Part shown: piece by piece, positions 1 through 64,000 of the stretch
How the letters are laid out: each line of letters begins with the position of its first letter
Numbering within the stretch: the first letter of the stretch is position 1
Virus record (IMG/VR): IMGVR_UViG_3300010365_001171
Location: 1 to 64,000 of that record
DNA length: 64,000 bases
Source of the DNA: a virus
Taxonomy: Duplodnaviria > Caudoviricetes
Reading direction: 5' to 3' (one strand)
The notes under the pieces: generated by a model
Told to the model about the DNA's origin: nothing
Databases searched by the model: none
The model's input: only the letters and a program-made list of their open reading frames with translations
Position numbers and translations under genes: made by a program

Positions 1-290
1 AAGATATGATTCACGAACCTAAAAAGTTGACACAGGCTTTAGATATAGTACTAAGCGATGTTAAAAATGCTGATAAAGAAGACATATTAATAGAATTTCA
101 GATTTACCTAAATGATCAAAAACTAATAAATAATCATGATTGGAATTTTGAAAAAGAGGCTAAAAAATTTATAAAACAAAGATAATAACTTATAAAAAAG
201 AATAAACTGTAAATAAGAAATGAAAGTCAAAATACAAACTTTGATATCATGTCTAAAGTCGGAAGTTATACAAGGTGCGAAGTCGCATCT

Positions 291-424
291 CACATAACGG
301 ATTCCAGCTAACCGAAGGCGGTGAATTAACAGAATAAAGTAACTTAAAAGCAGAAATATATGAATGAGCAATTAACTATCAAAAAAGCACGAAGCCACCG
401 CTTTTGGTTAGGTGGTGTTATGTG
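291..424. repeat. attC-like imperfect palindrome (site A, 134 bp)
   Basis: Left arm CACATAAC(291-298)..TAACC(309-313)GAAGGCGGTG(314-323) pairs with right arm CACCGCTTTT(396-405)GGTTA(406-410)..GTTATGTG(417-424); AT-rich variable centre. Confidence 0.6.
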
Positions 425-572
425 CCGCTTATTTCATCACATCAGGACTATTGAAGAATGTAAATTCATTGACAGAGTTGATGGTAGAGAAGTAGGGCAA
501 TATGAGTGCTGTCGGTGCAATAAAAGATTTATGTCTAATTCAAAACGCAGTTGGTTTCGTGTCTATAATTAA
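360..572 (+). CDS. small Cys-rich hypothetical protein, cassette-like (true start may be ATG 420)
   Basis: ORF track; stop is followed by GGTACATAAC (575-584), the inverse of GTTATGTGCC (417-426). Confidence 0.5.
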   Translation: MNEQLTIKKARSHRFWLGGVMCRLFHHIRTIEECKFIDRVDGREVGQYECCRCNKRFMSNSKRSWFRVYN

Positions 573-795
573 ATGGTACATAACTAGTCGCTTGCTCCAC
601 ATTTAACAACTTAACCAAAAACGCTCAACTTAAAACAAAAATAAAATGATAAAAGAACAAATTTTAGAAGCACTTAAACCATTTATGCTTGATAATCCGA
701 AAGCCAAATGGTAGGGGTTTGTGTTGGAATGGAGCTAAAACAATAGAAGAGATTAATTACAGTTATGGAACTACAATATGGAATAATTTCGGTTT

Positions 796-915
796 GCATA
801 TTGCCGAAGGTGGCGAATACGAAGTACAAACTTTCAAACTAAAACAAATGTATAATCGAAGCAAAATAGTTCATTTCAGCACTAAATCGCCACTTTTGGC
901 AATATGCTGTTATGC
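796..915. repeat. attC-like imperfect palindrome (site B, outer left box decayed)
   Basis: GCATATTGCC(796-805)GAAG GTGGCGA(810-816) pairs with TCGCCAC(887-893)TTTT GGCAATATGC(898-907), followed by GTTATGC (909-915). Confidence 0.55.
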
Positions 916-1211
916 GATGTGCTTTTTTAATTTTCAATAATATGAATAAATCAATAGAAATTAAACACTTTAGTTTGATAGACTACAATGTTCTATTAAA
1001 AGTTGTTGCTGAGTATGTAAAGCAATACCAAATTAGTAGAGACAAGTTTGAATACGAAAAAGATATGTTTGACTTAACCGATACACTATATGCTTTACAA
1101 TGCCATAAACACGCTGTGAACATTGAAATAGCGAACCATTGGAAGTCGTTTTGGGTAAAGGTTAAAGAAACTCAAACTAAGTATAAATTTGAAATATGGT
1201 ACGCTTCTTAG
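912..1211 (+). CDS. hypothetical protein in a cassette-like unit
   Basis: 99-aa ORF whose ATG lies inside GTTATGC; bounded by 14-bp inverted repeats 909-922 and 1211-1224. Confidence 0.7.
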   Translation: MRCAFLIFNNMNKSIEIKHFSLIDYNVLLKVVAEYVKQYQISRDKFEYEKDMFDLTDTLYALQCHKHAVNIEIANHWKSFWVKVKETQTKYKFEIWYAS

Positions 1212-1332
1212 CATATTGCATAACAAGGAGCTACCAACCACAACCCCCACACTAGAAGAACTAAAACAAGCCTATGCCGATGCAAACGGCTTGGATATTA
1301 ACGAAATAATTTACAAATAATAAAATGGTGTT

Positions 1333-1533
1333 ATGAATAATTTTTATACTGAAATATGTAATGCAAAAGAATTACATGAAGAAAAAGCAATCTGTATTAA
1401 GTATGATAAAGATTTCAAGAAAGTTAGAAAATGTATTAATATAGCAATGAAGCAACATATGATGTCTTCATTAACTTCTACAAAAGATTTTCATGAACTT
1501 ATTATTAACCATTTAAATCAAAATAAATTATGA
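1333..1533 (+). CDS. hypothetical protein
   Basis: 66-aa ORF; ATG again embedded in GTTATG (1330-1335). Confidence 0.6.
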   Translation: MNNFYTEICNAKELHEEKAICIKYDKDFKKVRKCINIAMKQHMMSSLTSTKDFHELIINHLNQNKL

Positions 1534-1649
1534 TAAAAGAATTTAAAGGAGAGTACAGTTGGTTAAGTAATTTTGCACCCGTTAATATTTTATTAGCCGG
1601 AAAAATTTATCCATCCGTAGAACACGCATTTATGTCAATGAAGGTATAG
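1530..1649 (+). pseudogene. truncated NADAR (YbiA-like) N-terminal fragment
   Basis: My translation: MIKEFKGEYSWLSNFAPVNILLAGKIYPSVEHAFMSMKV*; matches the NADAR F..Y..LSNF...Y.SVEH opening; remainder absent. Confidence 0.75.
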
Positions 1650-1699
1650 GTTCTAATCCTATAGTTTTTCTAGTATTTACAAAACAATCAAATCAAATT

Positions 1700-2041
1700 A
1701 TGGAACAAATAATTAAAGCAGAAGACTTAATAGGCAAAGAAATTCTTAAAACCAAGTACCATTATTCAGGATTTCTTATAATTTTTACAGACAATACTTT
1801 TTGTATTATTGAGGGTGAAGGGGAAGATAGTGAATACGCAAGTATAAAAAATTACAAAACAGATCTCACACCAAATAGTTATAATTATGATACTTTAGTT
1901 TTTTTAGGTATTTTAACGGAAGAAGATGTAAAAAATATAAAAGAAGAAGAGCAAAAAAAAAGAAAAGAATTTGCAGAGAGTAAAAAATACGCCGCTTATC
2001 TTGCCTTAAAAGAGGAATACGAAAACCCTAAAAAAACTTAA
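1700..2041 (+). CDS. hypothetical protein
   Basis: 113-aa ORF, co-oriented with neighbours. Confidence 0.7.
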   Translation: MEQIIKAEDLIGKEILKTKYHYSGFLIIFTDNTFCIIEGEGEDSEYASIKNYKTDLTPNSYNYDTLVFLGILTEEDVKNIKEEEQKKRKEFAESKKYAAYLALKEEYENPKKT

Positions 2042-2045
2042 ATAA

Positions 2046-2306
2046 ATGAGCACACAGACAATCTTAATATGTATAGCATCAGCATTAATTTTAAACCTTA
2101 TAATTTATTATACTATTAAAAGTAATAAAAACTGGAAAATTTATTACCAATTAGAAAAACGTTCCCGTAGAAATAAAAAAGAAATAGAAGAACTTTTAAA
2201 CGATATTTTTGTATTTATGACAAAAAAAAGTACTGGCATTATTTTAAAAGATAGATTACTTAATTTATATCACAGAGTAATGGATGAATTAATCACCCTT
2301 AAATAA
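2046..2306 (+). CDS. hypothetical protein with N-terminal hydrophobic anchor
   Basis: ILICIASALILNLIIYY segment. Confidence 0.65.
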   Translation: MSTQTILICIASALILNLIIYYTIKSNKNWKIYYQLEKRSRRNKKEIEELLNDIFVFMTKKSTGIILKDRLLNLYHRVMDELITLK

Positions 2307-2316
2307 AATTTATAAG

Positions 2317-2688
2317 ATGAAAAAAACAATTAAAAAACCTTTAAAAAAAGCTATTATAAAGCTAAAAATTTGGGCAAGAAAAGCGCAAAAAGCAAACTAT
2401 ATTGATAGAGGCTTTTCTAGCGTTGAGCAAGAAGACTCTTTTATTAAAAGTGTTGATATGGTAATTAGTAATTGTAAATATGTTAATACAGAACTACAAT
2501 TAAACTATATTAAAAAACAATTTGAAAAAAAAGTAGCCCTTAAAAACTTCAAAAATCCTAGTACGTTTGTAGTAGAGCAAAATTATAGATGTTTAAAAGC
2601 ATTTGAAGAAATTGAGAAAAAACTCTTAATCAAAAAAAGAGAAAAAGTTATTGGAAAAGGTATTACAAAGGGTGTAAATGTTAAGTAG
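2317..2688 (+). CDS. hypothetical basic protein
   Basis: 123-aa ORF. Confidence 0.6.
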   Translation: MKKTIKKPLKKAIIKLKIWARKAQKANYIDRGFSSVEQEDSFIKSVDMVISNCKYVNTELQLNYIKKQFEKKVALKNFKNPSTFVVEQNYRCLKAFEEIEKKLLIKKREKVIGKGITKGVNVK

Positions 2689-2914
2689 CACTAAAGTAGC
2701 TCTACTAATACTATTAGGGGAGCTTTTATACGACTTTGATAACTCCTATGATTATTTTGACAAAATAAAAATAAAAAGTAAAATAGACGCAGTTCATACA
2801 TTATTAGATTTACCTCTTATTAAACAACCTACTTTTTTACAAAAATTAACAAAAAAAAAGATATATAAATTAATAAAGTTAATTAGAGAAAACATTAAAA
2901 CTCTTTGTAAATGA
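2678..2914 (+). CDS. hypothetical protein
   Basis: 78-aa ORF overlapping the previous gene. Confidence 0.55.
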   Translation: MLSSTKVALLILLGELLYDFDNSYDYFDKIKIKSKIDAVHTLLDLPLIKQPTFLQKLTKKKIYKLIKLIRENIKTLCK

Positions 2915-2919
2915 TAAAT

Positions 2920-3670
2920 ACGTACTCGAAATGAGATGGGAAATTTTGTTTACATAAAAATACTAATTTTGGAATTAACCAGATGTTAAATGTCAGGGTA
3001 AAGGCAGCCAAACTCATTACATATCAGTGTTTCTGTTCAATGTGAGAAAGATGAGGTAACGGAGTAATCCTAGTATTTTTTAAAGTGTAAAAACATTGAC
3101 TACACTATAAATAAGAATGTCAGATGTAAGTCTGAATTTGTTGTTCTCTTGAGAAAAGGATACGAGTTATAATATTAGAAACAAGTCAAAGGTAATAGAT
3201 ACTTAAATCCTATAATATTATATACTGGTTTTACACAACAAAAATGAGCAGATAACTGCAAGGATTCTGATTATAAAAAGATTGAAGTGGCTTAATAAAA
3301 CCGAAAGCCTTGAAACTACTTAGCCATAGTAGGGTGTAGGAAGAAATTCCTTTAAAATCATCAAGCAACCGGGCATCTTTTTATAATTTCTCGGCAAGAC
3401 CCTACCTTTACTACCAAACACTTATACAGAAATGTAAGTAGAGTGCAGAAACAATAGAACAGTCTTTAATTAGATGGAAGAACTGGCTAGTAGAAAGGGT
3501 GCTAATAAAAAATTTAAAAACATTAAACCGCTGTAGTAAAGCTTCTATACAATAGATTAAGATAAAGGATAATCTCTATTGTGAAGTATCCTTGCTTGGA
3601 TCTTTTTTTCTTTAAACTATTTATTAGTATAAGGAATAAATTGTCTAAAAGACCCGAAAAACAGCGGTTT
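2920..3670 (+). ncRNA. large structured non-coding RNA candidate (GOLLD/ROOL-like size class, family unverified)
   Basis: ORF-free ~750 nt. Perfect stems 2956-2965/3071-3080, 3137-3144/3235-3242, 3168-3177/3213-3222, 3258-3265/3588-3595, 3329-3335/3399-3405, 3525-3534/3661-3670. GNRA-capped hairpins at 3061-3070, 3120-3135, 3338-3351, 3420-3439. Confidence 0.75.
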
Positions 3671-3684
3671 TTATTAAAACAAAT

Positions 3685-4479
3685 ATGATTATAGAAAAAA
3701 ATTTAGAGGGTAAATCAGGGGTATATTTTATAAAAGCATTTGATCTTTTTTACATTGGATCTTCAAAAAATGTAAGAAAAAGATTAATGAATCATTTTGC
3801 TCAACTAAAACGTCAGGGGCATTATAACAAACACTTACAAAAAGTGTAAGATGAAAATGGAGAGGCCATATTTACATATTCTATAATTATTTTTTGTTCT
3901 ATAGAAGAATTAAAAGAAAAAGAAACCTTTTATATAAATTATTATAACGCTTTTTTAAATGGGTTTAACCAATCAAAAGATTCTAAAAGTCCTCTAGGCT
4001 ATAAGCACACTGAAGAAAATAAAAAAATAATGTCTGATAAAAAAATAGGCATTAAACAAAAAGAAGAGTCAGTACAAAAAAGAGTTTTTAGTTTAAAAGG
4101 TAAGGTAAGAACAGAAGAGCACAAAGAAAATTATAGAAATAGTAAACTAGGAGAAAAAAACCCTATGTTTGGAGTAAAATTGACAAAAGAAGAAAGAATT
4201 AAAAAAGGTAGGGCAATGAATTCTGTAGAAAGGTGGAACACAGGCAAAAATAAAGATAATGATGAAAAACTTTATTTAATGTCTCAAAAATTAAAAGGAA
4301 GACCAGCAGTAAATAAACTTTATCATAAATTAATAAATTTAATTACTGGAGAAGCGTGGGAGGCGGATTCATTATTAAAATTATCAAAATTAACACCAAT
4401 TTCTAGTTCATCTTTAAGTAGGTTAAAAACTGAGACTTGTAGTAATAAAATTAAAAATAATTATAAATTAATATGGTAG
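3685..4479 (+). pseudogene. GIY-YIG homing endonuclease (NUMOD-type tail) with premature TAA
   Basis: ATG 3685 gives SGVYFIK..YIGSSKNVRKRL..H; single in-frame TAA at 3847-3849; frame continues into the tracked ORF 4030-4479. Confidence 0.85.
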
Positions 4480-5132
4480 AATTATTAGAATATTTTGGAA
4501 ATGATTTAATGGCGGCTAACTGTGCTAGAGTAAGTTATGGTAAAAGAAAAGAGGCATTTGATGAAAAAGACGAGAAACTGCTTAATTTTTTAGCCCGAGA
4601 AGATCATATTGCTCCATTTTACCACCCTAAAATACAGTTTAGGCTAAAAATCCCTATATACATTGAACGGCAGCTTACAAAAACTAGTGTAGGAGTTAAT
4701 TTAAATTCTGAATTAGATGTAGATATTAACAGTATTTCAGGGCGCTACGTAGATTTTTCAGATAGTTACGCACCAATTAAAAAATGGAGAAAACAATCTA
4801 AAAGTTCTAAACAAGGGAGTGAAGGATTAGTTGACGACCAGGATTACTGTGCACATATAGAAGCCAAAACTATAGAATTTTGTCAACAATCTTACAGAGA
4901 TTTATTAAGTAAAGGGGCAGCAAAAGAACAAGCAAGAGCTTTATTACCTTTAAATTTAAACACTGAATTTATTTGGACAGGGAGCTTATGGGCGGTTATT
5001 AGACTTTGTCAATTACGCTTAAAGCCAGATGCCCAAGAAGAAACAAGAGAAGTAGTTGAAAAAATGCTTGAAGCTGTAAAAAATATTGAAGGACAACCTT
5101 TCAAATACTCTTTAAAAGCTTTTGGTTTTTAA
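4473..5132 (+). CDS. thyX: flavin-dependent thymidylate synthase
   Basis: ARVSY, H..PF.H, NSISGRY, EQARALLP, RL..AQ.E motifs. Confidence 0.95.
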   Translation: MVELLEYFGNDLMAANCARVSYGKRKEAFDEKDEKLLNFLAREDHIAPFYHPKIQFRLKIPIYIERQLTKTSVGVNLNSELDVDINSISGRYVDFSDSYAPIKKWRKQSKSSKQGSEGLVDDQDYCAHIEAKTIEFCQQSYRDLLSKGAAKEQARALLPLNLNTEFIWTGSLWAVIRLCQLRLKPDAQEETREVVEKMLEAVKNIEGQPFKYSLKAFGF

Positions 5133-5490
5133 ATAATATTATTTTAAACCTAAAAAATTATAAGTAATGAATAAATTTGATAATCTTCCTGTTGAAATAC
5201 AGGAAAAAATGCTTGATAATCAAGTAAGTAGTGGTAGTATTATAAATATTAAAACAAAAGTAAATTCAAAGCTATTTAAATTTAAACTTTGGTACTTAAA
5301 AATGAGAAGACTATGGGGTTATTTATAGTTTCACTTTTCTTTTTATTTATGATATTATTAAGTGAAAATAAACGTAAAAAATATTAAAAGTTATTATTAT
5401 GCAAGATGTAATTGAGGAATTGTTTAAAATAAAAGAGTCTTATGAAGACATAAAAAAACTTCTTGAAGAGCTAAAACTACAAAATACATT

Positions 5491-6021
5491 ATGACTAAGT
5501 ATATAAGTATAGATGTAGAAAGTGATGGTCCCTTATTAGGAACTAATTCTATGGTCTGTTTTGGGGCTGTTTTAGTTGACTTAGAGGGTAAGCTGGAAAC
5601 AGATTTTTATGGGCAAGTTGCCCCTATTACAGGGACATACAATAAAGAAGCATTAAGTATATCAGGATTCACTAGAAAAGAACATGAAAATTTTCCATCC
5701 CCCGCTATTACCATGCAAAAATTTTATGATTGGTTAATAGATGTAAAAGAGGAAGATAAAATTGTATTCATATCAGACAACAATGGCTATGATTTTTCTT
5801 GGATTAATTGGTATTTACTAATGTATTCAAAAGAAAACCCTTTTGGTTGGTCTAGTAGAAGAATAGGAGATATGTTTTGTGGTTATAAACACAATTTAAA
5901 ATATCAGTGGAAAAAACACAGGGATTTAAAAAGATTCCCACATAATCATAACCCACTTTCTGATTGTAAGGCTAATGCTACAGCCTTTTTAAAGTTAAAA
6001 GATTTTGGATTTAAAATTTAA
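5491..6021 (+). CDS. DEDDh 3'-5' exonuclease
   Basis: ISIDVESDG, SDNNGYDF, HNPLSD motifs. Confidence 0.85.
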   Translation: MTKYISIDVESDGPLLGTNSMVCFGAVLVDLEGKLETDFYGQVAPITGTYNKEALSISGFTRKEHENFPSPAITMQKFYDWLIDVKEEDKIVFISDNNGYDFSWINWYLLMYSKENPFGWSSRRIGDMFCGYKHNLKYQWKKHRDLKRFPHNHNPLSDCKANATAFLKLKDFGFKI

Positions 6022-6026
6022 TTAAA

Positions 6027-6221
6027 ATGAGAAATTTAAATAATATATTACTCTTTGTAGTAATAACTCTTCTATTGTCAAGTTGTACTCTAGGAGAATT
6101 GGTAATAATGAATGGAAAAATTATTCTATTTACCATAATTGGTGCTTTCACCCTTAAAATAATTTTAATAGCTTTATATCATTTAAACTTTAAAGGTTGG
6201 AAGTACCCTAAAAAACGATAA
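6027..6221 (+). CDS. small membrane/lipoprotein-like protein
   Basis: Hydrophobic N-terminus with LSSC lipobox-like motif plus a second hydrophobic segment. Confidence 0.5.
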   Translation: MRNLNNILLFVVITLLLSSCTLGELVIMNGKIILFTIIGAFTLKIILIALYHLNFKGWKYPKKR

Positions 6222-6222
6222 G

Positions 6223-8226
6223 ATGAAAGTACTTTTTTATGTAGGGCTCTTTACGGGGGAAAGATTAACCCCCGCTGAAATTTTAGATGTAGCAGGTTTT
6301 TTATATAGATATGAAAAAGTATTTATAGTAAATAGAACGCCTGCTGAAAACATCAAAGAAAAAGATTATTATAAAAATGTAGATACTTCTTATTTACAAA
6401 CATCTAAAAAGTTTAAGCATTTATTTCCTCAGTTAGTTATAAAAACACTTAAAGACAGGGAAACAAATGAAGAATGGACAAGAGCTTTAAAAGATTTAAT
6501 AAATAAGGAGTACTTAAAAGAGCATGAAATTGTGCTACATTTTAGTTCTAATGTAAAGTACAAATTTATAACGAATTAACTGGTATTATTATGAAAAACC
6601 CTGAACAGTATTTTGATTTAATAAAGAAATCTATATTAAATGAGGTACATATTGTTAACATTCGCGGAAACCCTGTAATCTTACCCTCTCCTCAAAGAGT
6701 TGGTACAGACGCACAAAAAGAAGCCTATGCAAATCAAGCATCTAACAATTTAATCTCAAGTCTTCAAAAATTAGAGATTATTTAAATTTAAAATTATGAC
6801 TAAAGAAATTGCAATTAAATTCCAAGATAAAGAGTATCTTTTAAAGATCTCTGCTGAAATTCATATTATTTTTGAGGAGGAGAAACTTTTAATTAAAACA
6901 GATGTTTTTGATGTTTCTCAAGAATTACCTATTAAACGTAATATTCTTAATGTTATAAAAAGAATTAAAAATAAGACCTTTAAAAAAGTTCAAACAATAA
7001 TACATACCGATGTAATTTTTGTTAAAGGACATTTTTACTTTAATGAGGAACTTATAATTAAAGAAGTTTTAGAGACATTAGAAAAAACAATAGCTTTAAC
7101 GCTAATAAATTAAACTAAAAATGATCTTAAAAGGTAGCTTAATATTAAATAATAAGTTGGAAGATTATACCGCATTATTAAATGAAGTTAATTTAAGTTT
7201 TCGGATTTCTATTAACAGCCCATACTTAATGATTCAATTTACCTACGAACTGGATTTTAACAAAGTAAAAAATAAAATAGACAAACAAAATTATATAAGA
7301 ATTTTTAAACAGGAAATTAGAGGTGCAATTAGAGCAAAATATAGCAATACCTAAATTAAATTAAAATGGTAATGAAAATAAAAATGCATTTTTTTAACGA
7401 CCGTTATCGTACAAGGAGTTCAAAAACTACAACAACTTCTGACGTTAATATGTTAAAATCAATTTTAAGGACACTACCTTTTTTAGGGTTATTTAAAGAT
7501 AATTGGAATCTTTTTTACGGCCCGAGAAGCTCACCTTTTTTTAGATATGTACAATTGGATTTAAAAGACATAGAAAATATCACTGTTTTACTGGGAGAGG
7601 GTACAGTAGTACCAACAGAAATTCAAAGAATTGAATTATTTATATTAAAACAAAAAGTAACTTTATTTAAAAAAGCGTAAATGAAAATATTACAAAGCAA
7701 AGATTATCACAGAGAGGTAGTTTTTAATAACCACAACGGAGTTATAGTAACTATCTTAAATGAAAAAACTATTTACTCTTTAGGCAGTATTATTGAATTT
7801 CAAGGAAGACGGTATGAAATACTTGAAATAAGTTATAATGAGGACCATTTTAAGCTTTTTGCGACTTCCCTAGAAGAAGAAGACGAAGAAAATATAGTGA
7901 TACTTGATTTTAGCACTATAAAAGTATTAGAGAATAATTTAATAGACTCAGAAGGTACCAGGTTTAGTCTAGGCAATACTTTATATACTTATATTAACAA
8001 AGAATTAAAAAGTTTTGTATTTTCTATTGAAAATCTAGCAAATTTTAAAGAAGAAAAATACTTTTTAAGCGCAAAAGCAGCTGCGGTTGAAAAATTTATG
8101 CTAGAAGATTGTATAATACCAGAAGATTTTTTATCTTATGCTACTAATGTAGGTACCTTAACAAGCGGGGAGTATCACAAAGTAAAAAGAGTTTTAAAAC
8201 AATTTATAAAACAAATTATAAAATAA
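6223..8226 (+). CDS. run of six hypothetical ORFs (6223-6579, 6591-6785, 6796-7113, 7121-7354, 7366-7680, 7681-8226)
   Basis: Tightly packed co-oriented ORFs with ATG starts; no recognisable motifs. Confidence 0.65.
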
Positions 8227-8232
8227 TAAATT

Positions 8233-8508
8233 ATGTTTTTTTATCACACTAAAAGTGCACAAAAAGGTCCTAGAGTAACAGTAGTAGGCGAATTAGTAGA
8301 TCACGTTTTAAAAATAGCTGTAGCAAGATGCAGCAATAACGATTCATTCTCTAAAGCTAGAGGCAGAGAACTAGCTAAAGAAAGATTAGCTAATAACACA
8401 TTAATAGCTTCTATACCAAATATACCAGAAGATTGTGGAAAGAAGTTTTTACTTATTGCAAAATCAGTTTCCACCAAAGTTCTTGAAACAAAGAAAATTT
8501 CTAAATAA
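8233..8508 (+). CDS. conserved phage hypothetical protein (A.CS..D.F....GR..A..R motif)
   Basis: VARCSNNDSFSKARGRELAKER. Confidence 0.6.
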   Translation: MFFYHTKSAQKGPRVTVVGELVDHVLKIAVARCSNNDSFSKARGRELAKERLANNTLIASIPNIPEDCGKKFLLIAKSVSTKVLETKKISK

Positions 8509-8683
8509 TCTTTAAAACCTATTGTTATGAAAATTTTGTATAAAGAAATAGATAATTTTTTGTATCCAATAGAAGTAACTAAATCTATTTATAAGGTTAA
8601 TAAAATTAAAAAAAGATTAAAAAGAAAAGACCCAAATGTGATTTTAATAACGAAAACTATTAAGTTTATAGAAACTTTTTAAA

Positions 8684-9160
8684 GTGAGAAACAAGGAAAG
8701 AATTAAAAAAGTAGAAGAATATTTTAATAATTTAGATCAATTATTTTTTGAAAATTTAGATAAAAATAATGTATATACAAACTGTCATGATCTACTTTTA
8801 TTAGCAAATAAATATAATACAATTAAAAGTAATGGAGGCTTTTATTGTATGAGAGGAAAACAAAGATCGATTTCTGATTTATATAGATTAGCTGTATCAA
8901 TTGGGTATAAAGCCGGCCTATACAATTTTTATAAAGATTTATTTAGTTTTGTAAATAATACAACAACTTCAGATCAGTGCAGCACTTATATTTGTAAAGA
9001 TATAGATAAAAGAGTTTATTGGCTAACTTCCAATAGTTCTGTAACAGGTGATTTAACAGATGAGTACGGGATTGATTTAAGTGAATTCACAGCATTTAGG
9101 AATGAGGCTGCTTCATTATATAACGTTCATGGAAAAATACAAAATGTAAGGCTAACTTAA
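8684..9160 (+). CDS. hypothetical protein, paralog family A copy 1
   Basis: CMRG..RSISDLYRLA.SIGYK..LY.FYK.L...ICKDIDKRVY shared with the next ORF. Confidence 0.75.
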   Translation: MRNKERIKKVEEYFNNLDQLFFENLDKNNVYTNCHDLLLLANKYNTIKSNGGFYCMRGKQRSISDLYRLAVSIGYKAGLYNFYKDLFSFVNNTTTSDQCSTYICKDIDKRVYWLTSNSSVTGDLTDEYGIDLSEFTAFRNEAASLYNVHGKIQNVRLT

Positions 9161-9161
9161 T

Positions 9162-9629
9162 ATGACAAATAAAGAACTAATAGAGAAAGTAGAAATACAT
9201 ATTAGAAGTTTAGAACCTATTATGTTTTCAGGTTTACAAGAAGGTATTTATTATACAGATGTATATCAATTGTTTAATTTAAATACTAATTATGCCAGTA
9301 TAAGAATCTCTGGTTCACACCAATGCATGAGGGGCTGTAATAGAACTATTACAGACCTATTTAGGTTGGCTTTATCAATTGGATATAAAAAAGACCTTTA
9401 TAGTTTTTATAAAGAGCTTTACGATTATACAAAAAAAAGCAAAGAATTCTTTTATGTTATTTGTAAAGATATAGATAAAAGAGTTTATTCAATAAACTCA
9501 GCTGTGGGGGAATTCTCAGGAGAAAGTTTTGATGAATACCGTGTAGATTTAAGGGAATTTAATTTACCTGAAAAGTCTTTATATAGCTATAATATAGATG
9601 GAATAATTAAAAATCCTATAAAGATTTAA
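9162..9629 (+). CDS. hypothetical protein, paralog family A copy 2
   Basis: Tandem duplicate of 8684-9160. Confidence 0.75.
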   Translation: MTNKELIEKVEIHIRSLEPIMFSGLQEGIYYTDVYQLFNLNTNYASIRISGSHQCMRGCNRTITDLFRLALSIGYKKDLYSFYKELYDYTKKSKEFFYVICKDIDKRVYSINSAVGEFSGESFDEYRVDLREFNLPEKSLYSYNIDGIIKNPIKI

Positions 9630-9662
9630 AATTAGATTTTTAATAATTATTAATTTTTAAAC

Positions 9663-9887
9663 ATGTTCACAATATTAAAAAAAATAACCTATGCGAACTT
9701 AATAAAAAAACAAGAAAAAGACAAAGAAAAGTTAATAGAGTTAAAGAAAAAAAACTTAAAGTGTTACGAAAATTATAACGCTGTGGTACATTTAGCAAGT
9801 AAGAAATCCCTTAAAGCTTTGAAAACGTTAAGGGATTTAGTAAATGTAGAGTATGAAAAACAAATTTCTTTAGAAAAAATTAATTAA
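9663..9887 (+). CDS. hypothetical protein
   Basis: 74-aa ORF. Confidence 0.55.
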   Translation: MFTILKKITYANLIKKQEKDKEKLIELKKKNLKCYENYNAVVHLASKKSLKALKTLRDLVNVEYEKQISLEKIN

Positions 9888-9890
9888 GTA

Positions 9891-10061
9891 TTATTCTTCA
9901 TTAAGTATATCTTTAGAAGTAGCTTCTTTTATTGAAAACGGATCGTTTACATCTGTTCCAATATTAGAATACATCAAATCATCATACTGTTGGTCTGTTA
10001 AACTTAGATACTGTTCTAATGACATACTAATAACTTTTCCCTGTGCTGTGCTTATTAACAT
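9891..10061 (-). CDS. small hypothetical protein (MLISTAQG...), isolated on the minus strand
   Basis: ATG at 10061 lies just downstream of a promoter; the tracked TTG start at 10091 overlaps the promoter and is probably wrong. Confidence 0.65.
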   Translation of the reverse strand: MLISTAQGKVISMSLEQYLSLTDQQYDDLMYSNIGTDVNDPFSIKEATSKDILNEE

Positions 10062-10077
10062 AGTTTTTAATTTAACA

Positions 10078-10109
10078 CAAAGATACAACAATTATCAAGA
10101 ACTTCCAAA
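10078..10109 (-). promoter_or_regulatory. Bacteroidota housekeeping-type promoter TTTG-N20-TATCTTTG
   Basis: Plus-strand CAAAGATA 10078-10085 and CAAA 10106-10109; matches the TAnnTTTG -7 / TTTG -33 consensus. Confidence 0.8.
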
Positions 10110-10121
10110 AAAAAATTTACA

Positions 10122-10430
10122 ATGTTTACTACAAATAAAGAAATACTATTTAAAGAATTAGCAAAAGAAGAAAAAGATAAGTTTTATAATGCCTCTAAAA
10201 CCGTTGCTGGTTTAAAACATATTAATATGTTAAAAAATCGCAAAGCAGAGGAGCTATTAAATAAAGAACTATTAAGACTTTTTCCAAAAAGCAAAGCAGT
10301 TAAGGCAGTAGTAAAAGAAAATATAGTAGATAAAGCTTATTTATTTAAGTCAAATACTACTTCTTTGGCAGATTTAAGACTTTATAAATATGATTTATAT
10401 ATTACCTTAAAAAAAGCCGGATTATTTTAA
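10122..10430 (+). CDS. hypothetical protein
   Basis: 102-aa ORF. Confidence 0.65.
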   Translation: MFTTNKEILFKELAKEEKDKFYNASKTVAGLKHINMLKNRKAEELLNKELLRLFPKSKAVKAVVKENIVDKAYLFKSNTTSLADLRLYKYDLYITLKKAGLF

Positions 10431-10798
10431 AAAAATATTGTGTAGTAGAAAATTGTAATTATCCAATATTCGCAAAAAAGTATTGCAGATTTCATCAATA
10501 TTTTAGAAAAGATATTAAGAAAACTATCAATAAAAAAAGCGAAAAAAGAAGTGTCGAAGATATTAAATACAGCCGTCTTAGAAAAGTATTTTTAAATGAT
10601 AACCAGAACTGTGTGGCACAATTAGAAAATTGCGCAGGCATAGTTAGTGATGTTCATCATAAAAAAGGCAGGGGTATATATTATTTAGACACCGATACGT
10701 GGATAGCAGTTTGTAGAAATTGTCACGACATTATCACAAAAGACTCTAATTTAGCAATTAATTTAAACCTCAGTGAAAAACGAAATGGTAAGATTTAA
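10424..10798 (+). CDS. HNH endonuclease with N-terminal Cys/His zinc finger (start uncertain)
   Basis: Frame is open from 10394: KKYCVVENCNYPIFAKKYCRFH...NCVAQLENC...DVHHKKGRG...WIAVCRNCH; no ATG upstream of the tracked 10613 start. Confidence 0.7.
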   Translation: MLKKYCVVENCNYPIFAKKYCRFHQYFRKDIKKTINKKSEKRSVEDIKYSRLRKVFLNDNQNCVAQLENCAGIVSDVHHKKGRGIYYLDTDTWIAVCRNCHDIITKDSNLAINLNLSEKRNGKI

Positions 10799-10997
10799 AA
10801 TTGATGAAAAAGTAAATTTTTCAAAAGTAGGTACTATAGAAGCAATTAATAAATTAAAACTTAGTTTATTAAAAGTAGGTGATAATCTTACAATAAAAAT
10901 TGGAGAAAACGTAGTTCCAGTAACATTTAAATATATACTTGGAGATGCCGTGATATTTAAGACTTTAAGAATGAAATTGTCAGAGTTTACAATCTAA
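10773..10997 (+). CDS. hypothetical protein
   Basis: 74-aa ORF. Confidence 0.5.
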   Translation: MKNEMVRFKIDEKVNFSKVGTIEAINKLKLSLLKVGDNLTIKIGENVVPVTFKYILGDAVIFKTLRMKLSEFTI

Positions 10998-11000
10998 ACT

Positions 11001-11411
11001 ATGAAAACAGAACTGTATGCCAGAAAACTTAATAATGAATTAATTTTTTCTGATTTAAATGCTTTAAATAACTTTTTAAGTAAAGTAGAAGATAAAGATG
11101 AGATACATTTAAAGATTACAACTGTAAAAGATTCAAAAAGTTTAAAACAACTAAGACTATTATATCGAATATACGGTATAATAGCAGATTATACTGGGGA
11201 CTCTGTTCACAGCACACATTTATATTTAAAAGAAAAGTTTCTTCCCCCAGAAATAATAGAAGTAAGAGATTTAATGATAGTTGAATGCCAAACATTAAGC
11301 ACCATATCTAAAAAAGACATGGTGCTTTACATAACTAAAGTTATAGATTGGGCTCAACTTGAACTTAATCTTACTGTTGTTGCTCAGGAAGATTGGGATC
11401 TTTTAAAATAG
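11001..11411 (+). CDS. NinB/Orf-like recombination protein
   Basis: S..Q..L.Y..Y..IA..TG....H.YLK.KF...S.I...DM..YI..V..W pattern. Confidence 0.65.
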   Translation: MKTELYARKLNNELIFSDLNALNNFLSKVEDKDEIHLKITTVKDSKSLKQLRLLYRIYGIIADYTGDSVHSTHLYLKEKFLPPEIIEVRDLMIVECQTLSTISKKDMVLYITKVIDWAQLELNLTVVAQEDWDLLK

Positions 11412-11655
11412 TATCGGTATCTAGTTCTTGTTCTACTAAAATTCCGTCTGCTTTAATTTTTTCAGCCGCGTCTCTAAGTAAAACAATAATAGGCTCAAGA
11501 ATTTGTTGATATTCTTTTTTATCCTTTTGGAAAATTTTAAAAAGCTCCTCTGGAGCCATTAGATAAAGACAAGAAGCTTGAAACGCAATATACCATCCAC
11601 CACTAACTTGTGGTAAATCGAATACTAAATCATGTGGAATTGTTTGTATTTTCAT
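11371..11655 (-). CDS. hypothetical protein, isolated on the minus strand
   Basis: 94-aa ORF with its own promoter at 11673-11704. Confidence 0.7.
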   Translation of the reverse strand: MKIQTIPHDLVFDLPQVSGGWYIAFQASCLYLMAPEELFKIFQKDKKEYQQILEPIIVLLRDAAEKIKADGILVEQELDTDTILKDPNLPEQQQ

Positions 11656-11672
11656 ATAAATATTAATTTCTA

Positions 11673-11704
11673 CAAAGATACGAATAATATTTCTTATTTA
11701 CAAG
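11673..11704 (-). promoter_or_regulatory. Bacteroidota-type promoter CTTG-N20-TATCTTTG
   Basis: CAAAGATA 11673-11680 and CAAG 11701-11704 on the plus strand. Confidence 0.75.
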
Positions 11705-11863
11705 GCTTTTCCGCAATATTTTGTAATTTTAAATATTTTGCCAAATTTAATTTAGTATTAAAAACACCTTTAAACTTACCTTTTTTTAACTGAGACTTTA
11801 ATAGAGATTTTAAATCGCTTAGCTTAGACATAATGTATCATTTATTAAAAGATAAAGAAATTT

Positions 11864-12400
11864 GTGGACATAAACAAATTTTACAAGGATTTTAACAATT
11901 TAAAAAATAAAGATATTTCTCCTAACGGAATATATCTATTGTCATCTATTCTAAATTCAACTGTAGCAAATGAATTAATAAATATTAATTTAGAGTTACG
12001 TAAACTAGAATCTTACGGATATTTAGACAACGAGAAAAAACTAACAGAAAAATCAGAAGAGTTACTAAACATAACTCCTAAAGGAATGACTTATCTAACA
12101 TTTTTAAATACTTATAGAGAATTATTCCCTAAAGGTAAAATATTTGGTTATTACAAACGAGATAGTCTACCAGATCTTAGAGACAGATTTAATAAGTTTT
12201 TAAAAAGATATGATTATTCTTATGATTTAATGTTACAGGCAACAGAGAGATACATCAAAGAAGAGCTTAATAATAGTAATTGGCAATACTTAAAAAGCTC
12301 TGCTTTTGTAATTGAGAAGAAGGGGGAGCCTTCCCTATTAGCGAAACTGTGCGAAGAATTTTATAACACTGAGTCTAATATTGTGGACTTTACAGACTAA
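11864..12400 (+). CDS. replication-associated protein upstream of the helicase
   Basis: Position, winged-helix-like N-terminus and F...YP/Y.K.S..I..K...S.L C-terminal pattern; function inferred. Confidence 0.5.
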   Translation: MDINKFYKDFNNLKNKDISPNGIYLLSSILNSTVANELININLELRKLESYGYLDNEKKLTEKSEELLNITPKGMTYLTFLNTYRELFPKGKIFGYYKRDSLPDLRDRFNKFLKRYDYSYDLMLQATERYIKEELNNSNWQYLKSSAFVIEKKGEPSLLAKLCEEFYNTESNIVDFTD

Positions 12401-12403
12401 GTT

Positions 12404-13234
12404 ATGGGAATTATTCAAGAAACGTTAGAACTAATAAGGGAAAACCAAAATAAAGAGTTTAATTCAATACCTTTTAGATCCGCTTGTTTAGAGGAGAATT
12501 TAAATGGTATAAATCAAGGTACATATTTTTTATGTGGCGGTTATTCCGGGAGTGGAAAAACTACCTTGGCAGATGATTTATTTTTATTTTCAGTTTTTGA
12601 TTGGTTGAAAAAATTTAATTTTGGAAAGCAGCGTGCAACGTGGTTTTATTATTCTTTCGAGATAAATAAACATATTAAAATGGCAAAGGCTGCCTCAAGA
12701 AGAATTTTTCATCAGCATGGACTTCAGATGAATGTAAATTATATTTTGTCAAGGGGGCTAAAAAATAGAATATCAGATGAAGATTACGCATTAGTAAAGA
12801 CTAATTTAGAGTATTATGAGGAAATGGAAGATTTTTTACACATTTATGATGAGCCAACAAACCCTTATCAAATTAAAAATGATGTGTATAAATTCTGCAC
12901 TGATCCAAGTTTTGCTAATGTTGAGTATGAAACTTTCGAAGCAGAAGGTAAAGAAAAGCAAAGAATAAAGAAGTACAAGAAAAAAGATCCAAACCATTTT
13001 GTATTTGTAATTATTGACCATGCGTCATTAGTTAAAACTACGTCCGGTTCAAAAGTCAAGGAGGCTATGGATAAAATGAGTGCTGATTTAGTATATTTAA
13101 GAAACAAATTCGATGTAATACCTGTTGTTATACAGCAAGTAGGGACAGGAGCAATTAATAGAAAATCACAATTAACAAATATGATTGATATAGGGCCAGA
13201 AGATTTTAGTGATTCCTCTTACCCCTATCGAGAT
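12404..13234 (+). CDS. dnaB: DnaB-like replicative helicase, exon 1
   Basis: Walker A GGYSGSGKT, YSFEI, IIDH, VIQQ; exon ends at ...PYRD (U13234). Confidence 0.85.
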
Positions 13235-13251
13235 TTTACACGGTAAGGATA

Positions 13252-13283
13252 TTTGGTGAGTATAAAATTATTTCGTATCTTTG
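13252..13283 (+). promoter_or_regulatory. intron-internal promoter TTTG-N20-TATCTTTG for the endonuclease
   Basis: Exact Bacteroidota consensus ending 5 nt before ATG 13288. Confidence 0.8.
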
Positions 13284-13287
13284 TAAT

Positions 13288-14193
13288 ATGAAAGATATAA
13301 ATAAAAAAGAAGTAATTGCCAAATTACACAGTGAAGGTAAAAATGACAGTGAAATAGCTAAAATTTTAAATATTGATAGCACTTTAGTAATTTACTATAG
13401 AAAAAAGCTAGGATTAAAAAGTAATTTTTCTTATTCTAGTAAATTAGATAAAGTTAAAGAAGTATTAATAAAATTAGTAAATGAGGGGTACAGCGATTAC
13501 AGGTTAGAGCAAATATTTAATATAAACTATAACACTATATTTAATTATAGAAAAAAGTACGGTATATTAAAAGAAGATCTAAGACCTAATAAAGCAATAG
13601 AATTAACTCAATTTCAAAAAGAAGTGTTATTAGGAACATTATTAGGGGATGGTTCGATGCGTTTTGGTAAAGACCAGAAGTCTCCTTTAGTAATAATAGA
13701 ACACGGGAAAAAACAAAGGCCTTATGTTAAGCATAAATCAGAGGTTTTTGCCTCTTTAAATGCAAATTATAAGGAGTATAAAAGAAAAACTGTCGACGAA
13801 AGGACAGGTATTTTTTATGAATCTGGGGTATGTTTTATTCCAAGTAACCCTGAGTTTGTTCCTATTTATCATTCTTTTTATAAGGATAAAATTAAAAAAA
13901 TACCCTTTGATTTATTAAATAATTTTACAGCTGTTTCATTAGCCTATTTATTTATGGATGATGGTTCAAAAGCAAAAAGTGGTTATAATATTGCTTTAAA
14001 TGCTTTTAATATAGAAGAATTAACTAAATTTAGTTCTTTCTTATTATTAAAATTTAATATACAAAGCTCTGTGAATACTACAGGTACTTTGTACATAAAA
14101 GCAGAAAGTAAGGACCTATTTAAAAGTTTAGTACTACCATATATGCATGATACCTTACTTTATAAATTACATTACAGTCTCGTAACTTCGTGA
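13288..14193 (+). CDS. intron-encoded LAGLIDADG homing endonuclease with N-terminal HTH repeats
   Basis: LLGTLLGDGS and LAYLFMDDGS motifs. Confidence 0.9.
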   Translation: MKDINKKEVIAKLHSEGKNDSEIAKILNIDSTLVIYYRKKLGLKSNFSYSSKLDKVKEVLIKLVNEGYSDYRLEQIFNINYNTIFNYRKKYGILKEDLRPNKAIELTQFQKEVLLGTLLGDGSMRFGKDQKSPLVIIEHGKKQRPYVKHKSEVFASLNANYKEYKRKTVDERTGIFYESGVCFIPSNPEFVPIYHSFYKDKIKKIPFDLLNNFTAVSLAYLFMDDGSKAKSGYNIALNAFNIEELTKFSSFLLLKFNIQSSVNTTGTLYIKAESKDLFKSLVLPYMHDTLLYKLHYSLVTS

Positions 14194-14437
14194 ATCTGGG
14201 AAAATCTTGAAGAAGACAACCCTAATCCAACCCTTATAGAAATATAAGAATTAGGATCAACGACTAGTCAATACGGTCTTAACAGGTGGAGCTGAAGAGT
14301 ATGAATGGCCACGAGTGCGGAGCAATGTCTTATATATTCCAATATTTAAAGGACATTGAAGAGATAGTCTAACCTGTATATATAACAAAATAAAATACAG
14401 ATGTAGTGGATAAAGAGCCATTACGATAATATAAGTG

Positions 14438-14689
14438 TGTAATATTGCGTTAACATTAATTGCCCCTTTTATGTTTGACATTAAAGAATATAGAAAGTAT
14501 CAGGTTTCCAAAGCCTTTCGATATATGAAATGTATAAAGAATAGAGATGGAAATACTTATTTTGGGAAAGGTTTGTACTTGAATGGTATTTCAGGTACGG
14601 TAGAGGAGCTTCCAGCTCCAGAATTGATATCTATGGCAGACTACAACGATATAAAGAATTTTAAATACATGAAAAAAAACTTATTATGA
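14438..14689 (+). CDS. dnaB: DnaB-like helicase, exon 2
   Basis: CNIALTLIAP...IKNRDG (K.R.G motif). Confidence 0.85.
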   Translation, partial: CNIALTLIAPFMFDIKEYRKYQVSKAFRYMKCIKNRDGNTYFGKGLYLNGISGTVEELPAPELISMADYNDIKNFKYMKKNLL

Positions 14690-15405
14690 GTACTGATTTA
14701 TTTAGTAAAGCGGAAAAACATTTACTTTATTTAAAATGCTTAATTGATGGCCCGTCAAATGCGGGAAAAACATTAAGTGCGCTTAAATTAGCGCAAGGAT
14801 TAGTTAAAGAAGGTGGAAAAATTGCAGTTATAGACACAGAAGGAGGAAAATCAGCTCTTTATGCAGATACTTATACTTTTTATATGGCGAAAATGCAAAA
14901 ACCATTTTTACCTGAAAAGTATATAAAAGCTATAGAATCTTGTGTAGCATCTGGTTATGAGGTTTTAATCATAGACGGACTTTCACAAGAATGGGCAACA
15001 CTCTTAGATGAAAAAGAAAAAGTTCAAGGAGCAAATTCATTTACTGCTTGGGCAAAAATAACACCTAGACATCAGGCGTTTTTAGACACTATAATACAAA
15101 GTGACATACATATTGTTTGTACAGTACGTAGTAAACAAGATTTTGTACTAGAGGATTTAAACGGTAAAAAAGTCCCTGTAAAAAAAGGGCTCGCACCTAT
15201 TACGAGAGAAGGTGTAGAATATGAATTTGATATACAATTTAGTGTTGACCAAGATCATAACGCACGTATAACAAAAAATAGGTTAAATTCTGATGGAAAA
15301 AGTGAGGTGTTTAATGATGAATTTTATGAGATTTTAAATGAGAATCACGGAAAAGAATTGAGAAAGTTTTTAGAAAACTTAGAATCATTTAAAATACAAA
15401 AATAA
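14686..15405 (+). CDS. AAA-family ATPase (Sak4-like ssDNA annealing/recombinase)
   Basis: GPSNAGKT, IDTEGG, IIDGLS, EYEFD motifs. Confidence 0.85.
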   Translation: MSTDLFSKAEKHLLYLKCLIDGPSNAGKTLSALKLAQGLVKEGGKIAVIDTEGGKSALYADTYTFYMAKMQKPFLPEKYIKAIESCVASGYEVLIIDGLSQEWATLLDEKEKVQGANSFTAWAKITPRHQAFLDTIIQSDIHIVCTVRSKQDFVLEDLNGKKVPVKKGLAPITREGVEYEFDIQFSVDQDHNARITKNRLNSDGKSEVFNDEFYEILNENHGKELRKFLENLESFKIQK

Positions 15406-15415
15406 ACGACAAAAC

Positions 15416-15994
15416 ATGTTCAATACAAAAAACGCACAGGCCCCAGTAGCTATTTCTCCTTATATGGAATTAGGAGATCAATTTGCAACAATTAAATCAA
15501 TTGAGTTAAAAGAGGCAAGATCCGGTTCAAAGCAAGTAATTTTTCAAATGGAGACTGATCCCGTAGAGGTTGCTGGCTTCAAACCTGTAGATGATGCAAA
15601 AGGAAAAGTAGGAAGAGTACAGGCTTCTATTTATTTAAAAGATGATTCAGCTAAAATGGCATGGGTTACTGAAAGAGTTCTTCCTATTGCAATTGAATTA
15701 GGAGTTAGAGAACAGATGGATGCTATTGAAAAACCAACATTTGAAGAATACGTAGTTGAAGTAGAAAAATTACTTAAAGACAAAAGACTTAAATGGTTAA
15801 TTGGTGGGGAAGAGTACGTTAATCAAAATGGGGATGTTCGTATTAAATTAAGATTGCCACGATACAACTTTATAGGTGATACAGTAAAACCATTTGATAA
15901 AACAGATAAGTACCACTATAGTCCTTATGTAGCTCAAGGAGCTTATATGGGTTCAGGGGCAGGCGCTGCTGCTGCTGATGATTTACCTTTTTAA
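15416..15994 (+). CDS. single-stranded DNA-binding protein (putative)
   Basis: Follows the Sak4-like gene; C-terminal AAAADDLPF tail. Confidence 0.7.
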   Translation: MFNTKNAQAPVAISPYMELGDQFATIKSIELKEARSGSKQVIFQMETDPVEVAGFKPVDDAKGKVGRVQASIYLKDDSAKMAWVTERVLPIAIELGVREQMDAIEKPTFEEYVVEVEKLLKDKRLKWLIGGEEYVNQNGDVRIKLRLPRYNFIGDTVKPFDKTDKYHYSPYVAQGAYMGSGAGAAAADDLPF

Positions 15995-16005
15995 AACACT
16001 AACAC

Positions 16006-16959
16006 TTGTTTACGACTAAAAATAAAATTACCAGTATAAAGGATATTCCAGATTCTTGGATATATAAAAATTATTTAAACTTAGATATTGCGAACTTACC
16101 TACAAAGATAAGTTCTCCTTTTAGAATAGATGATAATGCCTCTTTTGGTTTTTTTACAGTTGAAAACGGAAGTGTTTTATGGAAAGATTTAAGAACAAGA
16201 GAAAGTGGTAATGCGCTTTCTCTTGCCTTAAAATTTATTTTACTTAAAAATCCGGGTTTAACTAAAGAGGAAACAATAAAAAAACTTAGGGAAGATTTCG
16301 CTGAAAATAAAAACTCTATTGAAATTTTACCGGCTTTTGCTGCTCCTTTAAAAAAGAAACTTTTTAAGATAAAAGAAGTAAAAAGACACTGGAATAAAAG
16401 TGATAAAGAATTTTGGGAGCAGTTTAAAATCACATTAAATGATTTAAATTTAGCTAACGTTATTCCACTTTACGAATACTTAATGACAGTAAATGAAAAA
16501 TCTTTTGTAATAAAAAATACAGCTCTTTATGGTTATTATACTAAGAAAGGTGAGCTTTATAAAATATATCAACCTTTAAATAAAGATCAAAAGTTTATAA
16601 CTGTAAATGCTTCTATAATTGAAGGTGAAGGTTTTGAACGGGGCTTTAAATATAGAGGGTTACTTTCAAGTAAAAAAGATATTTTAAGTTTTAACAAACT
16701 TGAGTTATATATAGATAGTTATGCGCCAAATTCTGAAACTACTTATTTAACAAAAGAAGAAATAAAAAGATTAAAACTAAATTTTACATGTTTAGACAAT
16801 GACCCCGCAGGTATAGAAGCAATGTTATATTATAAAGAAAATTATAACATACCATTTGTATATTTAAATTATGAGAAAGATGTAAGTGACGCTATTAAAA
16901 AATATGGCGTTAGTTTTATTAAAGAAATAATTGTGCCAAAAATAAATAATATTATATAA
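16006..16959 (+). CDS. DNA primase (TOPRIM), crAss-like
   Basis: SPFRIDDNASF, SSKKD, PNSET, LDNDPAG, KDVSDA motifs. Confidence 0.85.
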   Translation: MFTTKNKITSIKDIPDSWIYKNYLNLDIANLPTKISSPFRIDDNASFGFFTVENGSVLWKDLRTRESGNALSLALKFILLKNPGLTKEETIKKLREDFAENKNSIEILPAFAAPLKKKLFKIKEVKRHWNKSDKEFWEQFKITLNDLNLANVIPLYEYLMTVNEKSFVIKNTALYGYYTKKGELYKIYQPLNKDQKFITVNASIIEGEGFERGFKYRGLLSSKKDILSFNKLELYIDSYAPNSETTYLTKEEIKRLKLNFTCLDNDPAGIEAMLYYKENYNIPFVYLNYEKDVSDAIKKYGVSFIKEIIVPKINNII

Positions 16960-16962
16960 AAA

Positions 16963-17736
16963 ATGATAGTAGAATTTAAACCGTATAAAAATTTAGCTGA
17001 AATAGCAGGAAGTTTTATACAATGGAGTTTTGTTAAACAAGACAAGGAAAAAGTTTGGCGAGCATTACATTCGCCCTTTGTATGTAAAGATTTTATTCAA
17101 GATATGTTTTGGGCTGAAATAATGGGAAAAACATATGACTTATATGGGTTTACTTATAGAAATGAGTTACAACCTATATTAAAGGATAGTTTTTATACTG
17201 TAGCTATTAAAGAGCAAAGTAGTGAAAATCATAGCGGACCATTTAATGATTTAGACGTAAAAGAAGAAAATCTATTAAAATTTTTAAATGGATTTTCTAT
17301 ATTAACTAAATTATACTTTAAAAAAATACAAACAAGTGTTTCAGATGACAAAAAAACTCTTGTAATTAGAATTAGTAAAGACGTATTTTCACACCCTGTT
17401 ATTATAAGCTTATTTACATTTTTAGTAAGAATTGGTTTAAAATACAAAGGAAGTGTTTCACCAGAAGAATTCTTAGAAAAAGGTGAACTTTTTGGTAATG
17501 ACGCTGGTTACAGAAGTGCCGCTATTTTTGTTTTAAAAGAAATTAAATCAAAAAAATTTATTAGTTCGTTTAAAGATTTTTCCAGTATTAACAAGATTCA
17601 TAATAATTCAGGTATTGTAGCTTGTCTTAAAGACCCTGCAAAATTTTTTAATCAGAAAGCAGTACCAGCTTATGAAGGAATGACTTATAAATTTGAGTCG
17701 CAAGAGGAATTAGTTCAATTTTTACAGACTTTGTAA
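16963..17736 (+). CDS. hypothetical protein heading the amidoligase operon
   Basis: CKDFIQD motif; first gene of the tightly packed cluster. Confidence 0.55.
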   Translation: MIVEFKPYKNLAEIAGSFIQWSFVKQDKEKVWRALHSPFVCKDFIQDMFWAEIMGKTYDLYGFTYRNELQPILKDSFYTVAIKEQSSENHSGPFNDLDVKEENLLKFLNGFSILTKLYFKKIQTSVSDDKKTLVIRISKDVFSHPVIISLFTFLVRIGLKYKGSVSPEEFLEKGELFGNDAGYRSAAIFVLKEIKSKKFISSFKDFSSINKIHNNSGIVACLKDPAKFFNQKAVPAYEGMTYKFESQEELVQFLQTL

Positions 17737-17757
17737 TAAAAATTTAATTTAAAAACA

Positions 17758-18126
17758 ATGGAAACAAATAAAAAGTTAGTTTTAACCTACGGGAGTTTAA
17801 GAGTAGGTGAGTATAACCATGACTCTTTTAAACGACAGTACAAAGAAGGTTACAAATACGTAAAAAGTCTTGAATTAGATGGTTACGATCTTTATTCTTT
17901 AGGCTCATATCCAGGAATTAAAGAAGGCAGCGGAAAGTTAAAAGTAGATTTATTTGAATGTTCTAAAGAATGTTATATGAGTATTAGAGGCATGGAACTA
18001 GGTGCAGGGTACTCTGAAAAAGTAATTGAATTAGAAGAAGGTGGTGCAGTATTATATTTATACGATCATTCAGTGAAACAAGATAGAATTGTAGAAGACG
18101 GAGATTGGGTAAACAGAAATAAATAA
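17758..18126 (+). CDS. gamma-glutamylcyclotransferase (AIG2-like)
   Basis: TYGSLRVGEYN, LYSLGSYPG, GDW motifs. Confidence 0.9.
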   Translation: METNKKLVLTYGSLRVGEYNHDSFKRQYKEGYKYVKSLELDGYDLYSLGSYPGIKEGSGKLKVDLFECSKECYMSIRGMELGAGYSEKVIELEEGGAVLYLYDHSVKQDRIVEDGDWVNRNK

Positions 18127-18131
18127 ACAAA

Positions 18132-19073
18132 ATGCCAGAAAACAAATTAAATATCTTAGTAGCAAGACACGGAAGACCGTCTCAAAAAAAAGTGTTTGAA
18201 AAAACAGAAAATTCTGAACTAATCATTAGATCAGCAATTTTCGAAGGCTTTGTCCACAGAAAAAATCCAGAAAATTTAAAATTAAGAAAAAAAGTTAAAA
18301 ATCTAAATTTAAAAATTGATTCCGGTATTTTAATTCGTTGGGGATGTACATCAAATGCCGATACATCAAATTGTATAGTGTATAACAAAGCTAACGCTAT
18401 TAAGTTGGCAAATGATAAGCTTGCTGCTAGAAAGGCCCTAGAAGCGGCTAATATAGCTATTCCAAAAACTTATTCTTTTTCAGATATTCAAAGTAATTCG
18501 TCTAATGTAGTTTGGCCTGTAATAGGCCGCCCTAAACAACATGGGCAAGGAAAAGAATTTCATATTTGTAATAATATACAAGAAGTTCAAAATAGTAGAA
18601 ATAATAAAAACTGTGTTTACTGGTCAGAAGTTTACCATAAAACCAGGGAGTTCAGGGTACATTGTATGCATGGTAAAATTGCCTCTATATTACAAAAGCC
18701 CTCACCCACAAACCCTGAATCACACGCTTGGAACTTTCACCAGCAACATCTTGCATTTCAAAATATTCCTCACAGTGATTGGAAAAATTATATTTGTAAA
18801 ACAGCTCTAGCAGCAGTTGAAGCATTGGGATTAAATTGGGGGGGCGTAGACGTGATGGTATGTGATAACTATCAAGAATTAAACGTACCTAGAATAGTAG
18901 TATGTGAAGTAAACACTGCTCCTACATTAACGTCTTCTGAATTTACTATGTCAAAGTATCTTAAATACTTTGAATGGTTAAGAAGACAACCCACAAGACG
19001 TGAACATTGGGATTGGAAATCTTATACAAGCCCAAAGTCTCATGCTTGGTTAGAAAGTCATTTTGAAAACTAA
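18132..19073 (+). CDS. ATP-grasp peptide ligase (RimK-like)
   Basis: DKLAAR, REFRVH, GGVDV, EVNTAP motifs. Confidence 0.85.
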   Translation: MPENKLNILVARHGRPSQKKVFEKTENSELIIRSAIFEGFVHRKNPENLKLRKKVKNLNLKIDSGILIRWGCTSNADTSNCIVYNKANAIKLANDKLAARKALEAANIAIPKTYSFSDIQSNSSNVVWPVIGRPKQHGQGKEFHICNNIQEVQNSRNNKNCVYWSEVYHKTREFRVHCMHGKIASILQKPSPTNPESHAWNFHQQHLAFQNIPHSDWKNYICKTALAAVEALGLNWGGVDVMVCDNYQELNVPRIVVCEVNTAPTLTSSEFTMSKYLKYFEWLRRQPTRREHWDWKSYTSPKSHAWLESHFEN

Positions 19074-19088
19074 AATTAAAAAAATAAT

Positions 19089-20879
19089 ATGTGCGGAATA
19101 GTCGCTTATTTAGGAAAAAATAAAATAGATATACCAAAGTTTAAATTGTTGTTATTGTTAAATAAGGACCGTGGGGGAGATGCAACTGGCATCTCCCTAA
19201 ATGGAAATGTTTATAAATCAGTAGATTCTATTGATACCTTTATAACAAAAAATACAATTAACTATTATAAAAAAGGTATTGCAATAGGGCATGTAAGGAA
19301 GAAGTCGGCTGGAATTAACTCTAAAGAACAGGCCCACCCTATTATAGTTTATAGTGATGGGGATACAATTAAGTACCAATCAACAGAAAAGCCGGAGTTT
19401 ATATTAGTTATGAATGGTACAGTAACTAATATTAAAGAGTTAAGTACAAAGTACGGTACTAAAATGTTAACGAATGATTCTGATTCTCAGCATATTGCAA
19501 AAATTTTACACAAGCTAGGCAAAGAAGATTTTATTAATTTTTTCTCTGAGTATGAAGGTGCTTGTACATCAATATTTTACTGGACTGATGAGCCAGGAAA
19601 AGTTTATATATCAAAGGACATAGAAAGACCACTATTTGTATATGAAGATGTAGCTGGTGATATTTGGTTATCTTCAAAGGAAGATAGTTTAACGGCTGTA
19701 ACTAGTTTTAGTGATGAAAAAGACTTTTCGATACAAAAATATCAGGACAATGCCATTCATATATATGAAAATTCCGTACTAACAAAAACCATTAAGTTCA
19801 AAAAATACATTGCACCCTTCTATTCAAGAGGTGAGATAGATTATAGTCCTGCACATCAGAGGAATTTTAATAAGCACATGTATAAAAGCAAATTGACTGA
19901 TAAATTATCTGGGCATATTAAAGATTCAAAAAGATTTCACGGAATAGAAATATTTTTTGATACCAACTCATTAAAATATTGTTTAAACCCAAAAAAACCG
20001 GAAGAATTTCTTCATGGCAGTCATAAACTACAAAATGGTGAAACATTTAATTTTTTATTTGGTAATCATATTACAGATGACGCTTTTTATAATGAGATGA
20101 TTACAGAATATCCAGATCTTGCATACAAAGCTAAATTTATAATACAGATGGCTCCAGTAGAGGTAAGTAATTATTCTTCAAACCCAGTAAAAGGTTTACA
20201 TAACATATATTATCAAAATAAATTAATAGGTGGATCTAGCTCTGTTGCGTTTAAATTACCTCCATGTGGTTTAATTGGAACTTGTTCTAGTAATATTACA
20301 ACTGTTTCAGAGTTGAATCTTTATTATTTTCAAGGAACATATAACTATGCTAGAGCTGAAATTATTTTAATCGTAGAAGAACTATTAGATAATCCAGATA
20401 TTGATTCATTAAGTCAATTATGGAAAACCGTAATTTTAAAAGCAGTAGAATCAAATATTATGGTTAACATGGATGAGTTTATTTTAGCTCTTTTACATGT
20501 ATTTTCTAACGTCTTAACTAAATACGAAGGGCTAAACTTTATTTGGCAAAGTGTAGTATTAGCTGAATTTAATATAATAAATGTTGAAAACACAGATTTA
20601 TTGATGATAATAGAAGAATTATTGTATTTAAGCTGCACAGAACTTTCGTCATTATTTAATTCTCCAGAAAGTACTATATTTCAGACATTTTTTATAGGAA
20701 CTAGAAAAGAGTTTTTAACACATCTCGAATCTGTAATACCAGCAAATAAATCTTGTTTTATTATAGGTATAATTACACTTTATGTGTTAGAGTTTATTTC
20801 AATAGACGACCTTTTAACAGGTTTAATAACAGAAGATGACATTGAATTGGAGACTTTGGCTTATACCACATTAACATAG
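19089..20879 (+). CDS. class II (Ntn) glutamine amidotransferase with long C-terminal extension
   Basis: MCGIV N-terminal Cys, RGGDATG, GHVRK.S, AHP, NGT, DSDS. Confidence 0.85.
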   Translation: MCGIVAYLGKNKIDIPKFKLLLLLNKDRGGDATGISLNGNVYKSVDSIDTFITKNTINYYKKGIAIGHVRKKSAGINSKEQAHPIIVYSDGDTIKYQSTEKPEFILVMNGTVTNIKELSTKYGTKMLTNDSDSQHIAKILHKLGKEDFINFFSEYEGACTSIFYWTDEPGKVYISKDIERPLFVYEDVAGDIWLSSKEDSLTAVTSFSDEKDFSIQKYQDNAIHIYENSVLTKTIKFKKYIAPFYSRGEIDYSPAHQRNFNKHMYKSKLTDKLSGHIKDSKRFHGIEIFFDTNSLKYCLNPKKPEEFLHGSHKLQNGETFNFLFGNHITDDAFYNEMITEYPDLAYKAKFIIQMAPVEVSNYSSNPVKGLHNIYYQNKLIGGSSSVAFKLPPCGLIGTCSSNITTVSELNLYYFQGTYNYARAEIILIVEELLDNPDIDSLSQLWKTVILKAVESNIMVNMDEFILALLHVFSNVLTKYEGLNFIWQSVVLAEFNIINVENTDLLMIIEELLYLSCTELSSLFNSPESTIFQTFFIGTRKEFLTHLESVIPANKSCFIIGIITLYVLEFISIDDLLTGLITEDDIELETLAYTTLT

Positions 20880-20882
20880 AAA

Positions 20883-22364
20883 ATGAAAAAAATTGAAATA
20901 GATGGTTGGAAATACAACCTTTCCGATCCTGAAATCGGTTTTGTAAAAAATCAGGGGTACAAAATTATAACAGGAAAGAATTATTATTGTGCATTAGATG
21001 AAAATTTAAGGTTAATATACTTTAAAAATGAAGGGTTTAATTTACAATTTTGTGTTCAATCCGCCTTAATTAATGAAAAGTTACAAACAGCAGAAGGAAG
21101 AGATTTAATAACAATAAATTTTGGAGCTATTGCTTCTAAAAACAATACACTAGCTATAAAAACAAAGTTAAAAAATAAAATTTGTAATGATATCTTTTTT
21201 ATAAATAGTGCTGCTGCTATTAAAAATGGGTTTATAGAATCTTTTTTAGATGGTATTTTTTATGAGAAAAATGAAATTTATGATTTAAGCTCTATTAAAA
21301 AAATTAATAATGTAAAACATTTTAATTTTAAAGATAAATACAATGTATCAGATTATAAAAAAGATTATTTAAAACAAATCGAAGAAGCGAGTAACGATGT
21401 AAAGTTTAAAAATAACTTTGATCTTTTAAAATTTTATCGTAAATATCTCAAAGATTTTTCTTTTGGCGTAGAATTAGAATTTTCAAATGGCTATATTAGA
21501 CCTGAAGATTGTTTTTTAAATAATTTTGTAGGATTACGAGACGGCTCAGTGGCTGAAACAGGATCAGAGTTAGCATCTTTACCGATTTTTGATTACAGAG
21601 GTATTCATAAAGTTAAAAATATGATGGAAATCCTTGAAACTCGTACTAGTGTAGATCATACTTGTTCTACACATATCCATGTAGGCAATTTACGTACAGA
21701 TAACCTATTTATTTCTAATATTTATAAAGTATTACTTAGTTTACAAAATGAGCTTTACCAAGCATTTCCTCAAACACGTAATCAAGAAGTGAACGGAAAA
21801 AGGTATTGTGCACCATTACCAAAACTAGATCTTACTTTAAACAGAGGAAATTTAAAATCTGGGTTGACTAAAAATGTTGAAAAAATATTTGCGAGTTCAA
21901 ATGGTGGAAGAGGCTATGAAAAAGCCCACTCTTCTTTAGAATTAAGACAAGTTGAAAACGGGTTGTTTAAAAAAGTTTTACGAGAAACATATTACTGTAA
22001 AAAATCAAACATTTCTGTTTATGATGGCATTCCTAAGTATAATATTCCAGCAAGGTACTTTATAGTTAATTTTTTTAATTTTCTACTTAAGCCTGTAAAA
22101 ACAATGGAATTTAGAATAATGGAAGGAACTTCTAGTTTTAACGCCTTTATTAATTGGGTATCATTAATTGTTGCAATAATTAAATACGCCGAAAAATTAC
22201 ACCCAATGAAAAACATTGATGGGTTAACTTTAAAAACAGTAATTTCTGATTATTTTGAAACAAAAGAAGCCTCAAAATTAATCACTTATTGGGAGAAAAG
22301 AAAAGAAATTTTTAAAGTAGACATTAAAAACAGTAAATTACTAAACGATTTTAAAATATATTAA
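20883..22364 (+). CDS. putative amidoligase (COOH-NH2 ligase, glutamate-cysteine-ligase fold)
   Basis: FGVELEF, DGSV, ELAS, CSTHIHVG, TMEFR motifs. Confidence 0.85.
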   Translation: MKKIEIDGWKYNLSDPEIGFVKNQGYKIITGKNYYCALDENLRLIYFKNEGFNLQFCVQSALINEKLQTAEGRDLITINFGAIASKNNTLAIKTKLKNKICNDIFFINSAAAIKNGFIESFLDGIFYEKNEIYDLSSIKKINNVKHFNFKDKYNVSDYKKDYLKQIEEASNDVKFKNNFDLLKFYRKYLKDFSFGVELEFSNGYIRPEDCFLNNFVGLRDGSVAETGSELASLPIFDYRGIHKVKNMMEILETRTSVDHTCSTHIHVGNLRTDNLFISNIYKVLLSLQNELYQAFPQTRNQEVNGKRYCAPLPKLDLTLNRGNLKSGLTKNVEKIFASSNGGRGYEKAHSSLELRQVENGLFKKVLRETYYCKKSNISVYDGIPKYNIPARYFIVNFFNFLLKPVKTMEFRIMEGTSSFNAFINWVSLIVAIIKYAEKLHPMKNIDGLTLKTVISDYFETKEASKLITYWEKRKEIFKVDIKNSKLLNDFKIY

Positions 22365-22366
22365 AA

Positions 22367-22640
22367 ATGCAAAAAGAAAAATTATTTAATTTTTTTATAT
22401 CTGCCAATCAAATTGAAGAGTTTGAATGGTTGAATAAAATCGGCGGTAAAAGAGTAAATACGCTTGAAGAGGCACAAGTAATACTTTTTAATGGAGGAAC
22501 AGATATAAACCCTATTATGTACGGGGAAAAACGTGGGAGATATACAAATATTTCTGATTTAAAAAGAGATAAAGAAGAAGTGGAAGATTACTTCAAAGCA
22601 CAAAAACTAGGTTTAATTTGTGTAGGTGTATGCCGTGGGT
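22367..22640 (+). CDS. class I glutamine amidotransferase / peptidase C26, exon 1
   Basis: FNGGTDINP..YGE, RD..E, GVCRG nucleophile elbow; exon ends at U22640. Confidence 0.85.
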
Positions 22641-22749
22641 TAAATGTGGCCCACGTTAAACAGGGTGAATTCAGGGAACGCTGAAACGCCAATCCTGAGC
22701 TAAGCATTAAAAGAAATTTTAATGAAAGTGCAACGACTAGCAGTCGAGA

Positions 22750-23481
22750 CTAAGTTTTCAGTGTTATATCTGGAAATACGTCAGTAATACTGCCAAGAGC
22801 GCCCTGAATTTTATAATGTTCAATTATTTTATTAATATTTTTAGAAAAATTTTGCAGTTGTAAAAAATCTGCTGCATTTTTCATAGAATTTGCTAGACGA
22901 GAAATTATCCATATATTTCCTTTAATATACCCTTTAGAGTTGTCTATCCTGTCTACAGTGGCCCTATTAAATTTATTTGAATTACCTTTTGAAGTGTAAT
23001 CCAATTTGATATTTAATAAAGGGCATACCTCAGGTAATTCAATGTCAGAGTAATGTAAATTAAAATCATCATTTATATTATTTTTATTTCTTTTAGATGA
23101 ATATTTTATATTTCTTATAATATAACCTCTTATTCTATCTAAATCACTTAAATATATATTTTGAAATAATTTATGAGGTAAATTATAAAAATTACGTAAT
23201 TCACATACTCTTTGGGTATTAATTTTTTTTCTTATAAACAAAGGATGTTTTTGTAACTTTAAAATTATATCAGGAATTTTTTGATTATTTAAATATAAAT
23301 CAGTAAAAAAATTTTTAAATTCCTTATGTTCTAAAAGTTTCCTTATAACTAACGCACATGGTAAATTGCTTTGTTCTCTTATTCTTCTTACAAAATCTAT
23401 ATTCTTGTGGAGTTTAAGTGCAATTTCTTTATTAGTTAGTCCTTGTTTAATTAAATTTAAAATTAATAATTTCTCGTTCAT
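22750..23481 (-). CDS. intron-encoded HNH homing endonuclease, antisense to the intron
   Basis: CPLL...TVDRIDNSKGYIKGNIWIISRLANSMKN His-Me finger motif; N-terminal HTH. Confidence 0.88.
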   Translation of the reverse strand: MNEKLLILNLIKQGLTNKEIALKLHKNIDFVRRIREQSNLPCALVIRKLLEHKEFKNFFTDLYLNNQKIPDIILKLQKHPLFIRKKINTQRVCELRNFYNLPHKLFQNIYLSDLDRIRGYIIRNIKYSSKRNKNNINDDFNLHYSDIELPEVCPLLNIKLDYTSKGNSNKFNRATVDRIDNSKGYIKGNIWIISRLANSMKNAADFLQLQNFSKNINKIIEHYKIQGALGSITDVFPDITLKT

Positions 23482-23509
23482 TGTAATATGATTATTATGT
23501 TATATATTA

Positions 23510-23540
23510 CAATATAATAAAAATAATTTGAAATAACAAA
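23510..23540 (-). promoter_or_regulatory. promoter-like TTTG-N20-TATATTG driving the antisense HNH
   Basis: Plus-strand CAATATA 23510-23516 and CAAA 23537-23540. Confidence 0.6.
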
Positions 23541-23621
23541 TATAAAATTATGATATAGTCTGACCTTATACAAAAAAAAGTATAAGAAGTAGAGGATAAA
23601 GAGCCTTTACGATAACATTAG

Positions 23622-24070
23622 CACAACTTCTCACTGTTTTAAACGGTGGAAAATTAATACAACATGTTGAAAAACATAATGCTCCCCATAATTATATAGA
23701 TATTTATGGCACGGATATTCTAATACCATCTTCTCACCATCAAATGATGTTGCCAAAAGAAGATGAAAACTGTATAATAATTGGGATAGCTCCATCTAAT
23801 TTTACAGGCCGTTATTTAAATGGGGATAATAAAGAAATAACATTCACAAAAAATTTTATGGAAATTGAGACTTGTTATTTTAAAAAAACAAATTCTCTCT
23901 GTATTCAAACACATCCTGATTGGTATATTGACATAGGTATTAAAATATTTGGAGGTTATTTACTTAAACTATTAAATAAAGAAGTTATCTCACCTCAGGA
24001 TACTTTACAAAGAAATTACAGAATAACAAGAAGAATTCCTATTGAACGAATACAATTAAAAAAAAACTAA
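23622..24070 (+). CDS. class I glutamine amidotransferase / peptidase C26, exon 2
   Basis: QLLTVLNGGKLIQHV..SSHHQMM..EIE..QTHPD; in frame with the tracked ORF 23744. Confidence 0.85.
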
Positions 24071-24071
24071 A

Positions 24072-24767
24072 ATGAATAAAAAAATAATAGGCATACCGGG
24101 CTGGATCTTAGGAACAAGTGGTTTTGGTGTAAAAACACCATATATAGAGTATGTCTCAAGATTTGGAATACCTTTAATTTTAACACCTCAAATGAATGAG
24201 GTTATGCCAATAGATCTCTTATTTTTACCTGGGGGTGCAGATGTAGATCCACATAGATATGGAGAAACTCCTAGTTATCTTACTGGCAATCCAAATTTAA
24301 TGCTAGAGTTTTTTGACAAAACCATGCTACAAAGATATATTGATGAAGATATTCCAATAATTGCGTGTTGTCGTGGATTACAAACCGTAGTAGCGTTGTA
24401 TGGTGGTAAATTAACACAAGACTTACCTTTTCATTCTCAGTCTGCTCATAATACTCATATAGCACATACTCTTGCATTTACAGAGGGTTATGAGTATTTG
24501 GAAAAACAAAGCCGTCATACAAATTCTAGGCATCATCAATGTGCTGATCCAAATAATTTGCCACAAGAATTAGAAATTATTGCGTTTGCGGAAGAATTAC
24601 AAGGTAAACAAGCTATCACTGACTACAGTGTACCAGAAGTAATAATTCACAGAGAAAAGAATATATTTCTTTATCAAGGACATCTAGAAGACTTACCGGG
24701 AGAAAATTTAGGAGATTTTGTATTTGATTTATACTTGAATGGTGGTAAAATTAAAAAACAACCTTAA
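24072..24767 (+). CDS. second peptidase C26 / gamma-glutamyl hydrolase (PuuD-like)
   Basis: LPGGADVDP, CCRGLQ, NSRHHQ, YQGHLE. Confidence 0.88.
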   Translation: MNKKIIGIPGWILGTSGFGVKTPYIEYVSRFGIPLILTPQMNEVMPIDLLFLPGGADVDPHRYGETPSYLTGNPNLMLEFFDKTMLQRYIDEDIPIIACCRGLQTVVALYGGKLTQDLPFHSQSAHNTHIAHTLAFTEGYEYLEKQSRHTNSRHHQCADPNNLPQELEIIAFAEELQGKQAITDYSVPEVIIHREKNIFLYQGHLEDLPGENLGDFVFDLYLNGGKIKKQP

Positions 24768-25584
24768 TTTAAAGGACTTTAAATTAGGTTTTGACCCAGA
24801 GTTTTTATTATTAGATACAAATCTAAACAGACATGTATCTGGATTAACTTATAACTTTGGGGATAAGAGTAATGGACGAGAAATTTGTCCAGACTGTACG
24901 GTTGAAAATGACATGGTAACACTAGAAATAGTGTTACCACCAGTCAATATCGAAGATGGCTTAGACAAATGTTGGGAAAACTTTTCCACCGTAAAAGATT
25001 TACTACAAAAAGAATTACCTGAAAATATCGTAATTGATTGTTGTAGTTATGCCGAATTTACCAAAGAAGAATTAGCCACGGAGAAAGCAAGTACAGGAGG
25101 ATGTTCGATAGATTTTAATGCATGGAATAATGGAGAACCAAATAAATCTCCAAAGTTTAAAACTCCTTACAGATCATCAGGGGCCCATATACATTTTGGA
25201 ATGCCTACTCTTACCTATAAGCAAATGGTTCAAATAGTAAAGTTAACAGATCTTTTTATTACGTTACCTTTAATTTTTAATCAAAGTAATATAGAGAGAA
25301 GAAAACTTTATGGGGCAGCTGGGGCCTTTAGATGTGTAGAAGGACGAGTTGAAGCAAGATCTCCTTCTAACTGTTACTGGTCTTCAAAAGAGGGGCTAGA
25401 ATGGGTGTTTAATCAAGCTAAAATTATTCTTGGTTTAGTTGACACTGAAATCATGGAAACCGTTGAGTACTACAAAGAAAAAATTATTGAGGCAATAAAC
25501 TTTGATAATTTAGAGTTAGCGACAGAGTTAATGGAAATATTTAATATTAAATACGCCCCATTACCTGTTTTAGAAACAACATAA
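24739..25584 (+). CDS. phiEco32-like COOH-NH2 ligase type 2
   Basis: GFDPEF, D...LEI, GCSIDFNAW, RSSGAHIHFG, RR.LYG.AG.FR, VEAR. Confidence 0.88.
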   Translation: MVVKLKNNLNLKDFKLGFDPEFLLLDTNLNRHVSGLTYNFGDKSNGREICPDCTVENDMVTLEIVLPPVNIEDGLDKCWENFSTVKDLLQKELPENIVIDCCSYAEFTKEELATEKASTGGCSIDFNAWNNGEPNKSPKFKTPYRSSGAHIHFGMPTLTYKQMVQIVKLTDLFITLPLIFNQSNIERRKLYGAAGAFRCVEGRVEARSPSNCYWSSKEGLEWVFNQAKIILGLVDTEIMETVEYYKEKIIEAINFDNLELATELMEIFNIKYAPLPVLETT

Positions 25585-25626
25585 AATAAACAGAGTTTAT
25601 AATTTAATGTAAACTCTGTTTATTTT
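25583..25626 (+). terminator. intrinsic terminator closing the amidoligase operon
   Basis: AAAATAAACAGAGTTTA-loop-TAAACTCTGTTTATTTT followed by T-rich sequence. Confidence 0.8.
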
Positions 25627-25648
25627 CTTTTATTTTTTATAAAAAAAG

Positions 25649-25679
25649 TTTGTTTTTGATCTAATTAATACGTATATTA
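25649..25679 (+). promoter_or_regulatory. promoter-like TTTG-N20-TATATTA
   Basis: Same 20-nt spacing as the other promoters; ends 5 nt before ATG 25684. Confidence 0.55.
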
Positions 25680-25683
25680 TAGT

Positions 25684-26070
25684 ATGGATTTTATCAAAAT
25701 AAATGGCAATGTGCCCTCATCAAAAAATAGCAGAATTTTTAATTATAAATTAAAAAAATCTTTCCATTCTAAAACTACTCAAAAATTTGTAAAAAGTTCT
25801 GAGAGCGAATTCATAGAACAAAAAGAAAAGTTTTTATCCTTAATAAAAAATAAAAGTAAACCTTTTAAAATAGGGCTACATTTTATTAGGGATTCAAAAA
25901 GAAAATGGGACTTTATAAATATGTGTCAAATTATTTTTGACTTAATGGTAAAAAATAATTGGATAGATGATGATAATACCAATGAAATAGTTCCATTTCC
26001 TGTAGAAATTGACAACGAATACTATACAGTAGATAAAAATTTAGCGGGGGTTTTAATAACTATATTATGA
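25684..26070 (+). CDS. RusA-like Holliday junction resolvase
   Basis: GNVPSSKN, D.IN..Q...D......WIDDDN motif. Confidence 0.8.
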   Translation: MDFIKINGNVPSSKNSRIFNYKLKKSFHSKTTQKFVKSSESEFIEQKEKFLSLIKNKSKPFKIGLHFIRDSKRKWDFINMCQIIFDLMVKNNWIDDDNTNEIVPFPVEIDNEYYTVDKNLAGVLITIL

Positions 26071-26798
26071 AAAATTTAGATAGAACTTTATATTACGAAG
26101 TTTCTGGTATTTATAAAATTCAATCCCAGATTGATTCTAGATGTTATATAGGCTCAAGTAAAAATTTATATAAAAGAATAAACTCTCATATTAATGAATT
26201 AATTAATAAAAAACATCCTAATAGTAAATTACAAAATTTTATTAATAAGTATGGTATAGAGTGTTTAAATGTAGAAGTATTAATTTCAAACGTAGAATTA
26301 TCTGATATTTATAAATTAGAAACTATTAAAATAAAAGAATATAAAGCTTTTGAAGAGGGATTTAATTTACAAGAAGAGGCAATACCTATTAAAGGGCGGC
26401 CATTAACAAGCGAACACAAAGAAAAAATAAAAGCTACGCACATTAAAAATAAAGATAAAAATTTACCTATATATTTAAAAAATTTAAATTTAGCTAGAAA
26501 ACAAGTTAAGTTAAATAATGAAATTTTAAAACTAGTAGGTAAAAAAAGACAGGCCCCAAACAAAGGTATAAAGGCTTCAGACGAAACTAGATTTAAACAA
26601 AGAATGGTAAAATTAGGAAAACCGTCTTTAAAAAAAATCAAAGTAAATTGTTTATATAAAGATGGCACTTTTTACAAAACATATGACTCTATACAAGAGG
26701 CTGCAAATGCTTCTGGAGCAAACGTGCCTAATATATGTGCGGTATGTAAAAATAAAAGAAAATCAACAGCTGGCTTTTTATGGGCATACTGTGTATAA
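26067..26798 (+). CDS. free-standing GIY-YIG homing endonuclease with NUMOD-type DNA-binding repeats
   Basis: SGIYKI...YIGSSKNLYKR; C-terminal Y.SI.EAA...I..VC...RKS.AG..W. Confidence 0.9.
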   Translation: MKNLDRTLYYEVSGIYKIQSQIDSRCYIGSSKNLYKRINSHINELINKKHPNSKLQNFINKYGIECLNVEVLISNVELSDIYKLETIKIKEYKAFEEGFNLQEEAIPIKGRPLTSEHKEKIKATHIKNKDKNLPIYLKNLNLARKQVKLNNEILKLVGKKRQAPNKGIKASDETRFKQRMVKLGKPSLKKIKVNCLYKDGTFYKTYDSIQEAANASGANVPNICAVCKNKRKSTAGFLWAYCV

Positions 26799-26900
26799 AA
26801 GATAAAAGTAAAGATCGTGGTTATGGCGTGATATGCGAAGGGAAATAAATGAGATTTTATAGAGAGTATGTAATACACTATAAATAATCTACATTAATTA

Positions 26901-27446
26901 ATGGATTTTTTAAAATTATATAGAACACCAATAAAACAAGTAAAACATTTTATACTGCCGTTATATAATATTCCTTATATTGAGGATAAAAATAAAGGTC
27001 TTGAGGCCTATTTTTACGAAGATTCAGATTCTGAATATAAAGATACAATAGCGTTAGTAATAAAAAAAGACCAAGAAGATTATTATAAAGACTTTATTAA
27101 TAATAACGTTTTAAAAAACTCTTCTTTAGTAAATTATACTTGTAATGAAGGAGTAGACATTTACGTCTTTAGTGATGACTCATTAAAAGAGGACATCGAA
27201 AAAATTAAAGGCGGTAAAATTTCACAATTAAGTGCACAATCTAAAAAGAAAATAAAAGATTGGCATTTTAAAAGACTTAATAAAGATTCGGTTATTTTAA
27301 ACTACTTTTTTAATCCAAAGACAGAGGATTTTAAGCTTTGCGCAAAGCAGCTGGGAGAATCTGAAGAAGATGTATCAAAAAGTGGGGAATTATGTCCTAA
27401 AATAAATTTAGCAAATGAGACTTTTAGAATTCCTAATTTTTTATAA
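26901..27446 (+). CDS. hypothetical protein
   Basis: 181-aa ORF. Confidence 0.7.
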   Translation: MDFLKLYRTPIKQVKHFILPLYNIPYIEDKNKGLEAYFYEDSDSEYKDTIALVIKKDQEDYYKDFINNNVLKNSSLVNYTCNEGVDIYVFSDDSLKEDIEKIKGGKISQLSAQSKKKIKDWHFKRLNKDSVILNYFFNPKTEDFKLCAKQLGESEEDVSKSGELCPKINLANETFRIPNFL

Positions 27447-27770
27447 ATGAAAACACTATTTAAATACGCAACTTACCTAAGAGATGAAAAAGGTGAAGTT
27501 ATTGAAGATTCTTGGGCATTAATTTCTGTAACCCCATCTAATGTATTAGAAGCTTATTTTGATAAGACAGAAAATATTTTAGTTGTTGTTATGGATTCGT
27601 CTAAAGAATATAAACAATTCTTACCTTTAGTAACTAAAGCAGGTTACAAAAGAAACTCTAAAGGAGCGGTAATTGAACAACTTCAAGAAGTTCAAAGATA
27701 CTTTCAAATTGAAATGAGAAAAGAAGACGAGATCGCTTTATTTTTAGATACTTTCTGTATTAATCCATAA
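27447..27770 (+). CDS. hypothetical protein preceding PolA
   Basis: 107-aa ORF, translationally coupled to polA. Confidence 0.7.
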   Translation: MKTLFKYATYLRDEKGEVIEDSWALISVTPSNVLEAYFDKTENILVVVMDSSKEYKQFLPLVTKAGYKRNSKGAVIEQLQEVQRYFQIEMRKEDEIALFLDTFCINP

Positions 27771-29029
27771 TGTTTTTAGATTCTAAAAACTATGAAAGCT
27801 TAAAAAGGGATATGTTTAACGACATATCCCTTTTAACTTTTATACCATTAGATATAGAAACAACAGGTTTAAATTGTTGGTTTCATAAACCTTTGTTACT
27901 GATAATAAAAGGAGATAAACAAACATGGGTTTTAGATCTTAGAACAATTCCTAAAAAACAAATCTCTTCGTTATTAAAATATATTGGTACTGAAAAAACA
28001 ATAGTAGGACATAACTTAAAGTTTGACTGTAAATTTCTAACATATCATTACAATGTAAAATTTAAAAGCGTTTTTTGTACCTATGTAAACAGCAGATTAA
28101 TTTGGAATGGTATAAAAAGTAAAAAATACTCATTAAAATATTTAACTGAATTTTATATAGGAGAAATTTTAGATAAAGAAGTTAGAAACTCTTTTATAAA
28201 CAAACCTGATGACTCTCCATTCACTGAAGAAGAGATAGTTTATGCTGAGGGAGATGTAAAATATTTGCTAGACATAAAACTTAAAATAGAAGAGTGCCTA
28301 GTAAAATATAATATGGAGTTTTTATCTGAATTAGAAAATAAGTTTTTACTTTGTCTTGTACAAATGGAATTAGAAGGTGTAAAAATAGATCATGAAAAAT
28401 GGACTAAAAATATACAGGATTGGGAAGCAGAGCGTTTAAATATGATATCTAATTTAGATAAAGAATTATTTAATTTGTCTAAAAAATTTAAAGCTCTTTC
28501 TTATGCTTCTTTTGACGTAAAGGTAGACGAAGACCGTTTAAAGGTAACACAGAAAAATTTATTTTTTGACGATACAATTATAGACATTGAAAAAAAAGCT
28601 AGAATAAATTGGTCTTCCCCAACTCAAATTAAACAAATAGCTTATTATTGTCAGATTTTTCTAGACAGTACAGGAGAGGATGCCTTATTAGAGTATAATA
28701 AAAAAAACATAGGGAATCCTTTAGAACACCTATTTGAATTATTAGTTGGAGATGGAAATAAAGTAAAAGGTCTTAGACAAATTGAAAAATTACTTTCTAC
28801 TTATGGAGAAACATTTTTTAAAATTGAAAATAGTATTACTGGAAAAATTCACACCAGTTTTAGTCAAGTAAATACTGAAACAGGTAGACTTAGTTCAGGA
28901 GATACTAAATCTGATGGTAAAAAAATGAATTGGGGAGTTAACCTTCAAAATATTCCGGCCGATAATAAAATTAGAAACTGCTTTATCCCTGATGAAGGTT
29001 ATTTATTTTGTAGTTCAGATTTAAGTGGT
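27770..29029 (+). CDS. polA: family A DNA polymerase, exon 1 (3'-5' exonuclease and start of polymerase domain)
   Basis: LDIETTGL, GHNLKFD, YAEGDV, TETGRLSS, NLQNIP, IRNCF, DLSG. Confidence 0.92.
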
Positions 29030-29040
29030 AAAAATAAAAA

Positions 29041-29070
29041 TTGATAGTATCAAAAATATTTCATATATTG
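29041..29070 (+). promoter_or_regulatory. intron-internal promoter-like TTG-N20-TATATTG
   Basis: Same spacing as the other promoters; upstream of ATG 29086. Confidence 0.55.
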
Positions 29071-29085
29071 AAATAAAAGGATACT

Positions 29086-29895
29086 ATGTACGAATTGCAT
29101 CAAGACATTAAAAATTTATACGAATCAGGTTTATATCCTGTTGATATAGCTAAAAAACTAAACAAACATTTAACTTCTGTTAAAAGAATTTTAATTAAAT
29201 ATTATAAAGAATTACGAGTTGAATCTAAAAGTTCAATAAATAATATTTTATTTGAAAATCTGAAAAATAGAGATGTTAATTATTTTTTAGGCTTATTAGC
29301 TACTGATGGTTGTATAGTTAATTCACGTATAACTTTATCTTTACATGAAAAAGATTTAGATATAATTGTTAAGTACAAAGATTTTTTAAAAACAAAAAAT
29401 AAAATAGCTTATCAAAAACATACTAAATTCAATTCAACACAAGTAAGAATAAGTGTTAGAAATAAAACTGTAACACAAAGATTAATTTCTTATGGTATTA
29501 CAAGTAAAAAAAGTGAAACATTATGTTTGAGTATTCCAATAACATGGGATATGTTTAGAGGGTTTGTTGATGGAGATGGATCAATTTCAGGTATTAATAA
29601 AAATAAAGGTTGTAGAATTCAAATAGCTACAATTTCCGAAAAGTTTAAAGATCAAATCCAAGAATTTTTAAAATTAAATAAAATTGATTTTAAAACGTAC
29701 AAATCTAAAAATATTTATCAAATAACTATACATAAAGACTCAGAAGTATTAAAATGTTTTGATAACATGTACAAAGACACTGAAACTTATATAAAAAGAA
29801 AGTTTCATAGCGCCACACTTTATAGAAATATATTGGAAAATAAACCACTTAAATTCAGGGAAAACGTGTCGACAACCCTGAGCGAAATCTATTGA
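29086..29895 (+). CDS. intron-encoded double-motif LAGLIDADG homing endonuclease
   Basis: YFLGLLATDGC and FRGFVDGDGS. Confidence 0.9.
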   Translation: MYELHQDIKNLYESGLYPVDIAKKLNKHLTSVKRILIKYYKELRVESKSSINNILFENLKNRDVNYFLGLLATDGCIVNSRITLSLHEKDLDIIVKYKDFLKTKNKIAYQKHTKFNSTQVRISVRNKTVTQRLISYGITSKKSETLCLSIPITWDMFRGFVDGDGSISGINKNKGCRIQIATISEKFKDQIQEFLKLNKIDFKTYKSKNIYQITIHKDSEVLKCFDNMYKDTETYIKRKFHSATLYRNILENKPLKFRENVSTTLSEIY

Positions 29896-30002
29896 CCTTT
29901 AAGGTAAATTAAACAAATAGAGACGTGCAGAGACTATAATAGTGGGGACTTAACCATTTTATGGAAAGTTCAAGGGATAGTCCAAATAGAATAAAACTAT
30001 AG

Positions 30003-30692
30003 GCAGAGATACGTGTAGCAGCTTCTGATTCACAAGAATCAGTATTAATTAAAGGATTTTCAGAAGGATTAGATTTCCATAGTGTATTAGCACAGGTATC
30101 TTTTAGAATTATTTTAAACGACCCCGATTTAATTGTTACCAGCGAAATAAATAAACAATATAGAACAGCCCATAAAGCTGTCTTATTTGGTTATATTTAC
30201 GGCGGCGGACCACAAAGAATTAGCCAAATTTTAAATATTCCGATAGAAACAGCAAAGCTAGTATATATGCAACTTAAAAAAACATTACCAACTTTAGACC
30301 GTTATTTAACTGATAGTGCAAAATTTGCAACAAAAAATTATTACATAAATGGGTCAAAAAGAACAAATAGAAGAAGATGGTTTTCTGACTTTTTTGAAGG
30401 TAAGATGGAGGCGCATGAGGTAGAAAGACAAGCTAAAAATATGCCTGTGCAAGCAACCAATGCAGATATGATTAAAGAAGCAATTATAGAAGTTATAGAA
30501 TATTTTGAATCAATAGGAAATATTGCTAAACTTTTATTCACTGTACATGATGAATTAGATTTTGTTATACCAATAGGAAGGCAAGACATTGCAGAAAATG
30601 TAAAAAATATTATGGAGAACGTAGGAAATAAATATTTAACAAATGTAAAAATGGTTTCAGATTTAACAATAGACACATGCTGGAAGAAATAA
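30003..30692 (+). CDS. polA: family A DNA polymerase, exon 2
   Basis: AEIRVAA, RTAHKAVLFGYIYG (motif B), PVQATNAD, TVHDEL (motif C); spliced protein 649 aa. Confidence 0.92.
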   Translation, partial: AEIRVAASDSQESVLIKGFSEGLDFHSVLAQVSFRIILNDPDLIVTSEINKQYRTAHKAVLFGYIYGGGPQRISQILNIPIETAKLVYMQLKKTLPTLDRYLTDSAKFATKNYYINGSKRTNRRRWFSDFFEGKMEAHEVERQAKNMPVQATNADMIKEAIIEVIEYFESIGNIAKLLFTVHDELDFVIPIGRQDIAENVKNIMENVGNKYLTNVKMVSDLTIDTCWKK

Positions 30693-31300
30693 AGCCAACT
30701 CTTAGTATATATGCAGATTTTCCTCTACATTTACAGGAGTTAATTAAAGAAGAAGTAAAAAATCAAGGAAATTCTTTTAACCCTAGATCAAGTAAGTCAT
30801 CATCAAACGGGTTTCATTGGGCCTCCTCTATAATGGGGCCTGATTTTTGGGGTAGTATTTTAGAATACGGAAATATGGATAGACATATTTTTAAAGGGTC
30901 TATGACCATAGAAAAGTTAGGAGGTTTTAAAAATAACGGGTACGTTATACATGTATGTACTTCACCTGTAATACGCAGTTTAGGTGATTTATTTAGTTTA
31001 GAACTTTCAATTTTTAATAATTATCTAAACAATTTACATTTTCATCCAATAAATTTGGCTGAACTAGTAAGGTTACAAACATACAAAGAAGGTTATTTTG
31101 ATTTTTTTTGTATAAAAAATTTTTATTTAATTGTAAAATTCCCATTAAAAATTTTGTTAAGAAAGTTTTACGAACACTTCAACAAAGATTTTGATATTAT
31201 AGATATAAAAACACTTAACAAAAGGGAGCTAGTTATATATTTTTCGATATTGTTTAACTTAAAATTTATAAAGAAACACCCCATAAATGGATATTTTTAA
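30677..31300 (+). CDS. hypothetical protein
   Basis: 207-aa ORF with a F.W......DFW motif. Confidence 0.65.
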   Translation: MLEEIKPTLSIYADFPLHLQELIKEEVKNQGNSFNPRSSKSSSNGFHWASSIMGPDFWGSILEYGNMDRHIFKGSMTIEKLGGFKNNGYVIHVCTSPVIRSLGDLFSLELSIFNNYLNNLHFHPINLAELVRLQTYKEGYFDFFCIKNFYLIVKFPLKILLRKFYEHFNKDFDIIDIKTLNKRELVIYFSILFNLKFIKKHPINGYF

Positions 31301-32231
31301 AAAAAGAGTAAATTATAAACCATTTGAGTACCCGGAAGTAGTTAATTTTACAGACGCAATAGACAAATCTTTTTGGACTGTAACAGAACTAAACTTTACT
31401 GCTGATATTCAAGACTTCCACAGTAATTTAAGTTTAATTGAAAAAGAAGCTGTAAAAAGATCATTATTAGGAATATCTCAAATTGAAGTAGGAGTAAAAA
31501 CTTTTTGGGGAAATCTTTACAGTATACTTCCAAAGCCAGAATTCAACGGTTTAGGAAGTACTTTTGCCCACAATGAGTGGATACACTCTCAAGCTTATGC
31601 AAAATTAAATGAGTTACTAGGTTATAATGATGAATATGAGAAAATAATTAAATTAAAAGTTTTTCAAGATAAGTTAAATGCTATAGAAGAAAACATGTCT
31701 AGTAAAGATATTGTTAGCAAAATATTGTTTTTTATTCTTATTATTGAGAACTGTAGTTTATTTTCACAATTTGCTATAATTTTAGCTTTTACTCGTTTTA
31801 AAGGTTTAATGAAAAACGTAAGTAATGTCATTGCTTGGACAAGCGTTGATGAAGAACTTCACGCAAGCGCAGGAATATACATTTTAAATAAACTAAAAGA
31901 AGAAGGTCATGAAATTAATATTGAATTTGTTTACGCTACAATTAAAGAATATTTAAAATTAGAAGAGAATCTTTTAGATTGGATATTTGAATTGGGAGAA
32001 TTTGAATTTTTTAGTAAAAAGAATTTATTAGATTTCATGAAAGGTAGACTAGATGATGCTTTAGTTAAATTAAATATACCTAAATTATTTAATGTTGCTA
32101 ACGAAGATTTATATCCTATGAAATGGTTTAATGAAGAAATTTATTCAAACGCAATGGATGATTTTTTCGCGAAAAGACCCACAGATTACACAAAACATGA
32201 CAAATCAATAAGTCCCGAAGACTTGTTTTAA
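31287..32231 (+). CDS. nrdB: ribonucleotide reductase class Ia beta subunit
   Basis: E.IHS.AY, IENCSLFSQF, DEELH, DFFAKRPTDY. Confidence 0.95.
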   Translation: MDIFKKRVNYKPFEYPEVVNFTDAIDKSFWTVTELNFTADIQDFHSNLSLIEKEAVKRSLLGISQIEVGVKTFWGNLYSILPKPEFNGLGSTFAHNEWIHSQAYAKLNELLGYNDEYEKIIKLKVFQDKLNAIEENMSSKDIVSKILFFILIIENCSLFSQFAIILAFTRFKGLMKNVSNVIAWTSVDEELHASAGIYILNKLKEEGHEINIEFVYATIKEYLKLEENLLDWIFELGEFEFFSKKNLLDFMKGRLDDALVKLNIPKLFNVANEDLYPMKWFNEEIYSNAMDDFFAKRPTDYTKHDKSISPEDLF

Positions 32232-32243
32232 AACAATTTAAAT

Positions 32244-34331
32244 ATGGAAAATACAAATTTTTGGTGGCTCAATGAAGAGAGTGAGCAGATACTAAATCGA
32301 GGATACTTATTAAAAGGGGAATCAACAGAAGGCGCTGTAGATCGTATAACTAAGGCAGCTGCAAATCGTCTTAAAATGCCTCAATTAGCAGAAAAGTTTA
32401 AAGACTTGATAGCTAAGGGTTGGATGAGTTTAAGCTCTCCAATTTGGGCTAATATGGGCACAGAAAGAGGATTACCTATAAGCTGTTTTAATGTACATTT
32501 ACCAGATGGAATTGAAGAAATAACACATAAGTTAGGAGAGGTTATTATGCAAACCAAAATTGGTGGAGGAACATCTGGCTACTTTGGTGAATTAAGATCT
32601 CGTGGTAGCACTGTTACTGATAACGGTAAAAGTAGCGGTGCGGTTAGCTTTATGAAGCTTTTCGACACGGCAATGGACACTATTTCTCAAGGTGGCGTTC
32701 GCAGAGGCGCTTTTGCAGCTTATTTAGATGTAGAACATACTGACATTGAAGAATTTTTAGAAATTAAAAATGTTGGAAACCCTATACAAAATTTATTTAC
32801 AGGGGTATGTGTTACAGATCTTTGGATGCAGGAAATGATCGAAGGAGACAGAGAAAAAAGAATTGTTTGGTCTAAAATTCTGGAATCAAGACAACAAAAA
32901 GGAACTCCTTACATTTTCTTTACTGATAATGTAAATAGAAACAAACCTAAAATTTATAAGGATTTAAATTTACAGATTAATTCCTCTAATCTATGTGTTG
33001 CTCCCTATACCGAAATTCTTACCGATAAAGGAGAGTTTCATATTGAAAAATTAGAAGGGCAAGATATTAAAGTATGGAACGGAGAGGAATTTTCAAATAC
33101 TAAAGTATTCAAGACTGGAGAAAATCAAAAGTTAACAAGAGTTGAGGTAGAAGTTACTTATTTAGATAAATCTACAGAAACTAAACGACTGGACTGCACA
33201 GAGTATCATAAATGGTATGATATTAATGGTGATCAAATTATAACTAAAGATATAGAAATTGGACAAGAGTTGCTTACATGGGAAACTCCTGATTCTGTAG
33301 TAGTTAAAGCTGTTGTTATTAATATACAATCTCTTCCAGATCTTTCTGATACTTATTGTTTTACAGAACCTAAGAGAAATATGGGAATGTTTAATGGATT
33401 ACTAACTGGGCAGTGCTCTGAAATAGCCCTTCCATCTACTAAAGACGAATCTTTTATTTGTTGCCTATCTTCTATGAACTTGGAATTGTATGACGAATGG
33501 AAAGATACAGACGCAGTAGAAACAGCAATCTTCTTTTTAGACGCTGTGTTAGAGGAATTTATTGCTAAAACAGAAGGTAATTATTATCTTACTAACGCAA
33601 GAAATTTTGCAATTAGGCACAGAGCTATAGGTTTGGGAGCACTCGGATGGCACTCTTATCTACAAAAAAACATGCTCCCTTTTGAGGGTATGAAGTCCAA
33701 ACAACTTACAAATAGTATTTTTAAAAACATAAGTGAAAAAGCCCATGAAGCCTCTGTAAAACTTGCAGAACTGTTTGGTACAGCTCCCATCTTTAAAGAC
33801 GCTAAAGAGGGCACTAAAGGCCGCAGAAATACTACTCTACTTGCAATCGCCCCTACCACATCGAGTTCAGCAATTCTTGGACAGGCCTCTCCGGGTATTG
33901 AACCCTTCAGCAGCAATTATTTTAAAGCTGGATTAGCTAAAGGTAACTTTATGCGAAAAAATAAATATCTAGAAATAATTTTAGAAGAAAAAGGTTATAA
34001 TAATGAAGATGTTTGGAGAACTATTATGATGGATAGTGGTTCTGTAAACAAATTAGACTTTTTAACAAAAGAGGAAAAAGATGTTTTTAAAACCTTTAAA
34101 GAAATCAGTCAGTTGGAGATCATCCAACAAGCCTCCATTAGACAGAAATTTATAGATCAAGCACAAAGTTTAAATTTAAATATACCTTCTACTATGGAAG
34201 TAAAAGATGTAAATAAATTAATTATTGAAGCTTGGTCATTAGGAATTAAAACTCTTTATTATCAAAGAAGTCAAAGTGTAGCGAAAGAAATGGTAAATAA
34301 TTTAGTAACTTGTGCATCCTGTGAATCATGA
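32244..34331 (+). CDS. nrdA: ribonucleotide reductase class Ia alpha subunit containing an intein
   Basis: ISCF, GGGT, SNL(intein)CSEI, CCLSS, APTTSS, KTLYY, C-terminal CxxC. Confidence 0.95.
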   Translation: MENTNFWWLNEESEQILNRGYLLKGESTEGAVDRITKAAANRLKMPQLAEKFKDLIAKGWMSLSSPIWANMGTERGLPISCFNVHLPDGIEEITHKLGEVIMQTKIGGGTSGYFGELRSRGSTVTDNGKSSGAVSFMKLFDTAMDTISQGGVRRGAFAAYLDVEHTDIEEFLEIKNVGNPIQNLFTGVCVTDLWMQEMIEGDREKRIVWSKILESRQQKGTPYIFFTDNVNRNKPKIYKDLNLQINSSNLCVAPYTEILTDKGEFHIEKLEGQDIKVWNGEEFSNTKVFKTGENQKLTRVEVEVTYLDKSTETKRLDCTEYHKWYDINGDQIITKDIEIGQELLTWETPDSVVVKAVVINIQSLPDLSDTYCFTEPKRNMGMFNGLLTGQCSEIALPSTKDESFICCLSSMNLELYDEWKDTDAVETAIFFLDAVLEEFIAKTEGNYYLTNARNFAIRHRAIGLGALGWHSYLQKNMLPFEGMKSKQLTNSIFKNISEKAHEASVKLAELFGTAPIFKDAKEGTKGRRNTTLLAIAPTTSSSAILGQASPGIEPFSSNYFKAGLAKGNFMRKNKYLEIILEEKGYNNEDVWRTIMMDSGSVNKLDFLTKEEKDVFKTFKEISQLEIIQQASIRQKFIDQAQSLNLNIPSTMEVKDVNKLIIEAWSLGIKTLYYQRSQSVAKEMVNNLVTCASCES
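32994..33413 (+). mobile_element. 140-aa mini-intein (C251-Q390) without endonuclease
   Basis: Starts CVAPYTEILT; block B CTEYHKW; block F DTYCF; ends GLLTGQ before Cys+1 of NLCSEI. Confidence 0.92.
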
Positions 34332-34897
34332 CGATAAATATTAAAGAAAAAACTAAAGAGGAAGTTGATACACCATTAAGAATTATTTATTCTGGTAATA
34401 TTAACACAGGACTTGAAATTTATGAAGAGTTTTTTAAATTACATAAAAAAGCGAGTAAAAGAAACCTTTTATTAAAATCTTTAGACCCTGATAAAGTAGA
34501 TATAAAAAGTATTACTGAAGATTGTTTTTTTACTGTGTCCGATACAGGCTTTAAAAAAGATAAACAATTAACAGAGTTAGAATTTTTTGGAGGAAAATTT
34601 TTTTATATTACGGAAACAGTTAAAAGTTTAGCATGTAGTGTATATTTAGAAGATTTTCAATTAGAAGCTTTTGGTAAAATTGTAAACACTGCTTTAGATG
34701 GGGATATAATTTTAAATTGTAATAATGAAATTATTAAAGTTCCTTCAATATACATTTGGGATGTAAGAGATAAAACAGAACAACCTTCTCGATTATTAGA
34801 AAAATCTACTATTTTTTTATCTACAAAGATGAGTTTTATAAAAAAAAAGAAATTGTTAAATAATTTTTATTACGATAATATAAGTGCTAAATATTAA
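34328..34897 (+). CDS. hypothetical protein
   Basis: 189-aa ORF. Confidence 0.65.
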   Translation: MTINIKEKTKEEVDTPLRIIYSGNINTGLEIYEEFFKLHKKASKRNLLLKSLDPDKVDIKSITEDCFFTVSDTGFKKDKQLTELEFFGGKFFYITETVKSLACSVYLEDFQLEAFGKIVNTALDGDIILNCNNEIIKVPSIYIWDVRDKTEQPSRLLEKSTIFLSTKMSFIKKKKLLNNFYYDNISAKY

Positions 34898-35321
34898 ACT
34901 TATAAATAAATCAAAAAATGTAAATCCTAATTATCAAAGAGAAGGGGATGCAGGGGTTGATTTACATTGTGACTTAGAAACAGAAAAAGTTATTAAGCCT
35001 TTTGAAAGAGTTTTAATTCCAACAGGTATTTACATCTCTTTACCGGAAAACTATGAAGCGCAAGTTAGGCCTAGAAGCGGTTTAGCAATTAACCACGGAA
35101 TTACTGTAATTAATTCTCCAGGAACAATTGACAGTAACTATACAGGGGAAATTAAAATAGGATTAATTAATCTATCTACTACTGATTATACAATTTCTTC
35201 GGGAGAGCGGGTAGCTCAATTAGTTTTTAGTCCAGTAGAAAAAGTTAAATTTATTACAGTAGATGTACTTGAAAGTACTGCTAGAAATGAAAAAGGTTTT
35301 GGATCATCAGGAAAATTTTAA
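34884..35321 (+). CDS. dut: trimeric dUTPase
   Basis: AGVDL, RPRSGLA, GTIDSNYTGE, RVAQL, R...GFGSSG. Confidence 0.96.
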   Translation: MLNIKLINKSKNVNPNYQREGDAGVDLHCDLETEKVIKPFERVLIPTGIYISLPENYEAQVRPRSGLAINHGITVINSPGTIDSNYTGEIKIGLINLSTTDYTISSGERVAQLVFSPVEKVKFITVDVLESTARNEKGFGSSGKF

Positions 35322-35326
35322 ACATT

Positions 35327-35356
35327 ATTGGGGGTACAAAAGCCCCCAATTTTTTA
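35327..35356 (+). terminator. intrinsic terminator after dut
   Basis: ATTGGGGG-loop-CCCCCAAT followed by a T run. Confidence 0.85.
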
Positions 35357-35504
35357 ATTATGACAAAAGAAATAAAAATACAAATAGAGGATGAGGTTAC
35401 TTTCATTAATATAGAATATCAAAAAGATACTACAGGAAATATCGTGTTGCTTTCTGAAGTACCAGCTAATTTAAAAACCTTAATAATAAAAACCATAGAA
35501 AAAG

Positions 35505-36158
35505 ATGACTAGTCAAGTTTACGGAGTTTTTAAAGCTATAACGATTTCACAGAGATTCGGTGTGCCTTTTATTATTGACGATAACTTTCTAGTTTTTTTA
35601 GCATTACAAGAAAGTGTAAGTTATCGTTTAGATCCTGTACTTATTTTAGAAACAGTAAAAAAGCTATTAAATTTGTACCCTGAAAATACAAGTGAAATAA
35701 GATCTTTTTTATTTGAGGGTATAAAAATAGAGGATTCATTGAATTCAGACTTTTTAGTTTGTTTAATTCCTTTTATAAATGGAGGCTTTTATGGGAAAAA
35801 AAATATTTATTATGTCTTAGAATTAATGGGATACTTAAATCCAGGAAATATTTTAGAAACACAAGATCTTTTATTTATAAAGGAACCAAAAAAATCTGAT
35901 ATAGGTAAAACACCAAGAGTATTTTTAGAAAGGGCCCTTATTAAAAAAGAGCACACTTCTGAAATTATTTTTAGTATTATCAAAAGAAATGATACTTTAG
36001 AAAAAGCTCTTTTAGATGTTATAAAATTAAAGTTACCCCCAGAATTTTTTTTTATTTTAGGAGCTTTATATGGCGTGATGTTGTATTATAAACCTGATTT
36101 AACGATAGTTTCTAAAATATTACCTCAGCATATTTTTAATTCTTTAAAATTAAAATAA
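35505..36158 (+). CDS. hypothetical protein, possibly a degenerate ADP-ribosylglycohydrolase fold
   Basis: IDDNFLVFLALQES resembles TDDT...ALAES; C-terminal GALYG; catalytic motifs incomplete. Confidence 0.3.
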   Translation: MTSQVYGVFKAITISQRFGVPFIIDDNFLVFLALQESVSYRLDPVLILETVKKLLNLYPENTSEIRSFLFEGIKIEDSLNSDFLVCLIPFINGGFYGKKNIYYVLELMGYLNPGNILETQDLLFIKEPKKSDIGKTPRVFLERALIKKEHTSEIIFSIIKRNDTLEKALLDVIKLKLPPEFFFILGALYGVMLYYKPDLTIVSKILPQHIFNSLKLK

Positions 36159-38390
36159 TGAGACTATTTTTAGATAAGTATTATAGTACAGAAACAATAG
36201 CTGATTTATCAAAAAACGACACTTTTTTAATAAAAGAAGACAATAAAGTAGTTAAAATTGTTAAAGCTAGTTTATTATACGCAAGTTATCCTTGTGTGAG
36301 CTTTACAAAAGGTCACGAATTATTGGAATACTTTAAAGCTAATTATTTTAGGGTAGATGAAATTTGTCTTTCATACGAATCGGGGTTTAGTGATAAAGAA
36401 ATACCTAAAACCAGCATACAAAGTCAAAAATTAAAGGCAAAAGTAAGTTTATTGAATGGGCCAAGGATTATTGATATTATATCAAAATTTTGTGAGGAAA
36501 CTGAAATTATTGCTCCTATATTTTATATCCACGAAACTGACTTACTTAGATTAAATTTATTTAATAAAGGAATATGCAAAGAAAAGAAATAAAAAAAACA
36601 AAGTGTTTAAATACTAGAATTTGTAGGGCCTGTAATTCTTTTAGAAAGCCTAATTCTGTTTGTAAATGTTTACCAGTTAAAACGAATACTTTACAATCTT
36701 TGGATAAAAAACTAATAAAATTTTTTGTTGATAAAAATTGTATTTATATAGGAGACTTTTCTTGGAAAATCCGAAATAAAAATGTATTTATTAGTTTATT
36801 TTACGACACATATAAAGATTATTATATAGGAGTTAAACCAGAGTACAGAAAAAACTTTTCCGGTAAAACTATTTTAGTCAAGTATTCTATTTTAAATATA
36901 AGAAATGTAGATCACCTAGTAATTAAATCAATTTTAGTGGAAGAGGAGTATTTAATTTCTTGTGCCTCTATACATAAAAACGTAAAAGGAAAAAATTTTA
37001 TTACCGGGGGGTTACAAAAACCACAATCAAACGTAAAGATATTTACAAATTTAGTTTTAGTAGAAGGAAAATTTTATAAAAAATTATGATTATAAAAAAA
37101 GATGGCGTAATATTAAAAACGTATTTAAAATTATTTGCAAAATTTGGATTTGAGCCAGCATTAAAAACCGATATTACAGATACCCCAACAACAACTTACT
37201 CAGAATTATTTACTTGGGCAGAAAATTGCCTTCGTATAGAGATAATAATAGAAAACAGGGTTATAAAAATATATAACACAGATGGTAAATTATTAAAATT
37301 AAATACGGTATTAGAACATTCTGAGATGTTACGAAAAACTATGTATACTTTATACGTTTTTATGACTAAGAACATAATAGAGTGTTATAAATCATTTAAA
37401 TTTTATGGTAAATTTTACAAAGATTTTAATTCTACTATTTCTATGTTAAATTATAATTCTAAAGAAGTCTATAAAAGAAAGCTTAACACTAAAAAAGATT
37501 TTACTTTTAATGAGGTTTTATTAGAAGCAACACAAGACTTATTAAACAAATTATTATTTAGAGAATCTGTACAGAGTAGTAATAATACTTTTGCTGATAA
37601 AAGTTGTATAAAATTTGTCCAATCATTAAATGATGCGTGTAATTTTAATTTAACCTCAAATTTTCATGAGGACAAAAAAATTGAAGACACTAAAACAGAG
37701 TTTATTAGATTAGAAGCTCTTTTAAAAAGTCTTAAAGCTGAAAAAGTAAAAGGCCCAGAAAGTATTTTAAAAATAATTAAATCCTTTAAAACATTAACAA
37801 AACCAGTAATTTTCAAACAAATAAAATTTTATAAAGATGCTTAAAATAGGTGATATAGTTAGAGTAATAGATGACAAACAATATGAAAATCTAGAAGGAA
37901 AACCGGATTTAAAGTTAGGAGAAATTTGTTCTGTTCACAATTTACTTGTACACAATGGTTGTGTTCATGTGGATGTGGGTAAAAAAACGGATAAAAATTA
38001 TATAAGATGTAAACATACATTGGAAAACTTAGATTTAAATTTATTTAGGCAAAACACTGAATGGTGTTCACCAGATAGATTTGAATTAGTACAAAAATAA
38101 TGGTAAAAACATTTGAAAAAGTAATTTGTAACAGCAATATTATAAATCAAATAAATGCAGGGATTCGTTATTACAAAACACCCCAAATTTTTAGGCTTTG
38201 GTTCTATAAAACTAAAAATGATGTATCAATATCTTTATTTTATAGGCTTAATTTTAAAGAGGATAATAATATAAGACAAATCGTTGAATTAAGTGAGGTT
38301 TACGAAAAATCTCCTAAGTACAAAAAAGATTTAAACCAAAAGAAAAAAAATGTGGGGATTTTAAAAAAATTATTAACTCTATTTAAATGA
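36158..38390 (+). CDS. run of five hypothetical ORFs (36158-36592, 36574-37089, 37086-37844, 37837-38100, 38100-38390)
   Basis: Overlapping co-oriented ORFs; 36574 has a CxxC...CxC cluster. Confidence 0.65.
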
Positions 38391-39289
38391 GCGGAAAGCG
38401 TTATAACAAAGGTAAAATTAGGTATGATTTAATACCAACAGGTCCGATGAAATATTTAGGAGACACTTATACTAAAGGGGCCCATAAATATACCTTGTAC
38501 AAGGACTCAGATGGTAATTTTCATAAGGGGTCTGAAATAACTATCAAAGAATCTTTATCTATGGAAGTAATTGATTCTGGTGCCAATAATTGGCGTAAAG
38601 GTTTAAGCTTTATGGAAACAATTGCTTCTGTAGAAAGGCATATAAGTGATTGGAAAGTAGGAAAAGAAATAGATGAAGATTTAGGTACTGCAAATTTATC
38701 AAATGCTGCGTGGGGTTTATTTTCTCTTTTAGAATTAGGTAAAACTCATCCTGAAAAAGACGATAGACCCTTTTGGTTTAATAAACAGTTTAAAAAAGTA
38801 GTGTTAGATTTAGACGGTGTTGTAGGAGCTTTTGAAGAGCACTTAATTAATAAGGGCTATATAGATAAAGATATTCCTGTAACACACTGGCAAGACCCTA
38901 GAATAAAGCCTATTTTAAAAATTATAAAAGAAGATAAAGAATTTTGGGTAAGTATGCCATTACTTATAGATGTTAAAAATTTAAATTATCCAATTGCGGG
39001 ATACTGCACAGCTAGAAGTATACCCTTAGAATGGATAGAGGAATGGATGTTAATAAATTTAATACCACTTGCACCTATTTTAAAAGTAGATTTTGGGGAA
39101 TCAAAATCAAAAGTTTTAAAAGAATTTGGTTGTGATATAATGATAGATGATTCAATTGAAAATTTTGTAGATTTAAACAGTTCGGGAATTTCTTGTTTTT
39201 TAAAAACAAGGACACACAATAAGAATTACAATGTAGGAAACAGAAGAATAGATAATCTAGAAATTTTTTTAAATTCATTACAAGTATGA
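38387..39289 (+). CDS. DUF5664 (dATP/dGTP diphosphohydrolase-like) fused to a HAD 5'(3')-nucleotidase
   Basis: GKRYNKGK.RYDLIP, GA.KY, NW.KG, S.ERH, AAW; then LDLDGV...MIDDS. Confidence 0.8.
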   Translation: MSGKRYNKGKIRYDLIPTGPMKYLGDTYTKGAHKYTLYKDSDGNFHKGSEITIKESLSMEVIDSGANNWRKGLSFMETIASVERHISDWKVGKEIDEDLGTANLSNAAWGLFSLLELGKTHPEKDDRPFWFNKQFKKVVLDLDGVVGAFEEHLINKGYIDKDIPVTHWQDPRIKPILKIIKEDKEFWVSMPLLIDVKNLNYPIAGYCTARSIPLEWIEEWMLINLIPLAPILKVDFGESKSKVLKEFGCDIMIDDSIENFVDLNSSGISCFLKTRTHNKNYNVGNRRIDNLEIFLNSLQV

Positions 39290-39729
39290 CACAAGTAGAA
39301 TTGTGGAAAAGCCACTATAAATATAAACATAAATTAAGATTCCCGATACACCTAGAACAACAATGGGAAAGTTTAGAAAATAAATCAATTGACAACTTTA
39401 TTCTATTTTTTATTACAACAGCTGTAAGTGCGAGCTCTCGTACTGTAAAAGGAAGTATTTATAGTAGTTCAGGGGGTTATGCAAGATCTTTATCTGATTT
39501 AATGAGTCATTTTAAATACTATTTTCCACAAGGAAACCTTATAGAATTACTAAAAGAATTAAATAAGTCATCTAATATTTACCCACTTTTTTGTAACGAT
39601 GTTCAAAAATTAGTTCTTAAATATTCTTTTAATGGAGGAGGATTAATTGAAACGTGTCATAAGGTATTAACTAAAAATAAAAAAGATTTAAGATTAAATA
39701 AGCTTTTTGAAGAGTTAAACAATGGATAA
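39286..39729 (+). CDS. hypothetical protein, paralog family A-like copy 3
   Basis: GGYARSLSDL..HFKYYFP...FCNDVQK. Confidence 0.7.
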   Translation: MTQVELWKSHYKYKHKLRFPIHLEQQWESLENKSIDNFILFFITTAVSASSRTVKGSIYSSSGGYARSLSDLMSHFKYYFPQGNLIELLKELNKSSNIYPLFCNDVQKLVLKYSFNGGGLIETCHKVLTKNKKDLRLNKLFEELNNG

Positions 39730-40177
39730 AATGACTCAATTAGAACAATGGAAGATTTACTATATGAATGGTGAAAAACTTCGTTTGGGGGTATCAAGTG
39801 AAAATGAATGGAAAAAAAGAGATGATAAAAGTATAACTGCTTTTATACAATATTTTTTTATGTCATGTAAAAATACAGAAGTAAGAAATGAAAATGGGGA
39901 TTTTTTAAGTAATTGTGGCGGGAGGGCTAGATCTATAGATGATTTTGTGTTTCATTTTAAATATTACTTCCCAGGAGAATGTGTGTTTAAAGCTTTACTA
40001 GAATTAGGAAATTTAAAAGCTGTTACATTTTTTTGTAGTGATGTAAATAAACAAGTAGTTCATTTATTTTGTGATGATTTCGCCCTTAATGAATATGCAG
40101 TACATTGCATTGCTTTAAAACACTCTAATTTATCTTTTTATAAGTTACATGAAGAATTAAGAAACCATAAAAAATAG
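39722..40177 (+). CDS. hypothetical protein, paralog family A-like copy 4
   Basis: GGRARSIDDF..HFKYYFP...FCSDVNK. Confidence 0.7.
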   Translation: MDKMTQLEQWKIYYMNGEKLRLGVSSENEWKKRDDKSITAFIQYFFMSCKNTEVRNENGDFLSNCGGRARSIDDFVFHFKYYFPGECVFKALLELGNLKAVTFFCSDVNKQVVHLFCDDFALNEYAVHCIALKHSNLSFYKLHEELRNHKK

Positions 40178-40420
40178 ATGACTATTTTCGAAACGTATAA
40201 AAAATTAAAAACTATTAACAAAGACAAAAAAAATATTTTAGATATTTTAATTGTATTTATTAATAGCTTACAAGGTGTTACAATTTTATCTTTAAATGAT
40301 AAAGACGTTATTATAAAATACTTCAAATACGAAGTAAGAGGCTTAGGAAAATCGTTATTAGCAAAATTAGATTCTTGTATGTATAGAATTAGTGTTAATT
40401 ACAATAAAGTGAAAGAGTGA
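40178..40420 (+). CDS. hypothetical protein
   Basis: 80-aa ORF, last plus-strand gene. Confidence 0.55.
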   Translation: MTIFETYKKLKTINKDKKNILDILIVFINSLQGVTILSLNDKDVIIKYFKYEVRGLGKSLLAKLDSCMYRISVNYNKVKE

Positions 40421-40460
40421 AAAAGGCGTGGAAAATATCCACGCCTTTTCCTTTTTTTTT
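40421..40460. terminator. bidirectional terminator between convergent modules
   Basis: AAAAGGCGTGGA-AAATA-TCCACGCCTTTT with flanking A and T tracts at the strand switch. Confidence 0.92.
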
Positions 40461-40465
40461 GACAA

Positions 40466-43400
40466 TTATAAATTCCTTTGTGCGTAATCAAATCCTTTGA
40501 TTAATTCATGTGGATGGAATGTATTGCCAGAAATACCTATAATTTTTAATAAGTCTCCTAATACTTTAGGTGCGTCTGGGTCAAAGAATCCTTTTCCTTG
40601 TTTTAGATAAGCATTTTCTTCCCCTGTTAATAACCCAATTGTGTGCTTAACCAAGTTAGAAGTATTTCTATAATGCATACTATAAGCTACTGAAGGAGTT
40701 GTTAAAGTTTTACTAATTTCATTAGCCCCAAGAACAGGCATAAATTGTTCTGTTTCAGAACGGGCTCTTTTAGCTAAATAAATAGCATGAAGTAAAAAGA
40801 AATTAGCATCCTTATCAGGTTCTCCATCACCATCTCCATCAGCTAAAGCTGTAAGAGCAGATGATATGATATATATACATAAGATCATTAGTATCTCAGC
40901 CGCAGCTCTTTTTAAATTAGCTTTTTGTAATGGTGTTTGTGATGTCCACCAATTTTTTGGATTTGTTAAACGTTCTTTACCTGTAACTACATTAAAAAGC
41001 TCTTTAATAACAGAATTATAGAAAGTAATATAAAAACCTTCTGTATAAGTATCACGCATTATATTAGCACGTAAACCTGAAAATCTTTTAGCAAATAATG
41101 GAACAAAAAACTTTCTAAAGAAAAAGGCCATTCTACCAACTGAATACCTTTCAACCATAGCTTGATTTAGCTTTGAATAATTACCATGAAGCCCTTCGTT
41201 TATACTCTGAATTTTATTTATTAAATTAACTTCAGAATCTTGGGTATATTCCATTGTTTTAGAAAATGTTCCTCCATCATTTAACACATAGCTAACATCT
41301 CCTTCAGCAAATTCCATTAGGCCTGTAACTTTAAAATTTTCTTCGTAAGCAGCTAATAAATTAGTAGTCTTACCTTTATAAGTCACAATTCTTGTTTTTA
41401 ACATTCCTAACATAGTAGATATCTGTACTTCGTGCTCTCCTAAATGTCTTAAATAATTTGCAGGGCTATTTTGTACAATTTCTCTTAACGCAGTTCTTTT
41501 AAATCCTTCCTCTATGCTTTCCGAATATTCCCCTGTTATTGGGTCAAATAATGCAACTAATTTAGATATAAAAGACTTATTACCAGATTTAGTAAAATCT
41601 TTCATAAAATCTTTCGCATAATTTAAATAAGCCGCTTCACCAATTTTCCACGTTTTATAATTAAAAAATTCATCTGACATAGATTCAATAGTAATTTGAA
41701 TTCTAGCAGATACCCAGTTTACAACTGCACTAGGTATATTATAACTTAATGAAGTAAAAGCAGCAAAACCATTGACATTATCTACAAATTTAGAAAATAC
41801 CCTGTTTTCTCCTCGCTTTTTATACTCTTTATAAATTTGTGTTAATATAAGTGCTTCTACTTGTTGTGCTCTATAATTTGTGTCGCCTTTAACAAACTTT
41901 TGAGATGTTAAAGTTAACCCCCTAACTAAAGAATTTTGTTTAGCAGACTCTGGAGTATTTTCATTTAAAATTTTAGATATAGATTTAAAAGTAGGCAAAG
42001 ATTTTTGAATTTCATTGGATTGAGCGACATCATATAAATAACCTGTAATATTCCCAAATACATCTAAAGATTGATCCTCCTCTGTTAACTTATTATTATA
42101 TTTAACAGGTACAAATTGAAAAGGTTCACCGGATAATTCCGCTAATCCATAACCATTATCTTTATCTGACGCTGCAAATTTAAATCTATTTTTTGTATAT
42201 GACCATATTTTTTGTCCCTTTTCTTTTATACTTCCTGAATTAAGAAGAGCTTCATTTAATTCTTGTTCCTTTCCACCTAAAAAATACCCTAATCTATTTT
42301 GAATAGTAGTTGTTTTTTGACTATTTAAATAATATTCTGTTAATTCACCTAAAAGTTTTTTTACTTCTGGATTAGTAGAAGCATTAGAATTTTTCCATTT
42401 AGACTCTTTTGGTAAATAACTCTTTAAAGTTTCATCATATACAGACTTGTCATTTTTATAACTGTCTTTAATTTCTCTTGTTTTACTGTATTTATAATTT
42501 GGCGTGTTAATAATGTCTTCTTGCTTTTTAGGTCTAGTAACTGTCCAAATTGTAATCGGTTTACTAACTACTTTATATCCTTTGGAACGGTCGTCCCAAA
42601 CAGTTTTATTATAATGATTATCTAAATACCAAGAGCTATTTTTAAAGTTTTCTTCTACTTTTTTATTAAATTCTTCATCAGTCTCTCCTGTGTTTCTTAC
42701 GGTACTCTGTTCAACTTCAAATTTTTTATTAGCAGAAACTTCTTCATAATAGGTTGTATTTACGGTTTCTTGTAATTTGTCAAGTTCTTTTATTAATTCA
42801 AAAATTTCTTTTTTATTTCCATTAGCACTAGAATTTTGTATTTTTAAATCAATACGTTTAAAATTTTCAAAATCTTCTGGAGTCATTTCTCCTTTTAATT
42901 GTGCGTCATCTATTCCTATTCTATCTACCCAATAGGCCGGCAAACCATATTTTTGTATAATTTTATTAAATAATACTTTTTCATTCGTTGAAACTTCCCC
43001 ATCATCTAAACGCAAAGTTTCCAATTCTTCTTGTATTTCTTTAATTTTAGCCGCCTGCGCTTCTGTATAAAGATCTCCTATAATCTGGTTTTGATCATCT
43101 TTTGCTTGTCTAGATCCCCTTAAAGTGGCTAAATCAAGTCTTAATTGTTCAACACGAGCAGCTTTTTTACTAGAAAGCTCTGCTAACCTATTATAAATTC
43201 TAGTTCTTTCTTCTATAAAAGAATCAGTATAAGAAGCTAAACTATTTTTTTGATGCCAAACAGATAGTTGAAATTTATAATCTTCCTCATTAATAAGTCC
43301 ATCTGAAAGACGCTGTGAAAGAATGCTTTCAAAAACACTTCTATTTTTCTCCCATTTTGCGGCACCTTCTAGGTTATCTACGTTATCATTAAACAAGCCA

Positions 43401-45046
43401 TTAACCTTTTCTCTATAAGAAGACAATTCTTCTGCGATGGCTAATTCTTTCCCTGTTTTTTCCTTACCTGTATAAGCATCATATTTACTATAAAGATTAG
43501 CTTTTTTTAATTGTAATCTTTTATAATCTTTCCAATCTTCTACAGTTAAATTTAACTGGTTTTTATGCATATGATCAAAAAGTGTAATTTCTGCATTTAC
43601 TTCATCTAAAGCTTCTCTTGATTCTAATGAGATATTATCAAAAACTTTATAAAATTCTTCGTTTCCAGGAAGTTCTAAATTCTCTCTCTCCCAAGATTTT
43701 AAATTCTTGAATAACTCATTAACTGTCTTCATTTCTTCAGCGGTTTCAGCTGTTTTCCTAGCTTCAGAATAAGCTCTTTTTAATCTTTTATGCGCATTTA
43801 AAAATTCCCAATTAAAAGTTGTCATTAAAGCAAGTCTTTTTTCAACAACTTCTTCACCATTTTCATCAAAACTTAAAATATTTACCCATTGATATAAATC
43901 TTTATAAGATTCTTTTAAATTATTTTTATTTCCACCATTTAACGTAAATAATCTTTGCTGAAAAGTATCCAAAGTATCCTGTATAAGAATACCTTGTTTT
44001 CTTATGTTTCTCTGATGTGTATTTAATATTTTTTGCATAGCAGAAACAATAGGATCACCAGACATTCCAGCAGATTCTAAATAGGCACTTAAAATACCTA
44101 CATCACCCCCTTTACCAAGTAAAATTTGCTTTATAAGATCCTTGGTAATTCTTTTATTATTTAAGGCCTTTAATTCTTTGGTATACTTATCTATCAACTT
44201 CTCATTTTGCTGCTCCTTAGCACGCTTTAAACGGGTGATAACCCTGCCTTTACGGGCCTCTAACTCAGGATGAGAACCTTCAAGACTATCTTTCATAGCT
44301 TCTAATCTTTTTATTTCCGAAACATCGCCTAATTTATTAGCTTCTACTAATTGTTCATTTATATCAGACAATTGAGATAAAATATTCACATTATTTCCTG
44401 AAATATCCATATTCTTAAACACATCATATAATGTATTAACAACATGATCAAAAGATTTATTATTATACTGAGCTTTAATAAAGCTAAGATTTCTTTCTAA
44501 TTTAGTTAAAGCAACATATACATCATTAGTATCAGGTATATCATTTAAAATAAAATAGTTTTTTAATTCTCCTACTACATCTAAATATGCTACAGCAAAG
44601 TTATTAGCATCAAACAACTGATTATAAATTTCAATTGGATTATCTTTATACTTATCCATAGTTTCTATAAAATGCTTCTTAATAGCCTCAGAAGTTACTA
44701 TACCAGACTGTAAAAAAGCTACAATAGACTGCGCTTGTTTTAAAGTTTCATCTGTAGTTCCTTTATTCAAAGAGCTAAGTCTTGAAGAGGCCTCTTTAAG
44801 TTCTGGAAACTTATGTCTAAGGGCATTAAACCACTCTAAACTATAAGAGGCATTTAAAAAAATTTTTATATTTTCAAATGCTTTTACAAGACCAGAATCC
44901 TTTAATGAATCTAAAGAGTTAACTAAGTCATTTATATTTTTATTTAATTTTTTTTCTTGTAAAAAATCAAACATGGCATCTTCTGATGCAAACTCAAATA
45001 ATCTACCTGACCCTTCGTCAGTAAATGTATATTTACAACTACTCAT
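40466..45046 (-). CDS. giant virion/ejection protein (1526 aa)
   Basis: Helical, acidic; last gene of the giant minus-strand block; starts MSSCKY. Confidence 0.7.
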   Translation of the reverse strand: MSSCKYTFTDEGSGRLFEFASEDAMFDFLQEKKLNKNINDLVNSLDSLKDSGLVKAFENIKIFLNASYSLEWFNALRHKFPELKEASSRLSSLNKGTTDETLKQAQSIVAFLQSGIVTSEAIKKHFIETMDKYKDNPIEIYNQLFDANNFAVAYLDVVGELKNYFILNDIPDTNDVYVALTKLERNLSFIKAQYNNKSFDHVVNTLYDVFKNMDISGNNVNILSQLSDINEQLVEANKLGDVSEIKRLEAMKDSLEGSHPELEARKGRVITRLKRAKEQQNEKLIDKYTKELKALNNKRITKDLIKQILLGKGGDVGILSAYLESAGMSGDPIVSAMQKILNTHQRNIRKQGILIQDTLDTFQQRLFTLNGGNKNNLKESYKDLYQWVNILSFDENGEEVVEKRLALMTTFNWEFLNAHKRLKRAYSEARKTAETAEEMKTVNELFKNLKSWERENLELPGNEEFYKVFDNISLESREALDEVNAEITLFDHMHKNQLNLTVEDWKDYKRLQLKKANLYSKYDAYTGKEKTGKELAIAEELSSYREKVNGLFNDNVDNLEGAAKWEKNRSVFESILSQRLSDGLINEEDYKFQLSVWHQKNSLASYTDSFIEERTRIYNRLAELSSKKAARVEQLRLDLATLRGSRQAKDDQNQIIGDLYTEAQAAKIKEIQEELETLRLDDGEVSTNEKVLFNKIIQKYGLPAYWVDRIGIDDAQLKGEMTPEDFENFKRIDLKIQNSSANGNKKEIFELIKELDKLQETVNTTYYEEVSANKKFEVEQSTVRNTGETDEEFNKKVEENFKNSSWYLDNHYNKTVWDDRSKGYKVVSKPITIWTVTRPKKQEDIINTPNYKYSKTREIKDSYKNDKSVYDETLKSYLPKESKWKNSNASTNPEVKKLLGELTEYYLNSQKTTTIQNRLGYFLGGKEQELNEALLNSGSIKEKGQKIWSYTKNRFKFAASDKDNGYGLAELSGEPFQFVPVKYNNKLTEEDQSLDVFGNITGYLYDVAQSNEIQKSLPTFKSISKILNENTPESAKQNSLVRGLTLTSQKFVKGDTNYRAQQVEALILTQIYKEYKKRGENRVFSKFVDNVNGFAAFTSLSYNIPSAVVNWVSARIQITIESMSDEFFNYKTWKIGEAAYLNYAKDFMKDFTKSGNKSFISKLVALFDPITGEYSESIEEGFKRTALREIVQNSPANYLRHLGEHEVQISTMLGMLKTRIVTYKGKTTNLLAAYEENFKVTGLMEFAEGDVSYVLNDGGTFSKTMEYTQDSEVNLINKIQSINEGLHGNYSKLNQAMVERYSVGRMAFFFRKFFVPLFAKRFSGLRANIMRDTYTEGFYITFYNSVIKELFNVVTGKERLTNPKNWWTSQTPLQKANLKRAAAEILMILCIYIISSALTALADGDGDGEPDKDANFFLLHAIYLAKRARSETEQFMPVLGANEISKTLTTPSVAYSMHYRNTSNLVKHTIGLLTGEENAYLKQGKGFFDPDAPKVLGDLLKIIGISGNTFHPHELIKGFDYAQRNL

Positions 45047-45050
45047 ATTT

Positions 45051-45461
45051 TTAACAATTATTTATTATGCTTCCGTTATCATTTAATTTACTGATATAAT
45101 CTGGATTATCAAAACTTTTTTCAATATTTATTTTTTCTTTTTTTGATTCTTGGCTATTTTCTATATTTTTTAAGGTAGCTACAAGATTATCAGAAAAGGC
45201 TTCAAAATCACTAGAATTTTCAAATTCTATTTGTTTATCATAAACATATTCTATTGCTTTTTGCAATCCTTTATCTATTGTAATGATACTTGAAACACCA
45301 TTAACAGTTTCAACCTTGACTACATTAATATTATTCCAAGTACTGTTTAAATCTTTCATTACATTACGAGCAGCTACCGGGGAATTTCCCCAGTAGTCCT
45401 CAGTAATAAGTTTATTTATAACACCCTTAATAGTTGTTTCTATATTTAATTTACAAGCCAT
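45051..45461 (-). CDS. small protein with Cys at both termini (MACK...INNC)
   Basis: 136 aa; its only two Cys are terminal. Confidence 0.75.
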   Translation of the reverse strand: MACKLNIETTIKGVINKLITEDYWGNSPVAARNVMKDLNSTWNNINVVKVETVNGVSSIITIDKGLQKAIEYVYDKQIEFENSSDFEAFSDNLVATLKNIENSQESKKEKINIEKSFDNPDYISKLNDNGSIINNC

Positions 45462-45462
45462 T

Positions 45463-46290
45463 TTAACAATCTTTTTGTGTAGTTACGGAAGAATTTATAA
45501 TTTTTTGGAGTATTTGAGGATCTGAAATTGTAACCTTTCCAAAATTAGTTTTACCTGTTCCAATAATAGTATTATCAGGTAAAATAAAATACTTAGAATT
45601 ATTATAAGTACTTTCTCTAAGGGTACCTTCTAAAAAGGATAAGTTAGCCTTAATTTTATTAAGAATAGTTTCATTTGTGACCTCTTTACCATTGGCAGTA
45701 AAATATTTACCATCTGTACCGATATTATAAACAGCTCCTGATACTGTTATACTGGTCATATCAGCAGACTTTACTTTAGTTGTTTGAATAACAGCAGGTA
45801 ATTCTTGAGAAGCATCGTTTGTTTTTTCTACTGCTAACCGTTCAAATTTAATAACTTTTACAAGACCTTCACCAGCAGCAGCTACTTCTATACGTTCTTT
45901 TTTAGCTTGAGCTGCATGTTCTTGGTTATTTTCTAATTGAAGGTATTTCTCAAATTCGTCACTATTTTGAAATAATTCATTAATATTTACATCTGAAACT
46001 TCAGTAACTTTAATTTGTAGCATATTTGAGTTTCTAAAATTATTTTCTTTAATAATTAAAGTATCCCCTACACTTATTGGTCTATTTACCTCCAAAGTTA
46101 ATTGTTTTTTCTGACCCTCTAAAATTCTATAATACTCTCCAGGAATAGTAGAAACATAAGAATTCATGTATTCAAAAGTAGAATCCAACTCTTCAACAAT
46201 TTTTTCAAATTGAACTTGTGTACCAGATACACCAACAATATTCAAATAAGAACTTTTAACTTCTTTTTGTGTAAAATCATAAATTAACAT
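45463..46290 (-). CDS. ASCH/PUA-like domain protein ending KDC
   Basis: ILEGQKKQLT...ISVGDTLIIKE...IKVT pattern; overlaps the RNAP ORF end in the +1 frame. Confidence 0.6.
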   Translation of the reverse strand: MLIYDFTQKEVKSSYLNIVGVSGTQVQFEKIVEELDSTFEYMNSYVSTIPGEYYRILEGQKKQLTLEVNRPISVGDTLIIKENNFRNSNMLQIKVTEVSDVNINELFQNSDEFEKYLQLENNQEHAAQAKKERIEVAAAGEGLVKVIKFERLAVEKTNDASQELPAVIQTTKVKSADMTSITVSGAVYNIGTDGKYFTANGKEVTNETILNKIKANLSFLEGTLRESTYNNSKYFILPDNTIIGTGKTNFGKVTISDPQILQKIINSSVTTQKDC

Positions 46291-49200
46291 ACTCTTTTTT
46301 TGCCATAACAGTTAACATATCATGGTTATTTAAATTTTTACCTAAATCTACAAGAGCTGTAATTCTAAATTTATTAAAAGAATGCCCAAAGAAAACAACA
46401 TCACCAACTCTATAACTTTTGTCCTCAATTTTTAAAGTGTCAATTGTTTTATCCCCTTCTTTTACTTGTGTAATAGTTACAGGAAGTGTTAAAGCAGTTT
46501 TTTTACCTTCTATAAATAATTGTTCATTACTTAAAACCCTCGTTTTTACATTATAATAACTAACAGCGCTAGGACTAACAGCTTCAACATTTTGCCAAGC
46601 AGATAATTTAGCAGCGTTTTTAATATTAGTAAAACCATAAAAAGAAAATGTTCCAGTTGCGGGTGTTAAAGTACCTACAGTATCCCCTCCTAGTAAATCA
46701 CTAGAAAAGTTAGGGTCTATTTCTATAAACGCGTTCTTCTTAGATACAATAGTAGGGGATAGTCTAAACAGTCCATTAGAAATCCTTAACTTATATTCTT
46801 TAAAATTACCAGTCCCTTTAGCAGAAATTTCTTTAAATATCCCACCATTATTTTGTCTAAATAAAGCAGGAAAATGGTCTAAAAATCCTTTAAAGAGATT
46901 TGTACCAGATTGTGTCTGAGTTATTTGGCTGATAAAGCTATCTATAAGGGGTCTTACAACATTTCTAAACTCTTCACTAGGTATAAGTTCATTAAAAGTT
47001 GTACCTGTTTTAGATATACCATTCTCTACCAAATTAGTATAAATTAAATCTTTAAAAAATGTTCTAACATCATCTGCAAATTTTTCATCGGGATGCGTAA
47101 ATTCCAGTAAATCACTAAATTGTTTTTCATACGCATTTGCTAACCTACCTGTTATTCTATCACCTTCATACGTAATACTAACAATATTAGAGTTTTTAGA
47201 TTCTTTTTTAGAAAATAAATTTATAAATCTAGTTTCTTTAGCATTTGGCATTACTTCTTCAAATCTATTTTGAAGATTATTTAATCTTGTTCCAATATTA
47301 TTTTCACCTGATAACATTTTGGCATATTTGGTAAAAATATTATTTACAAATTTACCTTCAACTATTAAACCATTTTGAACAATAAAAGATATTAATTGAT
47401 TATAAAAAAGCTTTTCCACTTTTTCAACGGACTTAGCACCATAAATACCTGCTTTAGTTAAATCTAATTTAATTTTAGCAAGTGTATCTAAAACCAAAGG
47501 ATTAGAGGACAATGGAAATAACGGTGTAAATAACTCTTTTAATAAATCAAAATTTTCAAATGCCCTTATTGGAGTTTCATTTTTAATTCTATTATAAACA
47601 ACACTAGGAAAAATATTGTCTGTTTTACTATACTTAGTAACCTTTTGAGATTTATCTATCAATGACATAATATTTGAAGTCTTTCCAGTATCAAAATTTA
47701 ATGTGCCGGTAACATCTCTCAACAAACCACTTTGAAATAATAACTCATCTAATTGAGCTAAATATATTAATTGTCTTTTACTAGAAGGGGAATTTTTATC
47801 AAAATTTAATGGCATAATTAAATCATCAGCCAAAGATTTTGAAATTCTTTCATAAGAAGAATTAGCATATTTTACATAATTAGATAAAAAATCGTTCTTA
47901 ATACCTTTAAATCCTTTATTAGAATCAGAGTACTTTTCTACTAGTGAGTCTTGAACAAAGCTTTTAAAATTACCAGATAATTCCTCATTTCTAGATCTTG
48001 AAAATGCAATTTTTAAAAATTTAGATTCTTTCATATTCAACATCTTAACGTAATCACGTATAATTGGTTGATTCATAAAGTTAGCTACATCAATAGGTGA
48101 AGTTCCCATTTGTAACATATGAAATATTACAGGGGCCATCATTTTACCTGCATTCATATAAAATATAAAGGGTTCTTTTGCTATATCCACATACGCATTT
48201 ATAAATTGTGAAAATAACTCTGATTTTTTAATATCGTCTAAAGTATAACTATGTGAATAATCAATATGTTCAACACCGTCAACAATTACTTTACGATGAG
48301 GTAAAAAATACATTACCTCACGTTTATCTACAAAATTAGATAAATAAGCACCAGAACTTTGGTACAATTGAGTAAATGTGTTTGCTAAGGCAGCTATACC
48401 TAAAGTATCTTTACCTCCTAAAAATGCATTAAACTGCTCTAATATATTTAAAGCATCTAATACTAATGTAGGAGATTTAGATAAATTAAATTCTCCTGTT
48501 CTGGCACCAACAGCAGCTTTAATCTTATCTGCTATTTGATCTTTGATAATATTAGTTGAGTTAGGAGTAACCATACCTTCAAAAGATTCTGGCATTAAAA
48601 GACTTTTAACAGCAACGTCTAACAATCTATTAGAAAAAACAGTTTTTATACCATTTTTATCAAACGTTTTAGTTAAGATAAATGGTTTACTTCCTTCTTC
48701 TATTCCACCACTTATTTTGTACTGAAAAATATTTAATTTATCCACATCAAAATCTGATCCAGCACTAACAACAATTTCTGATGGTACAATAATAGTACTT
48801 GCCATAGAAGGATCTAAGAACTCTACTACTTGCATAACTTCAATTGAATTAAGCCCCTGTGTAGGAATCCTATAACCAACCATAGTTAAGAATTTTTTAT
48901 TCTTTTCTACCCACTTACCCTCTTTAGAATTTTCATCTAATCGAGCAGCCATCAATATAGCATTAAGGTCTTTTATAGACTCTGCTAATGTTTCCCTTTT
49001 AAAATTCTTACCTTCAAATTCTAATGCTAATAAAGCCATATGTTTATTAGGGTCAAAAGAAATTTTTACTTGCATAGCAAGAGTTTCTCCTGTATTAGGG
49101 TCTATTCTATAAAAAGCTAAATCTTTACTATAACCTTTATTTTTAAATCTTTCTTTTACATATGTTTTTTCAAAACCAGTTACAGAAGCTTGTACTAAAG

Positions 49201-52200
49201 CGTCACCATAAACCTTTTGATTTACAAGACGGTTGTTTATAATACTAAATAAAATCTTTTCAACGATTAGTTTATTTTTAGCTCCTTCTAAATCACTAAC
49301 AGAAAGCTCTACTTCATCTTTGCTACCTTTTTTAGTAATAGTTTTAAACGTATCTAATACAGAATTAGGTAAATCTCGCCTTTGAATTTCTTGTTTAATT
49401 AAATCTCTTAAATTAGACCAATTTGTTATAGTAGATTTTTCATTGATTTGCTTAATTCCTAATTCTTTAATTAAACCATCTTTTTCATGATTTACCATGT
49501 CCTGTAAAAGGGTATTATACTCATGATATAACTTAAATATTGGAGAAAGTTTTATTTTTTCATCCAAAGTTAGGTTAAACCAGTTATCATCTTTTACATC
49601 TACTGGTACACCCCCATTAAACTTATCTTGAAAAAGTAGTTTTCTATACTGAGTACCAAAAGTATTTTCAGTCTTCATTTTAGGGGCTATTTTAACCTGA
49701 TTTTTCATAAACTTCCAAAAAATAGTTTGGGTAGTTAATTCTTTATCATTAAAATCACCATCTTCACCATAAAAATCATTTATTTGTCCATTTTCATCAG
49801 TAAGCGTTTCTATTTTAGAGCCAGACGCAAATGTAGCATAACCAACCCTCTGTCTTAACATTCTATTATTTAATTTTTCGTAAGGTGTACCAGCTATTAC
49901 AGATGGTATTAAAGGTACAATAGCGTATTTATGTAAAGCTGGAACAAATAACCCTAAGCTATTCTTAATTCCACCAGTATATTGATCTTTTCTTACAGGA
50001 AATAGAGCTATTTCTTCATTAGATAATGCTTCTCCTGTAATAATTTTTACAAAGGCGTTTTCTTGCTTTTCTGACCAACTCTCAGTTCTTAAAGAATCTA
50101 CTCGATACCACTCTAAAGTACAAACAGCAGTAGCATCAGGTTCTTCATAACCTTCATGACCTTCTTCAAGTGCTTTACCCCTATAAAGTTCTAATACATC
50201 TAATTTATCTACGTATTCTTCAGCAGTCTCTTCAGAAAATCCCTCTTTTAATTTTTGGTTTTTTATACCAGCTCTAATAGTTTCATAAAATTGAGATACA
50301 TTTCTAACATCCTTAAATACAGCTACCTTAAACTCATTTGAAATTTGAAAATCAGCTTCATCTAATAAGTCATTTTCATACATGTAATTTCTTGACTGCA
50401 AAAGAGTATTAGGATTATTACGCAAGAAACGTAACATCTCATCATCTGTTCTAGCCATTGTACCAGTAGCAGAAAAACCAGAAAAGCGTTTAAATGGATC
50501 TTTATAAAAAGCTAAATCACCATATAATACTCTCATATTTTCTGCATTCAAAATAAAAGAAATAGTAGAATAAGCATGCGCTATTTCTTTTATAGTTAAA
50601 GATTTTCCGTCTCTGTATTTAATACTTCCAAATAATCCTGAAATTCCTTCAACCATTTTACCATCATCCCCCTCATAGGCTAACAAAGATAGTCCACCAT
50701 CTAAAAGTGCTTTTTCCATAGCCACTGCTGTACCATTTTTGCCTAAAAAGTAAGTTGTTATAGAATCTTTAATTCTTTCTCCTTTAGGGCCTAATATGTA
50801 CTCTTTTGCTAATAAAACAGCGTGGTCTGGGGAAGAGGCAGAATCTATTAAACTTTGTAGATCTGCTTTCACTCCATTAGATAATAAAGCGTCGAAAATT
50901 ACAAAAGTTGTTGCTTTTTTATCATAAATTTTAGAATTTAATTTAGTAGTTTTAGCAATTTTAATACGTTTAATTTCTGAAAGGAGAAGATCACGCATAA
51001 AAGTTCCTCCTGCAATATGTGAACTATTTATATTTCTTAAACTAATCACTGACGCTTCTTCAAGTGATATAGGAGTATTTAATTTTTTACCTGAATTATC
51101 TTTACCCCAACTAGACATTTTATAAGCATAAGCAGAAGATTTATCCCCAGTTCTAATGTTTTCTTGTACTCCTATAGAAAGTGCATTAAGAATATCCATA
51201 GAAAGTTTATCAAAAGCGGCTAGTTTAGTAGTGACTTGTCCCTTTTCATTCAAATTTTCTGAAGCTACCTTTAAAATATCTAAGCCATTATAACTAATTA
51301 AACTATATGTAACATTTTTACCGTTCTCTTTATTTCTTTCCCAAATACCTTCTGTATTTTTAGTAAATAATCTATTAATAACTAAACTACCTAATAACAT
51401 TGGATTGGCATCCGGATTTAAATGGTTATACTCAGGTAATGCAAAGATTTCATTTAAAGTTTCATACTCTGGATTATTTAAAGTATTAGACAATAGAGTC
51501 ATATAGTTATTTAACTGGTGCTCATACTCTGGCTTATCTGCTGCATTATAAATAGACGGCTCAAAAAATGTAGAAGAGTATTTTAATTCAATTTCCCCTA
51601 ATCTTTTTAAATCTTTTTTTCTACCAATAATAGCCTGTCCTTTTAAATCTTTAAATGATGAGTACTCAAGCATATCTCCTATTACATTATTAATAGGATT
51701 ATTATTGCTTATCATAGTAGTTATCCATCTATGTATATCATGTATAATGTCAAAGTTACCCTCTGACTGATAATTTTTTAATATTAAATCAAATTCTCCA
51801 CTTTTTACTGCGTCTTCACTCAAATCTATACCTAAAGCCTTTAAAAATTCAACCCTTTTTGCCTTAATCTCATTAATTACAGGTTTAAAGGTAGGCTTTG
51901 AAAACATTTCATCTGTTATTTCTATAGAATAAAATGGAAAATCAGCCAAAAAATCTTTAAATAAAAACTTAACCCCATTTACACCTTTAAAGGCATACGG
52001 AGAATCTTCAAAGTTAGTTTTCCAACTATCGAACAAACGCTCTTCTGATTTATTATTTGCTCTTTTTAACGAAATTGATCCTTTTTTAGAATCATATAAG
52101 GACACTTCTCTTGGAACTAAGGTATTACTAAAAGTATGATAAAAATCACTTCTTTTAATAGTTGCCTGTAAAGTTAATTTTGAAGGGTTTTTACCTCCCA

Positions 52201-54313
52201 AATAATGAATAACAGTAAGAAGGCTAGGATTATCAGTAGATAAACTTTGTAATTTATCAATCATTACATTAATATCTGTAAGACCTGCTAAATTATTTAA
52301 CATTACTTTCCACAATTGTATAGTATCGGCTTTATCCATAAAACCAAAAGAATTCAATTGGATAACATGCTTATCACCAGACGGAGTTACCTTTGGAATA
52401 TTTTCAAGCAAACTTCTTAGTGCTATTGAAGCATCTGCATAAGAATCATTTTCGTTAGTATTTTCAAAACTATTACGAACTTTTTCTAATTCTTCTACTA
52501 TTTCTTCGCCAGCATCATTTACATTATCTTCATCCTCTTCGCTCTTTTCTATATTTTTTATGTTACGCTCTTCTAAATATTCAGACATGAGTACTTGATA
52601 GTTAGAGACTTCTCCATTATCAGTCTGTACTTTATTGTTTAATATACTATTATACACCTTGTGTGCAAGACCCCATTTATCAAGCTTCTCTCCAAATATA
52701 GTATAGTAATTACTTAAATCTTTATAAATTTTAGGAAAAACTTTACTATTAAATATTTTTACGGCCTCTTTGTCATTTAAATCAACATTATTTGCCATAG
52801 CATACTCAGTATACTTTATATCAATATGGTCAAATAAACTATTTACAATTTTATCACTGTCTTGACCTAAATCATCAAATAAATAAGCGCTTCTATTTAA
52901 AGCCCCAAAAAATGAACTTGAAGATTTAGTATAAGAATTTAAATTACCATTTTTTAAATCTGCATAAGCTTTTTCAATAGTAATATCTCCAAATAATTTA
53001 TTTAAAAAAGCCTTAATTTTTTCAAACAATGATTTGTTTTCTTTAATTAAAGAACTTTTACCCGTCTGCATAAAACCTCTAAAATCCTCTGCTATAAACT
53101 CTTCTAAAAATAAAGATTTATCATGGTCATTTAAACTATTATAAATATCTCTATCTTTTTTATTTAATTTTCCTAAAGCTTCATTATAGAGACGATTTAT
53201 TTGAGTGTCTAATAAATACATTTGGGAAAACTCGTGCCATGCCTCATGATATAGCGTACCAGAGGCCGCGTTAGCGTAAAGAGTAACACCTGCCCTAGTC
53301 CAAGTTCCAAATACATTACTATTAATAGTAGCAGAAATGTTAAGTCTTGTCCCATTTAAATTAAGTCTTGAATTAAACCAATTTATTTCTTCAGTAGAAA
53401 CATTTGTATTATTTTCAGCAATAGCAGTCCTATTTAATGTTAAACTTTTTAAATCCCTAGATTCTTCTAAAGTTAGTTCATTCCAAGTGTTACCAAATTC
53501 ATCAGTAATAACTTTTACATTCTCTTTACCATAAGTTTTATTAAGAATATTAGTTACAGTATTTTCATAGAAGTTATAAATAGGTTTTAAAGCACCAAAT
53601 CCTTCAGTTTCTACTCTTTCAAGTTCTTGTTTAAGTTGAGTTATTTCTGTATTAACTCTTTCTTGGTCAGATTTAATTTTAGATACTGTTAAAATATTAG
53701 ATTGTGTAGAATTTTCATTAGCATATTTTTGAGCTTCTTCCTCATTAGTAAATTCTTTATCATTTTCTCCAAAAACATCAAACATATCTCTTACTAACCA
53801 AGTATTATCTAATCTAAATTTTTGATTTTCAAGTTCTTTAATTCTACCTTCTGTCTGTTTCTTAAATTCTTCTAAAGTAGTATGTCCTTCAACTTTACTA
53901 GCAGTATTACCACTAGGAAATAACACTTTTTCATATCCTTTCTTAGCACTATCTTGTATAATAGATTTAACAAAGAATGTTACCCAGTTATTATCTTTTT
54001 GAAGTAATTTAGTAAAAGCATCTGCATTATCTAAATATGTATCTAAAAATGTTTCCCAAGTTTTAGTATATTCATTTGCATTTATCTCAGTACCGTTCTT
54101 ATAATAATGCCAGACATTTTTATCATCTTTTTTTGCAGTATATTTATTATTTTCAAATTCAAAATTATTTCTCCATTTCTGAAATAAATCAGATTGAACC
54201 TCCATCACTCTCCTAACTTTTTGGATAGAAAGAAATTGAGGATTGATTACTTGATTTATAAATTCTTCTTTAGAATTATAAGTTGTTCCTTTATATGTGT
54301 ATTTACAAGCCAT
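46277..54313 (-). CDS. virion-packaged multisubunit-type single-chain RNA polymerase (phi14:2 gp66-like) with N-terminal zincin
   Basis: GYRIPTQ (~48858-48878), GSDFDVDK (DFDVD 48740-48754), HEAWH (53234-53248); 2678 aa. Confidence 0.88.
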   Translation of the reverse strand: MACKYTYKGTTYNSKEEFINQVINPQFLSIQKVRRVMEVQSDLFQKWRNNFEFENNKYTAKKDDKNVWHYYKNGTEINANEYTKTWETFLDTYLDNADAFTKLLQKDNNWVTFFVKSIIQDSAKKGYEKVLFPSGNTASKVEGHTTLEEFKKQTEGRIKELENQKFRLDNTWLVRDMFDVFGENDKEFTNEEEAQKYANENSTQSNILTVSKIKSDQERVNTEITQLKQELERVETEGFGALKPIYNFYENTVTNILNKTYGKENVKVITDEFGNTWNELTLEESRDLKSLTLNRTAIAENNTNVSTEEINWFNSRLNLNGTRLNISATINSNVFGTWTRAGVTLYANAASGTLYHEAWHEFSQMYLLDTQINRLYNEALGKLNKKDRDIYNSLNDHDKSLFLEEFIAEDFRGFMQTGKSSLIKENKSLFEKIKAFLNKLFGDITIEKAYADLKNGNLNSYTKSSSSFFGALNRSAYLFDDLGQDSDKIVNSLFDHIDIKYTEYAMANNVDLNDKEAVKIFNSKVFPKIYKDLSNYYTIFGEKLDKWGLAHKVYNSILNNKVQTDNGEVSNYQVLMSEYLEERNIKNIEKSEEDEDNVNDAGEEIVEELEKVRNSFENTNENDSYADASIALRSLLENIPKVTPSGDKHVIQLNSFGFMDKADTIQLWKVMLNNLAGLTDINVMIDKLQSLSTDNPSLLTVIHYLGGKNPSKLTLQATIKRSDFYHTFSNTLVPREVSLYDSKKGSISLKRANNKSEERLFDSWKTNFEDSPYAFKGVNGVKFLFKDFLADFPFYSIEITDEMFSKPTFKPVINEIKAKRVEFLKALGIDLSEDAVKSGEFDLILKNYQSEGNFDIIHDIHRWITTMISNNNPINNVIGDMLEYSSFKDLKGQAIIGRKKDLKRLGEIELKYSSTFFEPSIYNAADKPEYEHQLNNYMTLLSNTLNNPEYETLNEIFALPEYNHLNPDANPMLLGSLVINRLFTKNTEGIWERNKENGKNVTYSLISYNGLDILKVASENLNEKGQVTTKLAAFDKLSMDILNALSIGVQENIRTGDKSSAYAYKMSSWGKDNSGKKLNTPISLEEASVISLRNINSSHIAGGTFMRDLLLSEIKRIKIAKTTKLNSKIYDKKATTFVIFDALLSNGVKADLQSLIDSASSPDHAVLLAKEYILGPKGERIKDSITTYFLGKNGTAVAMEKALLDGGLSLLAYEGDDGKMVEGISGLFGSIKYRDGKSLTIKEIAHAYSTISFILNAENMRVLYGDLAFYKDPFKRFSGFSATGTMARTDDEMLRFLRNNPNTLLQSRNYMYENDLLDEADFQISNEFKVAVFKDVRNVSQFYETIRAGIKNQKLKEGFSEETAEEYVDKLDVLELYRGKALEEGHEGYEEPDATAVCTLEWYRVDSLRTESWSEKQENAFVKIITGEALSNEEIALFPVRKDQYTGGIKNSLGLFVPALHKYAIVPLIPSVIAGTPYEKLNNRMLRQRVGYATFASGSKIETLTDENGQINDFYGEDGDFNDKELTTQTIFWKFMKNQVKIAPKMKTENTFGTQYRKLLFQDKFNGGVPVDVKDDNWFNLTLDEKIKLSPIFKLYHEYNTLLQDMVNHEKDGLIKELGIKQINEKSTITNWSNLRDLIKQEIQRRDLPNSVLDTFKTITKKGSKDEVELSVSDLEGAKNKLIVEKILFSIINNRLVNQKVYGDALVQASVTGFEKTYVKERFKNKGYSKDLAFYRIDPNTGETLAMQVKISFDPNKHMALLALEFEGKNFKRETLAESIKDLNAILMAARLDENSKEGKWVEKNKKFLTMVGYRIPTQGLNSIEVMQVVEFLDPSMASTIIVPSEIVVSAGSDFDVDKLNIFQYKISGGIEEGSKPFILTKTFDKNGIKTVFSNRLLDVAVKSLLMPESFEGMVTPNSTNIIKDQIADKIKAAVGARTGEFNLSKSPTLVLDALNILEQFNAFLGGKDTLGIAALANTFTQLYQSSGAYLSNFVDKREVMYFLPHRKVIVDGVEHIDYSHSYTLDDIKKSELFSQFINAYVDIAKEPFIFYMNAGKMMAPVIFHMLQMGTSPIDVANFMNQPIIRDYVKMLNMKESKFLKIAFSRSRNEELSGNFKSFVQDSLVEKYSDSNKGFKGIKNDFLSNYVKYANSSYERISKSLADDLIMPLNFDKNSPSSKRQLIYLAQLDELLFQSGLLRDVTGTLNFDTGKTSNIMSLIDKSQKVTKYSKTDNIFPSVVYNRIKNETPIRAFENFDLLKELFTPLFPLSSNPLVLDTLAKIKLDLTKAGIYGAKSVEKVEKLFYNQLISFIVQNGLIVEGKFVNNIFTKYAKMLSGENNIGTRLNNLQNRFEEVMPNAKETRFINLFSKKESKNSNIVSITYEGDRITGRLANAYEKQFSDLLEFTHPDEKFADDVRTFFKDLIYTNLVENGISKTGTTFNELIPSEEFRNVVRPLIDSFISQITQTQSGTNLFKGFLDHFPALFRQNNGGIFKEISAKGTGNFKEYKLRISNGLFRLSPTIVSKKNAFIEIDPNFSSDLLGGDTVGTLTPATGTFSFYGFTNIKNAAKLSAWQNVEAVSPSAVSYYNVKTRVLSNEQLFIEGKKTALTLPVTITQVKEGDKTIDTLKIEDKSYRVGDVVFFGHSFNKFRITALVDLGKNLNNHDMLTVMAKKEYVNL

Positions 54314-54316
54314 AAT

Positions 54317-55000
54317 TTACTTCTTTTTTGTTAATGAAGGATTTTTAAAATTTAGAACAGTAGTATTTTCTAACAAATTAAAATATTCTTTCCAGGTTTG
54401 ATTAGATACAAATCTCAAAATACTTCTATAATTAAAATCATATTCTTTACAAATTTGTTTAATTGTTTTAATATTACTTTCTTTATTTGCAATATCTACA
54501 AATTTTAAAATCTGTTCTGAATTTACTTTATCTCCAATTCTATTACCTTTAATTTGGTTTACTATTTTAGATACTTTTTCTTTAGTTTCTTTAGAATGAG
54601 TTTTACCTAATTTCAATTGTCTTTGTGCTTCTTTTTGTTCAGGAGTTCTAATTTTGCCTTTTAGAGATTCAGAAAGATTTTGTTTATGTTCTGATGTAAA
54701 AATTCTGTTTAAATTTGAACCTGCTGTTGGGCAAATATTATATTTAGGTAACAATGTATCTATATAATGTTGTTCTCTAACAAGTAAATTTTCTTTTTCA
54801 CATTCTTCAATTAAAGTTATTAAAAAAGAATCTTCTTTATATTTATTAAATGCTCTTTGAAGTTTAATTGAGTAATGTTTATTTTGTCTTAATAAACATA
54901 AGTGAGAACCTTTTCTAACATTGAAATTAGAACAAGAACCTATATACAAGTTTCCATTTATAGTATTTTCTATTTTATAAATTCCTACCATCTTATCCAC
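54317..55000 (-). CDS. free-standing GIY-YIG homing endonuclease with NUMOD3 repeats
   Basis: VGIYKIEN...LYIGSC; H.Q.LSESLKG and HSKETKEK repeats. Confidence 0.9.
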   Translation of the reverse strand: MDKMVGIYKIENTINGNLYIGSCSNFNVRKGSHLCLLRQNKHYSIKLQRAFNKYKEDSFLITLIEECEKENLLVREQHYIDTLLPKYNICPTAGSNLNRIFTSEHKQNLSESLKGKIRTPEQKEAQRQLKLGKTHSKETKEKVSKIVNQIKGNRIGDKVNSEQILKFVDIANKESNIKTIKQICKEYDFNYRSILRFVSNQTWKEYFNLLENTTVLNFKNPSLTKKK

Positions 55001-58000
55001 AATTAACTTCTAATATACCACTTTTTTTCATAATTTCTATCAAATTATCAATATCTTTTTCTTGATAATTTTGTTTTTCATCTGCTCTCATCCAACCAAT
55101 TGTATTATCTGTTTTAAACTGGGCGTGAGATTGTATAGAAGGAACTATCATAGGAGTTTCAATGTTAGCTTCTATATAACTTCCATTAGTACCACCTGGA
55201 ACTGTTAAGTTAAAATAATGTTGAGTATTTTCAGTAGTTTGTTCTCTTGCTTTTAAATATTCTTCTTTTGTTATTTCTTGTGGTTCTGTAAATGTATCAG
55301 GTTCCCACATTTGAAAGTTTTGAGAGTCTGTAATATCAGATACTTCAAAAATTTGAAGTCCATTTGAACTATATCCTCTTCTATAATATTTATTATTTAA
55401 TACAAAACCATCAGTAGTATTATCTTTATCTAGTTGTTTTTTAGCGGTATTAATCTCAACACTATAACTATAATTGGAAGCTAATTCTAAAACTATTTGT
55501 TCTCTTAAATCAGATTGTTGAGATTGTAAAATATACTCTTTAAATCCTTCTATATCTTGTTTAGAACCCAATATATGAATTTGTTCGGGTTCAAATACTA
55601 CAAAAACATCCCCTCTAGTATCAAAGTCAATAGTATTTCTTCTAATTGTAGTATTATTATTTTCTTTAATATTTAAAATAGCTGGTATAATTCTAGTACC
55701 TACCCTATCTGCAATTTTATATGAACCAAAATAAAAACCCTTAGCCATGTCGTCACTTCTTAGGCCCTGACCTTTACCTATAAAAGATTTATCAAAATTA
55801 TCAAATTTAGGTTTTTCTCTCCCAGAATTATCGAAACCTCTTGTACCATGATAAACAATATCTTTTACTTTACTACCAGGAAATATAGTATCTAAATATT
55901 GAGAATATTGCTCTGATGTACCTATATTAGCTAATTCAGGATTAGATTCAAATAATTCTGGTACACCTTTTGTAGGCTCTGTATTAGAAATTATTTTTTC
56001 TCTATCAGTAATATCTAAATCTAAAAGTAATTGTTTTTGAGCACTAGGTATTTGAAGTTCAGTTAAAATTTTATTTAAATCCCAACCATTCTTTTTACCT
56101 TTTTCAAATACTTGTTTAGCCTTATCAGAAGATAAAATATCTACAGCTTTTAAATTATAATCTACTTTACTTAAATTTAAAGAACTAGACTCTATAACAG
56201 AATTAGCTTGATTATTAATTTTTCTATTTTCAACTTTGTTAAGTAAAACATTTATATCAGAATTTGTAATTTTAAGAGTTATGCCTAAAGATTTTAAAAC
56301 CTCTTTTATAAAAGCCACTATTTTATTATACATAGTAGGGTTAGTAGTAGGAGTCTCTGCTAATTTAGCTATGTACTCTTGTCCAACTTGGCTTATTTCT
56401 GCTTTACTAAGAGATTTGATTTCTTTCCCATAATATAATTGACTAATTTTCTCTATAGCAGCTCTTTGTTGGCCGGAAGATTTTGTAACTAAGTCAGAAG
56501 CAAAAGTATCTAATTTATCACCTAAATAATTTATAACGCCTGCGTGACCTAATGTTTCATGTCTATAAGTTTCTTCAGCCTCTCCCATTGTAGTTAGGTT
56601 AGACTGTATTAAGTACACTTTTCCGGAAGCTTTATGATATAGACCTTTAACCTCACCTTCAGCCCCCATATTTTTAATAGCTTCTTGGATATCTAAAGGA
56701 AGTTCTGTTTCATATTTGACAATAACAGCATCAGGATACCGTTCCTGAAGCTTTTTAACACTCGTACCTCTAGTATCTTTTGTTACAGATGCTGTTTTAC
56801 CTTTTTTAGATAAATCAACTGAAAATGGAGTATCCTCATCATTGTCTAAACTATCAGCTTCATTTGCTTCAGTACTAATTTCTGTAGGATTTAATTCGTT
56901 AGAACCAGTTTTTATAGAATCCTCTTTTATGTTTAAACCGTCTGTGGAAAGAAGGTTTAACTGATCCTTTAAATATTTAAATAATTTTGGTGCTTTTTGT
57001 TCAAGCATTGCTTTACCTGTACCAATACCATCAGCAGGTATTACAATTGTTTTACCACTATCTTTAGCTTGTTGAATAGCTTCATCTACTTGTTGTTTAA
57101 ATTGATTAAAATCTGCATCAGTAAAGTAAGAAGAGTTATTAAATGTAGCTATTTTATACTCTATTTGCCAAGCTTTATTTAACTTAGGTTTTACTTTAGA
57201 ATTAAAATAATCAACAGACCACCCTTCTAAAGAACTCCATTGTTCAGGGGTTTTACCACTACCTACTAATTTATGTAAAGGTTTAGTAACTTCAACTAAT
57301 ACTTTTTTATTATTTTGCCCTTCCCACTCTATTACATCTCCTACCCTTAAATTTTTCCAATATTCAATATGGCCATCAGATTCATATCTTGTAGTAGCAG
57401 TCCTCTCACCTTTTTCAATAGCTTCTAAAGTAGTATTAGCTATAACATCATTTCTCTTATTATCACCATAAGAAAAAGACATCTTACCTTTAGCAGAGGG
57501 TTTAGCTATATTACCTTCATTAGTCTTCCTATTCTTTTTAGTATCAATACCAATAGCATTAGGTAAACCTCTGATAACAGCTTGTGTAGATGAAGGTACG
57601 TATCCTATAGTTCTATCTGATGTATTATCACCAAATAAAAATACCTTATCAGTTTGCTTGGCTACATCAGCTCTAGTCCAAAAGCCATTAAAAAATTCTA
57701 CTTTATTTAAACTAGGGTTTTGTGGAATTTCTAATTGCTCTCCCCTTTTATCAGAAGAATTTACTACCTCTTTAGTAGTATTAATATCTACAGTGCCTGC
57801 TACTGTTGTTTTGACATCAAACTGGCCTTTATACACTAATAAAAGATCTAAAAATCTTTCTACAGTCCAATCCCCTTCTTTTAAATCAGTTGATTCTAAT
57901 TTAGGTTTTAAAAGCATGTCTACCCCTGACTTAAACTTAGTTACAGTTTTTCTAAAAGAATCTTCAACACCACTAAGAATTTTACCTGTTTTAGGGTCAA

Positions 58001-58466
58001 GTCTTTTATTACCCGCCAATTCAATTGCATTAGCGACTTTCTGTAAATTAAAATTTGTACCAGTAAGACCTTCTAAAGACTTTTCTAAGACTTCCTTATA
58101 CAAAATACCATCAAGATTTGCTAACAGCTTATTAAAAACTGTTGGGTTCTCTTTTTCGATTAATTGTAGAAAAGGCAGAGAAAAATGTTTTAATAACGTA
58201 CTATTAGATACTACTTTTCCCTTATTAATGTATACGGTACCTTCGTTGTTAATAACACTTATTTGGTTAGTTAACAAATCATTTACAATACTGTTTACTT
58301 TATATGTTTTTGATTTTTCGAATGATTTAATAAAATCTTCCGAGGAACCCTTCATATCTGTATCAGAGGATTCATTTTGTATAAATTGAGCAACTGATAC
58401 ATACCCATACTTAGCAATTGCCTTTGCGGCTTTTATTAACGTCTCTGACGTTAGACATACACTCAT
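54993..58466 (-). CDS. polyvalent virion protein: Macro-like(+ASCH insert), zincin metallopeptidase, ART-like, LPD-type half domain
   Basis: FLFGDN..QAVIR..NAIGIDTK...GIGTGKA; EGERTATTR..VGD; HETLGH; VYHGT..KGFYF..VVFEPEQI; HAQF..IGWMRAD. Confidence 0.75.
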   Translation of the reverse strand: MSVCLTSETLIKAAKAIAKYGYVSVAQFIQNESSDTDMKGSSEDFIKSFEKSKTYKVNSIVNDLLTNQISVINNEGTVYINKGKVVSNSTLLKHFSLPFLQLIEKENPTVFNKLLANLDGILYKEVLEKSLEGLTGTNFNLQKVANAIELAGNKRLDPKTGKILSGVEDSFRKTVTKFKSGVDMLLKPKLESTDLKEGDWTVERFLDLLLVYKGQFDVKTTVAGTVDINTTKEVVNSSDKRGEQLEIPQNPSLNKVEFFNGFWTRADVAKQTDKVFLFGDNTSDRTIGYVPSSTQAVIRGLPNAIGIDTKKNRKTNEGNIAKPSAKGKMSFSYGDNKRNDVIANTTLEAIEKGERTATTRYESDGHIEYWKNLRVGDVIEWEGQNNKKVLVEVTKPLHKLVGSGKTPEQWSSLEGWSVDYFNSKVKPKLNKAWQIEYKIATFNNSSYFTDADFNQFKQQVDEAIQQAKDSGKTIVIPADGIGTGKAMLEQKAPKLFKYLKDQLNLLSTDGLNIKEDSIKTGSNELNPTEISTEANEADSLDNDEDTPFSVDLSKKGKTASVTKDTRGTSVKKLQERYPDAVIVKYETELPLDIQEAIKNMGAEGEVKGLYHKASGKVYLIQSNLTTMGEAEETYRHETLGHAGVINYLGDKLDTFASDLVTKSSGQQRAAIEKISQLYYGKEIKSLSKAEISQVGQEYIAKLAETPTTNPTMYNKIVAFIKEVLKSLGITLKITNSDINVLLNKVENRKINNQANSVIESSSLNLSKVDYNLKAVDILSSDKAKQVFEKGKKNGWDLNKILTELQIPSAQKQLLLDLDITDREKIISNTEPTKGVPELFESNPELANIGTSEQYSQYLDTIFPGSKVKDIVYHGTRGFDNSGREKPKFDNFDKSFIGKGQGLRSDDMAKGFYFGSYKIADRVGTRIIPAILNIKENNNTTIRRNTIDFDTRGDVFVVFEPEQIHILGSKQDIEGFKEYILQSQQSDLREQIVLELASNYSYSVEINTAKKQLDKDNTTDGFVLNNKYYRRGYSSNGLQIFEVSDITDSQNFQMWEPDTFTEPQEITKEEYLKAREQTTENTQHYFNLTVPGGTNGSYIEANIETPMIVPSIQSHAQFKTDNTIGWMRADEKQNYQEKDIDNLIEIMKKSGILEVNCG

Positions 58467-61400
58467 TATAAACAGTCTTTATAAATTAAATAATCTTCTA
58501 TTGTATTTGATTTTGATAATTTGTGTTCTCTTAATACAAAAGCTTTAAATTTCTGATACTCTTCATTACTTACAAAGTTACCGCTATTTTCTAGCATTTC
58601 CAAATCTTTTTCAATATTTTTTTCATCAGAAAAGAATTTTACACCTTGTGAAAATTTACTTGACAAAACATTAACAAAAGCGGTGTCCGTATAATTCTGT
58701 ATTACTGGACTTCCCTTTTTTAAACTAAAATAAGGAGTGGTACTTTTAAACTTATTATCTAAAGAAATATTGATAGTTCCATTGTCATAAACATACTGTT
58801 TATAATCTCCTTTTACTACCTCTAACTTTCCATTAACGATTTTAAACATATCAGTGGTTTCTTCATCAGTAGAAGTTTTATCAAAGTTTAAATTAATATT
58901 AAAATCTTTACCACCATATGTATAAGTCTTATTAACAACGGATTTAAAATCTTCTATATTATCTATATATTTAATGGAATTATCTTCAGGATTATAAAAC
59001 TGAACAATGAATTTTAATTCATCATTTTTATTATCTAAATAAAAACTAAACATAGGACGTTCTAAATTTGTAGAGTCTTTTAAAGCCAGCTCAGAATTAG
59101 TGTGTGTAGGAAAAAAGTTAAAATCTGATACATTATAAACATTACCTTCTTTATCATTAAATACATATTGACCAAATTTATTTTTACCACCTTTTGTAGT
59201 AATATAAGCAGTCTTAACGCCATCATTATATAAGTACTCTTGATCCGTATAAACTTCTAATTTAGTGCCCTCTAAAGTTTCAATGATAATTTTTTTATTA
59301 ATATTAGTTTTATCTATTTTTTCATTAAACAAGTACTTATTTAATAACTTAGATAATTCTAAACTGGCAGCGCCAGTTTGTTTATTATCCCCCATATAAC
59401 TAAGTACGTATTTAGGTATATCACCACTGAATAATGATTCAAAATAATTTAAAGCTTCACTTTCACTAAAACTTTTTGGTTGTATAAATATTCGATATTG
59501 CCCGTAATTAAAAAATGGAAGATTCTTCTTTTTTTCTTTCCCGGTATTTTTATCTTCCGCATAAAACTTAATCTGTTTAGGATTAGTTAAACCATAAGAA
59601 GTTGGTTTAGGGTCATTTGGCGTTATAACTACATGTCCTACATTAGAAAAAGATATATTATACATCATAGGCTTAGCTTTATGGCTACCCGCTAAAGAAA
59701 CAATCTCTGCTGTTTGACTATTATAAGTTTCTTCAAATTTAGCAATAGCAGCCTCTTCTGTTAAACCCTCAGCAAGATAATTATTAATCATTCTTTCTCT
59801 TCTACCATTAAATGAACGAATATCGCCATTAACAAACCGTTCATTCATATTTTTTTGACTAGGTAGATTAGTAGTTACTATATTCATAACATCTCCATAA
59901 CCAACATCCCCTGGATTTAGTAATTCACCTTCTCTGTTAAAGTACAACATATTACCATCCTTATCTGTAATATGACCTTCTAAAAACCTTTGTTTATCTT
60001 GGTACTCTTCGTTGGTATTTACTGCATAGCCGCCAAATGACTGTCTTGCTAGTTTTCCAGCCTCATAAGCAGCTTCAAAAGTATTTCCTTGAGGTGTGCC
60101 CAAAGAAGCATTTCTAGTAGCTAAAGGCCATGAAATATCAGGCTGAGAAAATGTTATTGCATACTTATCTTTATTACCCTGTTGATCATGGGAAATAAAT
60201 TCAAAGACTTTAAGATTTCTGAGCTGTATTAAATTTGGCTTTGCGGCAGCTTTTTGTTCGGGAGTGCCATAAAGATATAATCTTTCCTCATTAAAATTAT
60301 TTTCTGACTTAACAAAAGTATCAGCAGATTTACCAACAGCTGTTTCAACTGTTTCTACACCTGTAAAATCTTTTGGTGTAACAAATGGGCTAATAGTATC
60401 AACTTTAACAGGTTTTTTAGTCTCTTCAAGTAAAATATCTTGTATTTTATTGTCTATTAAATCATTTAAATTTGCAAATTCTTCATTAGTAATTAATTTT
60501 TTACTGAGGTATTTATTAATATCAGTTCTAACATCATTTAAATCTTGAATAGTTAAATTAGATAAATTTATTTTATTAATTATTTTGTTGGAAGGAGTAA
60601 CTTTATTAACTGAATCAATATCTTTTCCTTCTCTAAATTGTTCTGCTGCATTTTTTATGTTATTTATTAAATTATAATAATGTGGTATAGATTCTGTATT
60701 TAGTACTTCAATTAATGTATTTGGTGTAAAGTTTAAAAAGTTATTTAAAGCTTCTATAGAAGATGTATTAAAACTAAGTAATTGTAAAAGATCTTCTGGA
60801 AACTCAACATTTAAAACATTCTCAATAATAGTATGAAGTTGGCTTGAATTAAGATCTTCTAAGGAGTTTTTTGTTAAGAGATTCTCAAGAACATCACTAT
60901 CAATAAATTCATTTGCTGCTTTTTCTGCTGCAATGTCTTTAAGATGTTGTTCTCTCATTTCCTCTAAAAAGATTTCTTCTGCATTCTCTTTTTGCTCTCT
61001 TTGTAAAACAGCCCTTTCTTCTAACTCCCTCTGCATGGCACTAAAAGACCCATGCGTTACCATTAAATCCAAAATTTCATTATACACATCCATATCGTCT
61101 TCAGTGTCCCTAGCACCTAACTCATGCCAAACACCTCCTGCAAAATCTGAAAAAGATGTGCCACCTGTTTTAGATAAATACCTTTTAAAACCTAAAAATT
61201 CTTTAGGAAACGGCCTTCTACCTATCCTAGTTTCAACTCTAGTGAACGCCTTAACTAAACTGTCTGAATTTATTTTAAATCTCTTTGAGTCGGGGGCTCC
61301 TGCAATACTTACTAAAACTTCATCATTAAGATTAGCGGGCTCAAATTTAAGGAGTGATTCTTTAACATATTTTCTATAATCACGTCTTTCTTTACGCTCT

Positions 61401-64000
61401 TCTTTATTTTTTTTAATTATTATTTTCTTTAGTCTTTCCACAAACCCTGTATAAATTTGAGCTTCTTTAGGATAAGCTTTTAAAATTGAATTAAGTTCAC
61501 CTAAACTAGTGGCGGCTGAAGCTTTTTTAGAAAACTCCATAGTATTGCTTTGTTGGGCAGTAAATTTAGTATCTACTTTTCCTTGATTATCTTCACTAAC
61601 TCCCTGTCCACTAGGACTGCTTTGATCACTTGTTCCAGATTCATTTTGTTTTGTTTTATTGTTTTCTAATTCGTTTAGTTCTGCATCATATTTAGTAATA
61701 GCGTTTAAAACTTCATTATATAGTTCTTTGGAGTCTATATTTGCGGCTTTTGCAACTAATTCTATATTGGGAGTATTTATTATTCTTGGATTACTTAAAT
61801 CGAATCTTTTTGTAGTTTTATTTATGAAAACTTTTACTACTTCTCCTTTTTTACCATTATAACTGTTATTTGGAACTATATAAGCAACTCCTAAACTTAA
61901 ATTAACAAATATCCCTGTATCATTAAAAGTATTATAATCCCATTTTGTAATATCACTATCTAAATTATTTTCTTGTATTTGAATCGCAGAATACGCTTCT
62001 AATGATACTAATCTACTACCACCATAAGTACCATCATTCATTAAAAACAATTGCCCTTTCTTTAAATCTTCTTGTCTTGTTTGTTTTTTTAAATCTAATG
62101 ATGCTTGGTTAATACCACTGCCCGGAGTAACGACTTTTTCTTCTATTCTAGCGTCTTCTTTCTTAAAAGCGTCTAAAACTTCTTTAAACAACCCTAAAGT
62201 CATCAAACTATCCACTAAATCATCATTAGATAATAAGTCATCTAATGTCTTAATATCTTTGAGATTCTTAATAGAACCAGTTTTAATAATTTCATTTTCA
62301 ACAGTTTCATAAATAGTATTTAACGATTCCCCTAATGCATCTTCGTCTAATTTGAAATCTCCTAAAGACTCCATATTATAAACACTTAAATCAACTGGTT
62401 TAACTATTTGATTATTACCAACTTTTATACCTAATAAAGTACTAAGTTGATTAGATAAAAAATCATAGTAAGATTCAGCAAAGTCAACCTCTTGTAATTT
62501 AGAAGCTAAAAATAATTTGGATGCTAAGCCTTTACCAAACAAATCAATTTTTAATTGATCGGCTTTTTCATTAGATAGTACACCTAATAAATGTTTTAAT
62601 CCAGCCTCTTTATCAAGGTTCAAAGGTAAAACTTTATCGCCTACATCCTTATACACCTTTAGTTTATTACCCTCAATTTTAAAATAATAGTCGCCGTTAA
62701 AATTTTTATTCGTAGAAGAATATTTAGCGTACTCAGAGATTATTTTTTCTCTTAATTCTTTATTTTTTAATTCAATAGATTTTTCTTTTACAGCCTCAAT
62801 CTTTTCATTAAAATATTTAGAAAGCTCCTCAATTTGGTCTTTAAATAGCGTTTCTAACATTTCGTTACCGGCTATTAAAGAAGCAAAATCTTTTAGATCT
62901 TCTTTAGAATTAATATTAGCATAAGCCATTTTTACATCTTCAGGCGCTATCTGAAACCCAAATTCATTAACTCCTTGCTTAATATGAACAAGTTCTCTAT
63001 TTGACATTTCAAAGGCCCTTACTAAAAGACCTCGTAGCCTTCCCCTCTCACTAGAAGAAAAATCCTCTGTCCCAGTAATATCAAAAGAATAATTACCTTC
63101 ACTGTCTTTAATTTCAACCTTTACACCATGTTTCTTTTCAATATAATCTTTTAAATCATCAACAAAATCGTTATGAATTTCTTTTTTACCTACTCTTTTA
63201 GTAGCATTTAACTCAAAATCTCCATCTTTAAACTCTTCGTCAGACAAGAAATCTTCAACATCTCTACTATGTGTAATATCATTTTGAATATCATTAAACT
63301 TTTTTTGTATTTCATGTGCATATTTTTGATTTGCAAGTTCATATTGGTGAACTGCAATATTGAATTTTTCAGGCTCTAATAAAGTTTCAAAAGCACTTTG
63401 ACTAAACCTATACATATCATTGTATGAACCTATTTTAGAAAAAGTATTACTTAATGAATTGATATTAATTTTATTTATATTAGAACCATTTACATGATTT
63501 ATATAATTTATAAAATTTTCAGTTGTTCTATTTTTATGATAAGCCTCTAATAATTTAAGTTCTTTTGAAGTATTTAAATCTATGGCATCTTGTTGGCCTG
63601 CAATAATTGGAGTAAAATCTTTGAATAACTCAGTAATTTCACTACTTTCAACACTTAATTTTAGCCTTTCTTTAAGTGTTTTTATTTTTTCTAATCTACT
63701 ATTATCGTCAAAAGCGGTATTAATATTATCTCTTGTTATACCATGTTCTTTATTTAATGCATCAATTAATTTATCAGATTCCTCTACTGCAAATTCTTGA
63801 TTATGTAAATTAAACATTAAATCTTTTTTTGCCATTTCAAAAGAGACATGCTTAAATAAACTTTCTTGATCTCCTTCCTTAATTGTATAAGGATTTTCTA
63901 ATTGTTTATCAATTTTGTTAAAGTTTTCTTCAATCTTACCAGCTTTTGAAATAATTTCATTGACGTAACTCTTAACTTGAGAGATATCTGCTTTTTCATC
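58466..64000 (-). CDS. giant virion/ejection protein, 5'-truncated by the window edge (>1845 aa)
   Basis: Frame is open from 64000 (DEKADISQ...HVSFE-MAKKDL), so the tracked ATG at 63835 is probably internal; ends YKDCL. Confidence 0.75.
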   Translation of the reverse strand, partial: DEKADISQVKSYVNEIISKAGKIEENFNKIDKQLENPYTIKEGDQESLFKHVSFEMAKKDLMFNLHNQEFAVEESDKLIDALNKEHGITRDNINTAFDDNSRLEKIKTLKERLKLSVESSEITELFKDFTPIIAGQQDAIDLNTSKELKLLEAYHKNRTTENFINYINHVNGSNINKININSLSNTFSKIGSYNDMYRFSQSAFETLLEPEKFNIAVHQYELANQKYAHEIQKKFNDIQNDITHSRDVEDFLSDEEFKDGDFELNATKRVGKKEIHNDFVDDLKDYIEKKHGVKVEIKDSEGNYSFDITGTEDFSSSERGRLRGLLVRAFEMSNRELVHIKQGVNEFGFQIAPEDVKMAYANINSKEDLKDFASLIAGNEMLETLFKDQIEELSKYFNEKIEAVKEKSIELKNKELREKIISEYAKYSSTNKNFNGDYYFKIEGNKLKVYKDVGDKVLPLNLDKEAGLKHLLGVLSNEKADQLKIDLFGKGLASKLFLASKLQEVDFAESYYDFLSNQLSTLLGIKVGNNQIVKPVDLSVYNMESLGDFKLDEDALGESLNTIYETVENEIIKTGSIKNLKDIKTLDDLLSNDDLVDSLMTLGLFKEVLDAFKKEDARIEEKVVTPGSGINQASLDLKKQTRQEDLKKGQLFLMNDGTYGGSRLVSLEAYSAIQIQENNLDSDITKWDYNTFNDTGIFVNLSLGVAYIVPNNSYNGKKGEVVKVFINKTTKRFDLSNPRIINTPNIELVAKAANIDSKELYNEVLNAITKYDAELNELENNKTKQNESGTSDQSSPSGQGVSEDNQGKVDTKFTAQQSNTMEFSKKASAATSLGELNSILKAYPKEAQIYTGFVERLKKIIIKKNKEERKERRDYRKYVKESLLKFEPANLNDEVLVSIAGAPDSKRFKINSDSLVKAFTRVETRIGRRPFPKEFLGFKRYLSKTGGTSFSDFAGGVWHELGARDTEDDMDVYNEILDLMVTHGSFSAMQRELEERAVLQREQKENAEEIFLEEMREQHLKDIAAEKAANEFIDSDVLENLLTKNSLEDLNSSQLHTIIENVLNVEFPEDLLQLLSFNTSSIEALNNFLNFTPNTLIEVLNTESIPHYYNLINNIKNAAEQFREGKDIDSVNKVTPSNKIINKINLSNLTIQDLNDVRTDINKYLSKKLITNEEFANLNDLIDNKIQDILLEETKKPVKVDTISPFVTPKDFTGVETVETAVGKSADTFVKSENNFNEERLYLYGTPEQKAAAKPNLIQLRNLKVFEFISHDQQGNKDKYAITFSQPDISWPLATRNASLGTPQGNTFEAAYEAGKLARQSFGGYAVNTNEEYQDKQRFLEGHITDKDGNMLYFNREGELLNPGDVGYGDVMNIVTTNLPSQKNMNERFVNGDIRSFNGRRERMINNYLAEGLTEEAAIAKFEETYNSQTAEIVSLAGSHKAKPMMYNISFSNVGHVVITPNDPKPTSYGLTNPKQIKFYAEDKNTGKEKKKNLPFFNYGQYRIFIQPKSFSESEALNYFESLFSGDIPKYVLSYMGDNKQTGAASLELSKLLNKYLFNEKIDKTNINKKIIIETLEGTKLEVYTDQEYLYNDGVKTAYITTKGGKNKFGQYVFNDKEGNVYNVSDFNFFPTHTNSELALKDSTNLERPMFSFYLDNKNDELKFIVQFYNPEDNSIKYIDNIEDFKSVVNKTYTYGGKDFNINLNFDKTSTDEETTDMFKIVNGKLEVVKGDYKQYVYDNGTINISLDNKFKSTTPYFSLKKGSPVIQNYTDTAFVNVLSSKFSQGVKFFSDEKNIEKDLEMLENSGNFVSNEEYQKFKAFVLREHKLSKSNTIEDYLIYKDCL

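Follow-up and report, generated by a model that had tools for sequence, protein, structure and literature searches.

A hairpin site family of Bacteroidota phages and chromosomes and the probable remnant of an integron-like cassette array in a viral contig

Introduction

Classical integrons encode IntI, a tyrosine recombinase with an IntI-specific additional domain, beside their cassette arrays. The attC sites of these arrays are imperfect palindromes of 57–141 nt with an R'' box (RYYYAAC) and an R' box (GTTRRRY), and a cluster of two or more close attC sites with no integrase nearby is referred to as a CALIN.

Qi et al. 2023 (PMC9892861) described CALINs in virulent phages, and one site in that study, P12002L_attC1, passed only the HattCI search and was the sole site that IntI1 failed to recombine. 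Almost no integrons were found in Bacteroidetes by IntegronFinder 2.0. The rAID-1 elements of Bacteroidales (Ross et al. 2019, bioRxiv 10.1101/471110; PMC12247911) contain a gene for a XerD-family recombinase followed by co-oriented short genes; their repetitive intergenic motifs were described as 'reminiscent of integrons', and they are present in 226 of 423 Bacteroidales genomes. A further comparison is offered by the PeSLs of T4-type phages (Arbiol 2010, PMC2839356; Comeau 2014, PMC4122927), which combine a terminator, a sigma-70 promoter and a Shine-Dalgarno sequence and are exchanged by homologous recombination at scattered points, with cassette mini-circles having been seen. Literature searches on intergenic repeats of Flavobacterium phages and on attC-like sites in Bacteroidota returned nothing useful.

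Sites and genes in the window

The window, the whole stretch of DNA that was analysed, covers positions 1 to 64,000 of an 85,117-bp viral contig whose G+C content is 29% and whose estimated completeness is 70%. As the array is at the very start of the contig, further sites may lie upstream in the missing ~30% of the genome. The host of this phage is probably a member of the Flavobacteriales, since the ribonucleotide reductase of the contig has its nearest relatives in those of Chryseobacterium phages. Seven of the 42 contig copies of GTTATG/CATAAC are inside the first 1340 nt, with 35 in the remaining 84 kb, and the motif is not enriched over the full window (34 observed vs 29.6 expected).

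A preliminary description had noted two long palindromes in this region and read them as part of an attC-like array of gene cassettes. Both palindromes are present, in sequence and in arms, and both fold better than shuffled sequences. The observation is confirmed and the earlier interpretation is partly supported; there are two intact sites, but two other sites have decayed and the array is not a working one. The interval 295–1333 is best explained as a short orphan remnant of an integron-like cassette array, partly decayed, with the features listed below (R1 is a covariance model).

295..420, + strand: hairpin site 1, intact (sequence; fold; R1 111.5 bits, E 1.8e-25)
295–299, 300–303 and 304–323, + strand: TAACG box, spacer and 5' arm of site 1 (sequence)
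324–395, 396–415 and 416–420, + strand: A-rich loop including ATG 360, 3' arm and TGTTA box of site 1
295..584, + strand: cassette 1, made up of site 1, the gene that follows it and the TAAC box (581–584) at which the unit ends (blastn sharing with loci L057, L058 and L072)
360..572, + strand: cassette 1 gene, 70 aa, Cys/His-rich (ORF list)
581..767, + strand: decayed site or cassette remnant (repeats, alignment)
784..912, + strand: hairpin site 2 (fold; R1 126.7 bits, E 2.8e-29)
912..1211, + strand: cassette 2 gene, 99 aa (or from ATG 942) (ORF list)
1221..1333, + strand: decayed site, stem lost (sequence, repeats)
1333..1533, + strand: last small gene, 66 aa, after the decayed site; end of the array (ORF list)

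Both intact copies have the form CCGAAGGNGGNG, exactly 72 nt, CNCCNCTTTTGG, in which the N positions change in compensating fashion. In site 1, positions 304–323 pair with 396–415 and the outer TAAC (295–298) pairs with GTTA (417–420). The stem of site 2 is also intact (796–816 with 887–907, 21-nt arms that are 90% complementary) and is followed by TGTTA at 908–912; blastn with this site matched about 35 loci, with the similarity confined to 790–913. The 5' box of site 2 is TAA-TTT-CG (784–791) and not TAACG. RNA folds of sites 1 and 2 have z-scores of −4.65 and −4.47, and none of 200 shuffles was equally good. As single-stranded DNA the + strand folds better than the − strand: −14.8 (site 1) and −22.2 kcal/mol (site 2, z −4.18), against −9.1 and −17.7 kcal/mol for the − strand. 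The opposite strand of the window sites scores about 30 bits with R1, compared with 111–127 bits. Across the 85-kb contig R1 identifies two intact sites only (284–435, 111.5 bits; 773–927, 126.7 bits); these are 489 nt apart in a contig without a recombinase.

The cassette 1 gene starts inside the hairpin loop, and its coding sequence includes the 3' arm; the ATG at 360 and its frame are kept in the three loci L057, L058 and L072. The overlap with GTTATG that was first described for the ATGs at 420, 912 and 1333 is present, but 420 is not the conserved start of the first gene, which is the loop ATG at 360. The boxes that had been noted after stop codons, at 575–584 and 1211–1224, are true TAAC boxes. 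In cassette 2 the stop codon (TAG, 1209–1211) is within a flank motif, TAGCATATTGCATAAC, that fits the family consensus AGCATTGCnnnTAACG. Protein-family searches gave no match that reaches a cut-off for the cassette 1 gene, and none for the cassette 2 gene.

We refer to 581–767 and 1221–1333 only as decayed remnants because their boxes are kept but neither a significant model score nor a significant fold is found. The first retains TAAC at 581–584 and GTTA at 762–765, with an arm-like segment (598–623) and a loop-like segment (617–647) similar to sites 1 and 2; it has no R1 match and its fold is not significant (z −1.38). The second retains TAAC at 1221–1224 and TGTTA at 1329–1333, with a fold that is not significant (z −1.30) and an R1 score of 11.1 bits (E 2.1) at 1288–1348. 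With one of the two intact sites having a damaged TAAC box and two further sites decayed, the local array is probably eroding.

A scan of positions 1–1600 for promoters of the sigma-70 type, as distinct from Bacteroidota types, gave 9 promoter-like sites where 9.1 are expected, and there are no terminator-like sites in the same interval. Rfam searches of window positions 1–8000 and of a 9-kb array, at permissive E-values, gave noise only and no family.

Several other origins for the palindromes were considered and rejected. Chance is ruled out by the z-scores of the folds, by model E-values of 1e-25 to 1e-29 and by hundreds of homologues. Coding conservation is not the cause, as more than one reading frame is used over the same nucleotides (PTFGN.. 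vs HRFWLGG..) and many copies have stops in all frames. An intron or a translational bypass within a conserved gene is excluded by upstream ORFs that end at or before TAACG and by flanks that are unrelated between contigs. An invertible promoter (inverton) is a poor fit with the fixed G.T asymmetry of the arms and with arrays of one site per gene. The 72-nt spacing prompted a search for a tRNA-like element, and ARAGORN found none.

Structure and covariation of the site family

An alignment of 76 copies has a common plan: TAACG, an unpaired spacer of 4–5 nt that faces 1–2 nt on the other side, a 19-bp stem that carries two fixed G.T wobbles, an A-rich loop of ~72 nt, and TGTTA. The modal site length is 126 nt. 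Pairing is found in 97% of cells over the 76 sequences, against 41–52% in controls with slid partners, and changes on both sides of a pair number 171 compared with 53.5 ± 6.1 in shuffles. Among 132 nhmmer matches that had not been selected by the search pattern, neither TAACG nor TGTTA varies. The site family is conserved and covarying, with the outermost stem pairs mismatched in some copies.

The TAACG strand has 322 G.T pairs and 29 A.C pairs, although this count is weaker than it appears because 272 of the 322 come from two wobble columns imposed by the search pattern and the model, and without these the numbers are 50 and 29. The preliminary description had taken GTTATGY as a near-consensus core; this does not hold for the family, where only GTTA of GTTRRRY is conserved and the other positions are free. 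The 7–8 nt after TAACG vary between otherwise identical copies, with identities of 0.43–0.74 against at least 0.95 elsewhere; we suggest that this segment may be the overlap region between two recombinase-binding arms.

Distribution and arrays

A two-box pattern was used to search IMG/VR, where it identified at least 119 loci, and a collection of species genomes, where it identified at least 120 loci, nearly all of them in Bacteroidota. R1 gave 428 matches in 100 viral loci, some of which are weak minus-strand echoes of a site, and the nhmmer sites within any one viral locus are all on the same strand. The viral arrays reach 19 sites, in the complete 32.5-kb phage G001, where they occupy 8.7 kb (L120, 4117–12799) and each small gene is preceded by a site. 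Its array includes two genes for DNA methyltransferases, and this phage also encodes a terminase, a tape-measure protein, a replication initiator and an Erf-like annealing protein.

The family reaches the Flavobacteriales, Chitinophagales, Sphingobacteriales and Cytophagales, and lytic phages are also included. In a sample of 101 genomes of the order to which G009 belongs (recorded as Bacteroidales), 56 have an R1 match. In one metagenome-assembled Bacteroidota chromosome (CP058707.1) the array spans about 507 kb (3,475,203 to 3,982,512) and holds at least 150 matches, all on one strand. Cassettes in bacteria encode SUKH, DUF6985, LRR, Fic/DOC, DUF4241 and DUF4279 proteins. Searches of cultured phages by megablast and blastn gave no match, and it was the covariance model alone that found short relatives in Polaribacter phage P12002L, where P12002L_attC1 is a short relative of this family.

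Many phages of Bacteroidota type, and Bacteroidota chromosomes as well, carry the sites in arrays on a single strand, with one small gene between sites. The proposal that the hairpins are integron-like cassette-boundary sites is supported.

Gene orientation and start codons

In the phage loci the genes are sense relative to TAACG→TGTTA (162 vs 6), whereas the cassette genes of bacterial arrays are antisense to it (97 vs 12). The stop codon of the upstream phage gene is at the TAA of TAACG or 11–13 nt earlier, and the start of the downstream gene is usually inside the loop, which makes the 3' arm coding, or otherwise just past TGTTA; the frame differs by subfamily. The phage unit is a hairpin followed by a gene, with the site reversed relative to the gene when compared with bacteria. 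A mobile unit consisting of a gene followed by its own site, as first envisaged for the window, is not what is seen there, and the unit is the hairpin with its downstream gene (295–584).

In classical integrons the gene precedes attC on the top strand, and the bacterial arrays of this family conform to that order but the phage loci do not. In integron terms the bacterial arrays are gene-then-site, and the folding strand is the bottom strand.

Cassette borders

Borders were compared using 193 sites with 200-nt flanks. In 54 pairs the upstream sequences are unrelated while the site and the downstream gene are shared, and the opposite pattern is seen in 5 pairs. Forty-two of the 54 breaks are within −18 to +7 of the T of TAACG and about 8 are at the TGTTA end instead; the reverse pairs all break right after TAACG (5 of 5).

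Cassette 1 is shared with L058 (92% identity, 291–584), L072 (91%, 294–584) and L057 (86%, 294–569). In all three the homology sets in at the first TAAC box, and neither flank is related. The homology ends exactly at the second TAAC in L058 and L072, and in L057 it reaches the second box if a 5-nt gap is allowed. Comparison with relatives had been set beforehand as the decisive test of the claim that boundaries lie at the core; its outcome favours such cassettes, with homology breaks at TAAC/GTTA and the cassette at 295–584 running from box to box. Judged from homology breaks, the cassette borders lie at the TAACG box (CGTTA on the other strand), to within a range that does not place the exact nucleotide.

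Recombinases beside the arrays

The preliminary description reported no integrase in the window, and this extends to the whole 85-kb contig, in which neither a PF00589 search nor tblastn identified a tyrosine recombinase. PF00589 searches of five phage records, including this contig and a complete one, likewise identified no recombinase. In the bacterial arrays a Xer/IntI-like gene marks the end, which is always on the TGTTA side. Examples are the array ends of Chryseobacterium sp. FH1 (L244, 16723–17838, 371 aa) and CP058707.1 (L248, 15783–16898, 371 aa), and a recombinase homologue at the array end of Pedobacter glucosidilyticus; by genome label the 371-aa genes are at array ends in G005 and G006, and the homologue is in G008. 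A tblastn search of 118 viral loci identified homologues of 264 and 283 aa in two of them, L033 and L047, in both cases at the same array end.

The best NCBIfam matches of the two 371-aa proteins are to XerA/integron integrase at 208–211 bits (cut-off 220), and they score 178–181 bits against the integron integrase model TIGR02249 (cut-off 265), for which the range over the array-adjacent recombinases is 145–181 bits. The TIGR02249 match is in two stretches that skip profile positions ~178–240, the place of the IntI extra domain. A Xer/IntI-like tyrosine recombinase without the IntI-specific insert is thus encoded at the end of the arrays in bacteria and in some phages. Identification of the locus with a classical integron is not sustained, the recombinases of its relatives being below the IntI cut-offs and without the IntI-specific region. 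The suggestion of a host or distant-phage recombinase fares better, as there are array-adjacent tyrosine recombinases in related phages and in Bacteroidota that could act in trans.

Discussion

The explanation that we favour, with a probability of roughly two in three, is an integron-like cassette array with ~126-nt hairpin sites and a Xer-type recombinase, of which the window holds an orphan remnant. Each unit would begin with a ~126-nt site, continue with one small gene and end at the next TAAC box. The TAACG→TGTTA strand is predicted to fold as single-stranded DNA, like the bottom strand of attC, and the recombinase would bind the TAAC/GTTA base and the long stem and cut at or just after TAAC|G, such that cassettes could be excised or inserted as circles. 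Every step of this recombination chemistry we infer from sequences. The phage hairpin may also form in early mRNA, because the phage site lies upstream of its gene, and would there offer a start codon in an open A-rich loop. The cassettes of this contig may have been placed in the past, or may be moved by a recombinase of the host or of a co-infecting phage, or by homologous exchange between sites.

Some observations sit less comfortably with this explanation. Neither this contig (70% complete) nor four other phage records, one of them complete, has a recombinase, and homologous exchange could suffice, given that the complete phage without a recombinase encodes an Erf-like annealing protein. 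The variability of the spacer after TAACG is not predicted by a crossover at TAAC|G, and about 8 of 54 breaks are at the TGTTA end. The sense bias of the phage genes and the start codon in the loop could mean a function selected at the RNA level, and there are only two intact sites in the window.

We lean slightly towards a broader proposal, in which one 126-nt site family and a short Xer-like recombinase constitute a second, phylum-wide kind of integron. It would operate in Bacteroidota chromosomes (in arrays of up to ~0.5 Mb with immunity-type genes, rAID-1 being the gut branch) and in virulent phages, where the cassettes are reversed and the hairpin is a 5' leader with the start codon in its loop. 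The phages, most of them having lost the enzyme, would borrow it in trans to shuffle early and anti-restriction genes. If so, integron-style gene capture is not bound to IntI or to Proteobacteria, and another tyrosine recombinase with another folded site serves a whole phylum and its lytic phages. It would also explain the turnover of small early phage genes, such as the arrayed methyltransferases, and a start codon within a recombination hairpin, with the phage genes reversed, would join a DNA site to a translation signal in an unusual way. Standard tools of the IntegronFinder type appear to miss such arrays, and a large cassette pool therefore goes uncounted (one chromosomal array is ~507 kb). 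The value of the window itself is modest, being a small, eroding remnant without a recombinase, yet it has one clean cassette shared from box to box.

Of the other explanations, the one that we regard as unlikely, though the least so, is that the hairpins are recombination linkers like the PeSLs, with no dedicated enzyme, where the hairpins are simply the longest shared sequence and general phage recombination (e.g. Erf-type annealing) swaps the modules. T4-type PeSLs provide the precedent (PMC2839356, PMC4122927), most of the array-bearing phage records show no recombinase, and the complete phage G001 encodes an Erf-like protein. Exchange between sites of the same subfamily would also yield breaks near the 5' arm, and occasional mismatches in the outermost pairs are expected of mosaics. 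However, the breaks cluster at the TAACG end and are not spread over both arms, which are equally conserved, and cassette 1 is bounded by TAAC on both sides in four contigs. One recombinase family is found at the same array end in bacteria and in two phages, and the window sites have neither a sigma-70 promoter nor a terminator signal.

We consider it improbable that the hairpin is primarily an RNA element of early phage transcripts, either an intercistronic hairpin that exposes the start codon of the next gene in an A-rich loop or a processing or stability signal, with the cassette-like borders a side effect. Bacteroidota ribosomes do not use Shine-Dalgarno pairing, and the sense orientation of the phage genes (162 vs 6), the start codon in the loop in most copies, the upstream stop at or just before TAACG, the G.U pairs that favour the sense strand and the RNA folds (z about −4.5) would all accord with such a role. 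It does not account for the array-end recombinases or the box-to-box identity of cassettes, though, and the same family is antisense to the genes in bacterial arrays (97 vs 12), in many copies the gene starts only past the hairpin, and there is no Rfam match. We note that an RNA role could coexist with a DNA role. Classical attC sites (a true CALIN) recombined by a host IntI seem very improbable, although the layout (R box, unpaired spacer, long stem, variable loop and TAAC/GTTA ends) is the same, Qi et al. 2023 list a CALIN in Polaribacter phage P12002L (PMC9892861), and the sites of phage PH101, as read from the primers in that paper, end TAACG...TTGTTAT and were recombined by IntI1. The array-adjacent recombinases are under the IntI cut-offs with the IntI-specific region skipped, and only GTTA of GTTRRRY is conserved. 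Moreover, P12002L_attC1, the relative of this family, is a HattCI-only site that IntI1 did not recombine, and IntegronFinder 2.0 finds almost no integrons in Bacteroidetes, though these arrays are common there.

Comparison with known systems

The similarity to PeSLs is in repeated intergenic stem-loops between small non-essential early genes that mark points of insertion, deletion and replacement. The hairpin of this family is far longer than a PeSL, however, its end boxes are fixed, it has no promoter or terminator signal, and its relatives have a dedicated recombinase.

The bacterial relatives share with rAID-1 their architecture and their SUKH and other immunity-type cassettes, and the prevalence is about half of Bacteroidales in both cases (226 of 423 genomes in that paper and 56 of 101 here). 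The rAID-1 motif, which was published as a figure, may well be the same as this site. Whereas rAID-1 has been described only for Bacteroidales chromosomes and for immunity genes, the family described here spans more orders and also lytic phages, in which the genes are oriented the other way, and the window is phage DNA with neither a recombinase nor immunity genes.

There are close parallels with integrons and CALINs, in which imperfect palindromes likewise form arrays on one strand, single genes separate the sites, and each site combines TAAC...GTTA ends with an unpaired spacer, a long stem, a loop of variable sequence and size, and one strand that folds better. As in integrons, borders are at a G|TTA core on the attC top strand and a tyrosine recombinase is at one fixed array end; as with CALINs, there are orphan arrays without a recombinase in this family. 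The departures are a recombinase of Xer/XerA-like type that scores under the IntI cut-offs and has no IntI extra domain, a 7-nt core in which only GTTA is fixed, a site that is homogeneous at 126 nt, and a hypervariable spacer beside the core. In phages, furthermore, the gene lies on the strand that folds, its start codon is in the loop and the site comes before it. Our reading is that the sites function like an attC array (CALIN-like) but belong to a distinct, probably Xer-run system and not to a classical integron.

Variation in the hairpin site and other genes of the window

In all copies of the hairpin site, the ~126 nt element that borders the cassettes, the stretch of 7–8 nt directly 3′ of TAACG (window 300–306) is hypervariable, differing even where two copies are otherwise identical. 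The box of site 2, the second intact site of the cassette remnant, reads TAA-TTT-CG (window 784–791), whereas TAACG is invariant in the family, and the change may be an inactivating 3-nt insertion. Other features of the window are:

1530–1649: 39-aa ORF directly after the cassette remnant, NADAR / phrog_1017 match (E 1.5e-8)
3685–3849 and 4030–4479: GIY-YIG catalytic head and NUMOD3 DNA-binding tail, as separate ORFs
13288–14193: 301-aa ORF, LAGLIDADG homing-endonuclease match (phrog_11023, 2.7e-16)
18132–22364: three neighbouring genes matching RimK-like glutaminyl transferase, glutamine amidotransferase and amidoligase
40466–63835, minus strand: four consecutive very large ORFs (1526, 2678, 1157 and 1789 aa)

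Similarity of the 39-aa ORF to NADAR / phrog_1017 proteins is confined to their N-terminal quarter, and it looks like a truncated gene. The GIY-YIG and NUMOD3 pair looks like a split homing endonuclease and lies directly upstream of an ORF (4473–5132) that, judged by its sequence, looks like thymidylate synthase ThyX; the LAGLIDADG-matching ORF has replication genes around it. The genes at 18132–22364 may constitute a modification pathway.

Related arrays in Bacteroidota and short site relatives in phage P12002L

In the Bacteroidota MAG chromosome CP058707.1, coordinates 3,475,203–3,982,512 are occupied by one hairpin array of ~507 kb, all on the same strand, with a 371-aa Xer/IntI-like gene 3.3 kb from its end and IS30-like fragments in the intervening gap. 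At an IS3-like insertion, a hairpin array in a Bacteroidales MAG (L249, 9257–11006) switches to the opposite strand, a pattern suggestive of an IS-mediated inversion within the array.

Short relatives of the site (75–150 nt) are present in Polaribacter phage P12002L (L123):

29993–30067, 30894–30966, 38020–38101, 38864–38947 and 39107–39256, gene strand: short site relatives

These are situated between methyltransferase and small genes, and several have ends of the ATTGC..CTAACGG and TTGTTAGG type. One among them is the published P12002L_attC1 (Qi et al. 2023, PMC9892861).

Follow-up and report, generated by a model that had tools for sequence, protein, structure and literature searches.

A covarying, phage-borne RNA family with a homologue in phage phi14:2 and a very probable, expanded member upstream of thyX

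CrAss-like phages belong to the most abundant viruses known. To our knowledge, no conserved non-coding RNA has so far been defined for this group. Two gene junctions of the crAss-like phage phi14:2, g004-g005 and g005-g006, are transcribed rightward (Drobysheva et al., bioRxiv 10.1101/2020.03.07.982082), and the junction RNAs outnumber most mRNAs, are already there at the first time point and persist (bioRxiv 10.1101/2020.03.07.982082). The g004-g005 RNA accumulates above its neighbouring genes without a late drop (bioRxiv 10.1101/2020.03.07.982082). Drobysheva et al. give the transcription of the junctions only, neither family nor structure (bioRxiv 10.1101/2020.03.07.982082). With g004 placed by RefSeq at 2194-2904 and g006 at 4602-4901, the junctions extend over 2905-3589 and approximately 3911-4601. 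The second 'lncRNA' junction is by its sequence a phage tmRNA: positions 4031-4502 on the + strand of phi14:2 (locus L173, KC821624) match a full-length tmRNA (RF00023, 46 bits, E 9e-16), for which ARAGORN predicts the tag GSSVQKLAMVA*, while the GenBank/RefSeq features show no tmRNA, only tiny ORFs that have since been removed.

The first junction is homologous to a region of the window, by which the whole stretch of 64,000 nt of phage DNA analysed here is meant. The RNA at this region shares with the phi14:2 junction RNA six collinear blocks, the same helices, a location on the strand of the flanking genes and a crAss-like phage as carrier. It differs by an extra 5' module and by the site of a 138-nt insertion; phi14:2, on the other hand, possesses helix H7 and the tmRNA 665 nt downstream, of which the window has neither. 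Among other phage RNAs, GOLLD and ROOL are equally phage-borne, large and structured and often lie beside tRNA genes, whereas the RNA family described below has other conserved sequences, no Rfam match at E<=10 and a much smaller core of about 250 nt. Phage tmRNA is a stable RNA gene of the same phages and often the immediate neighbour (phi14:2, L196, L181); the window RNA differs from it in having neither a tRNA-like domain nor a tag reading frame. Group I introns, two of which this phage carries in the window, resemble the locus in being structured RNAs with a homing endonuclease gene alongside.

From an ORF-free gap to a phage RNA family

An earlier note, made from the sequence of the window alone, had drawn attention to an ORF-free stretch, and the stretch is real: positions 2915-3684 contain no ORF, every one of the six frames has 14-22 stops, and each of the three stop codons occurs in every frame. 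Alternative genetic codes were rejected for the gap, because with all three stop codons frequent in every frame the reassignment of a stop codon cannot open it. Said to be the only long stretch of this type, it is indeed the sole one apart from the intron regions, which also give long gaps (three gaps of at least 300 nt within the 64 kb). Six-frame translations of the region with X at stops matched nothing in Pfam or PHROGs, and tblastx against 172 loci found nothing. A decayed protein gene was therefore rejected, as was an origin from a DGR or repeat, the genome having no second copy and no meaningful direct repeats.

The folding statistics of the region are largely ordinary. The long-range perfect helices quoted in the note are exact, and helices of 7-10 bp are more numerous than in dinucleotide shuffles; their number is ordinary compared with other 751-nt windows of this AT-rich genome and does not count as evidence (44 against a mean of 45.9 for k=7, 18 against 14.1 for k=8 and 4 against 1.5 for k=10, with 8% of the 751-nt windows reaching 4). 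The claim of at least four GNRA-capped hairpins agrees with four hairpins of GNRA type at 3126, 3343, 3429 and 3581; this count, reached by 0.4% of same-size windows of the genome, is the sole structural statistic of the region that is unusual against such windows. The MFE of the whole region has a z of -1.5 (+ strand) and -2.0 (- strand), and local 120-nt z values are unremarkable with the exception of 3560-3679 (z = -3.6). Folding on the + strand is not better than that of dinucleotide-shuffled controls, and this comparison, put forward earlier as a refutation test, would wrongly have rejected a real RNA.

When the region was compared by sensitive BLAST with the first 9 kb of phi14:2, the two best matches were collinear and lay within 2905-3589. 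In the alignment, the window and phi14:2 have blocks in common, and one hairpin differs by two compensatory pairs. Unannotated gaps of 143 nt in the unrelated Cellulophaga phages phi4:1 and phi17:2 match part of the phi14:2 junction as well. IMG/VR was scanned with the pattern GACCCTAC N{58,88} AGGGYGCTAATAA, which specifies 8 + 12 bases and one Y; each of the 10 loci retrieved displays extended identity outside the pattern (TGACCCTACTCTTAT ... ATAAGAAAGAGGGTGCTAATAAA). A 20-mer from block F was found in 18 viral loci (13 with the RNA) and among 185,579 species genomes in two MAG contigs only, both times within coding sequence; the non-members (five viral loci and two genome matches) are duplicates or chance matches in coding sequence. 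Rejected as chance matches inside coding sequence were L191, L193, L194, L197 and L198, five of 20 from the viral and genome scans. Besides the window, 14 or more phage contigs or genomes have the family, crAss-like phi14:2 among them.

A profile HMM (nhmmer) built from 13 other members, with the window left out, has its sole match in the 64 kb at 2890-3512 on the + strand (E 8.2e-15, profile positions 13-332 of 334). A covariance model (CM R1), with a 40-pair structure written from three compact members, retrieves every member at 54-279 bits and copies consisting of the 3' domain only at 30-40 bits; the phi14:2 member, at 2909-3367 of KC821624, scores 67 bits and lies inside the g004-g005 junction. 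The window's copy is matched by CM R1 in three pieces, 2882-2994 (E 2e-7), 3082-3303 (7e-7) and 3314-3513 (2.5e-5), the scores of which are modest (22-31 bits). No match at E<=1 occurred in 1.19 Mb of other phage loci used as controls, and none of 151 Bacteroidota genomes was matched. We conclude with high confidence that 2882-3513 on the + strand is an RNA gene of a conserved, structured, phage-borne family and homologous to the phi14:2 region. Most of the stretch originally proposed, 2920-3670, belongs to this element, which begins about 38 nt before that stretch and stops about 157 nt short of its end.

Other searches were negative within their scope. BLAST of the region found no match among 50,697 phage records, nor did BLAST with a compact member find one, the conserved blocks being too short for this method. 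A 19-mer taken from the window-specific insertion (GGGTGTAGGAAGAAATTCC) found nothing, the upstream orphan ORFs (2317-2688 and 2678-2914) have no family and no relatives in viral contigs, and the loci of thyX relatives (80 viral and 80 metagenome) are without the RNA. We found no paper that defines the family, which could be contained in a catalogue of more than 10,000 viral RNA candidates (PMC10690425).

The comparison with known RNA families, recommended in the earlier note for GOLLD, ROOL, group I and II introns and RNase P, gave no match in Rfam 15, neither at gathering thresholds in the window nor at E<=10 in 2400-5400. The GOLLD and ROOL models in particular have no match at gathering score in the window and none at E<=10 in 2400-5400, and the phi14:2 and phi4:1 loci were negative at E<=5 against Rfam including GOLLD and ROOL. 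By these searches, the family is absent from Rfam 15. Homology to GOLLD or ROOL, one of the two options raised at first sight, is unsupported, although the genomic context is alike; the other option, a new class in crAss-like phages, was essentially right, the conserved, covarying RNA being present in crAss-like phages (phi14:2 and four contigs with the crAss-type virion RNA polymerase) and in other phages as well.

RNase P RNA was rejected, as the region has no Rfam match; the conserved blocks lack GAGGAAAGUCC and the ACAGAA..GGCUUA motifs, which we take to be the RNase P consensus. A tmRNA was equally rejected, since ARAGORN matches nothing anywhere on the contig, the window included, and RF00023 is without a match, while the same method detects the tmRNA of phi14:2; the claim that tRNA cloverleafs are lacking agrees with ARAGORN, which reports no tRNA or tmRNA. 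For group I introns the Rfam negative alone is weak, since Rfam 15 at E<=10 over 22000-30500 misses both reported group I introns of the window, probably because large endonuclease insertions defeat the Rfam group I model. R/S elements were consequently read by eye, and 22641-23621 displays by this means a canonical group I R/S core. A group I intron was rejected for the region, where no gene is interrupted (thyX is complete) and no R/S (P7) elements of the GACUA...UAGUC type occur, as had been claimed for P7.

Architecture, covariation and the expanded copy in the window

The family consists of six collinear blocks, A-F, with variable segments in between. Compact members measure 250-290 nt (L189, for example, is a 258-nt compact version), while others reach 450-870 nt via insertions. 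In compact members H1 with its invariant 12-nt loop is followed by H2, H3, H4 enclosing H5 and H6, the optional H7, P1/P2 and the tail GCUAAUAAA; the loop of H3 is invariant in the compact form, (A/U)GUAA(U/G). In alignment A9, 95.2% of the cells are standard pairs, compared with 85.0% in shuffled alignments (none of 500 shuffles reaches the value) and 39-56% with partners slid, a percentage inflated by the fitting of A9 to the model, with which slid controls and hand inspection nevertheless agree. Pairs with changes on both sides number 17 against 8.2 expected, and the cells concerned 51 against 10.8. The + strand is fixed by G-U pairs.

Compensatory changes support each of H1, H2, H3 and H4, so that homologues with compensatory changes, which had been asked for as a check, are at hand for four helices across the phage family. 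The stem of H1 varies as AGGU/ACCU, ACGU/ACGU, CAGG/CCUG and GUGG/CCAC; four of the six pairs of H2 show double changes in the family alignment; H3 occurs as CUAUC/GGUAG, UACAC/GUGUA, CUAAU/AUUGG, ACAGA/UCUGU and UCAGA/UCUGA; and H4, GUGUUGU/ACAACAC in other members, has a G-C replaced by U-A in the window. H5 is listed as invariant in the CM alignment, where it was drawn as CCUU-GAGA-AAGG; this version was dropped on inspection for a 4-bp stem with a 9-nt loop, C-UUGAGAA-A, and the corrected stem covaries (UUCC/GGAA, UCAC/GUGG, GUCC/GGAC, CAGG/CCUG, UUACC/GGUAA). The optional H7 covaries as well (GUAGUUA/UAACUAC versus AAUGAUG/CAUCAUU), and the support for H8 is lowered by misaligned members that carry H7. 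P1 and P2 are invariant, and covariation therefore provides no proof for either.

The loop of H5, UUGAGAA, could pair with UUCUCAG, UUCUCGG or UUCUCAA of block D to form a candidate pseudoknot, a not proven interaction that fits through A/G changes opposite U only, with no double compensation seen. Together with the invariant single-stranded segments and a conservation as strict as in catalytic cores, this candidate pairing of a loop with a strand might speak for a ribozyme that cleaves itself or catalyses another reaction and has the pseudoknotted H4/H5/block D region for its core. No ribozyme family of Rfam 15 is matched, however, flanking exons are lacking and the canonical group I R/S elements present at 22641-23621 do not occur in the RNA, and we regard catalysis as quite improbable.

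The features of the window's copy are compiled in Table 1.

Table 1. Coordinates of the RNA, its parts and its flanks in the window, and putative ends of the phi14:2 RNA
Feature	Position	Strand	Description
Family RNA	2882..3513	+	about 630 nt vs about 250-nt core; nhmmer and CM R1
H1 hairpin	2885..2904	+	AGAG/CUCU, 12-nt loop AAAACAUUAAAA (family consensus UAAACAUUGAAU); CM alignment
H2	2906..2954	+	UGUAAA 2906-2911 with UUUACA 2949-2954, enclosing a variable hairpin
H3a, phi14:2-type	2963..3073	+	CUA 2963-65 and GG 3061-62 with CCUAG 3069-73, loop AGUAAU
Second 5' module, without H2	3085..3135	+	CM match 3082-3303 aligns model positions 1-25 and H3
H1'	3085-3105	+	GUGUA/UACAC, loop AAAACAUUGAC
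H3b	3120-3135	+	UCAGA/UCUGA, loop UGUAAG
H4	3137..3242	+	UUUGUUGU 3137-44 with ACAACAAA 3235-42; encloses H5 and variable H6
H5	stem 3144-47/3157-60	+	loop C-UUGAGAA-A
Block D	3245..3394	+	AAAUGAG 3242-3248, UUCUCGGC 3388-3395; split by 138-nt insertion
Candidate pseudoknot	3149-55 with 3388-94	+	H5 loop UUGAGAA with UUCUCGG
H8, alternative to pseudoknot	3245-48 with 3390-93	+	UGAG with CUCG
3' domain	3397..3512	+	P1 ACCCU 3399-3403/AGGGU 3496-3500; P2 UUUACUA 3407-13/UAGUAGA 3488-94
Spacer, unconserved	3514..3684	+	matched by neither profile nor CM; nothing similar in any locus
GIY-YIG + NUMOD3 homing endonuclease, free-standing	3685..4479	+	Pfam, PHROGs
thyX (flavin-dependent thymidylate synthase), complete	4473..5132	+	PF02511, 1e-33, profile 1-187 of 191
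phi14:2 RNA, putative ends		+	start near AGGUUAAAC, end GCUAAUAAA

Blocks A-F, which in the family end in AGGGUGCUAAUAAA, are all present in the window and in order. Blocks E and F are slightly divergent, with CCUUUAC for UCUUAU and two bases deleted from F, and in the pairs AGAG/CUCU, UCAGA/UCUGA and UUGUUGU/ACAACAA both sides have changed relative to the consensus. The 5' part of the element overlaps the last 30 nt of ORF 2678-2914, which closes with a double stop and the stop codon of which falls inside H2; block A and H1 start at 2885. H3a holds a 95-nt inserted domain with the hairpin UUGG-AAUUAA-CCAG (2969-2982), for which phi14:2, L190 and L196 have CCUG-AAUUGA-CAGG, which amounts to two compensatory pairs. 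H3b has a near-identical counterpart in L185 (ACAGA-UGUAAG-UCUGU), and an extra 5' module is also found in L195 and in the record of L188. The insertion in block D, positions 3249-3386, is specific for the window, forms a 13-bp stem (3270-82/3375-87) with three hairpins and dominates the MFE centroid; in L179, block D also carries an insertion at this site. The 3' domain carries a variable cap with a GAAA hairpin and the invariant tail, and ends at 3512.

The window copy is an expanded version of the family RNA, in which an extra 5' module (H1-H2-H3a) is followed by a complete RNA lacking H2 and extended by the 138-nt insertion. With its large putative expansions, a match to the CM in three pieces and a decayed endonuclease beside it, it could be a degenerating copy. 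The motif of the H1 loop, AAAACAUU(A/G)A, appears three times in the window (2889-2900, 3090-3100 and 3517-3526); the third copy opens the unconserved spacer past the 3' end of the RNA and may be a remnant of another 5' module.

The 3' domain is also found on its own, with blocks E-F in L174 and L175 at 1466-1608 (phi4:1 and phi17:2) and blocks D-F in L178/L184. Phages phi4:1 and phi17:2 belong to the non-Crassvirales genus Lightbulbvirus, in which the domain fills the 143-nt intergenic gap. It may be a separable functional module.

Neighbours in the window and in other phages

Downstream of the RNA, the spacer contains a hairpin at 3549-56/3575-82, a 10-bp stem at 3525-34/3661-70 followed by UUUUUAUU and the MFE z of -3.6 at 3560-3679; this stem region outside the conserved RNA is possibly a terminator or leader. 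The long hairpin announced at 3543-3586 exists exactly, as the stem 3549-3556/3575-3582, in the unconserved spacer, which moreover holds one arm of each 'crossing' helix. The crossing helices 3258-3265/3588-3595 and 3525-3534/3661-3670 exist as well; they are not evidence for a pseudoknot or switch, since in each helix one arm or both fall within 3514-3684 or the insertion specific for the window, parts that are conserved in no relative. The structural arguments of the earlier note from long-range perfect helices and from the crossing pair are at chance level or lie outside the conserved RNA.

The endonuclease that follows is probably decaying, to judge from an in-frame TAA at 3847-3849. In at least 17 other phage loci, none with a long non-coding stretch, a homologue with 37-56% identity stands immediately before thyX (L014, L015, L018, L019, L023, L026, L030, L043, L049, L103, L118, L133, L144, L151, L156, L163 and L167). 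Because of this pairing with thyX in the absence of the RNA, the endonuclease is considered a thyX-associated free-standing element and was rejected as carrier of the RNA. The closest thyX relatives (70% identity) have neither endonuclease nor gap. In L004, the closest thyX relative in IMG/VR, a 663-nt ORF-poor and G+C-richer stretch lies at 5447-6109, approximately 1.9 kb upstream of thyX; it matches nothing in Rfam and shows no similarity with the window RNA.

The damaged endonuclease, the absence of endonuclease and gap from the closest thyX relatives and the lack of conservation of 3514-3684 and of the 138-nt insertion would suit non-functional DNA, either a decayed gene or a recombination scar of the neighbouring homing endonuclease. 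Against this stand profile and CM homology and covariation across 2882-3513 and the lack of a protein-family remnant in any frame, so that for the region as a whole this explanation is hardly credible; it is refuted for 2882-3513 and possible for 3514-3684 only.

Each genome has one locus for the RNA. The crAss-type virion RNA polymerase is encoded in the records of L184, L185, L190 and L196, in phi14:2 and in the window phage, and the polymerase query found no match in complete records of 65.9 kb and 266 kb, because of which the RNA may also occur outside crAss-like phages. The members so far belong to phages linked to Bacteroidota hosts such as Cellulophaga. Comparison of the member loci revealed no protein gene as conserved neighbour; no neighbours recur other than tRNA and tmRNA genes, which are nearby in seven of about 15 loci. 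The distance from the RNA to a downstream tmRNA is 53 nt in L196 and 665 nt in phi14:2. In L186 the RNA is followed after 100 nt by tRNA-Met, in L179, L192 and L195 by tRNA arrays; the contig of the window phage (70% complete) contains no tRNA or tmRNA gene. The tmRNAs of L181 and L196 are located at 7885-8204 and 6572-6907, respectively.

In L179, L181, L183, L185 and L187 an ORF opens 15-35 nt past the tail. Some of these ORFs, like the more distant g005 of phi14:2 (3590-3910), encode short hydrophobic, membrane-like peptides without detectable mutual homology.

An ATG 15-35 nt past the invariant tail in at least five loci, with several of the ORFs starting hydrophobic, would fit a cis-acting element, either a leader that controls the translation or the stability of a gene for a small membrane protein or a processing element for the transcript of a tRNA/tmRNA island. 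The lone 3' domain, which in phi4:1 and phi17:2 takes up the whole of the 143-nt gap in front of a gene, would fit it too. We consider such a role unlikely: the item downstream varies between unrelated ORFs, tmRNA, tRNA-Met and, in the window, spacer and endonuclease, no downstream protein family is conserved, and the phi14:2 junction RNA exceeds its neighbouring genes without a late drop.

The shared context with GOLLD and ROOL, phage-borne and beside tRNA/tmRNA genes, the very high abundance of the phi14:2 homologue throughout infection and the strong conservation of unpaired nucleotides can also be seen in the light of a self-assembling architectural RNA, the invariant loops of which would make intermolecular contacts in a multimeric cage or scaffold during infection. 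By cryo-EM, GOLLD and ROOL form RNA-only multimers (bioRxiv 10.1101/2024.12.08.627333), which counts for this explanation. The family, however, has no sequence or structure match to GOLLD or ROOL, its core of only about 250 nt is far below their size and its invariant loops are without palindromic kissing-loop sequences, and an architectural role is equally improbable.

A possible role for the RNA and its implications

Taken as a whole, the best explanation, in which we have good confidence, is a family RNA gene at 2882-3513, which may give rise to a trans-acting recognition RNA. The RNA would be independently expressed, stable and trans-acting. Its invariant loops and junctions might serve as recognition surfaces for a conserved cellular partner, a proposal made because they are nearly invariant between phages with proteins less than 30% identical. 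The partner might most likely belong to the machinery of translation or of tRNA maintenance and surveillance, as proposed because of the tRNA/tmRNA neighbourhood, with the RNA acting as cofactor or decoy. This mechanism, a trans-acting recognition RNA with a partner linked to translation or tRNA, rests on association with these neighbours and is a tentative one, at less than even confidence.

What had been an orphan 'intergenic gap' becomes a member of a covarying RNA family. Equally, the phi14:2 'lncRNA' becomes a defined gene with a secondary-structure model, a 250-nt minimal form, expansion variants and a culturable genetic system; as the junction RNA reaches a very high level in phi14:2 on Cellulophaga baltica, its function is directly testable. 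Among the phage RNAs that travel with tRNA/tmRNA genes, the family is a third and unrelated one besides GOLLD and ROOL, and comparison of the three could show their purpose. Perhaps, at rather less than even confidence, this would be a class of phage structured RNA not recognised before and, for crAss-like phages, their first conserved non-coding RNA family, common to unrelated Bacteroidota phages; by its invariant loops the RNA might engage a host translation or tRNA-surveillance factor, as decoy or cofactor, to secure infection.

Follow-up and report, generated by a model that had tools for sequence, protein, structure and literature searches.

Phage cassettes of amide-bond enzymes have reportedly been known from genome analysis since the work of Iyer, Abhiman, Burroughs and Aravind in 2009. 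The cassettes of the phiEco32, LUZ24-PaP3-tf-UFV-P2, RIO-1-PSA-HP1 and 7-11 types share with the locus studied here five core families (COOH-NH2 ligase type 2, Amidoligase_2, class II glutamine amidotransferase (GATase), RimK-like ATP-grasp ligase and C26) plus a GGCT protein, and likewise lie on a single strand in the early or replication region, adjoining primase or helicase. In RIO-1-like phages the set is named the "peptidoglycan modification cassette" (PMC5498523, with Iyer et al. and Hardies et al. 2013 as its sources). The literature we found identifies no product of the cassette, as a preliminary description of this DNA had also noted, and reports neither a substrate nor a protein complex.

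The window, the whole stretch of 64,000 nucleotides analysed here, belongs to an 85-kb genome. Its positions 16963-25584 (+) carry a cassette whose families and arrangement identify it as an intact, rearranged crAss-like version of the phiEco32/LUZ24/RIO-1-type amidoligase cassette; the link to the phiEco32-type cluster drawn in the preliminary description was correct, given the shared core families. Since the same families co-occur in the 107 loci analysed, the gene pattern is not a chance one. The phiEco32/LUZ24/RIO-1-type order is C26, COOH-NH2 ligase, a ~200-aa protein, Amidoligase_2, class II GATase and ATP-grasp, whereas the window has O1, GGCT (GGACT-like), ATP-grasp, class II GATase, Amidoligase_2, C26, C26 and COOH-NH2 ligase type 2, with a duplicated C26, an extra N-terminal region on Amidoligase_2, and neither the ~200-aa middle protein nor the Zn-ribbon protein of the proteobacterial-phage type. 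The crAss-like phage cr108_1 (NC_055878, gp028-gp034), whose annotation notes name Cellulophaga phage phi14:2, and about 44 loci share the families, the strand and the site directly after the crAss primase. Most crAss-like copies are ordered primase-(GGCT)-ATP-grasp-x-C26-(C26)-COOH-NH2 ligase-class II GATase-Amidoligase_2, whereas in the window and in loci L004 and L005 the class II GATase-Amidoligase_2 pair lies 5′ of the C26-C26-COOH-NH2 ligase block and O1 is added. L004, from a related crAss-like phage, has the same eight genes in identical order, its enzymes being 39-71% identical to those of the window; ATP-grasp, GGCT, the second C26 and the COOH-NH2 ligase exceed the primase in conservation.

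The cassette genes, all on the plus strand, overlap or are separated by spacers of 1-21 nt. Upstream lies a DNA primase gene (16006..16959, +; phrog_12622, 1.1e-15; matching the cr108_1 "DNA primase" at 1.6e-19), whose stop is 3 nt ahead of the O1 start, and the unit is continuous on its 5′ side with the helicase and primase genes. A terminator-like hairpin with a 19-bp stem and a T run (25583..25626, +) closes the unit, and a RusA-like Holliday junction resolvase gene (25684..26070, +; phrog_1682, 3.9e-13) follows. Both flanks had been named correctly, and the description "terminator-bounded" holds for the 3′ end but not for the 5′ end, where the layout indicates that cassette and replication genes are one read-through unit. 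The term "inserted" did not stand: in 44 of the 85 loci compiled at an earlier stage the cassette likewise follows the primase (with a RusA-like gene detected as well in 17), and it has the GC content of the remainder of the genome, which argues that it is not a recent insertion. Its position within the replication and nucleotide-metabolism block, earlier taken as a pointer to the target, does not discriminate between targets, because this placement is general for the cassette in unrelated phages (PMC5498523).

Profile matches bear out the domain identities and coordinates previously given for the cassette genes. The gamma-glutamyl(amine) cyclotransferase (17758..18126, +) is AIG2/GGACT-like (PF06094, 2.5e-11, 44.6 bits against a cut-off of 22.8), contains the YGSL motif and the conserved E80, and is 67% identical to its L004 orthologue. 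The RimK-superfamily ATP-grasp ligase (18132..19073, +; phrog_2599, 5e-26) has as its nearest NCBIfam models MptN, cyanophycin synthetase, RimK and LysX, all below cut-offs, and its invariant residues are K96, E173, R175, D240, E259 and N261. The class II (Ntn) GATase (19089..20879, +; PF13522, 2.1e-10; PF13537) consists of a catalytic domain (aa 1-240), with C2, R28, R70, N109, G110 and D132 invariant among 41 homologues, and a variable non-catalytic C-terminal region of 197 to 418 aa with zero invariant residues; no conserved acceptor domain and no synthase domain of its own was found in this protein. VIA Z scores of 24.8 for the GlmS glutaminase domain, 24.4 for PurF and 22.2 for EgtC place the Ntn domain nearly as close to a gamma-glutamyl hydrolase, EgtC, as to true amidotransferases.

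Amidoligase_2, a GS-like COOH-NH2 ligase (20883..22364, +; PF12224, 9.4e-10, 39.2 bits against a cut-off of 22; phrog_2443, 8e-19), has a poorly conserved N-terminal stretch of ~190 aa and a catalytic core at aa 192-456 (hhalign), with E197, E199, D220, E229, H264, H266, E409 and R411 invariant. The second C26/class I GATase-type enzyme (24072..24767, +; PF07722, 3.1e-21; PF00117, 5.2e-9) is nearest to Lin1909 and PuuD among PDB sequences, and the phiEco32-type COOH-NH2 ligase, type 2 (24739..25584, +; PF14395, 2.8e-6, 27.2 bits against a cut-off of 25; phrog_3815, 1.4e-32) has invariant D19, E21, E63, H150, R187, R198, E205 and R207. Catalytic degeneracy, for which a check had been proposed, was not seen in the cassette families: catalytic-type residues are invariant over 32-58 homologues per family and present in the proteins of the window, none of which reaches any equivalog cut-off.

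The first C26/class I GATase-type gene (22367-24070, +) is split, and its sequence indicates that it is whole only after splicing of a 981-nt group I intron (22641..23621, +). Exon 1 (22367..22640, +; PF07722, 1.7e-7) ends two codons past the catalytic Cys (CRG), while exon 2 (23622..24070, +; phrog_7218, 2.3e-12) carries the His-Pro-Asp of the catalytic triad. The intron gives a partial core match to Rfam RF00028 (43.2 bits, E 2.3e-9, under the gathering score of 50); as read from the sequence, its P1 pairs 22634-22640 with 22649-22655, placing a U.G pair at the splice site, and its last base is G. Excision restores GVCRG-S-QLL and yields a protein that aligns without gaps to the intronless homologues of L004 and cr108_1 (2.8e-32 against cr108_1 gp031). 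Within the intron, an antisense ORF (22750..23481, −) encodes a predicted HNH-type homing endonuclease (phrog_3322 endonuclease, 1.1e-19; phrog_3118 HNH, 4.7e-10). Because this intron, which the preliminary description of the cassette had not mentioned, and its antisense HNH ORF split the first C26, the earlier count of eight genes is right after splicing but not for contiguous genes. The P1 U.G pair, terminal G, RF00028 core match and internal HNH ORF liken the intron to phage group I introns with homing endonucleases, such as those of T4 td/nrdB and of polA in this genome, a gene that also contains introns. It departs from them in residing in the gene of an accessory C26 enzyme and not in one for DNA metabolism, in carrying its endonuclease ORF in antisense orientation, and in an RF00028 score below gathering. 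Among the crAss-like copies compared, the intron is confined to this phage.

The first gene, O1 (16963..17736, +), encodes a 257-aa protein of an unannotated family, with no match to Pfam, PHROG or NCBIfam models. The family comprises 1,923 representative clusters (E<=1e-3), with E13, C41, D43, H213 and G217 invariant. In an AF2 model (pLDDT 83.7), the predicted fold bears a weak likeness to PafA, Dop and GS (Z 5.6-4). Among loci found from the O1 side, O1 lies directly 3′ of the ATP-grasp gene in 20 of 22, and it adjoins the cassette in every locus that could be checked; this linkage identifies O1 as a cassette-linked partner protein family, new here.

Across the 107 loci of the final counts, the COOH-NH2 ligase occurs in 101, the Ntn-GATase in 97, ATP-grasp in 93, C26 in 92 and Amidoligase_2 in 89. 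Adjacency was found for Amidoligase_2 and Ntn-GATase (82/88), ATP-grasp and O1 (25/28), and C26 and COOH-NH2 ligase (65/92); these counts overstate independent events because the loci are phylogenetically related. By gene order, the three pairs keep together through three different overall arrangements, an observation new here. The C26-containing module is not obligate, since the single Kuravirus-type cassette analysed (NJ01, L002) yielded no C26. No fused ligase-amidotransferase form was found among the 107 loci, nor did a word-index search, which is weak evidence, return one. In crAss-type cassettes, we found no conserved non-enzyme partner, target or carrier protein.

We consider it about an even chance that the cassette converts, early in infection, a host-derived small carboxylate or amine into a glutamate/glutamine-type amide compound, that is, that it makes a pseudo-peptide rather than tagging a phage-encoded protein. 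The labour would be split over three modules kept together in evolution. In module 1, the RimK-like ATP-grasp enzyme would couple an amino acid (L-glutamate being the likeliest) with a carboxylate via an acyl-phosphate, partnered by O1 and, where present, by a GGCT protein able to remove gamma-glutamyl as 5-oxoproline. Module 2 would consist of the COOH-NH2 ligase type 2 and its one or more C26 Cys-His partners, and module 3 of Amidoligase_2 and the Ntn amidotransferase-fold protein; in both, the thiol enzyme could either pass glutamine-derived ammonia to the acyl-phosphate of the ligase, turning carboxylate into carboxamide, or remove a gamma-glutamyl handle put on by the ligase. Published work speaks for this reading: where ligases of different folds are linked, they usually carry out one ligation after another in making a metabolite (PMC4431377), and Pseudoalteromonas phage HP1 expresses its cassette genes as soon as infection begins (PMC7082346). 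For small-compound synthesis we also counted the domain identities, invariant catalytic residues, L004 match, co-occurrence, adjacency, an Ntn protein without acceptor domain, the lack of a conserved non-enzyme partner and the PuuD, EgtC and BtrG precedents; against it, the lack of fused forms, the undetected C26 in NJ01, the kinship of the loci, the possibility that a host protein is the target, and the literature's own view, peptidoglycan modification (PMC5498523, PMC10580990).

The cassette might instead act on the envelope, introducing unusual linkages or amidation into peptidoglycan stem-peptide precursors or another surface polymer and so blocking superinfection, which we regard as unlikely, though less so than the other alternatives. 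Bacteria amidate their peptidoglycan with a single pair of class I GATase and ligase (MurT/GatD) and a single class II GATase enzyme of the AsnB type, an arrangement that mirrors the two pairs of the cassette. This is the published reading just cited, and the early expression in HP1 would suit superinfection exclusion; that reading is, however, purely computational, no muropeptide data were found, no protein matches Mur-ligase, MurT/GatD or AsnB synthetase domains, and the phages that carry the cassette infect hosts whose envelopes differ widely (Bacteroidota-type crAss hosts, Pseudomonadota and cyanobacteria among them). Distinctly unlikely, in our view, is protein tagging, in which Glu/Gln or a short peptide would be attached to a protein of the host or the phage, much as in the pairs RimK-S6, LysX-LysW or PafA-Pup, and taken off again by the hydrolases. 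Among named families, RimK and LysX are some of the closest to the ATP-grasp enzyme, but their model scores are all far under the family cut-offs; PafA and Dop are the best, if weak, fold matches of the O1 model (Z 5.6). In 27 proteobacterial-phage loci, a small Zn-ribbon protein with an acidic tail, resembling the LysW carrier in architecture, lies 3′ of O1 or ATP-grasp, yet it was not found in this 85-kb genome and matches none of the named carrier families in Pfam, crAss-type cassettes having no such conserved partner. Moreover, three ligases of different folds and three glutamine/gamma-glutamyl-cleaving enzymes exceed known tagging machinery. The writer/eraser scheme proposed earlier keeps its precedents for each pair (PuuD and gamma-glutamyl-CDP-amidate hydrolase for C26, EgtC, BtrG), but tagging is no better supported than multistep biosynthesis.

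Modification of nucleotides or DNA, or other counter-defence chemistry on nucleic-acid precursors, is improbable. It would fit the replication-block site and the nearest NCBIfam model of the first C26 orthologue, gamma-glutamyl-CDP-amidate hydrolase, whose substrate is nucleotide-linked. Against it, that site corresponds to the early/middle region of these phages in general (PMC5498523), the match scores 33 bits, far under the cut-off of 250, and in the 107 loci the cassette has no linked gene for a hydroxymethylase, nucleotide kinase, glycosyltransferase or DNA-transferase. Least probable of all is nitrogen housekeeping, with more glutamine/glutamate turnover or recycling of host material and no dedicated product. 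"Host material recycling genes" are mentioned for this region (PMC5498523), and several cassette enzymes are predicted to hydrolyse glutamine-type amides, but recycling needs no three ATP-consuming ligases of phage-specific families without cellular equivalog, and five families that are so strictly inherited together speak for one pathway.

Pseudo-peptide synthesis, the preferred reading, has parallels in gamma-glutamyl add/remove pairs, whose ligases are PuuA, EgtA and BtrJ. Unlike these pathways, in which redox, transfer or PLP steps intervene between addition and removal, the cassette lacks such steps, and its Ntn protein has a long extra C-terminal region. The shared features are fold pairings: a GS-fold ligase with a C26 hydrolase in PuuA/PuuD (putrescine), a GS/GCL-fold ligase with an Ntn class II GATase-fold hydrolase in EgtA/EgtC (ergothioneine), and an ATP-grasp ligase with a GGCT-fold cyclotransferase in BtrJ/BtrG (butirosin), where BtrG strips a protective gamma-glutamyl group (10.1101/2025.01.15.633182). 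By analogy, this likeness may bear on the possible working mode of the cassette rather than on its membership in any of these pathways.

The genome around the window is a single contig of 85,117 bp with a G+C content of ~28%. Giant proteins encoded on its minus strand form a block of a kind typical of crAss-like phages. Replication and nucleotide genes occupy 12-40 kb on the plus strand and include those for a DnaB-like helicase, an AAA_24 ATPase, a primase, PolA and a class I ribonucleotide reductase. At 38387-39286 (+), a 300-aa protein has a dATP/dGTP diphosphohydrolase N-terminal domain (PF18909, 1.3e-17; phrog_801), from a family known from 2-aminoadenine phages.

The amide-bond enzyme cassette lies inside this replication and nucleotide block, on the plus strand (16963-25626 including its hairpin). 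ORF calling and profile searches confirmed every domain named in the preliminary description: O1 (the 257-aa product of the first gene, 16963-17736), a GGACT/AIG2 protein (GGCT), a RimK-superfamily ATP-grasp protein, a class II (Ntn) GATase, Amidoligase_2, two C26/class I proteins and a COOH-NH2 ligase type 2. Both flanking genes are also as claimed, with the primase upstream and a RusA-like resolvase downstream. Three of the cassette enzymes are ATP-dependent amide ligases, four cleave glutamine or gamma-glutamyl groups, and one of the genes needs intron splicing. The operon had been called terminator-bounded, which holds at the 3′ end, where a terminator-like hairpin spans 25583-25626, but not at the 5′ end, where 3 nt separate the primase stop from the O1 start and the cassette is read through from the replication genes. 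It had further been called inserted; however, its G+C content matches that of the genome and the same post-primase position recurs widely, which argues against a recent insertion. Taken at the sequence level, the cassette encodes conserved, active-looking enzymes and is co-transcribed with the replication genes.

The COOH-NH2 ligase type 2 is recognized by PF14395 at 27.2 bits (cut-off 25) and by phrog_3815 (1.4e-32), and the ATP-grasp ligase by phrog_2599 (5e-26). Amidoligase_2 (PF12224, 39.2 bits) and the class II GATase (PF13522, 41.2 bits) are encoded by genes 3 nt apart, and the gamma-glutamyl-cleaving accessory enzymes comprise GGCT (PF06094, 44.6 bits) and the two C26 proteins (PF07722, 76.6 and 31.7 bits). 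Residues of catalytic type are kept, rather than degenerate, in all families and in the window's own proteins. Specifically, the Lys/Glu/Asp/Glu-x-Asn set of the ATP-grasp ligase is invariant among homologues, both GS-like ligases keep Glu/His/Arg clusters, and GGCT keeps a YGSL motif and the conserved Glu. A sequence search of the PDB gave no solved-structure relative for either GS-like ligase.

In the Ntn domain, C2, R70, N109-G110 and D132 are invariant across 41 sequences, corresponding to the N-terminal Cys and the glutamine-binding set. The model of this domain superimposes on 1xff with a Z score of 24.8 in the structural scan VIA (rmsd 2.3 Å over 210 residues), and scores 24-25 against the glutaminase domains of GlmS, PurF and GFAT and 22.2 against the gamma-glutamyl hydrolase EgtC. 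The C-terminal region of the protein, about 200-420 residues and variable in length, has no invariant positions and a low-confidence model. Its sole fold match is winged-helix-like (residues 411-481, Z about 7), an Atlas search returned only TM values below 0.4, and nothing in this poorly modelled region was recognized as an acceptor domain of the SIS, PRTase or PP-loop type.

C26/class I GATases were judged by a Cys-His-Glu/Asp triad in G-x-C-x-G-x-Q and H-P-E/D. All 58 C26 sequences share C89, Q93 and H189-P190; in the window, splicing gives the first copy CRGSQ and HPD, while the second copy has CRGLQ and HLE. The nearest PDB sequences of the C26 proteins are PuuD and Lin1909, and the nearest NCBIfam models are gamma-glutamyl-CDP-amidate hydrolase and PuuD, the second copy being equally near TrpG-type amidotransferases. 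For the ATP-grasp ligase, the nearest NCBIfam models are MptN, cyanophycin synthetase, RimK and LysX. Because all these scores fall far under equivalog cut-offs, they show working likeness, not protein identity. In particular, the ATP-grasp ligase reaches 34.7 bits with the model of the RimK family alpha-L-glutamate ligase (TIGR00768), whose cut-off is 143.4, and 44 with that of MptN, whose cut-off is 350, and by these profiles it is classed as a relative within the RimK superfamily, not as a TIGR00768 member.

The first C26 gene is interrupted: its open frame stops at 22684 and resumes near 23600, and a 243-aa ORF lies between the two pieces on the minus strand, matching an HNH-type endonuclease profile (22750-23481), antisense inside the intron. 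A group I intron core was found at 22604-22857 (Rfam RF00028, 43.2 bits, E 2.3e-9), short of the gathering score of 50 with a model that is unable to span the ~730-nt ORF insert. In the P1 helix, CGUGGGU at the end of the exon (22634-22640) is paired to GCCCACG (22649-22655), placing the canonical U.G at the 5′ splice site, and the 3′ terminal base of the intron is G23621. Joining 22640 to 23622 restores the host frame and gives a 240-aa protein that reads GVCRG-S-QLL across the junction and aligns without gaps to the uninterrupted homologues in L004, a related crAss-like contig (GICRGAQLL), and in cr108_1, a deposited genome.

The final ~65 nt of the intron (23552-23617) share about 86% identity with unannotated DNA of Clostridium perfringens and C. 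difficile phages. In Clostridium phage phiCP13O a tape-measure gene is split, and the match (1501-1562 of locus L108) ends right where the second part of that gene begins; it looks like a related intron in a very different host gene and phage group. The replication block holds further homing endonuclease genes: a LAGLIDADG ORF (13288-14193), just downstream of the DnaB-like gene, and a free-standing GIY-YIG/NUMOD gene (26067-26798) after the RusA gene.

The gene order of L004 (primase-O1-GGCT-ATPgrasp-GATaseII-Amidoligase_2-C26-C26-COOH-NH2_lig-RusA) is that of the window, with no intron. The two share 71% identity in the ATP-grasp ligase, 67% in GGCT, 64% in the second C26, 63% in the COOH-NH2 ligase and 59% in the primase, so that these four cassette proteins are kept at least as well as the replication protein; the remaining four share 39-46%. 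Relatives of the COOH-NH2 ligase occur in 282 deposited phage records. A search of IMG/VR with the single COOH-NH2 ligase protein gave no close relatives, and an alignment-based profile scan gave 221 confirmed uncultured-virus stretches, from which 80 loci were kept and examined. Cassette families were assigned by iterated HMMs across 107 loci in all, with the COOH-NH2 ligase present in 101, the Ntn-GATase in 97, the ATP-grasp ligase in 93, C26 in 92, Amidoligase_2 in 89, GGCT in 31 and O1 in 30.

This synteny survey, which had been suggested in the preliminary description, revealed three overall gene orders. The common crAss-like order, primase-(GGCT)-ATPgrasp-x-C26-(C26)-COOH-NH2_lig-GATaseII-Amidoligase_2-(RusA), occurs in cr108_1 and, together with a crAss primase, in 44 loci. 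The window and the loci L004 and L005 place GATaseII-Amidoligase_2 ahead of C26-C26-COOH-NH2_lig, and Pseudomonadota phages, including NJ01 and an Alcaligenes phage, have C26-COOH-NH2_lig-~200aa-Amidoligase_2-GATaseII-ATPgrasp(-O1). Through all three orders Amidoligase_2 stays adjacent to GATaseII (82/88), the ATP-grasp ligase to O1 (25/28) and C26 to the COOH-NH2 ligase (65/92), counts that are not independent events since the loci are mutually related. The informative part of these data is the persistence of adjacency through rearrangement. No fused ligase-amidotransferase proteins were found among the 107 loci or in word-index searches, which is weak evidence.

Some cassettes carry additional proteins. 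Between ATP-grasp and C26, cr108_1 (9451-11352) and 18 other crAss-like loci encode 'hypothetical' proteins of 256-340 aa that are divergent and C26-like (hhalign E 2.5e-9 to the C26 profile), which brings the C26 paralogues of cr108_1-like cassettes to as many as three. In proteobacterial-phage cassettes, a conserved ~200-aa protein is always encoded between the COOH-NH2 ligase and Amidoligase_2 (NJ01 9802-10419; L003 9737-10357; 35 other loci); no counterpart was detected in crAss-type cassettes, and a relation to the extra N-terminal region of the crAss-type Amidoligase_2 was looked for and rejected. The same cassettes encode a 54-93-aa protein after O1 or ATP-grasp, in which a CxxC...CxxC Zn-ribbon is combined with a C-terminal tail that is acidic and contains aromatic residues (L094:3218-3388; L099:8578-8745; L060:14403-14654; 24 other loci). 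Pfam gave no support for assigning this protein to the LysW type, and the window's genome lacks it.

O1 matches no model in Pfam, PHROGs or NCBIfam. At E<=1e-3 an exhaustive profile search returned 1,923 representative clusters for it, and at E<=1e-10 it returned 1,215; most members are 215-260 aa long. The only invariant residues are E13, C41, D43, H213 and G217. There are four close homologues, one of them on the 38.6-kb contig L004. In an independent, O1-seeded scan of IMG/VR (22 loci), O1 directly follows the ATP-grasp gene of a complete cassette in all 20 loci with enough upstream DNA, the remaining two being cut off; O1 is therefore a true, optional cassette component. Deposited phage genomes are almost devoid of O1, with one weak match, in a Leptolyngbya phage that also carries the ligase. 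The AlphaFold model of O1 is confident (pLDDT 83.7) but has no Foldseek match in the PDB and no usable match in the ESM Atlas, its sole match in BFVD is one uncharacterized family member, and hhalign found no match between O1 and any cassette family, the ligases included. Among the best 17 VIA chains, 13 have the carboxylate-amine ligase fold (PafA, Dop, glutamine synthetases, GshA and YbdK-like), with Z scores of only 5.6-3.9, under the level that VIA treats as secure. We take a small, divergent GS/PafA-like fold for O1 as no more than a lead.

We infer that the cassette encodes a multistep route to a small glutamate- or glutamine-type amide compound, built from three modules: the ATP-grasp ligase with O1 (and GGCT), the COOH-NH2 ligase with C26, and Amidoligase_2 with the Ntn amidotransferase. 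We favor this route because linked ligases of different folds usually act successively on one growing molecule (PMC4431377), because the Ntn protein has no recognized acceptor domain and is almost always beside Amidoligase_2, and because crAss-type cassettes have no conserved non-enzyme partner among the loci examined. The thiol enzymes would either pass ammonia to the ligases or take off gamma-glutamyl handles, and the sequence fits both. A more specific form, possible if doubtful, is an assembly line of three matched ligase/gamma-glutamyl-cleaving pairs, with O1 as a fourth, phage-only part. It would use transient gamma-glutamyl handles or glutamine nitrogen to make a new metabolite out of a host amine or carboxylate, such as a polyamine or a nucleotide-linked acid; in hundreds of unrelated phages this metabolite would serve host takeover or counter-defence. 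In the cultured carrier Pseudoalteromonas phage HP1, expression begins with the cassette genes (PMC7082346).

The literature reads the cassette as modifying the envelope (PMC5498523, PMC10580990), which we regard as possible, if doubtful, and protein tagging by the cassette appears unlikely. Nucleotide or DNA chemistry is a very improbable role, as the cassette shows zero linkage to nucleotide-modifying genes in the examined loci. The cassette is among the most widespread tailed-phage enzyme sets without an assigned product, and its replication-block position is fixed in a large part of crAss-like phages. The present copy defines three separately reconstitutable modules and adds O1 as a large unannotated partner family, and L004 provides naturally intron-free orthologues that could be expressed. 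Should the product be a new metabolite or modification, the result would hold for phages of gut, marine and clinical bacteria.

The literature searched contained no published experimental product or target of the cassette, and papers on Migulavirinae immunity and NARP3 do not mention its enzymes. LysW is an amino-group carrier used by the RimK-family LysX, and the Zn-ribbon protein of proteobacterial-phage cassettes, which is not in the window, recalls it by architecture. PuuA, EgtA and BtrJ are the ligase halves of the pairs PuuA/PuuD, EgtA/EgtC and BtrJ/BtrG. The ligase/cleaver pairs described here resemble these three, which are cellular precedents for gamma-glutamyl handle removal (for BtrG, 10.1101/2025.01.15.633182). 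According to papers that cite the work, the phage cassette was predicted from genomes in 2009; it has been annotated in LUZ24-like (PMC3890496), RIO-1-like (PMC5498523) and OM43 phages (PMC10580990), as well as in the deposited cr108_1. The window has the COOH-NH2 ligase, the adjacent Amidoligase_2 and class II GATase, the ATP-grasp ligase and the GGCT and C26 enzymes of the phiEco32-type phage amidoligase cassette, and differs from the known cassette in that the module order is rearranged, C26 is duplicated, O1 is added and an intron lies in an accessory enzyme gene.

Follow-up and report, generated by a model that had tools for sequence, protein, structure and literature searches.

Paired terminal cysteines at successive junctions of the giant cargo proteins of a divergent crAss-like phage

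Cysteine distribution in the cargo block

The giant proteins encoded around the RNA polymerase (RNAP) gene of a divergent crAss-like phage are nearly free of cysteine, and most of the few cysteines that they contain face each other across the breaks between consecutive polypeptides. We analyzed a window of 64,000 nucleotides, positions 1 to 64,000 of the 85-kb record IMGVR_UViG_3300010365_001171, in which the cargo block of the RNAP consists of minus strand genes that occupy 40466-65890 of the record. The six cargo ORFs (8,246 aa) contain 10 Cys, eight of which lie no more than four residues from abutting termini. Eight of 10 Cys falling within 48 terminal slots of 8,246 residues corresponds to a hypergeometric P of 3e-17; the terminal-Cys pattern is real and far beyond chance. 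Cys accounts for 0.12% of the cargo residues versus 1.21% in the other 76 ORFs, or about ten times less in the cargo, and among 79 background ORFs an N-terminal Cys was present in two and a C-terminal Cys in four. The original prediction had described nearly Cys-free proteins with Cys at their abutting ends, and all of the termini that it quoted were found in the sequence.

The block encodes a chain of five proteins (2474 > 1157 > 2950 > 136 > 1526 aa), in which each of the four junctions has a Cys pair and the two outer ends have no Cys. At each junction the upstream Cys lies 0-2 residues before the C-terminus and the downstream Cys is at residue 3 or 4. The first member is represented in the window by its C-terminal 1844 codons (58466..64000, minus strand); it had been taken at this visible length of 1844 aa, and is corrected here to 2474 aa, since the gene runs out of the window to 65890. 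Its sole Cys is residue 2473 (codon 58472-58474, within the ending ..YKDCL), and an N-terminal Cys is absent. The second member, a 1157-aa polyvalent cargo protein (54993..58466, minus strand), has as its only Cys residues 4 (58455-58457) and 1156 (54999-55001). It contains a DUF7831 domain that is broken by a 127-aa insert (57135-57515, minus strand), and its last 26 aa (54996-55073, minus strand) make up a helix-Gly-strand-Cys tail.

The third member is a virion-type RNA polymerase, 2678 aa long in this record (46277..54313, minus strand), with Cys 3 (54305-54307) and a single internal Cys at residue 1398. Its first 33 aa (54215-54313, minus strand) make up a Cys-hairpin-helix head, a HEAWH motif lies at 53234-53248, and the catalytic motif of two-barrel RNAPs (DFDxD), here DFDVD at 48740-48754 on the minus strand, is found as SAGSDFDVDKLN at residue 1854 of the 2678-aa protein. 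The 136-aa connector protein (45051..45461, minus strand) has two Cys, residue 3 (45453-45455) and the last residue (45054-45056). The last member (1526 aa; 40466..45046, minus strand) begins MSSCKYTF.., with Cys 4 at 45035-45037, has one internal Cys at residue 1390, and lacks a C-terminal Cys. These residue positions agree with the claims that the terminal Cys are the only ones in the 1157-aa and 136-aa proteins, and that the RNAP and the 1526-aa protein have one internal Cys each.

ATGGCTTGTAAAT is common to both MACK starts, as had been noted at the outset. The further claim that all of the ends share one pattern was only partly upheld: helix-strand-Cys tails facing Cys-hairpin-helix heads occur at the 1157>RNAP and 136>1526 junctions, and the other two junctions (2474>1157 and 2950>136) have a different tail and a Cys-helix head.

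Giant cargo genes flank the RNAP gene, and the block ends the virion genes and adjoins the replication genes, with tail/virion PHROGs upstream. The same gene layout was found in loci L004-L012 and in crAss001. The proteins have traits of polyvalent proteins, namely DUF7831 with an inserted domain in the 1157-aa protein and the zincin-like HEAWH in the RNAP, and homologs of the cargo proteins carry ART-PolyVal, helicase, NADAR, Zeta kinase, AlkB and zincin domains. The RNAP is 57% identical to that of the related locus L013; it had no match to PDB sequences in a sequence search or to phage records by megablast. No PHROG match was found for five of the six cargo proteins, while the 1157-aa protein corresponds to an unnamed PHROG. 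Searches of Pfam gave no match for four of the six, a hit to DUF7831 for the 1157-aa protein and only a sub-threshold ASCH hit for a 275-aa ORF discussed below, and a query with the N-terminus of the 1526-aa protein retrieved no related loci. Homology and Cys depletion suggest that the giant proteins, including the RNAP, are probably packed into the virion and injected by the phage; crAss001 (PMC10172136) and phi14:2 (bioRxiv 10.1101/2020.03.07.982082) are the only phages whose cargo products are known to be in virions and ejected.

A frameshift in the RNAP gene private to this record

The only break in the block without Cys lies in a 14-nt overlap (46277..46290, minus strand) between the end of the RNAP gene and the beginning of the 275-aa ORF (45463..46290, minus strand). 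The sole Cys of this ORF, as originally stated, is its last residue (45466-45468, ending ..TQKDC). The break is due to a 2-nt deletion present only in this record, which relative to sibling assemblies (reading ..EYVNLWYFTQ..) produces a TGA and a +1 change of frame. The sibling assemblies P0248 and P0338 encode a single 2,950-aa RNAP with Cys 3 and Cys 2950, and in L013 the RNAP and the 275-aa piece are likewise one protein with Cys 3 and a C-terminal Cys, the 275-aa ORF being the C-terminal domain of the 2950-aa RNAP of relatives. Since the break stems from a deletion seen in this record only, the block encodes one five-protein chain. The RNAP/275 boundary had previously been treated as a native junction, which implied two chains; neither view survives comparison with the unbroken 2950-aa ORF of the sibling assemblies. 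A -1 slip on an A7 run (46295-46301), after which the RNAP would end ..KKRVC, was judged to be a coincidence, because the KKEYVN that follows the run is conserved in frame among relatives and the real difference from the siblings is the 2-nt deletion further on.

Conservation and pairing across relatives

Counting Cys by position over homologous blocks confirmed that the terminal Cys are conserved. An N-terminal Cys was present in 107 of 119 homologs of the N-terminal part of the RNAP and in 77 of 89 proteins of a second set, and 133 of 163 Cys in 186,100 residues were terminal, the homologs counted not being phylogenetically independent. Among 80 IMG/VR loci, Cys occurred on both sides in 55 of 56 resolved junctions upstream of the protein carrying the RNAP N-terminal part (RNAP-N). 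The 136-aa connector, the tail upstream of it and the head downstream of it retain all four Cys in L013 and L014 at 30-66% identity, and connector homologs of 144 and 160 aa keep both of theirs. For 181 dereplicated adjacent ORF pairs, both facing Cys were present in 64, only the C-terminal one in seven, only the N-terminal one in 27 and neither in 83 (Fisher P = 4e-19).

The Cys are absent where the polypeptide is not broken. The site of the 1157>RNAP break falls in a region that is contiguous in P0004, in the 119 homologs and in all 80 loci, and at this unsplit site a Cys was found in 0 of 119 homologs and 0 of 80 loci. In six proteins the module is internal and its boundary carries no Cys; two of these proteins lack Cys entirely over more than 4,400 aa. 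Taken together, these comparisons support the facing terminal Cys as a conserved, paired, protein-level feature tied to polypeptide breaks.

Exceptions exist in L004, L008 and L070, where an N-terminal Cys is orphaned, the preceding cargo gene having no terminal Cys. Such orphans, along with the greater frequency of N-terminal over C-terminal Cys in single-protein surveys, would be expected if each terminal Cys had a function of its own, whether as a tag for packaging or portal recognition, as a site of processing or as an N-terminal nucleophile, and the pairing were a by-product. However, the first member of a chain never has an N-terminal Cys and the last never a C-terminal one, which is unlike a general cargo tag; N- and C-terminal Cys are matched in number inside each genome examined; and both the tight N/C association given above and the lack of Cys in continuous backbones speak against independent roles. 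We consider this explanation quite unlikely.

Tails and heads were classed by crude regular expressions, and the pairings reported are limited to P[FL]xC with C.V..NSI and Gly-strand-Cys with Cys-hairpin; within that scope the P[FL]xC tail was paired only with the C.V..NSI head (6 of 6). The Cys-hairpin-helix head was found on 14 non-homologous proteins. Judged from these distributions, the Cys-hairpin head is a portable module, and tail type and head type go together. The terminal-Cys rule also pointed to miscalled start codons in L012 and L090.

crAss001 and independence from gene adjacency

In crAss001 the sole Cys of gp47 is residue 2339 of 2341, gp50 has Cys 5 and Cys 2404 of 2412, and gp49 has only Cys 5. 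The facing peptides are the C-terminal CNS of gp47 with CITTNSTIEELA.. of gp50, and ICGANTLYEL of gp50 with CAIIPQVR of gp49. The chain gp47 > gp50 > gp49 thus obeys the rule even though gp47 lies on the opposite strand, convergent to gp50, and L007 and L009 have the same arrangement with partner genes on opposite strands. Elsewhere inserted genes amounting to 0.4-0.7 kb lie between the partners, namely the endonuclease gene in the present record and ferritin genes in L044, L072, L074 and L080. These gene arrangements show the pairing rule to be independent of gene adjacency, and the unsplit sites described above show it to depend on a break in the backbone.

These arrangements bear on the idea that the signal resides in the nucleotides, with matched TGT codons serving ribosome hopping or coupling, or as a homing endonuclease target. 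All eight Cys codons of the cargo junctions here are TGT and flank the stop-start within 13-19 nt, and a hop would fuse the ORFs. Because the rule is kept with gp47 on the opposite strand, translational explanations are excluded, and programmed bypass or stop-hopping was rejected on the same ground, together with the 0.4-0.7 kb junction inserts and the one to five further codons that often stand between the C-terminal Cys and the stop. Mixed TGT/TGC pairs also occur, and a hop would have no reason always to use Cys. We assign the nucleotide-level reading next to no probability.

The chain of crAss001 also bears on the possibility that the N- and C-terminal Cys of one protein pair together and close it on itself. 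The middle members (the 1157-aa and 136-aa proteins, the 2950-aa RNAP and crAss001 gp50) do have both Cys. The end members (2474, 1526, gp47 and gp49), in contrast, have one terminal Cys that always faces the neighbor, the N-terminal Cys is the sole Cys in most RNAP-N proteins, and the tail type fits the head of the next protein rather than the protein's own head, so that self-closure seems highly improbable.

The endonuclease junction

The 1157>RNAP junction splits a conserved region and houses a free-standing GIY-YIG/NUMOD3 homing endonuclease gene (54317..54991, minus strand), which occupies all of the gap but 1-3 nt at either end; its product has five Cys and is not cargo. A group I intron was rejected at this site, as no Rfam match was obtained at E<=1 in 54000-55400. 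So-called fractured genes, which Dassa et al. reportedly described in 2009, are said to consist of a split intein flanking a free-standing endonuclease. The tail, homing endonuclease and head at 1157>RNAP resemble such genes, and Asn often precedes the C-terminal Cys (..VNCG, ..INNC, ..ENCL), as might be seen if the ends were fused by a true peptide bond through split-intein-like trans-splicing or thioester ligation, with the Cys catalytic. A split intein was nevertheless rejected. No protein matched an intein or Hint Pfam family at E<=0.01; the Cys lie 0-3 residues from the extreme ends rather than about 100 aa and 35 aa inside as in split inteins, whose IntN half of about 100 aa begins with Cys/Ser and whose IntC half of about 35 aa finishes with His-Asn before a Cys/Ser/Thr; and tail and head together amount to 59 aa, too small for a Hint fold. 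Moreover, the position preceding the C-terminal Cys is occupied by various residues (N, D, E, T, K, I), and the crAss001 cargo proteins were reported at their individual gene sizes (PMC10172136). Peptide bond fusion is therefore very unlikely, and the ligation named in the original prediction finds no intein or Hint features to sustain it.

A bolder idea is that the tail-stop-start-head unit is a portable gene-fission cassette that acts like a split intein but through a disulfide, and that the cargo forms one redox-cleavable thread. Such a cassette could enter a giant cargo gene at a site that encodes a surface loop, in some cases accompanied by a homing endonuclease such as that at 54317-54991, and split the gene into two ORFs, bringing with it both the docking modules and the Cys pair by which the products are reconnected. 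We regard this as speculative and rather doubtful; if true, Crassvirales cargo would be packed and ejected as a redox-cleavable thread and could be reshuffled piece by piece.

A proposed disulfide thread

The gain and loss of Cys with broken versus continuous polypeptides suggests a hitherto undescribed link between protein ends, for which a disulfide is the likeliest form. We lean, if only slightly, toward the five polypeptides being gene-split pieces of one giant polyvalent cargo protein that are re-joined end to end by the Cys pairs. The short tail and head modules would bring neighboring ends together, and in the virion, once assembled or released, an intermolecular disulfide might link the two thiols. 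Head-to-tail joining of this kind would make the pieces a single thread of about 8,200 residues, almost free of side stubs. The purging of internal Cys would prevent any other cross-link, leaving a thread that could unfold and pass through the tail, and the reducing cytoplasm of the host would open the links and free the individual enzymes. The original prediction that the termini join consecutive proteins draws partial support from the conserved paired Cys tied to breaks and from the end members having inward-facing Cys only.

Disulfides between virion subunits occur throughout the crAss001 virion, and N4-like phages are known to suppress Cys in the proteins that they eject (PMC10172136, PMC11445570). 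Since many hosts are gut anaerobes living in a reducing environment, oxidation may come only after exposure to air. Searches of the 85-kb record, about 70% complete, yielded no thioredoxin, glutaredoxin or Erv/ALR-type oxidase, and no ferritin or DUF5856. AlphaFold2 placed both termini in low-confidence segments (pLDDT 52 for the 136-aa protein; 56 for P0141, with the split-site region below 50), and many C-terminal tails appear disordered and charged, so that not every junction type shows signs of specific docking.

The tails and heads might instead dock non-covalently or through a shared metal ion, as in a zinc clasp with one Cys per partner. The cytoplasm in which the phage assembles is reducing, and would permit a metal bridge but not a disulfide. 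Some head families have a conserved His five residues after the Cys (C-I-N-x-x-H-P-E), tail and head types are matched, and one junction splits a conserved region whose halves probably must reassociate in any case. One Cys per partner, however, provides only two ligands, and the junction types do not all share any additional conserved ligand. In many cases the tail is a short charged peptide ending in the Cys, an architecture more in keeping with a flexible covalent link than with a metal site, and the stringent removal of Cys everywhere else suggests that thiol oxidation is the hazard being managed. Docking or metal bridging thus appears unlikely.

Significance

No phages are more abundant in the human gut than the Crassvirales, which pack and deliver roughly a megadalton of cargo protein, among it the polymerase with which infection begins. 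The structural atlas of crAss001 (PMC10172136) stated explicitly that ejection order must depend on packing and mutual interactions. We found no description of the paired terminal-Cys rule in the literature. A covalent head-to-tail thread, if real, would provide co-packaging at fixed stoichiometry, ordered passage through the tail and release of the enzymes by cytoplasmic reduction, and would explain the free splitting and fusion of cargo genes in evolution. The rule predicts true start codons, exposes frameshifts such as the one in the RNAP gene described above, and can mark cargo genes in uncultured phages. The thread is quickly testable, as crAss001 and phi14:2 are cultured and mass spectrometry data for reduced versus non-reduced virions exist (PMC10172136).

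Comparison with known systems

The closest cultured Crassvirales blocks are gp47/gp50/gp49 of crAss001 (PMC10172136) and gp66 with the g065 and g067 products of phi14:2 (bioRxiv 10.1101/2020.03.07.982082). Like the present block, they have giant neighboring genes, one of them for a two-barrel RNAP with DFDxD and a zincin HExxH, their products are packaged and thought to be ejected partly unfolded, and crAss001 follows the same terminal-Cys rule. The present sequence differs in being too diverged for PDB, PHROG or megablast matches and in having five pieces, including the 136-aa connector, with an endonuclease inside one junction. Neither report mentions terminal Cys or an inter-protein link.

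Polyvalent proteins (Iyer et al. 2017, PMC5512222) are similarly multi-domain and injected, and in some phages are single huge polyproteins. Proteolytic processing of one chain was proposed there, in a report that mentions cysteine nowhere, whereas here the chain is split genetically and apparently re-joined. In the Schitoviridae, the ejected giant vRNAP and its partners (N4 gp50-52 and DEV gp71-73; PMC11445570) are also strongly Cys-suppressed, which was explained by passage through the oxidizing periplasm. They have essentially no Cys, termini included, while in the present proteins Cys is purged except for the facing terminal pairs.

As in fractured genes, a conserved coding region is divided between two ORFs, an endonuclease gene occupies the gap, and end modules are expected to re-join the products. 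The Hint fold and splicing motifs are missing here, the Cys are at the extreme ends, and the expected link is a reversible one between side chains rather than a peptide bond. The assembly lines of NRPS and PKS systems carry docking domains at the ends of successive polypeptides. The tails and heads described here would similarly fix the order of the chain, with which gene order is mostly colinear; they have no sequence relation to those domains, and in contrast to them the docking is apparently backed by Cys and would serve packaging and ejection rather than substrate channeling.

Cysteine placement in the cargo block

Giant, closely packed ORFs occupy the window minus strand from 40466 to the window end; the IMG/VR record totals 85,117 nt, and the remainder beyond bases 1-64000 was also read. 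In transcription order the block encodes proteins of 1035 aa (no cysteine), 2474 aa and 1157 aa, a GIY-YIG/NUMOD3 homing endonuclease, and proteins of 2678, 275, 136 and 1526 aa. The 2678-aa protein (RNAP; 46277..54313) has the catalytic motif of virion RNA polymerases of the crAss type (SAGSDFDVD) as well as a zincin HEAWH. The 1157-aa protein has a DUF7831, and its homologs are 'polyvalent' injected proteins because they carry helicase, ART-PolyVal, NADAR, Zeta-kinase and AlkB domains. Since tail and virion families also lie upstream, the block encodes the RNA-polymerase cargo of a highly divergent crAss-like phage. No match to the cargo proteins was found by megablast, in PHROGs (most proteins) or among PDB sequences. 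A 127-aa insert (residues 318-444; window 57135-57515, minus strand) interrupts the DUF7831; it shares about 80% identity with stretches located at very different places in other polyvalent proteins, is conserved above its hosts, and looks like a mobile beta-rich domain.

The six cargo ORFs contain 10 cysteines in 8,246 residues, and eight of these are no more than 4 residues from an end, at abutting ends in every case (chance of such placement ~3e-17). The termini quoted in the original prediction, which proposed that paired cysteines link the virion proteins head to tail, were all correct against the sequence. Cysteine makes up 0.12% of the cargo versus 1.21% of the genome's other 76 ORFs, and the background across 79 ORFs is two with an N-terminal and four with a C-terminal cysteine. 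The cysteine-depleted zone is lengthened by four cysteine-free proteins (1035, 209, 459 and 424 aa) directly upstream of the chain. Outside the window, a 193-aa virion-block ORF (record 79035-79616, equal to L003:5035-5616, minus strand) ends in ..KLKKEC* and the next gene lacks an N-terminal cysteine; this may reflect chance or another partner.

A single proposed chain of five proteins

The RNAP C-terminus and the N-terminus of the 275-aa ORF both lack cysteine, and the two ORFs overlap by 14 nt. A relative whose RNAP is 57% identical (L013) has both parts in a single ORF ending ..KKNC*; next come a 144-aa MAC...INNC* protein and a MAEC.. protein, in that order. Two sibling assemblies of other origin have a 2,950-aa protein with only nine differences from the RNAP of this record; its sequence across the site is ..EYVNLWYFTQKEV.., and its cysteines are at 3, 1398 and 2950. 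As deduced from the sibling amino acid sequence, two bases appear to be missing in this record (TTATG[GT]ATTTT), a loss that would account for the TGA. Whether the loss is genuine or arose in assembly, the normal state is one putative five-protein chain, 2474 > 1157 > 2950 > 136 > 1526, with a cysteine pair at all four junctions and none at the two outer ends. The two chains of three implied originally thus give way to one, as the siblings and L013 join RNAP and the 275-aa part. An A7 run (window 46295-46301, minus strand) lies five codons ahead of the RNAP stop, where a -1 slip would give ..KKRVC*; this is probably coincidence, because relatives keep the zero frame beyond the run.

Conservation and pairing in relatives

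Counted by position in homologs, the terminal cysteines proved to be conserved. Of 119 proteins homologous to the N-terminal part of the RNAP, 107 have an N-terminal cysteine, and 133 of the 163 cysteines in this set (186,100 residues) fall in the 12 terminal positions; the N-terminal cysteine is also present in 77 of 89 members of a second set. Homologs of the 136-aa connector keep both cysteines at 30-37% identity. The 1157-aa protein and its homologs have only internal domains in common; most of these homologs start M-x(1-4)-C and/or finish C-x(0-5), often with the sole cysteine in 1,000-2,000 residues. At L012:3475-3503 and L090:1578-1640 the N-terminal cysteine was masked by start choice (the gene caller and a first-ATG rule, respectively); an upstream ATG in the former (MSVKC..) and a downstream ATG in the latter (MAC..) restore it, and the rule can therefore help to place starts.

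Facing cysteine pairs were seen again in nine contigs fetched via homologs. Using a profile of the conserved RNAP-N region, 80 IMG/VR loci were collected and the junction upstream of the RNAP-N protein was scored. The first count of dereplicated junctions gave 49 with both cysteines, 6 with neither, 5 N-terminal only and 1 C-terminal only; at two further loci no ORF lay within 400 nt upstream. Most of the odd junctions were explained on inspection (four with a small gene between the partners, one miscalled start, one 525-nt gap), giving both cysteines at 55 of 56 resolved junctions. Among 181 dereplicated adjacent ORF pairs, 64 had both, 7 C-only, 27 N-only and 83 neither (Fisher P 4e-19), and pairs in which both proteins reach 600 aa gave 59, 0, 6 and 13, both counts being uncorrected for shared ancestry.

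The small genes sit exactly between the tail-cysteine and head-cysteine genes (L044:9414-9902, L074:5751-6230, L072:9045-9401 and L080:9243-9596), and encode Ferritin (PF00210) in two loci and DUF5856 in two; neither is encoded in this record. Their iron or oxidant handling could bear on thiol oxidation; alternatively, insertions may just be tolerated in this gap.

In crAss001 (GenBank MH675552), the sole cysteine of gp47 is residue 2339 of 2341, gp50 (2412 residues) has cysteines at 5 and 2404, and gp49 has Cys 5 only. The gp47 gene is convergent to gp50, an arrangement also found in L007 and L009. Ribosome hopping or translational coupling is ruled out by these convergent partners, by genes inserted in junctions and by the variable distance from cysteine to stop. 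End members with inward-facing cysteines only argue against closure within one protein.

Cysteines accompany polypeptide breaks

The 1157>RNAP junction falls within a conserved region: homolog P0004 matches the end portion of the 1157-aa protein (E 5e-26) and then, after 72 residues, RNAP residues 34-280 (E 3e-71). Since this region is unbroken in 119/119 homologs and 80/80 loci, with a cysteine-free connecting segment in all, the split, judged from these alignments, is specific to this lineage. The new ends are a 26-aa tail (helix, Gly, strand, Cys) and a 33-aa head (Cys, hairpin, helix), and the gap holds a free-standing homing endonuclease around which no intron was detected. Six proteins with the module internal have no cysteine at its boundary, two of them being cysteine-free over >4,400 residues.

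Other crAss-like contigs have the RNAP gene broken at or beside the catalytic DFDxD by a LAGLIDADG or HNH endonuclease gene or a 334-nt gap (..SGSD / FDIDHLY..), at L005:9173-9820, L009:15012-15722, L010:9280-9972, L007:15155-15700 and L012:9667-10001. These are probably introns, and the apparent protein ends there lack the cysteine pair.

Two of the four junctions, 1157>RNAP and 136>1526, share a Gly-strand-Cys tail and a C-x-Y-x-Y/F...G...Y/F-S/T-x-E-E/D-F head; this head begins 14 otherwise unrelated proteins, and the combination recurs in L006, L012, L053 and L066. The tail P[FL]xC occurs with the head C.V..NSI only (6/6). Such pairings fit cognate docking pairs, in counts inflated by shared ancestry.

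Proposed linkage and comparison with known phages

We lean somewhat toward an intermolecular disulfide at each break, which would join the pieces back into a single thread; internal cysteines would be purged so that other cross-links are avoided, and the reducing conditions of the cytoplasm would undo the links. Ligation, the other option originally offered, has no support, as no intein features are present. Several points tell against the disulfide: the hosts are anaerobic, a phage redox enzyme was looked for in this record and not found, and a few N-terminal cysteines (L004, L008, L070) are orphans. The main rival is a metal-bridged or purely non-covalent dock between the ends. A 629/565-aa protein (L004:8112-10001; L008:15064-16761) precedes two of the orphan-bearing cargo proteins; both copies have a CxxC near residue 40, and the L004 one also has a YkuD match. 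This protein might itself be the absent partner, or else assist redox chemistry.

Terminal cysteines go unmentioned in the work on polyvalent proteins (PMC5512222), the preprint on the phi14:2 RNAP (bioRxiv 10.1101/2020.03.07.982082) and the crAss001 structural atlas (PMC10172136), and a full-text literature search gave nothing else. New here are the two-cysteine 136-aa connector, a conserved region that is split in this lineage alone with an endonuclease within the junction, and the explanation of an apparent exception as a 2-nt deletion. The proposed mechanism draws support from two published observations. Inter-subunit disulfides are abundant in crAss001 virions, whose cargo must be partly unfolded to pass constrictions (PMC10172136). 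The ejection proteins of N4-like phages are likewise purged of cysteine (PMC11445570).
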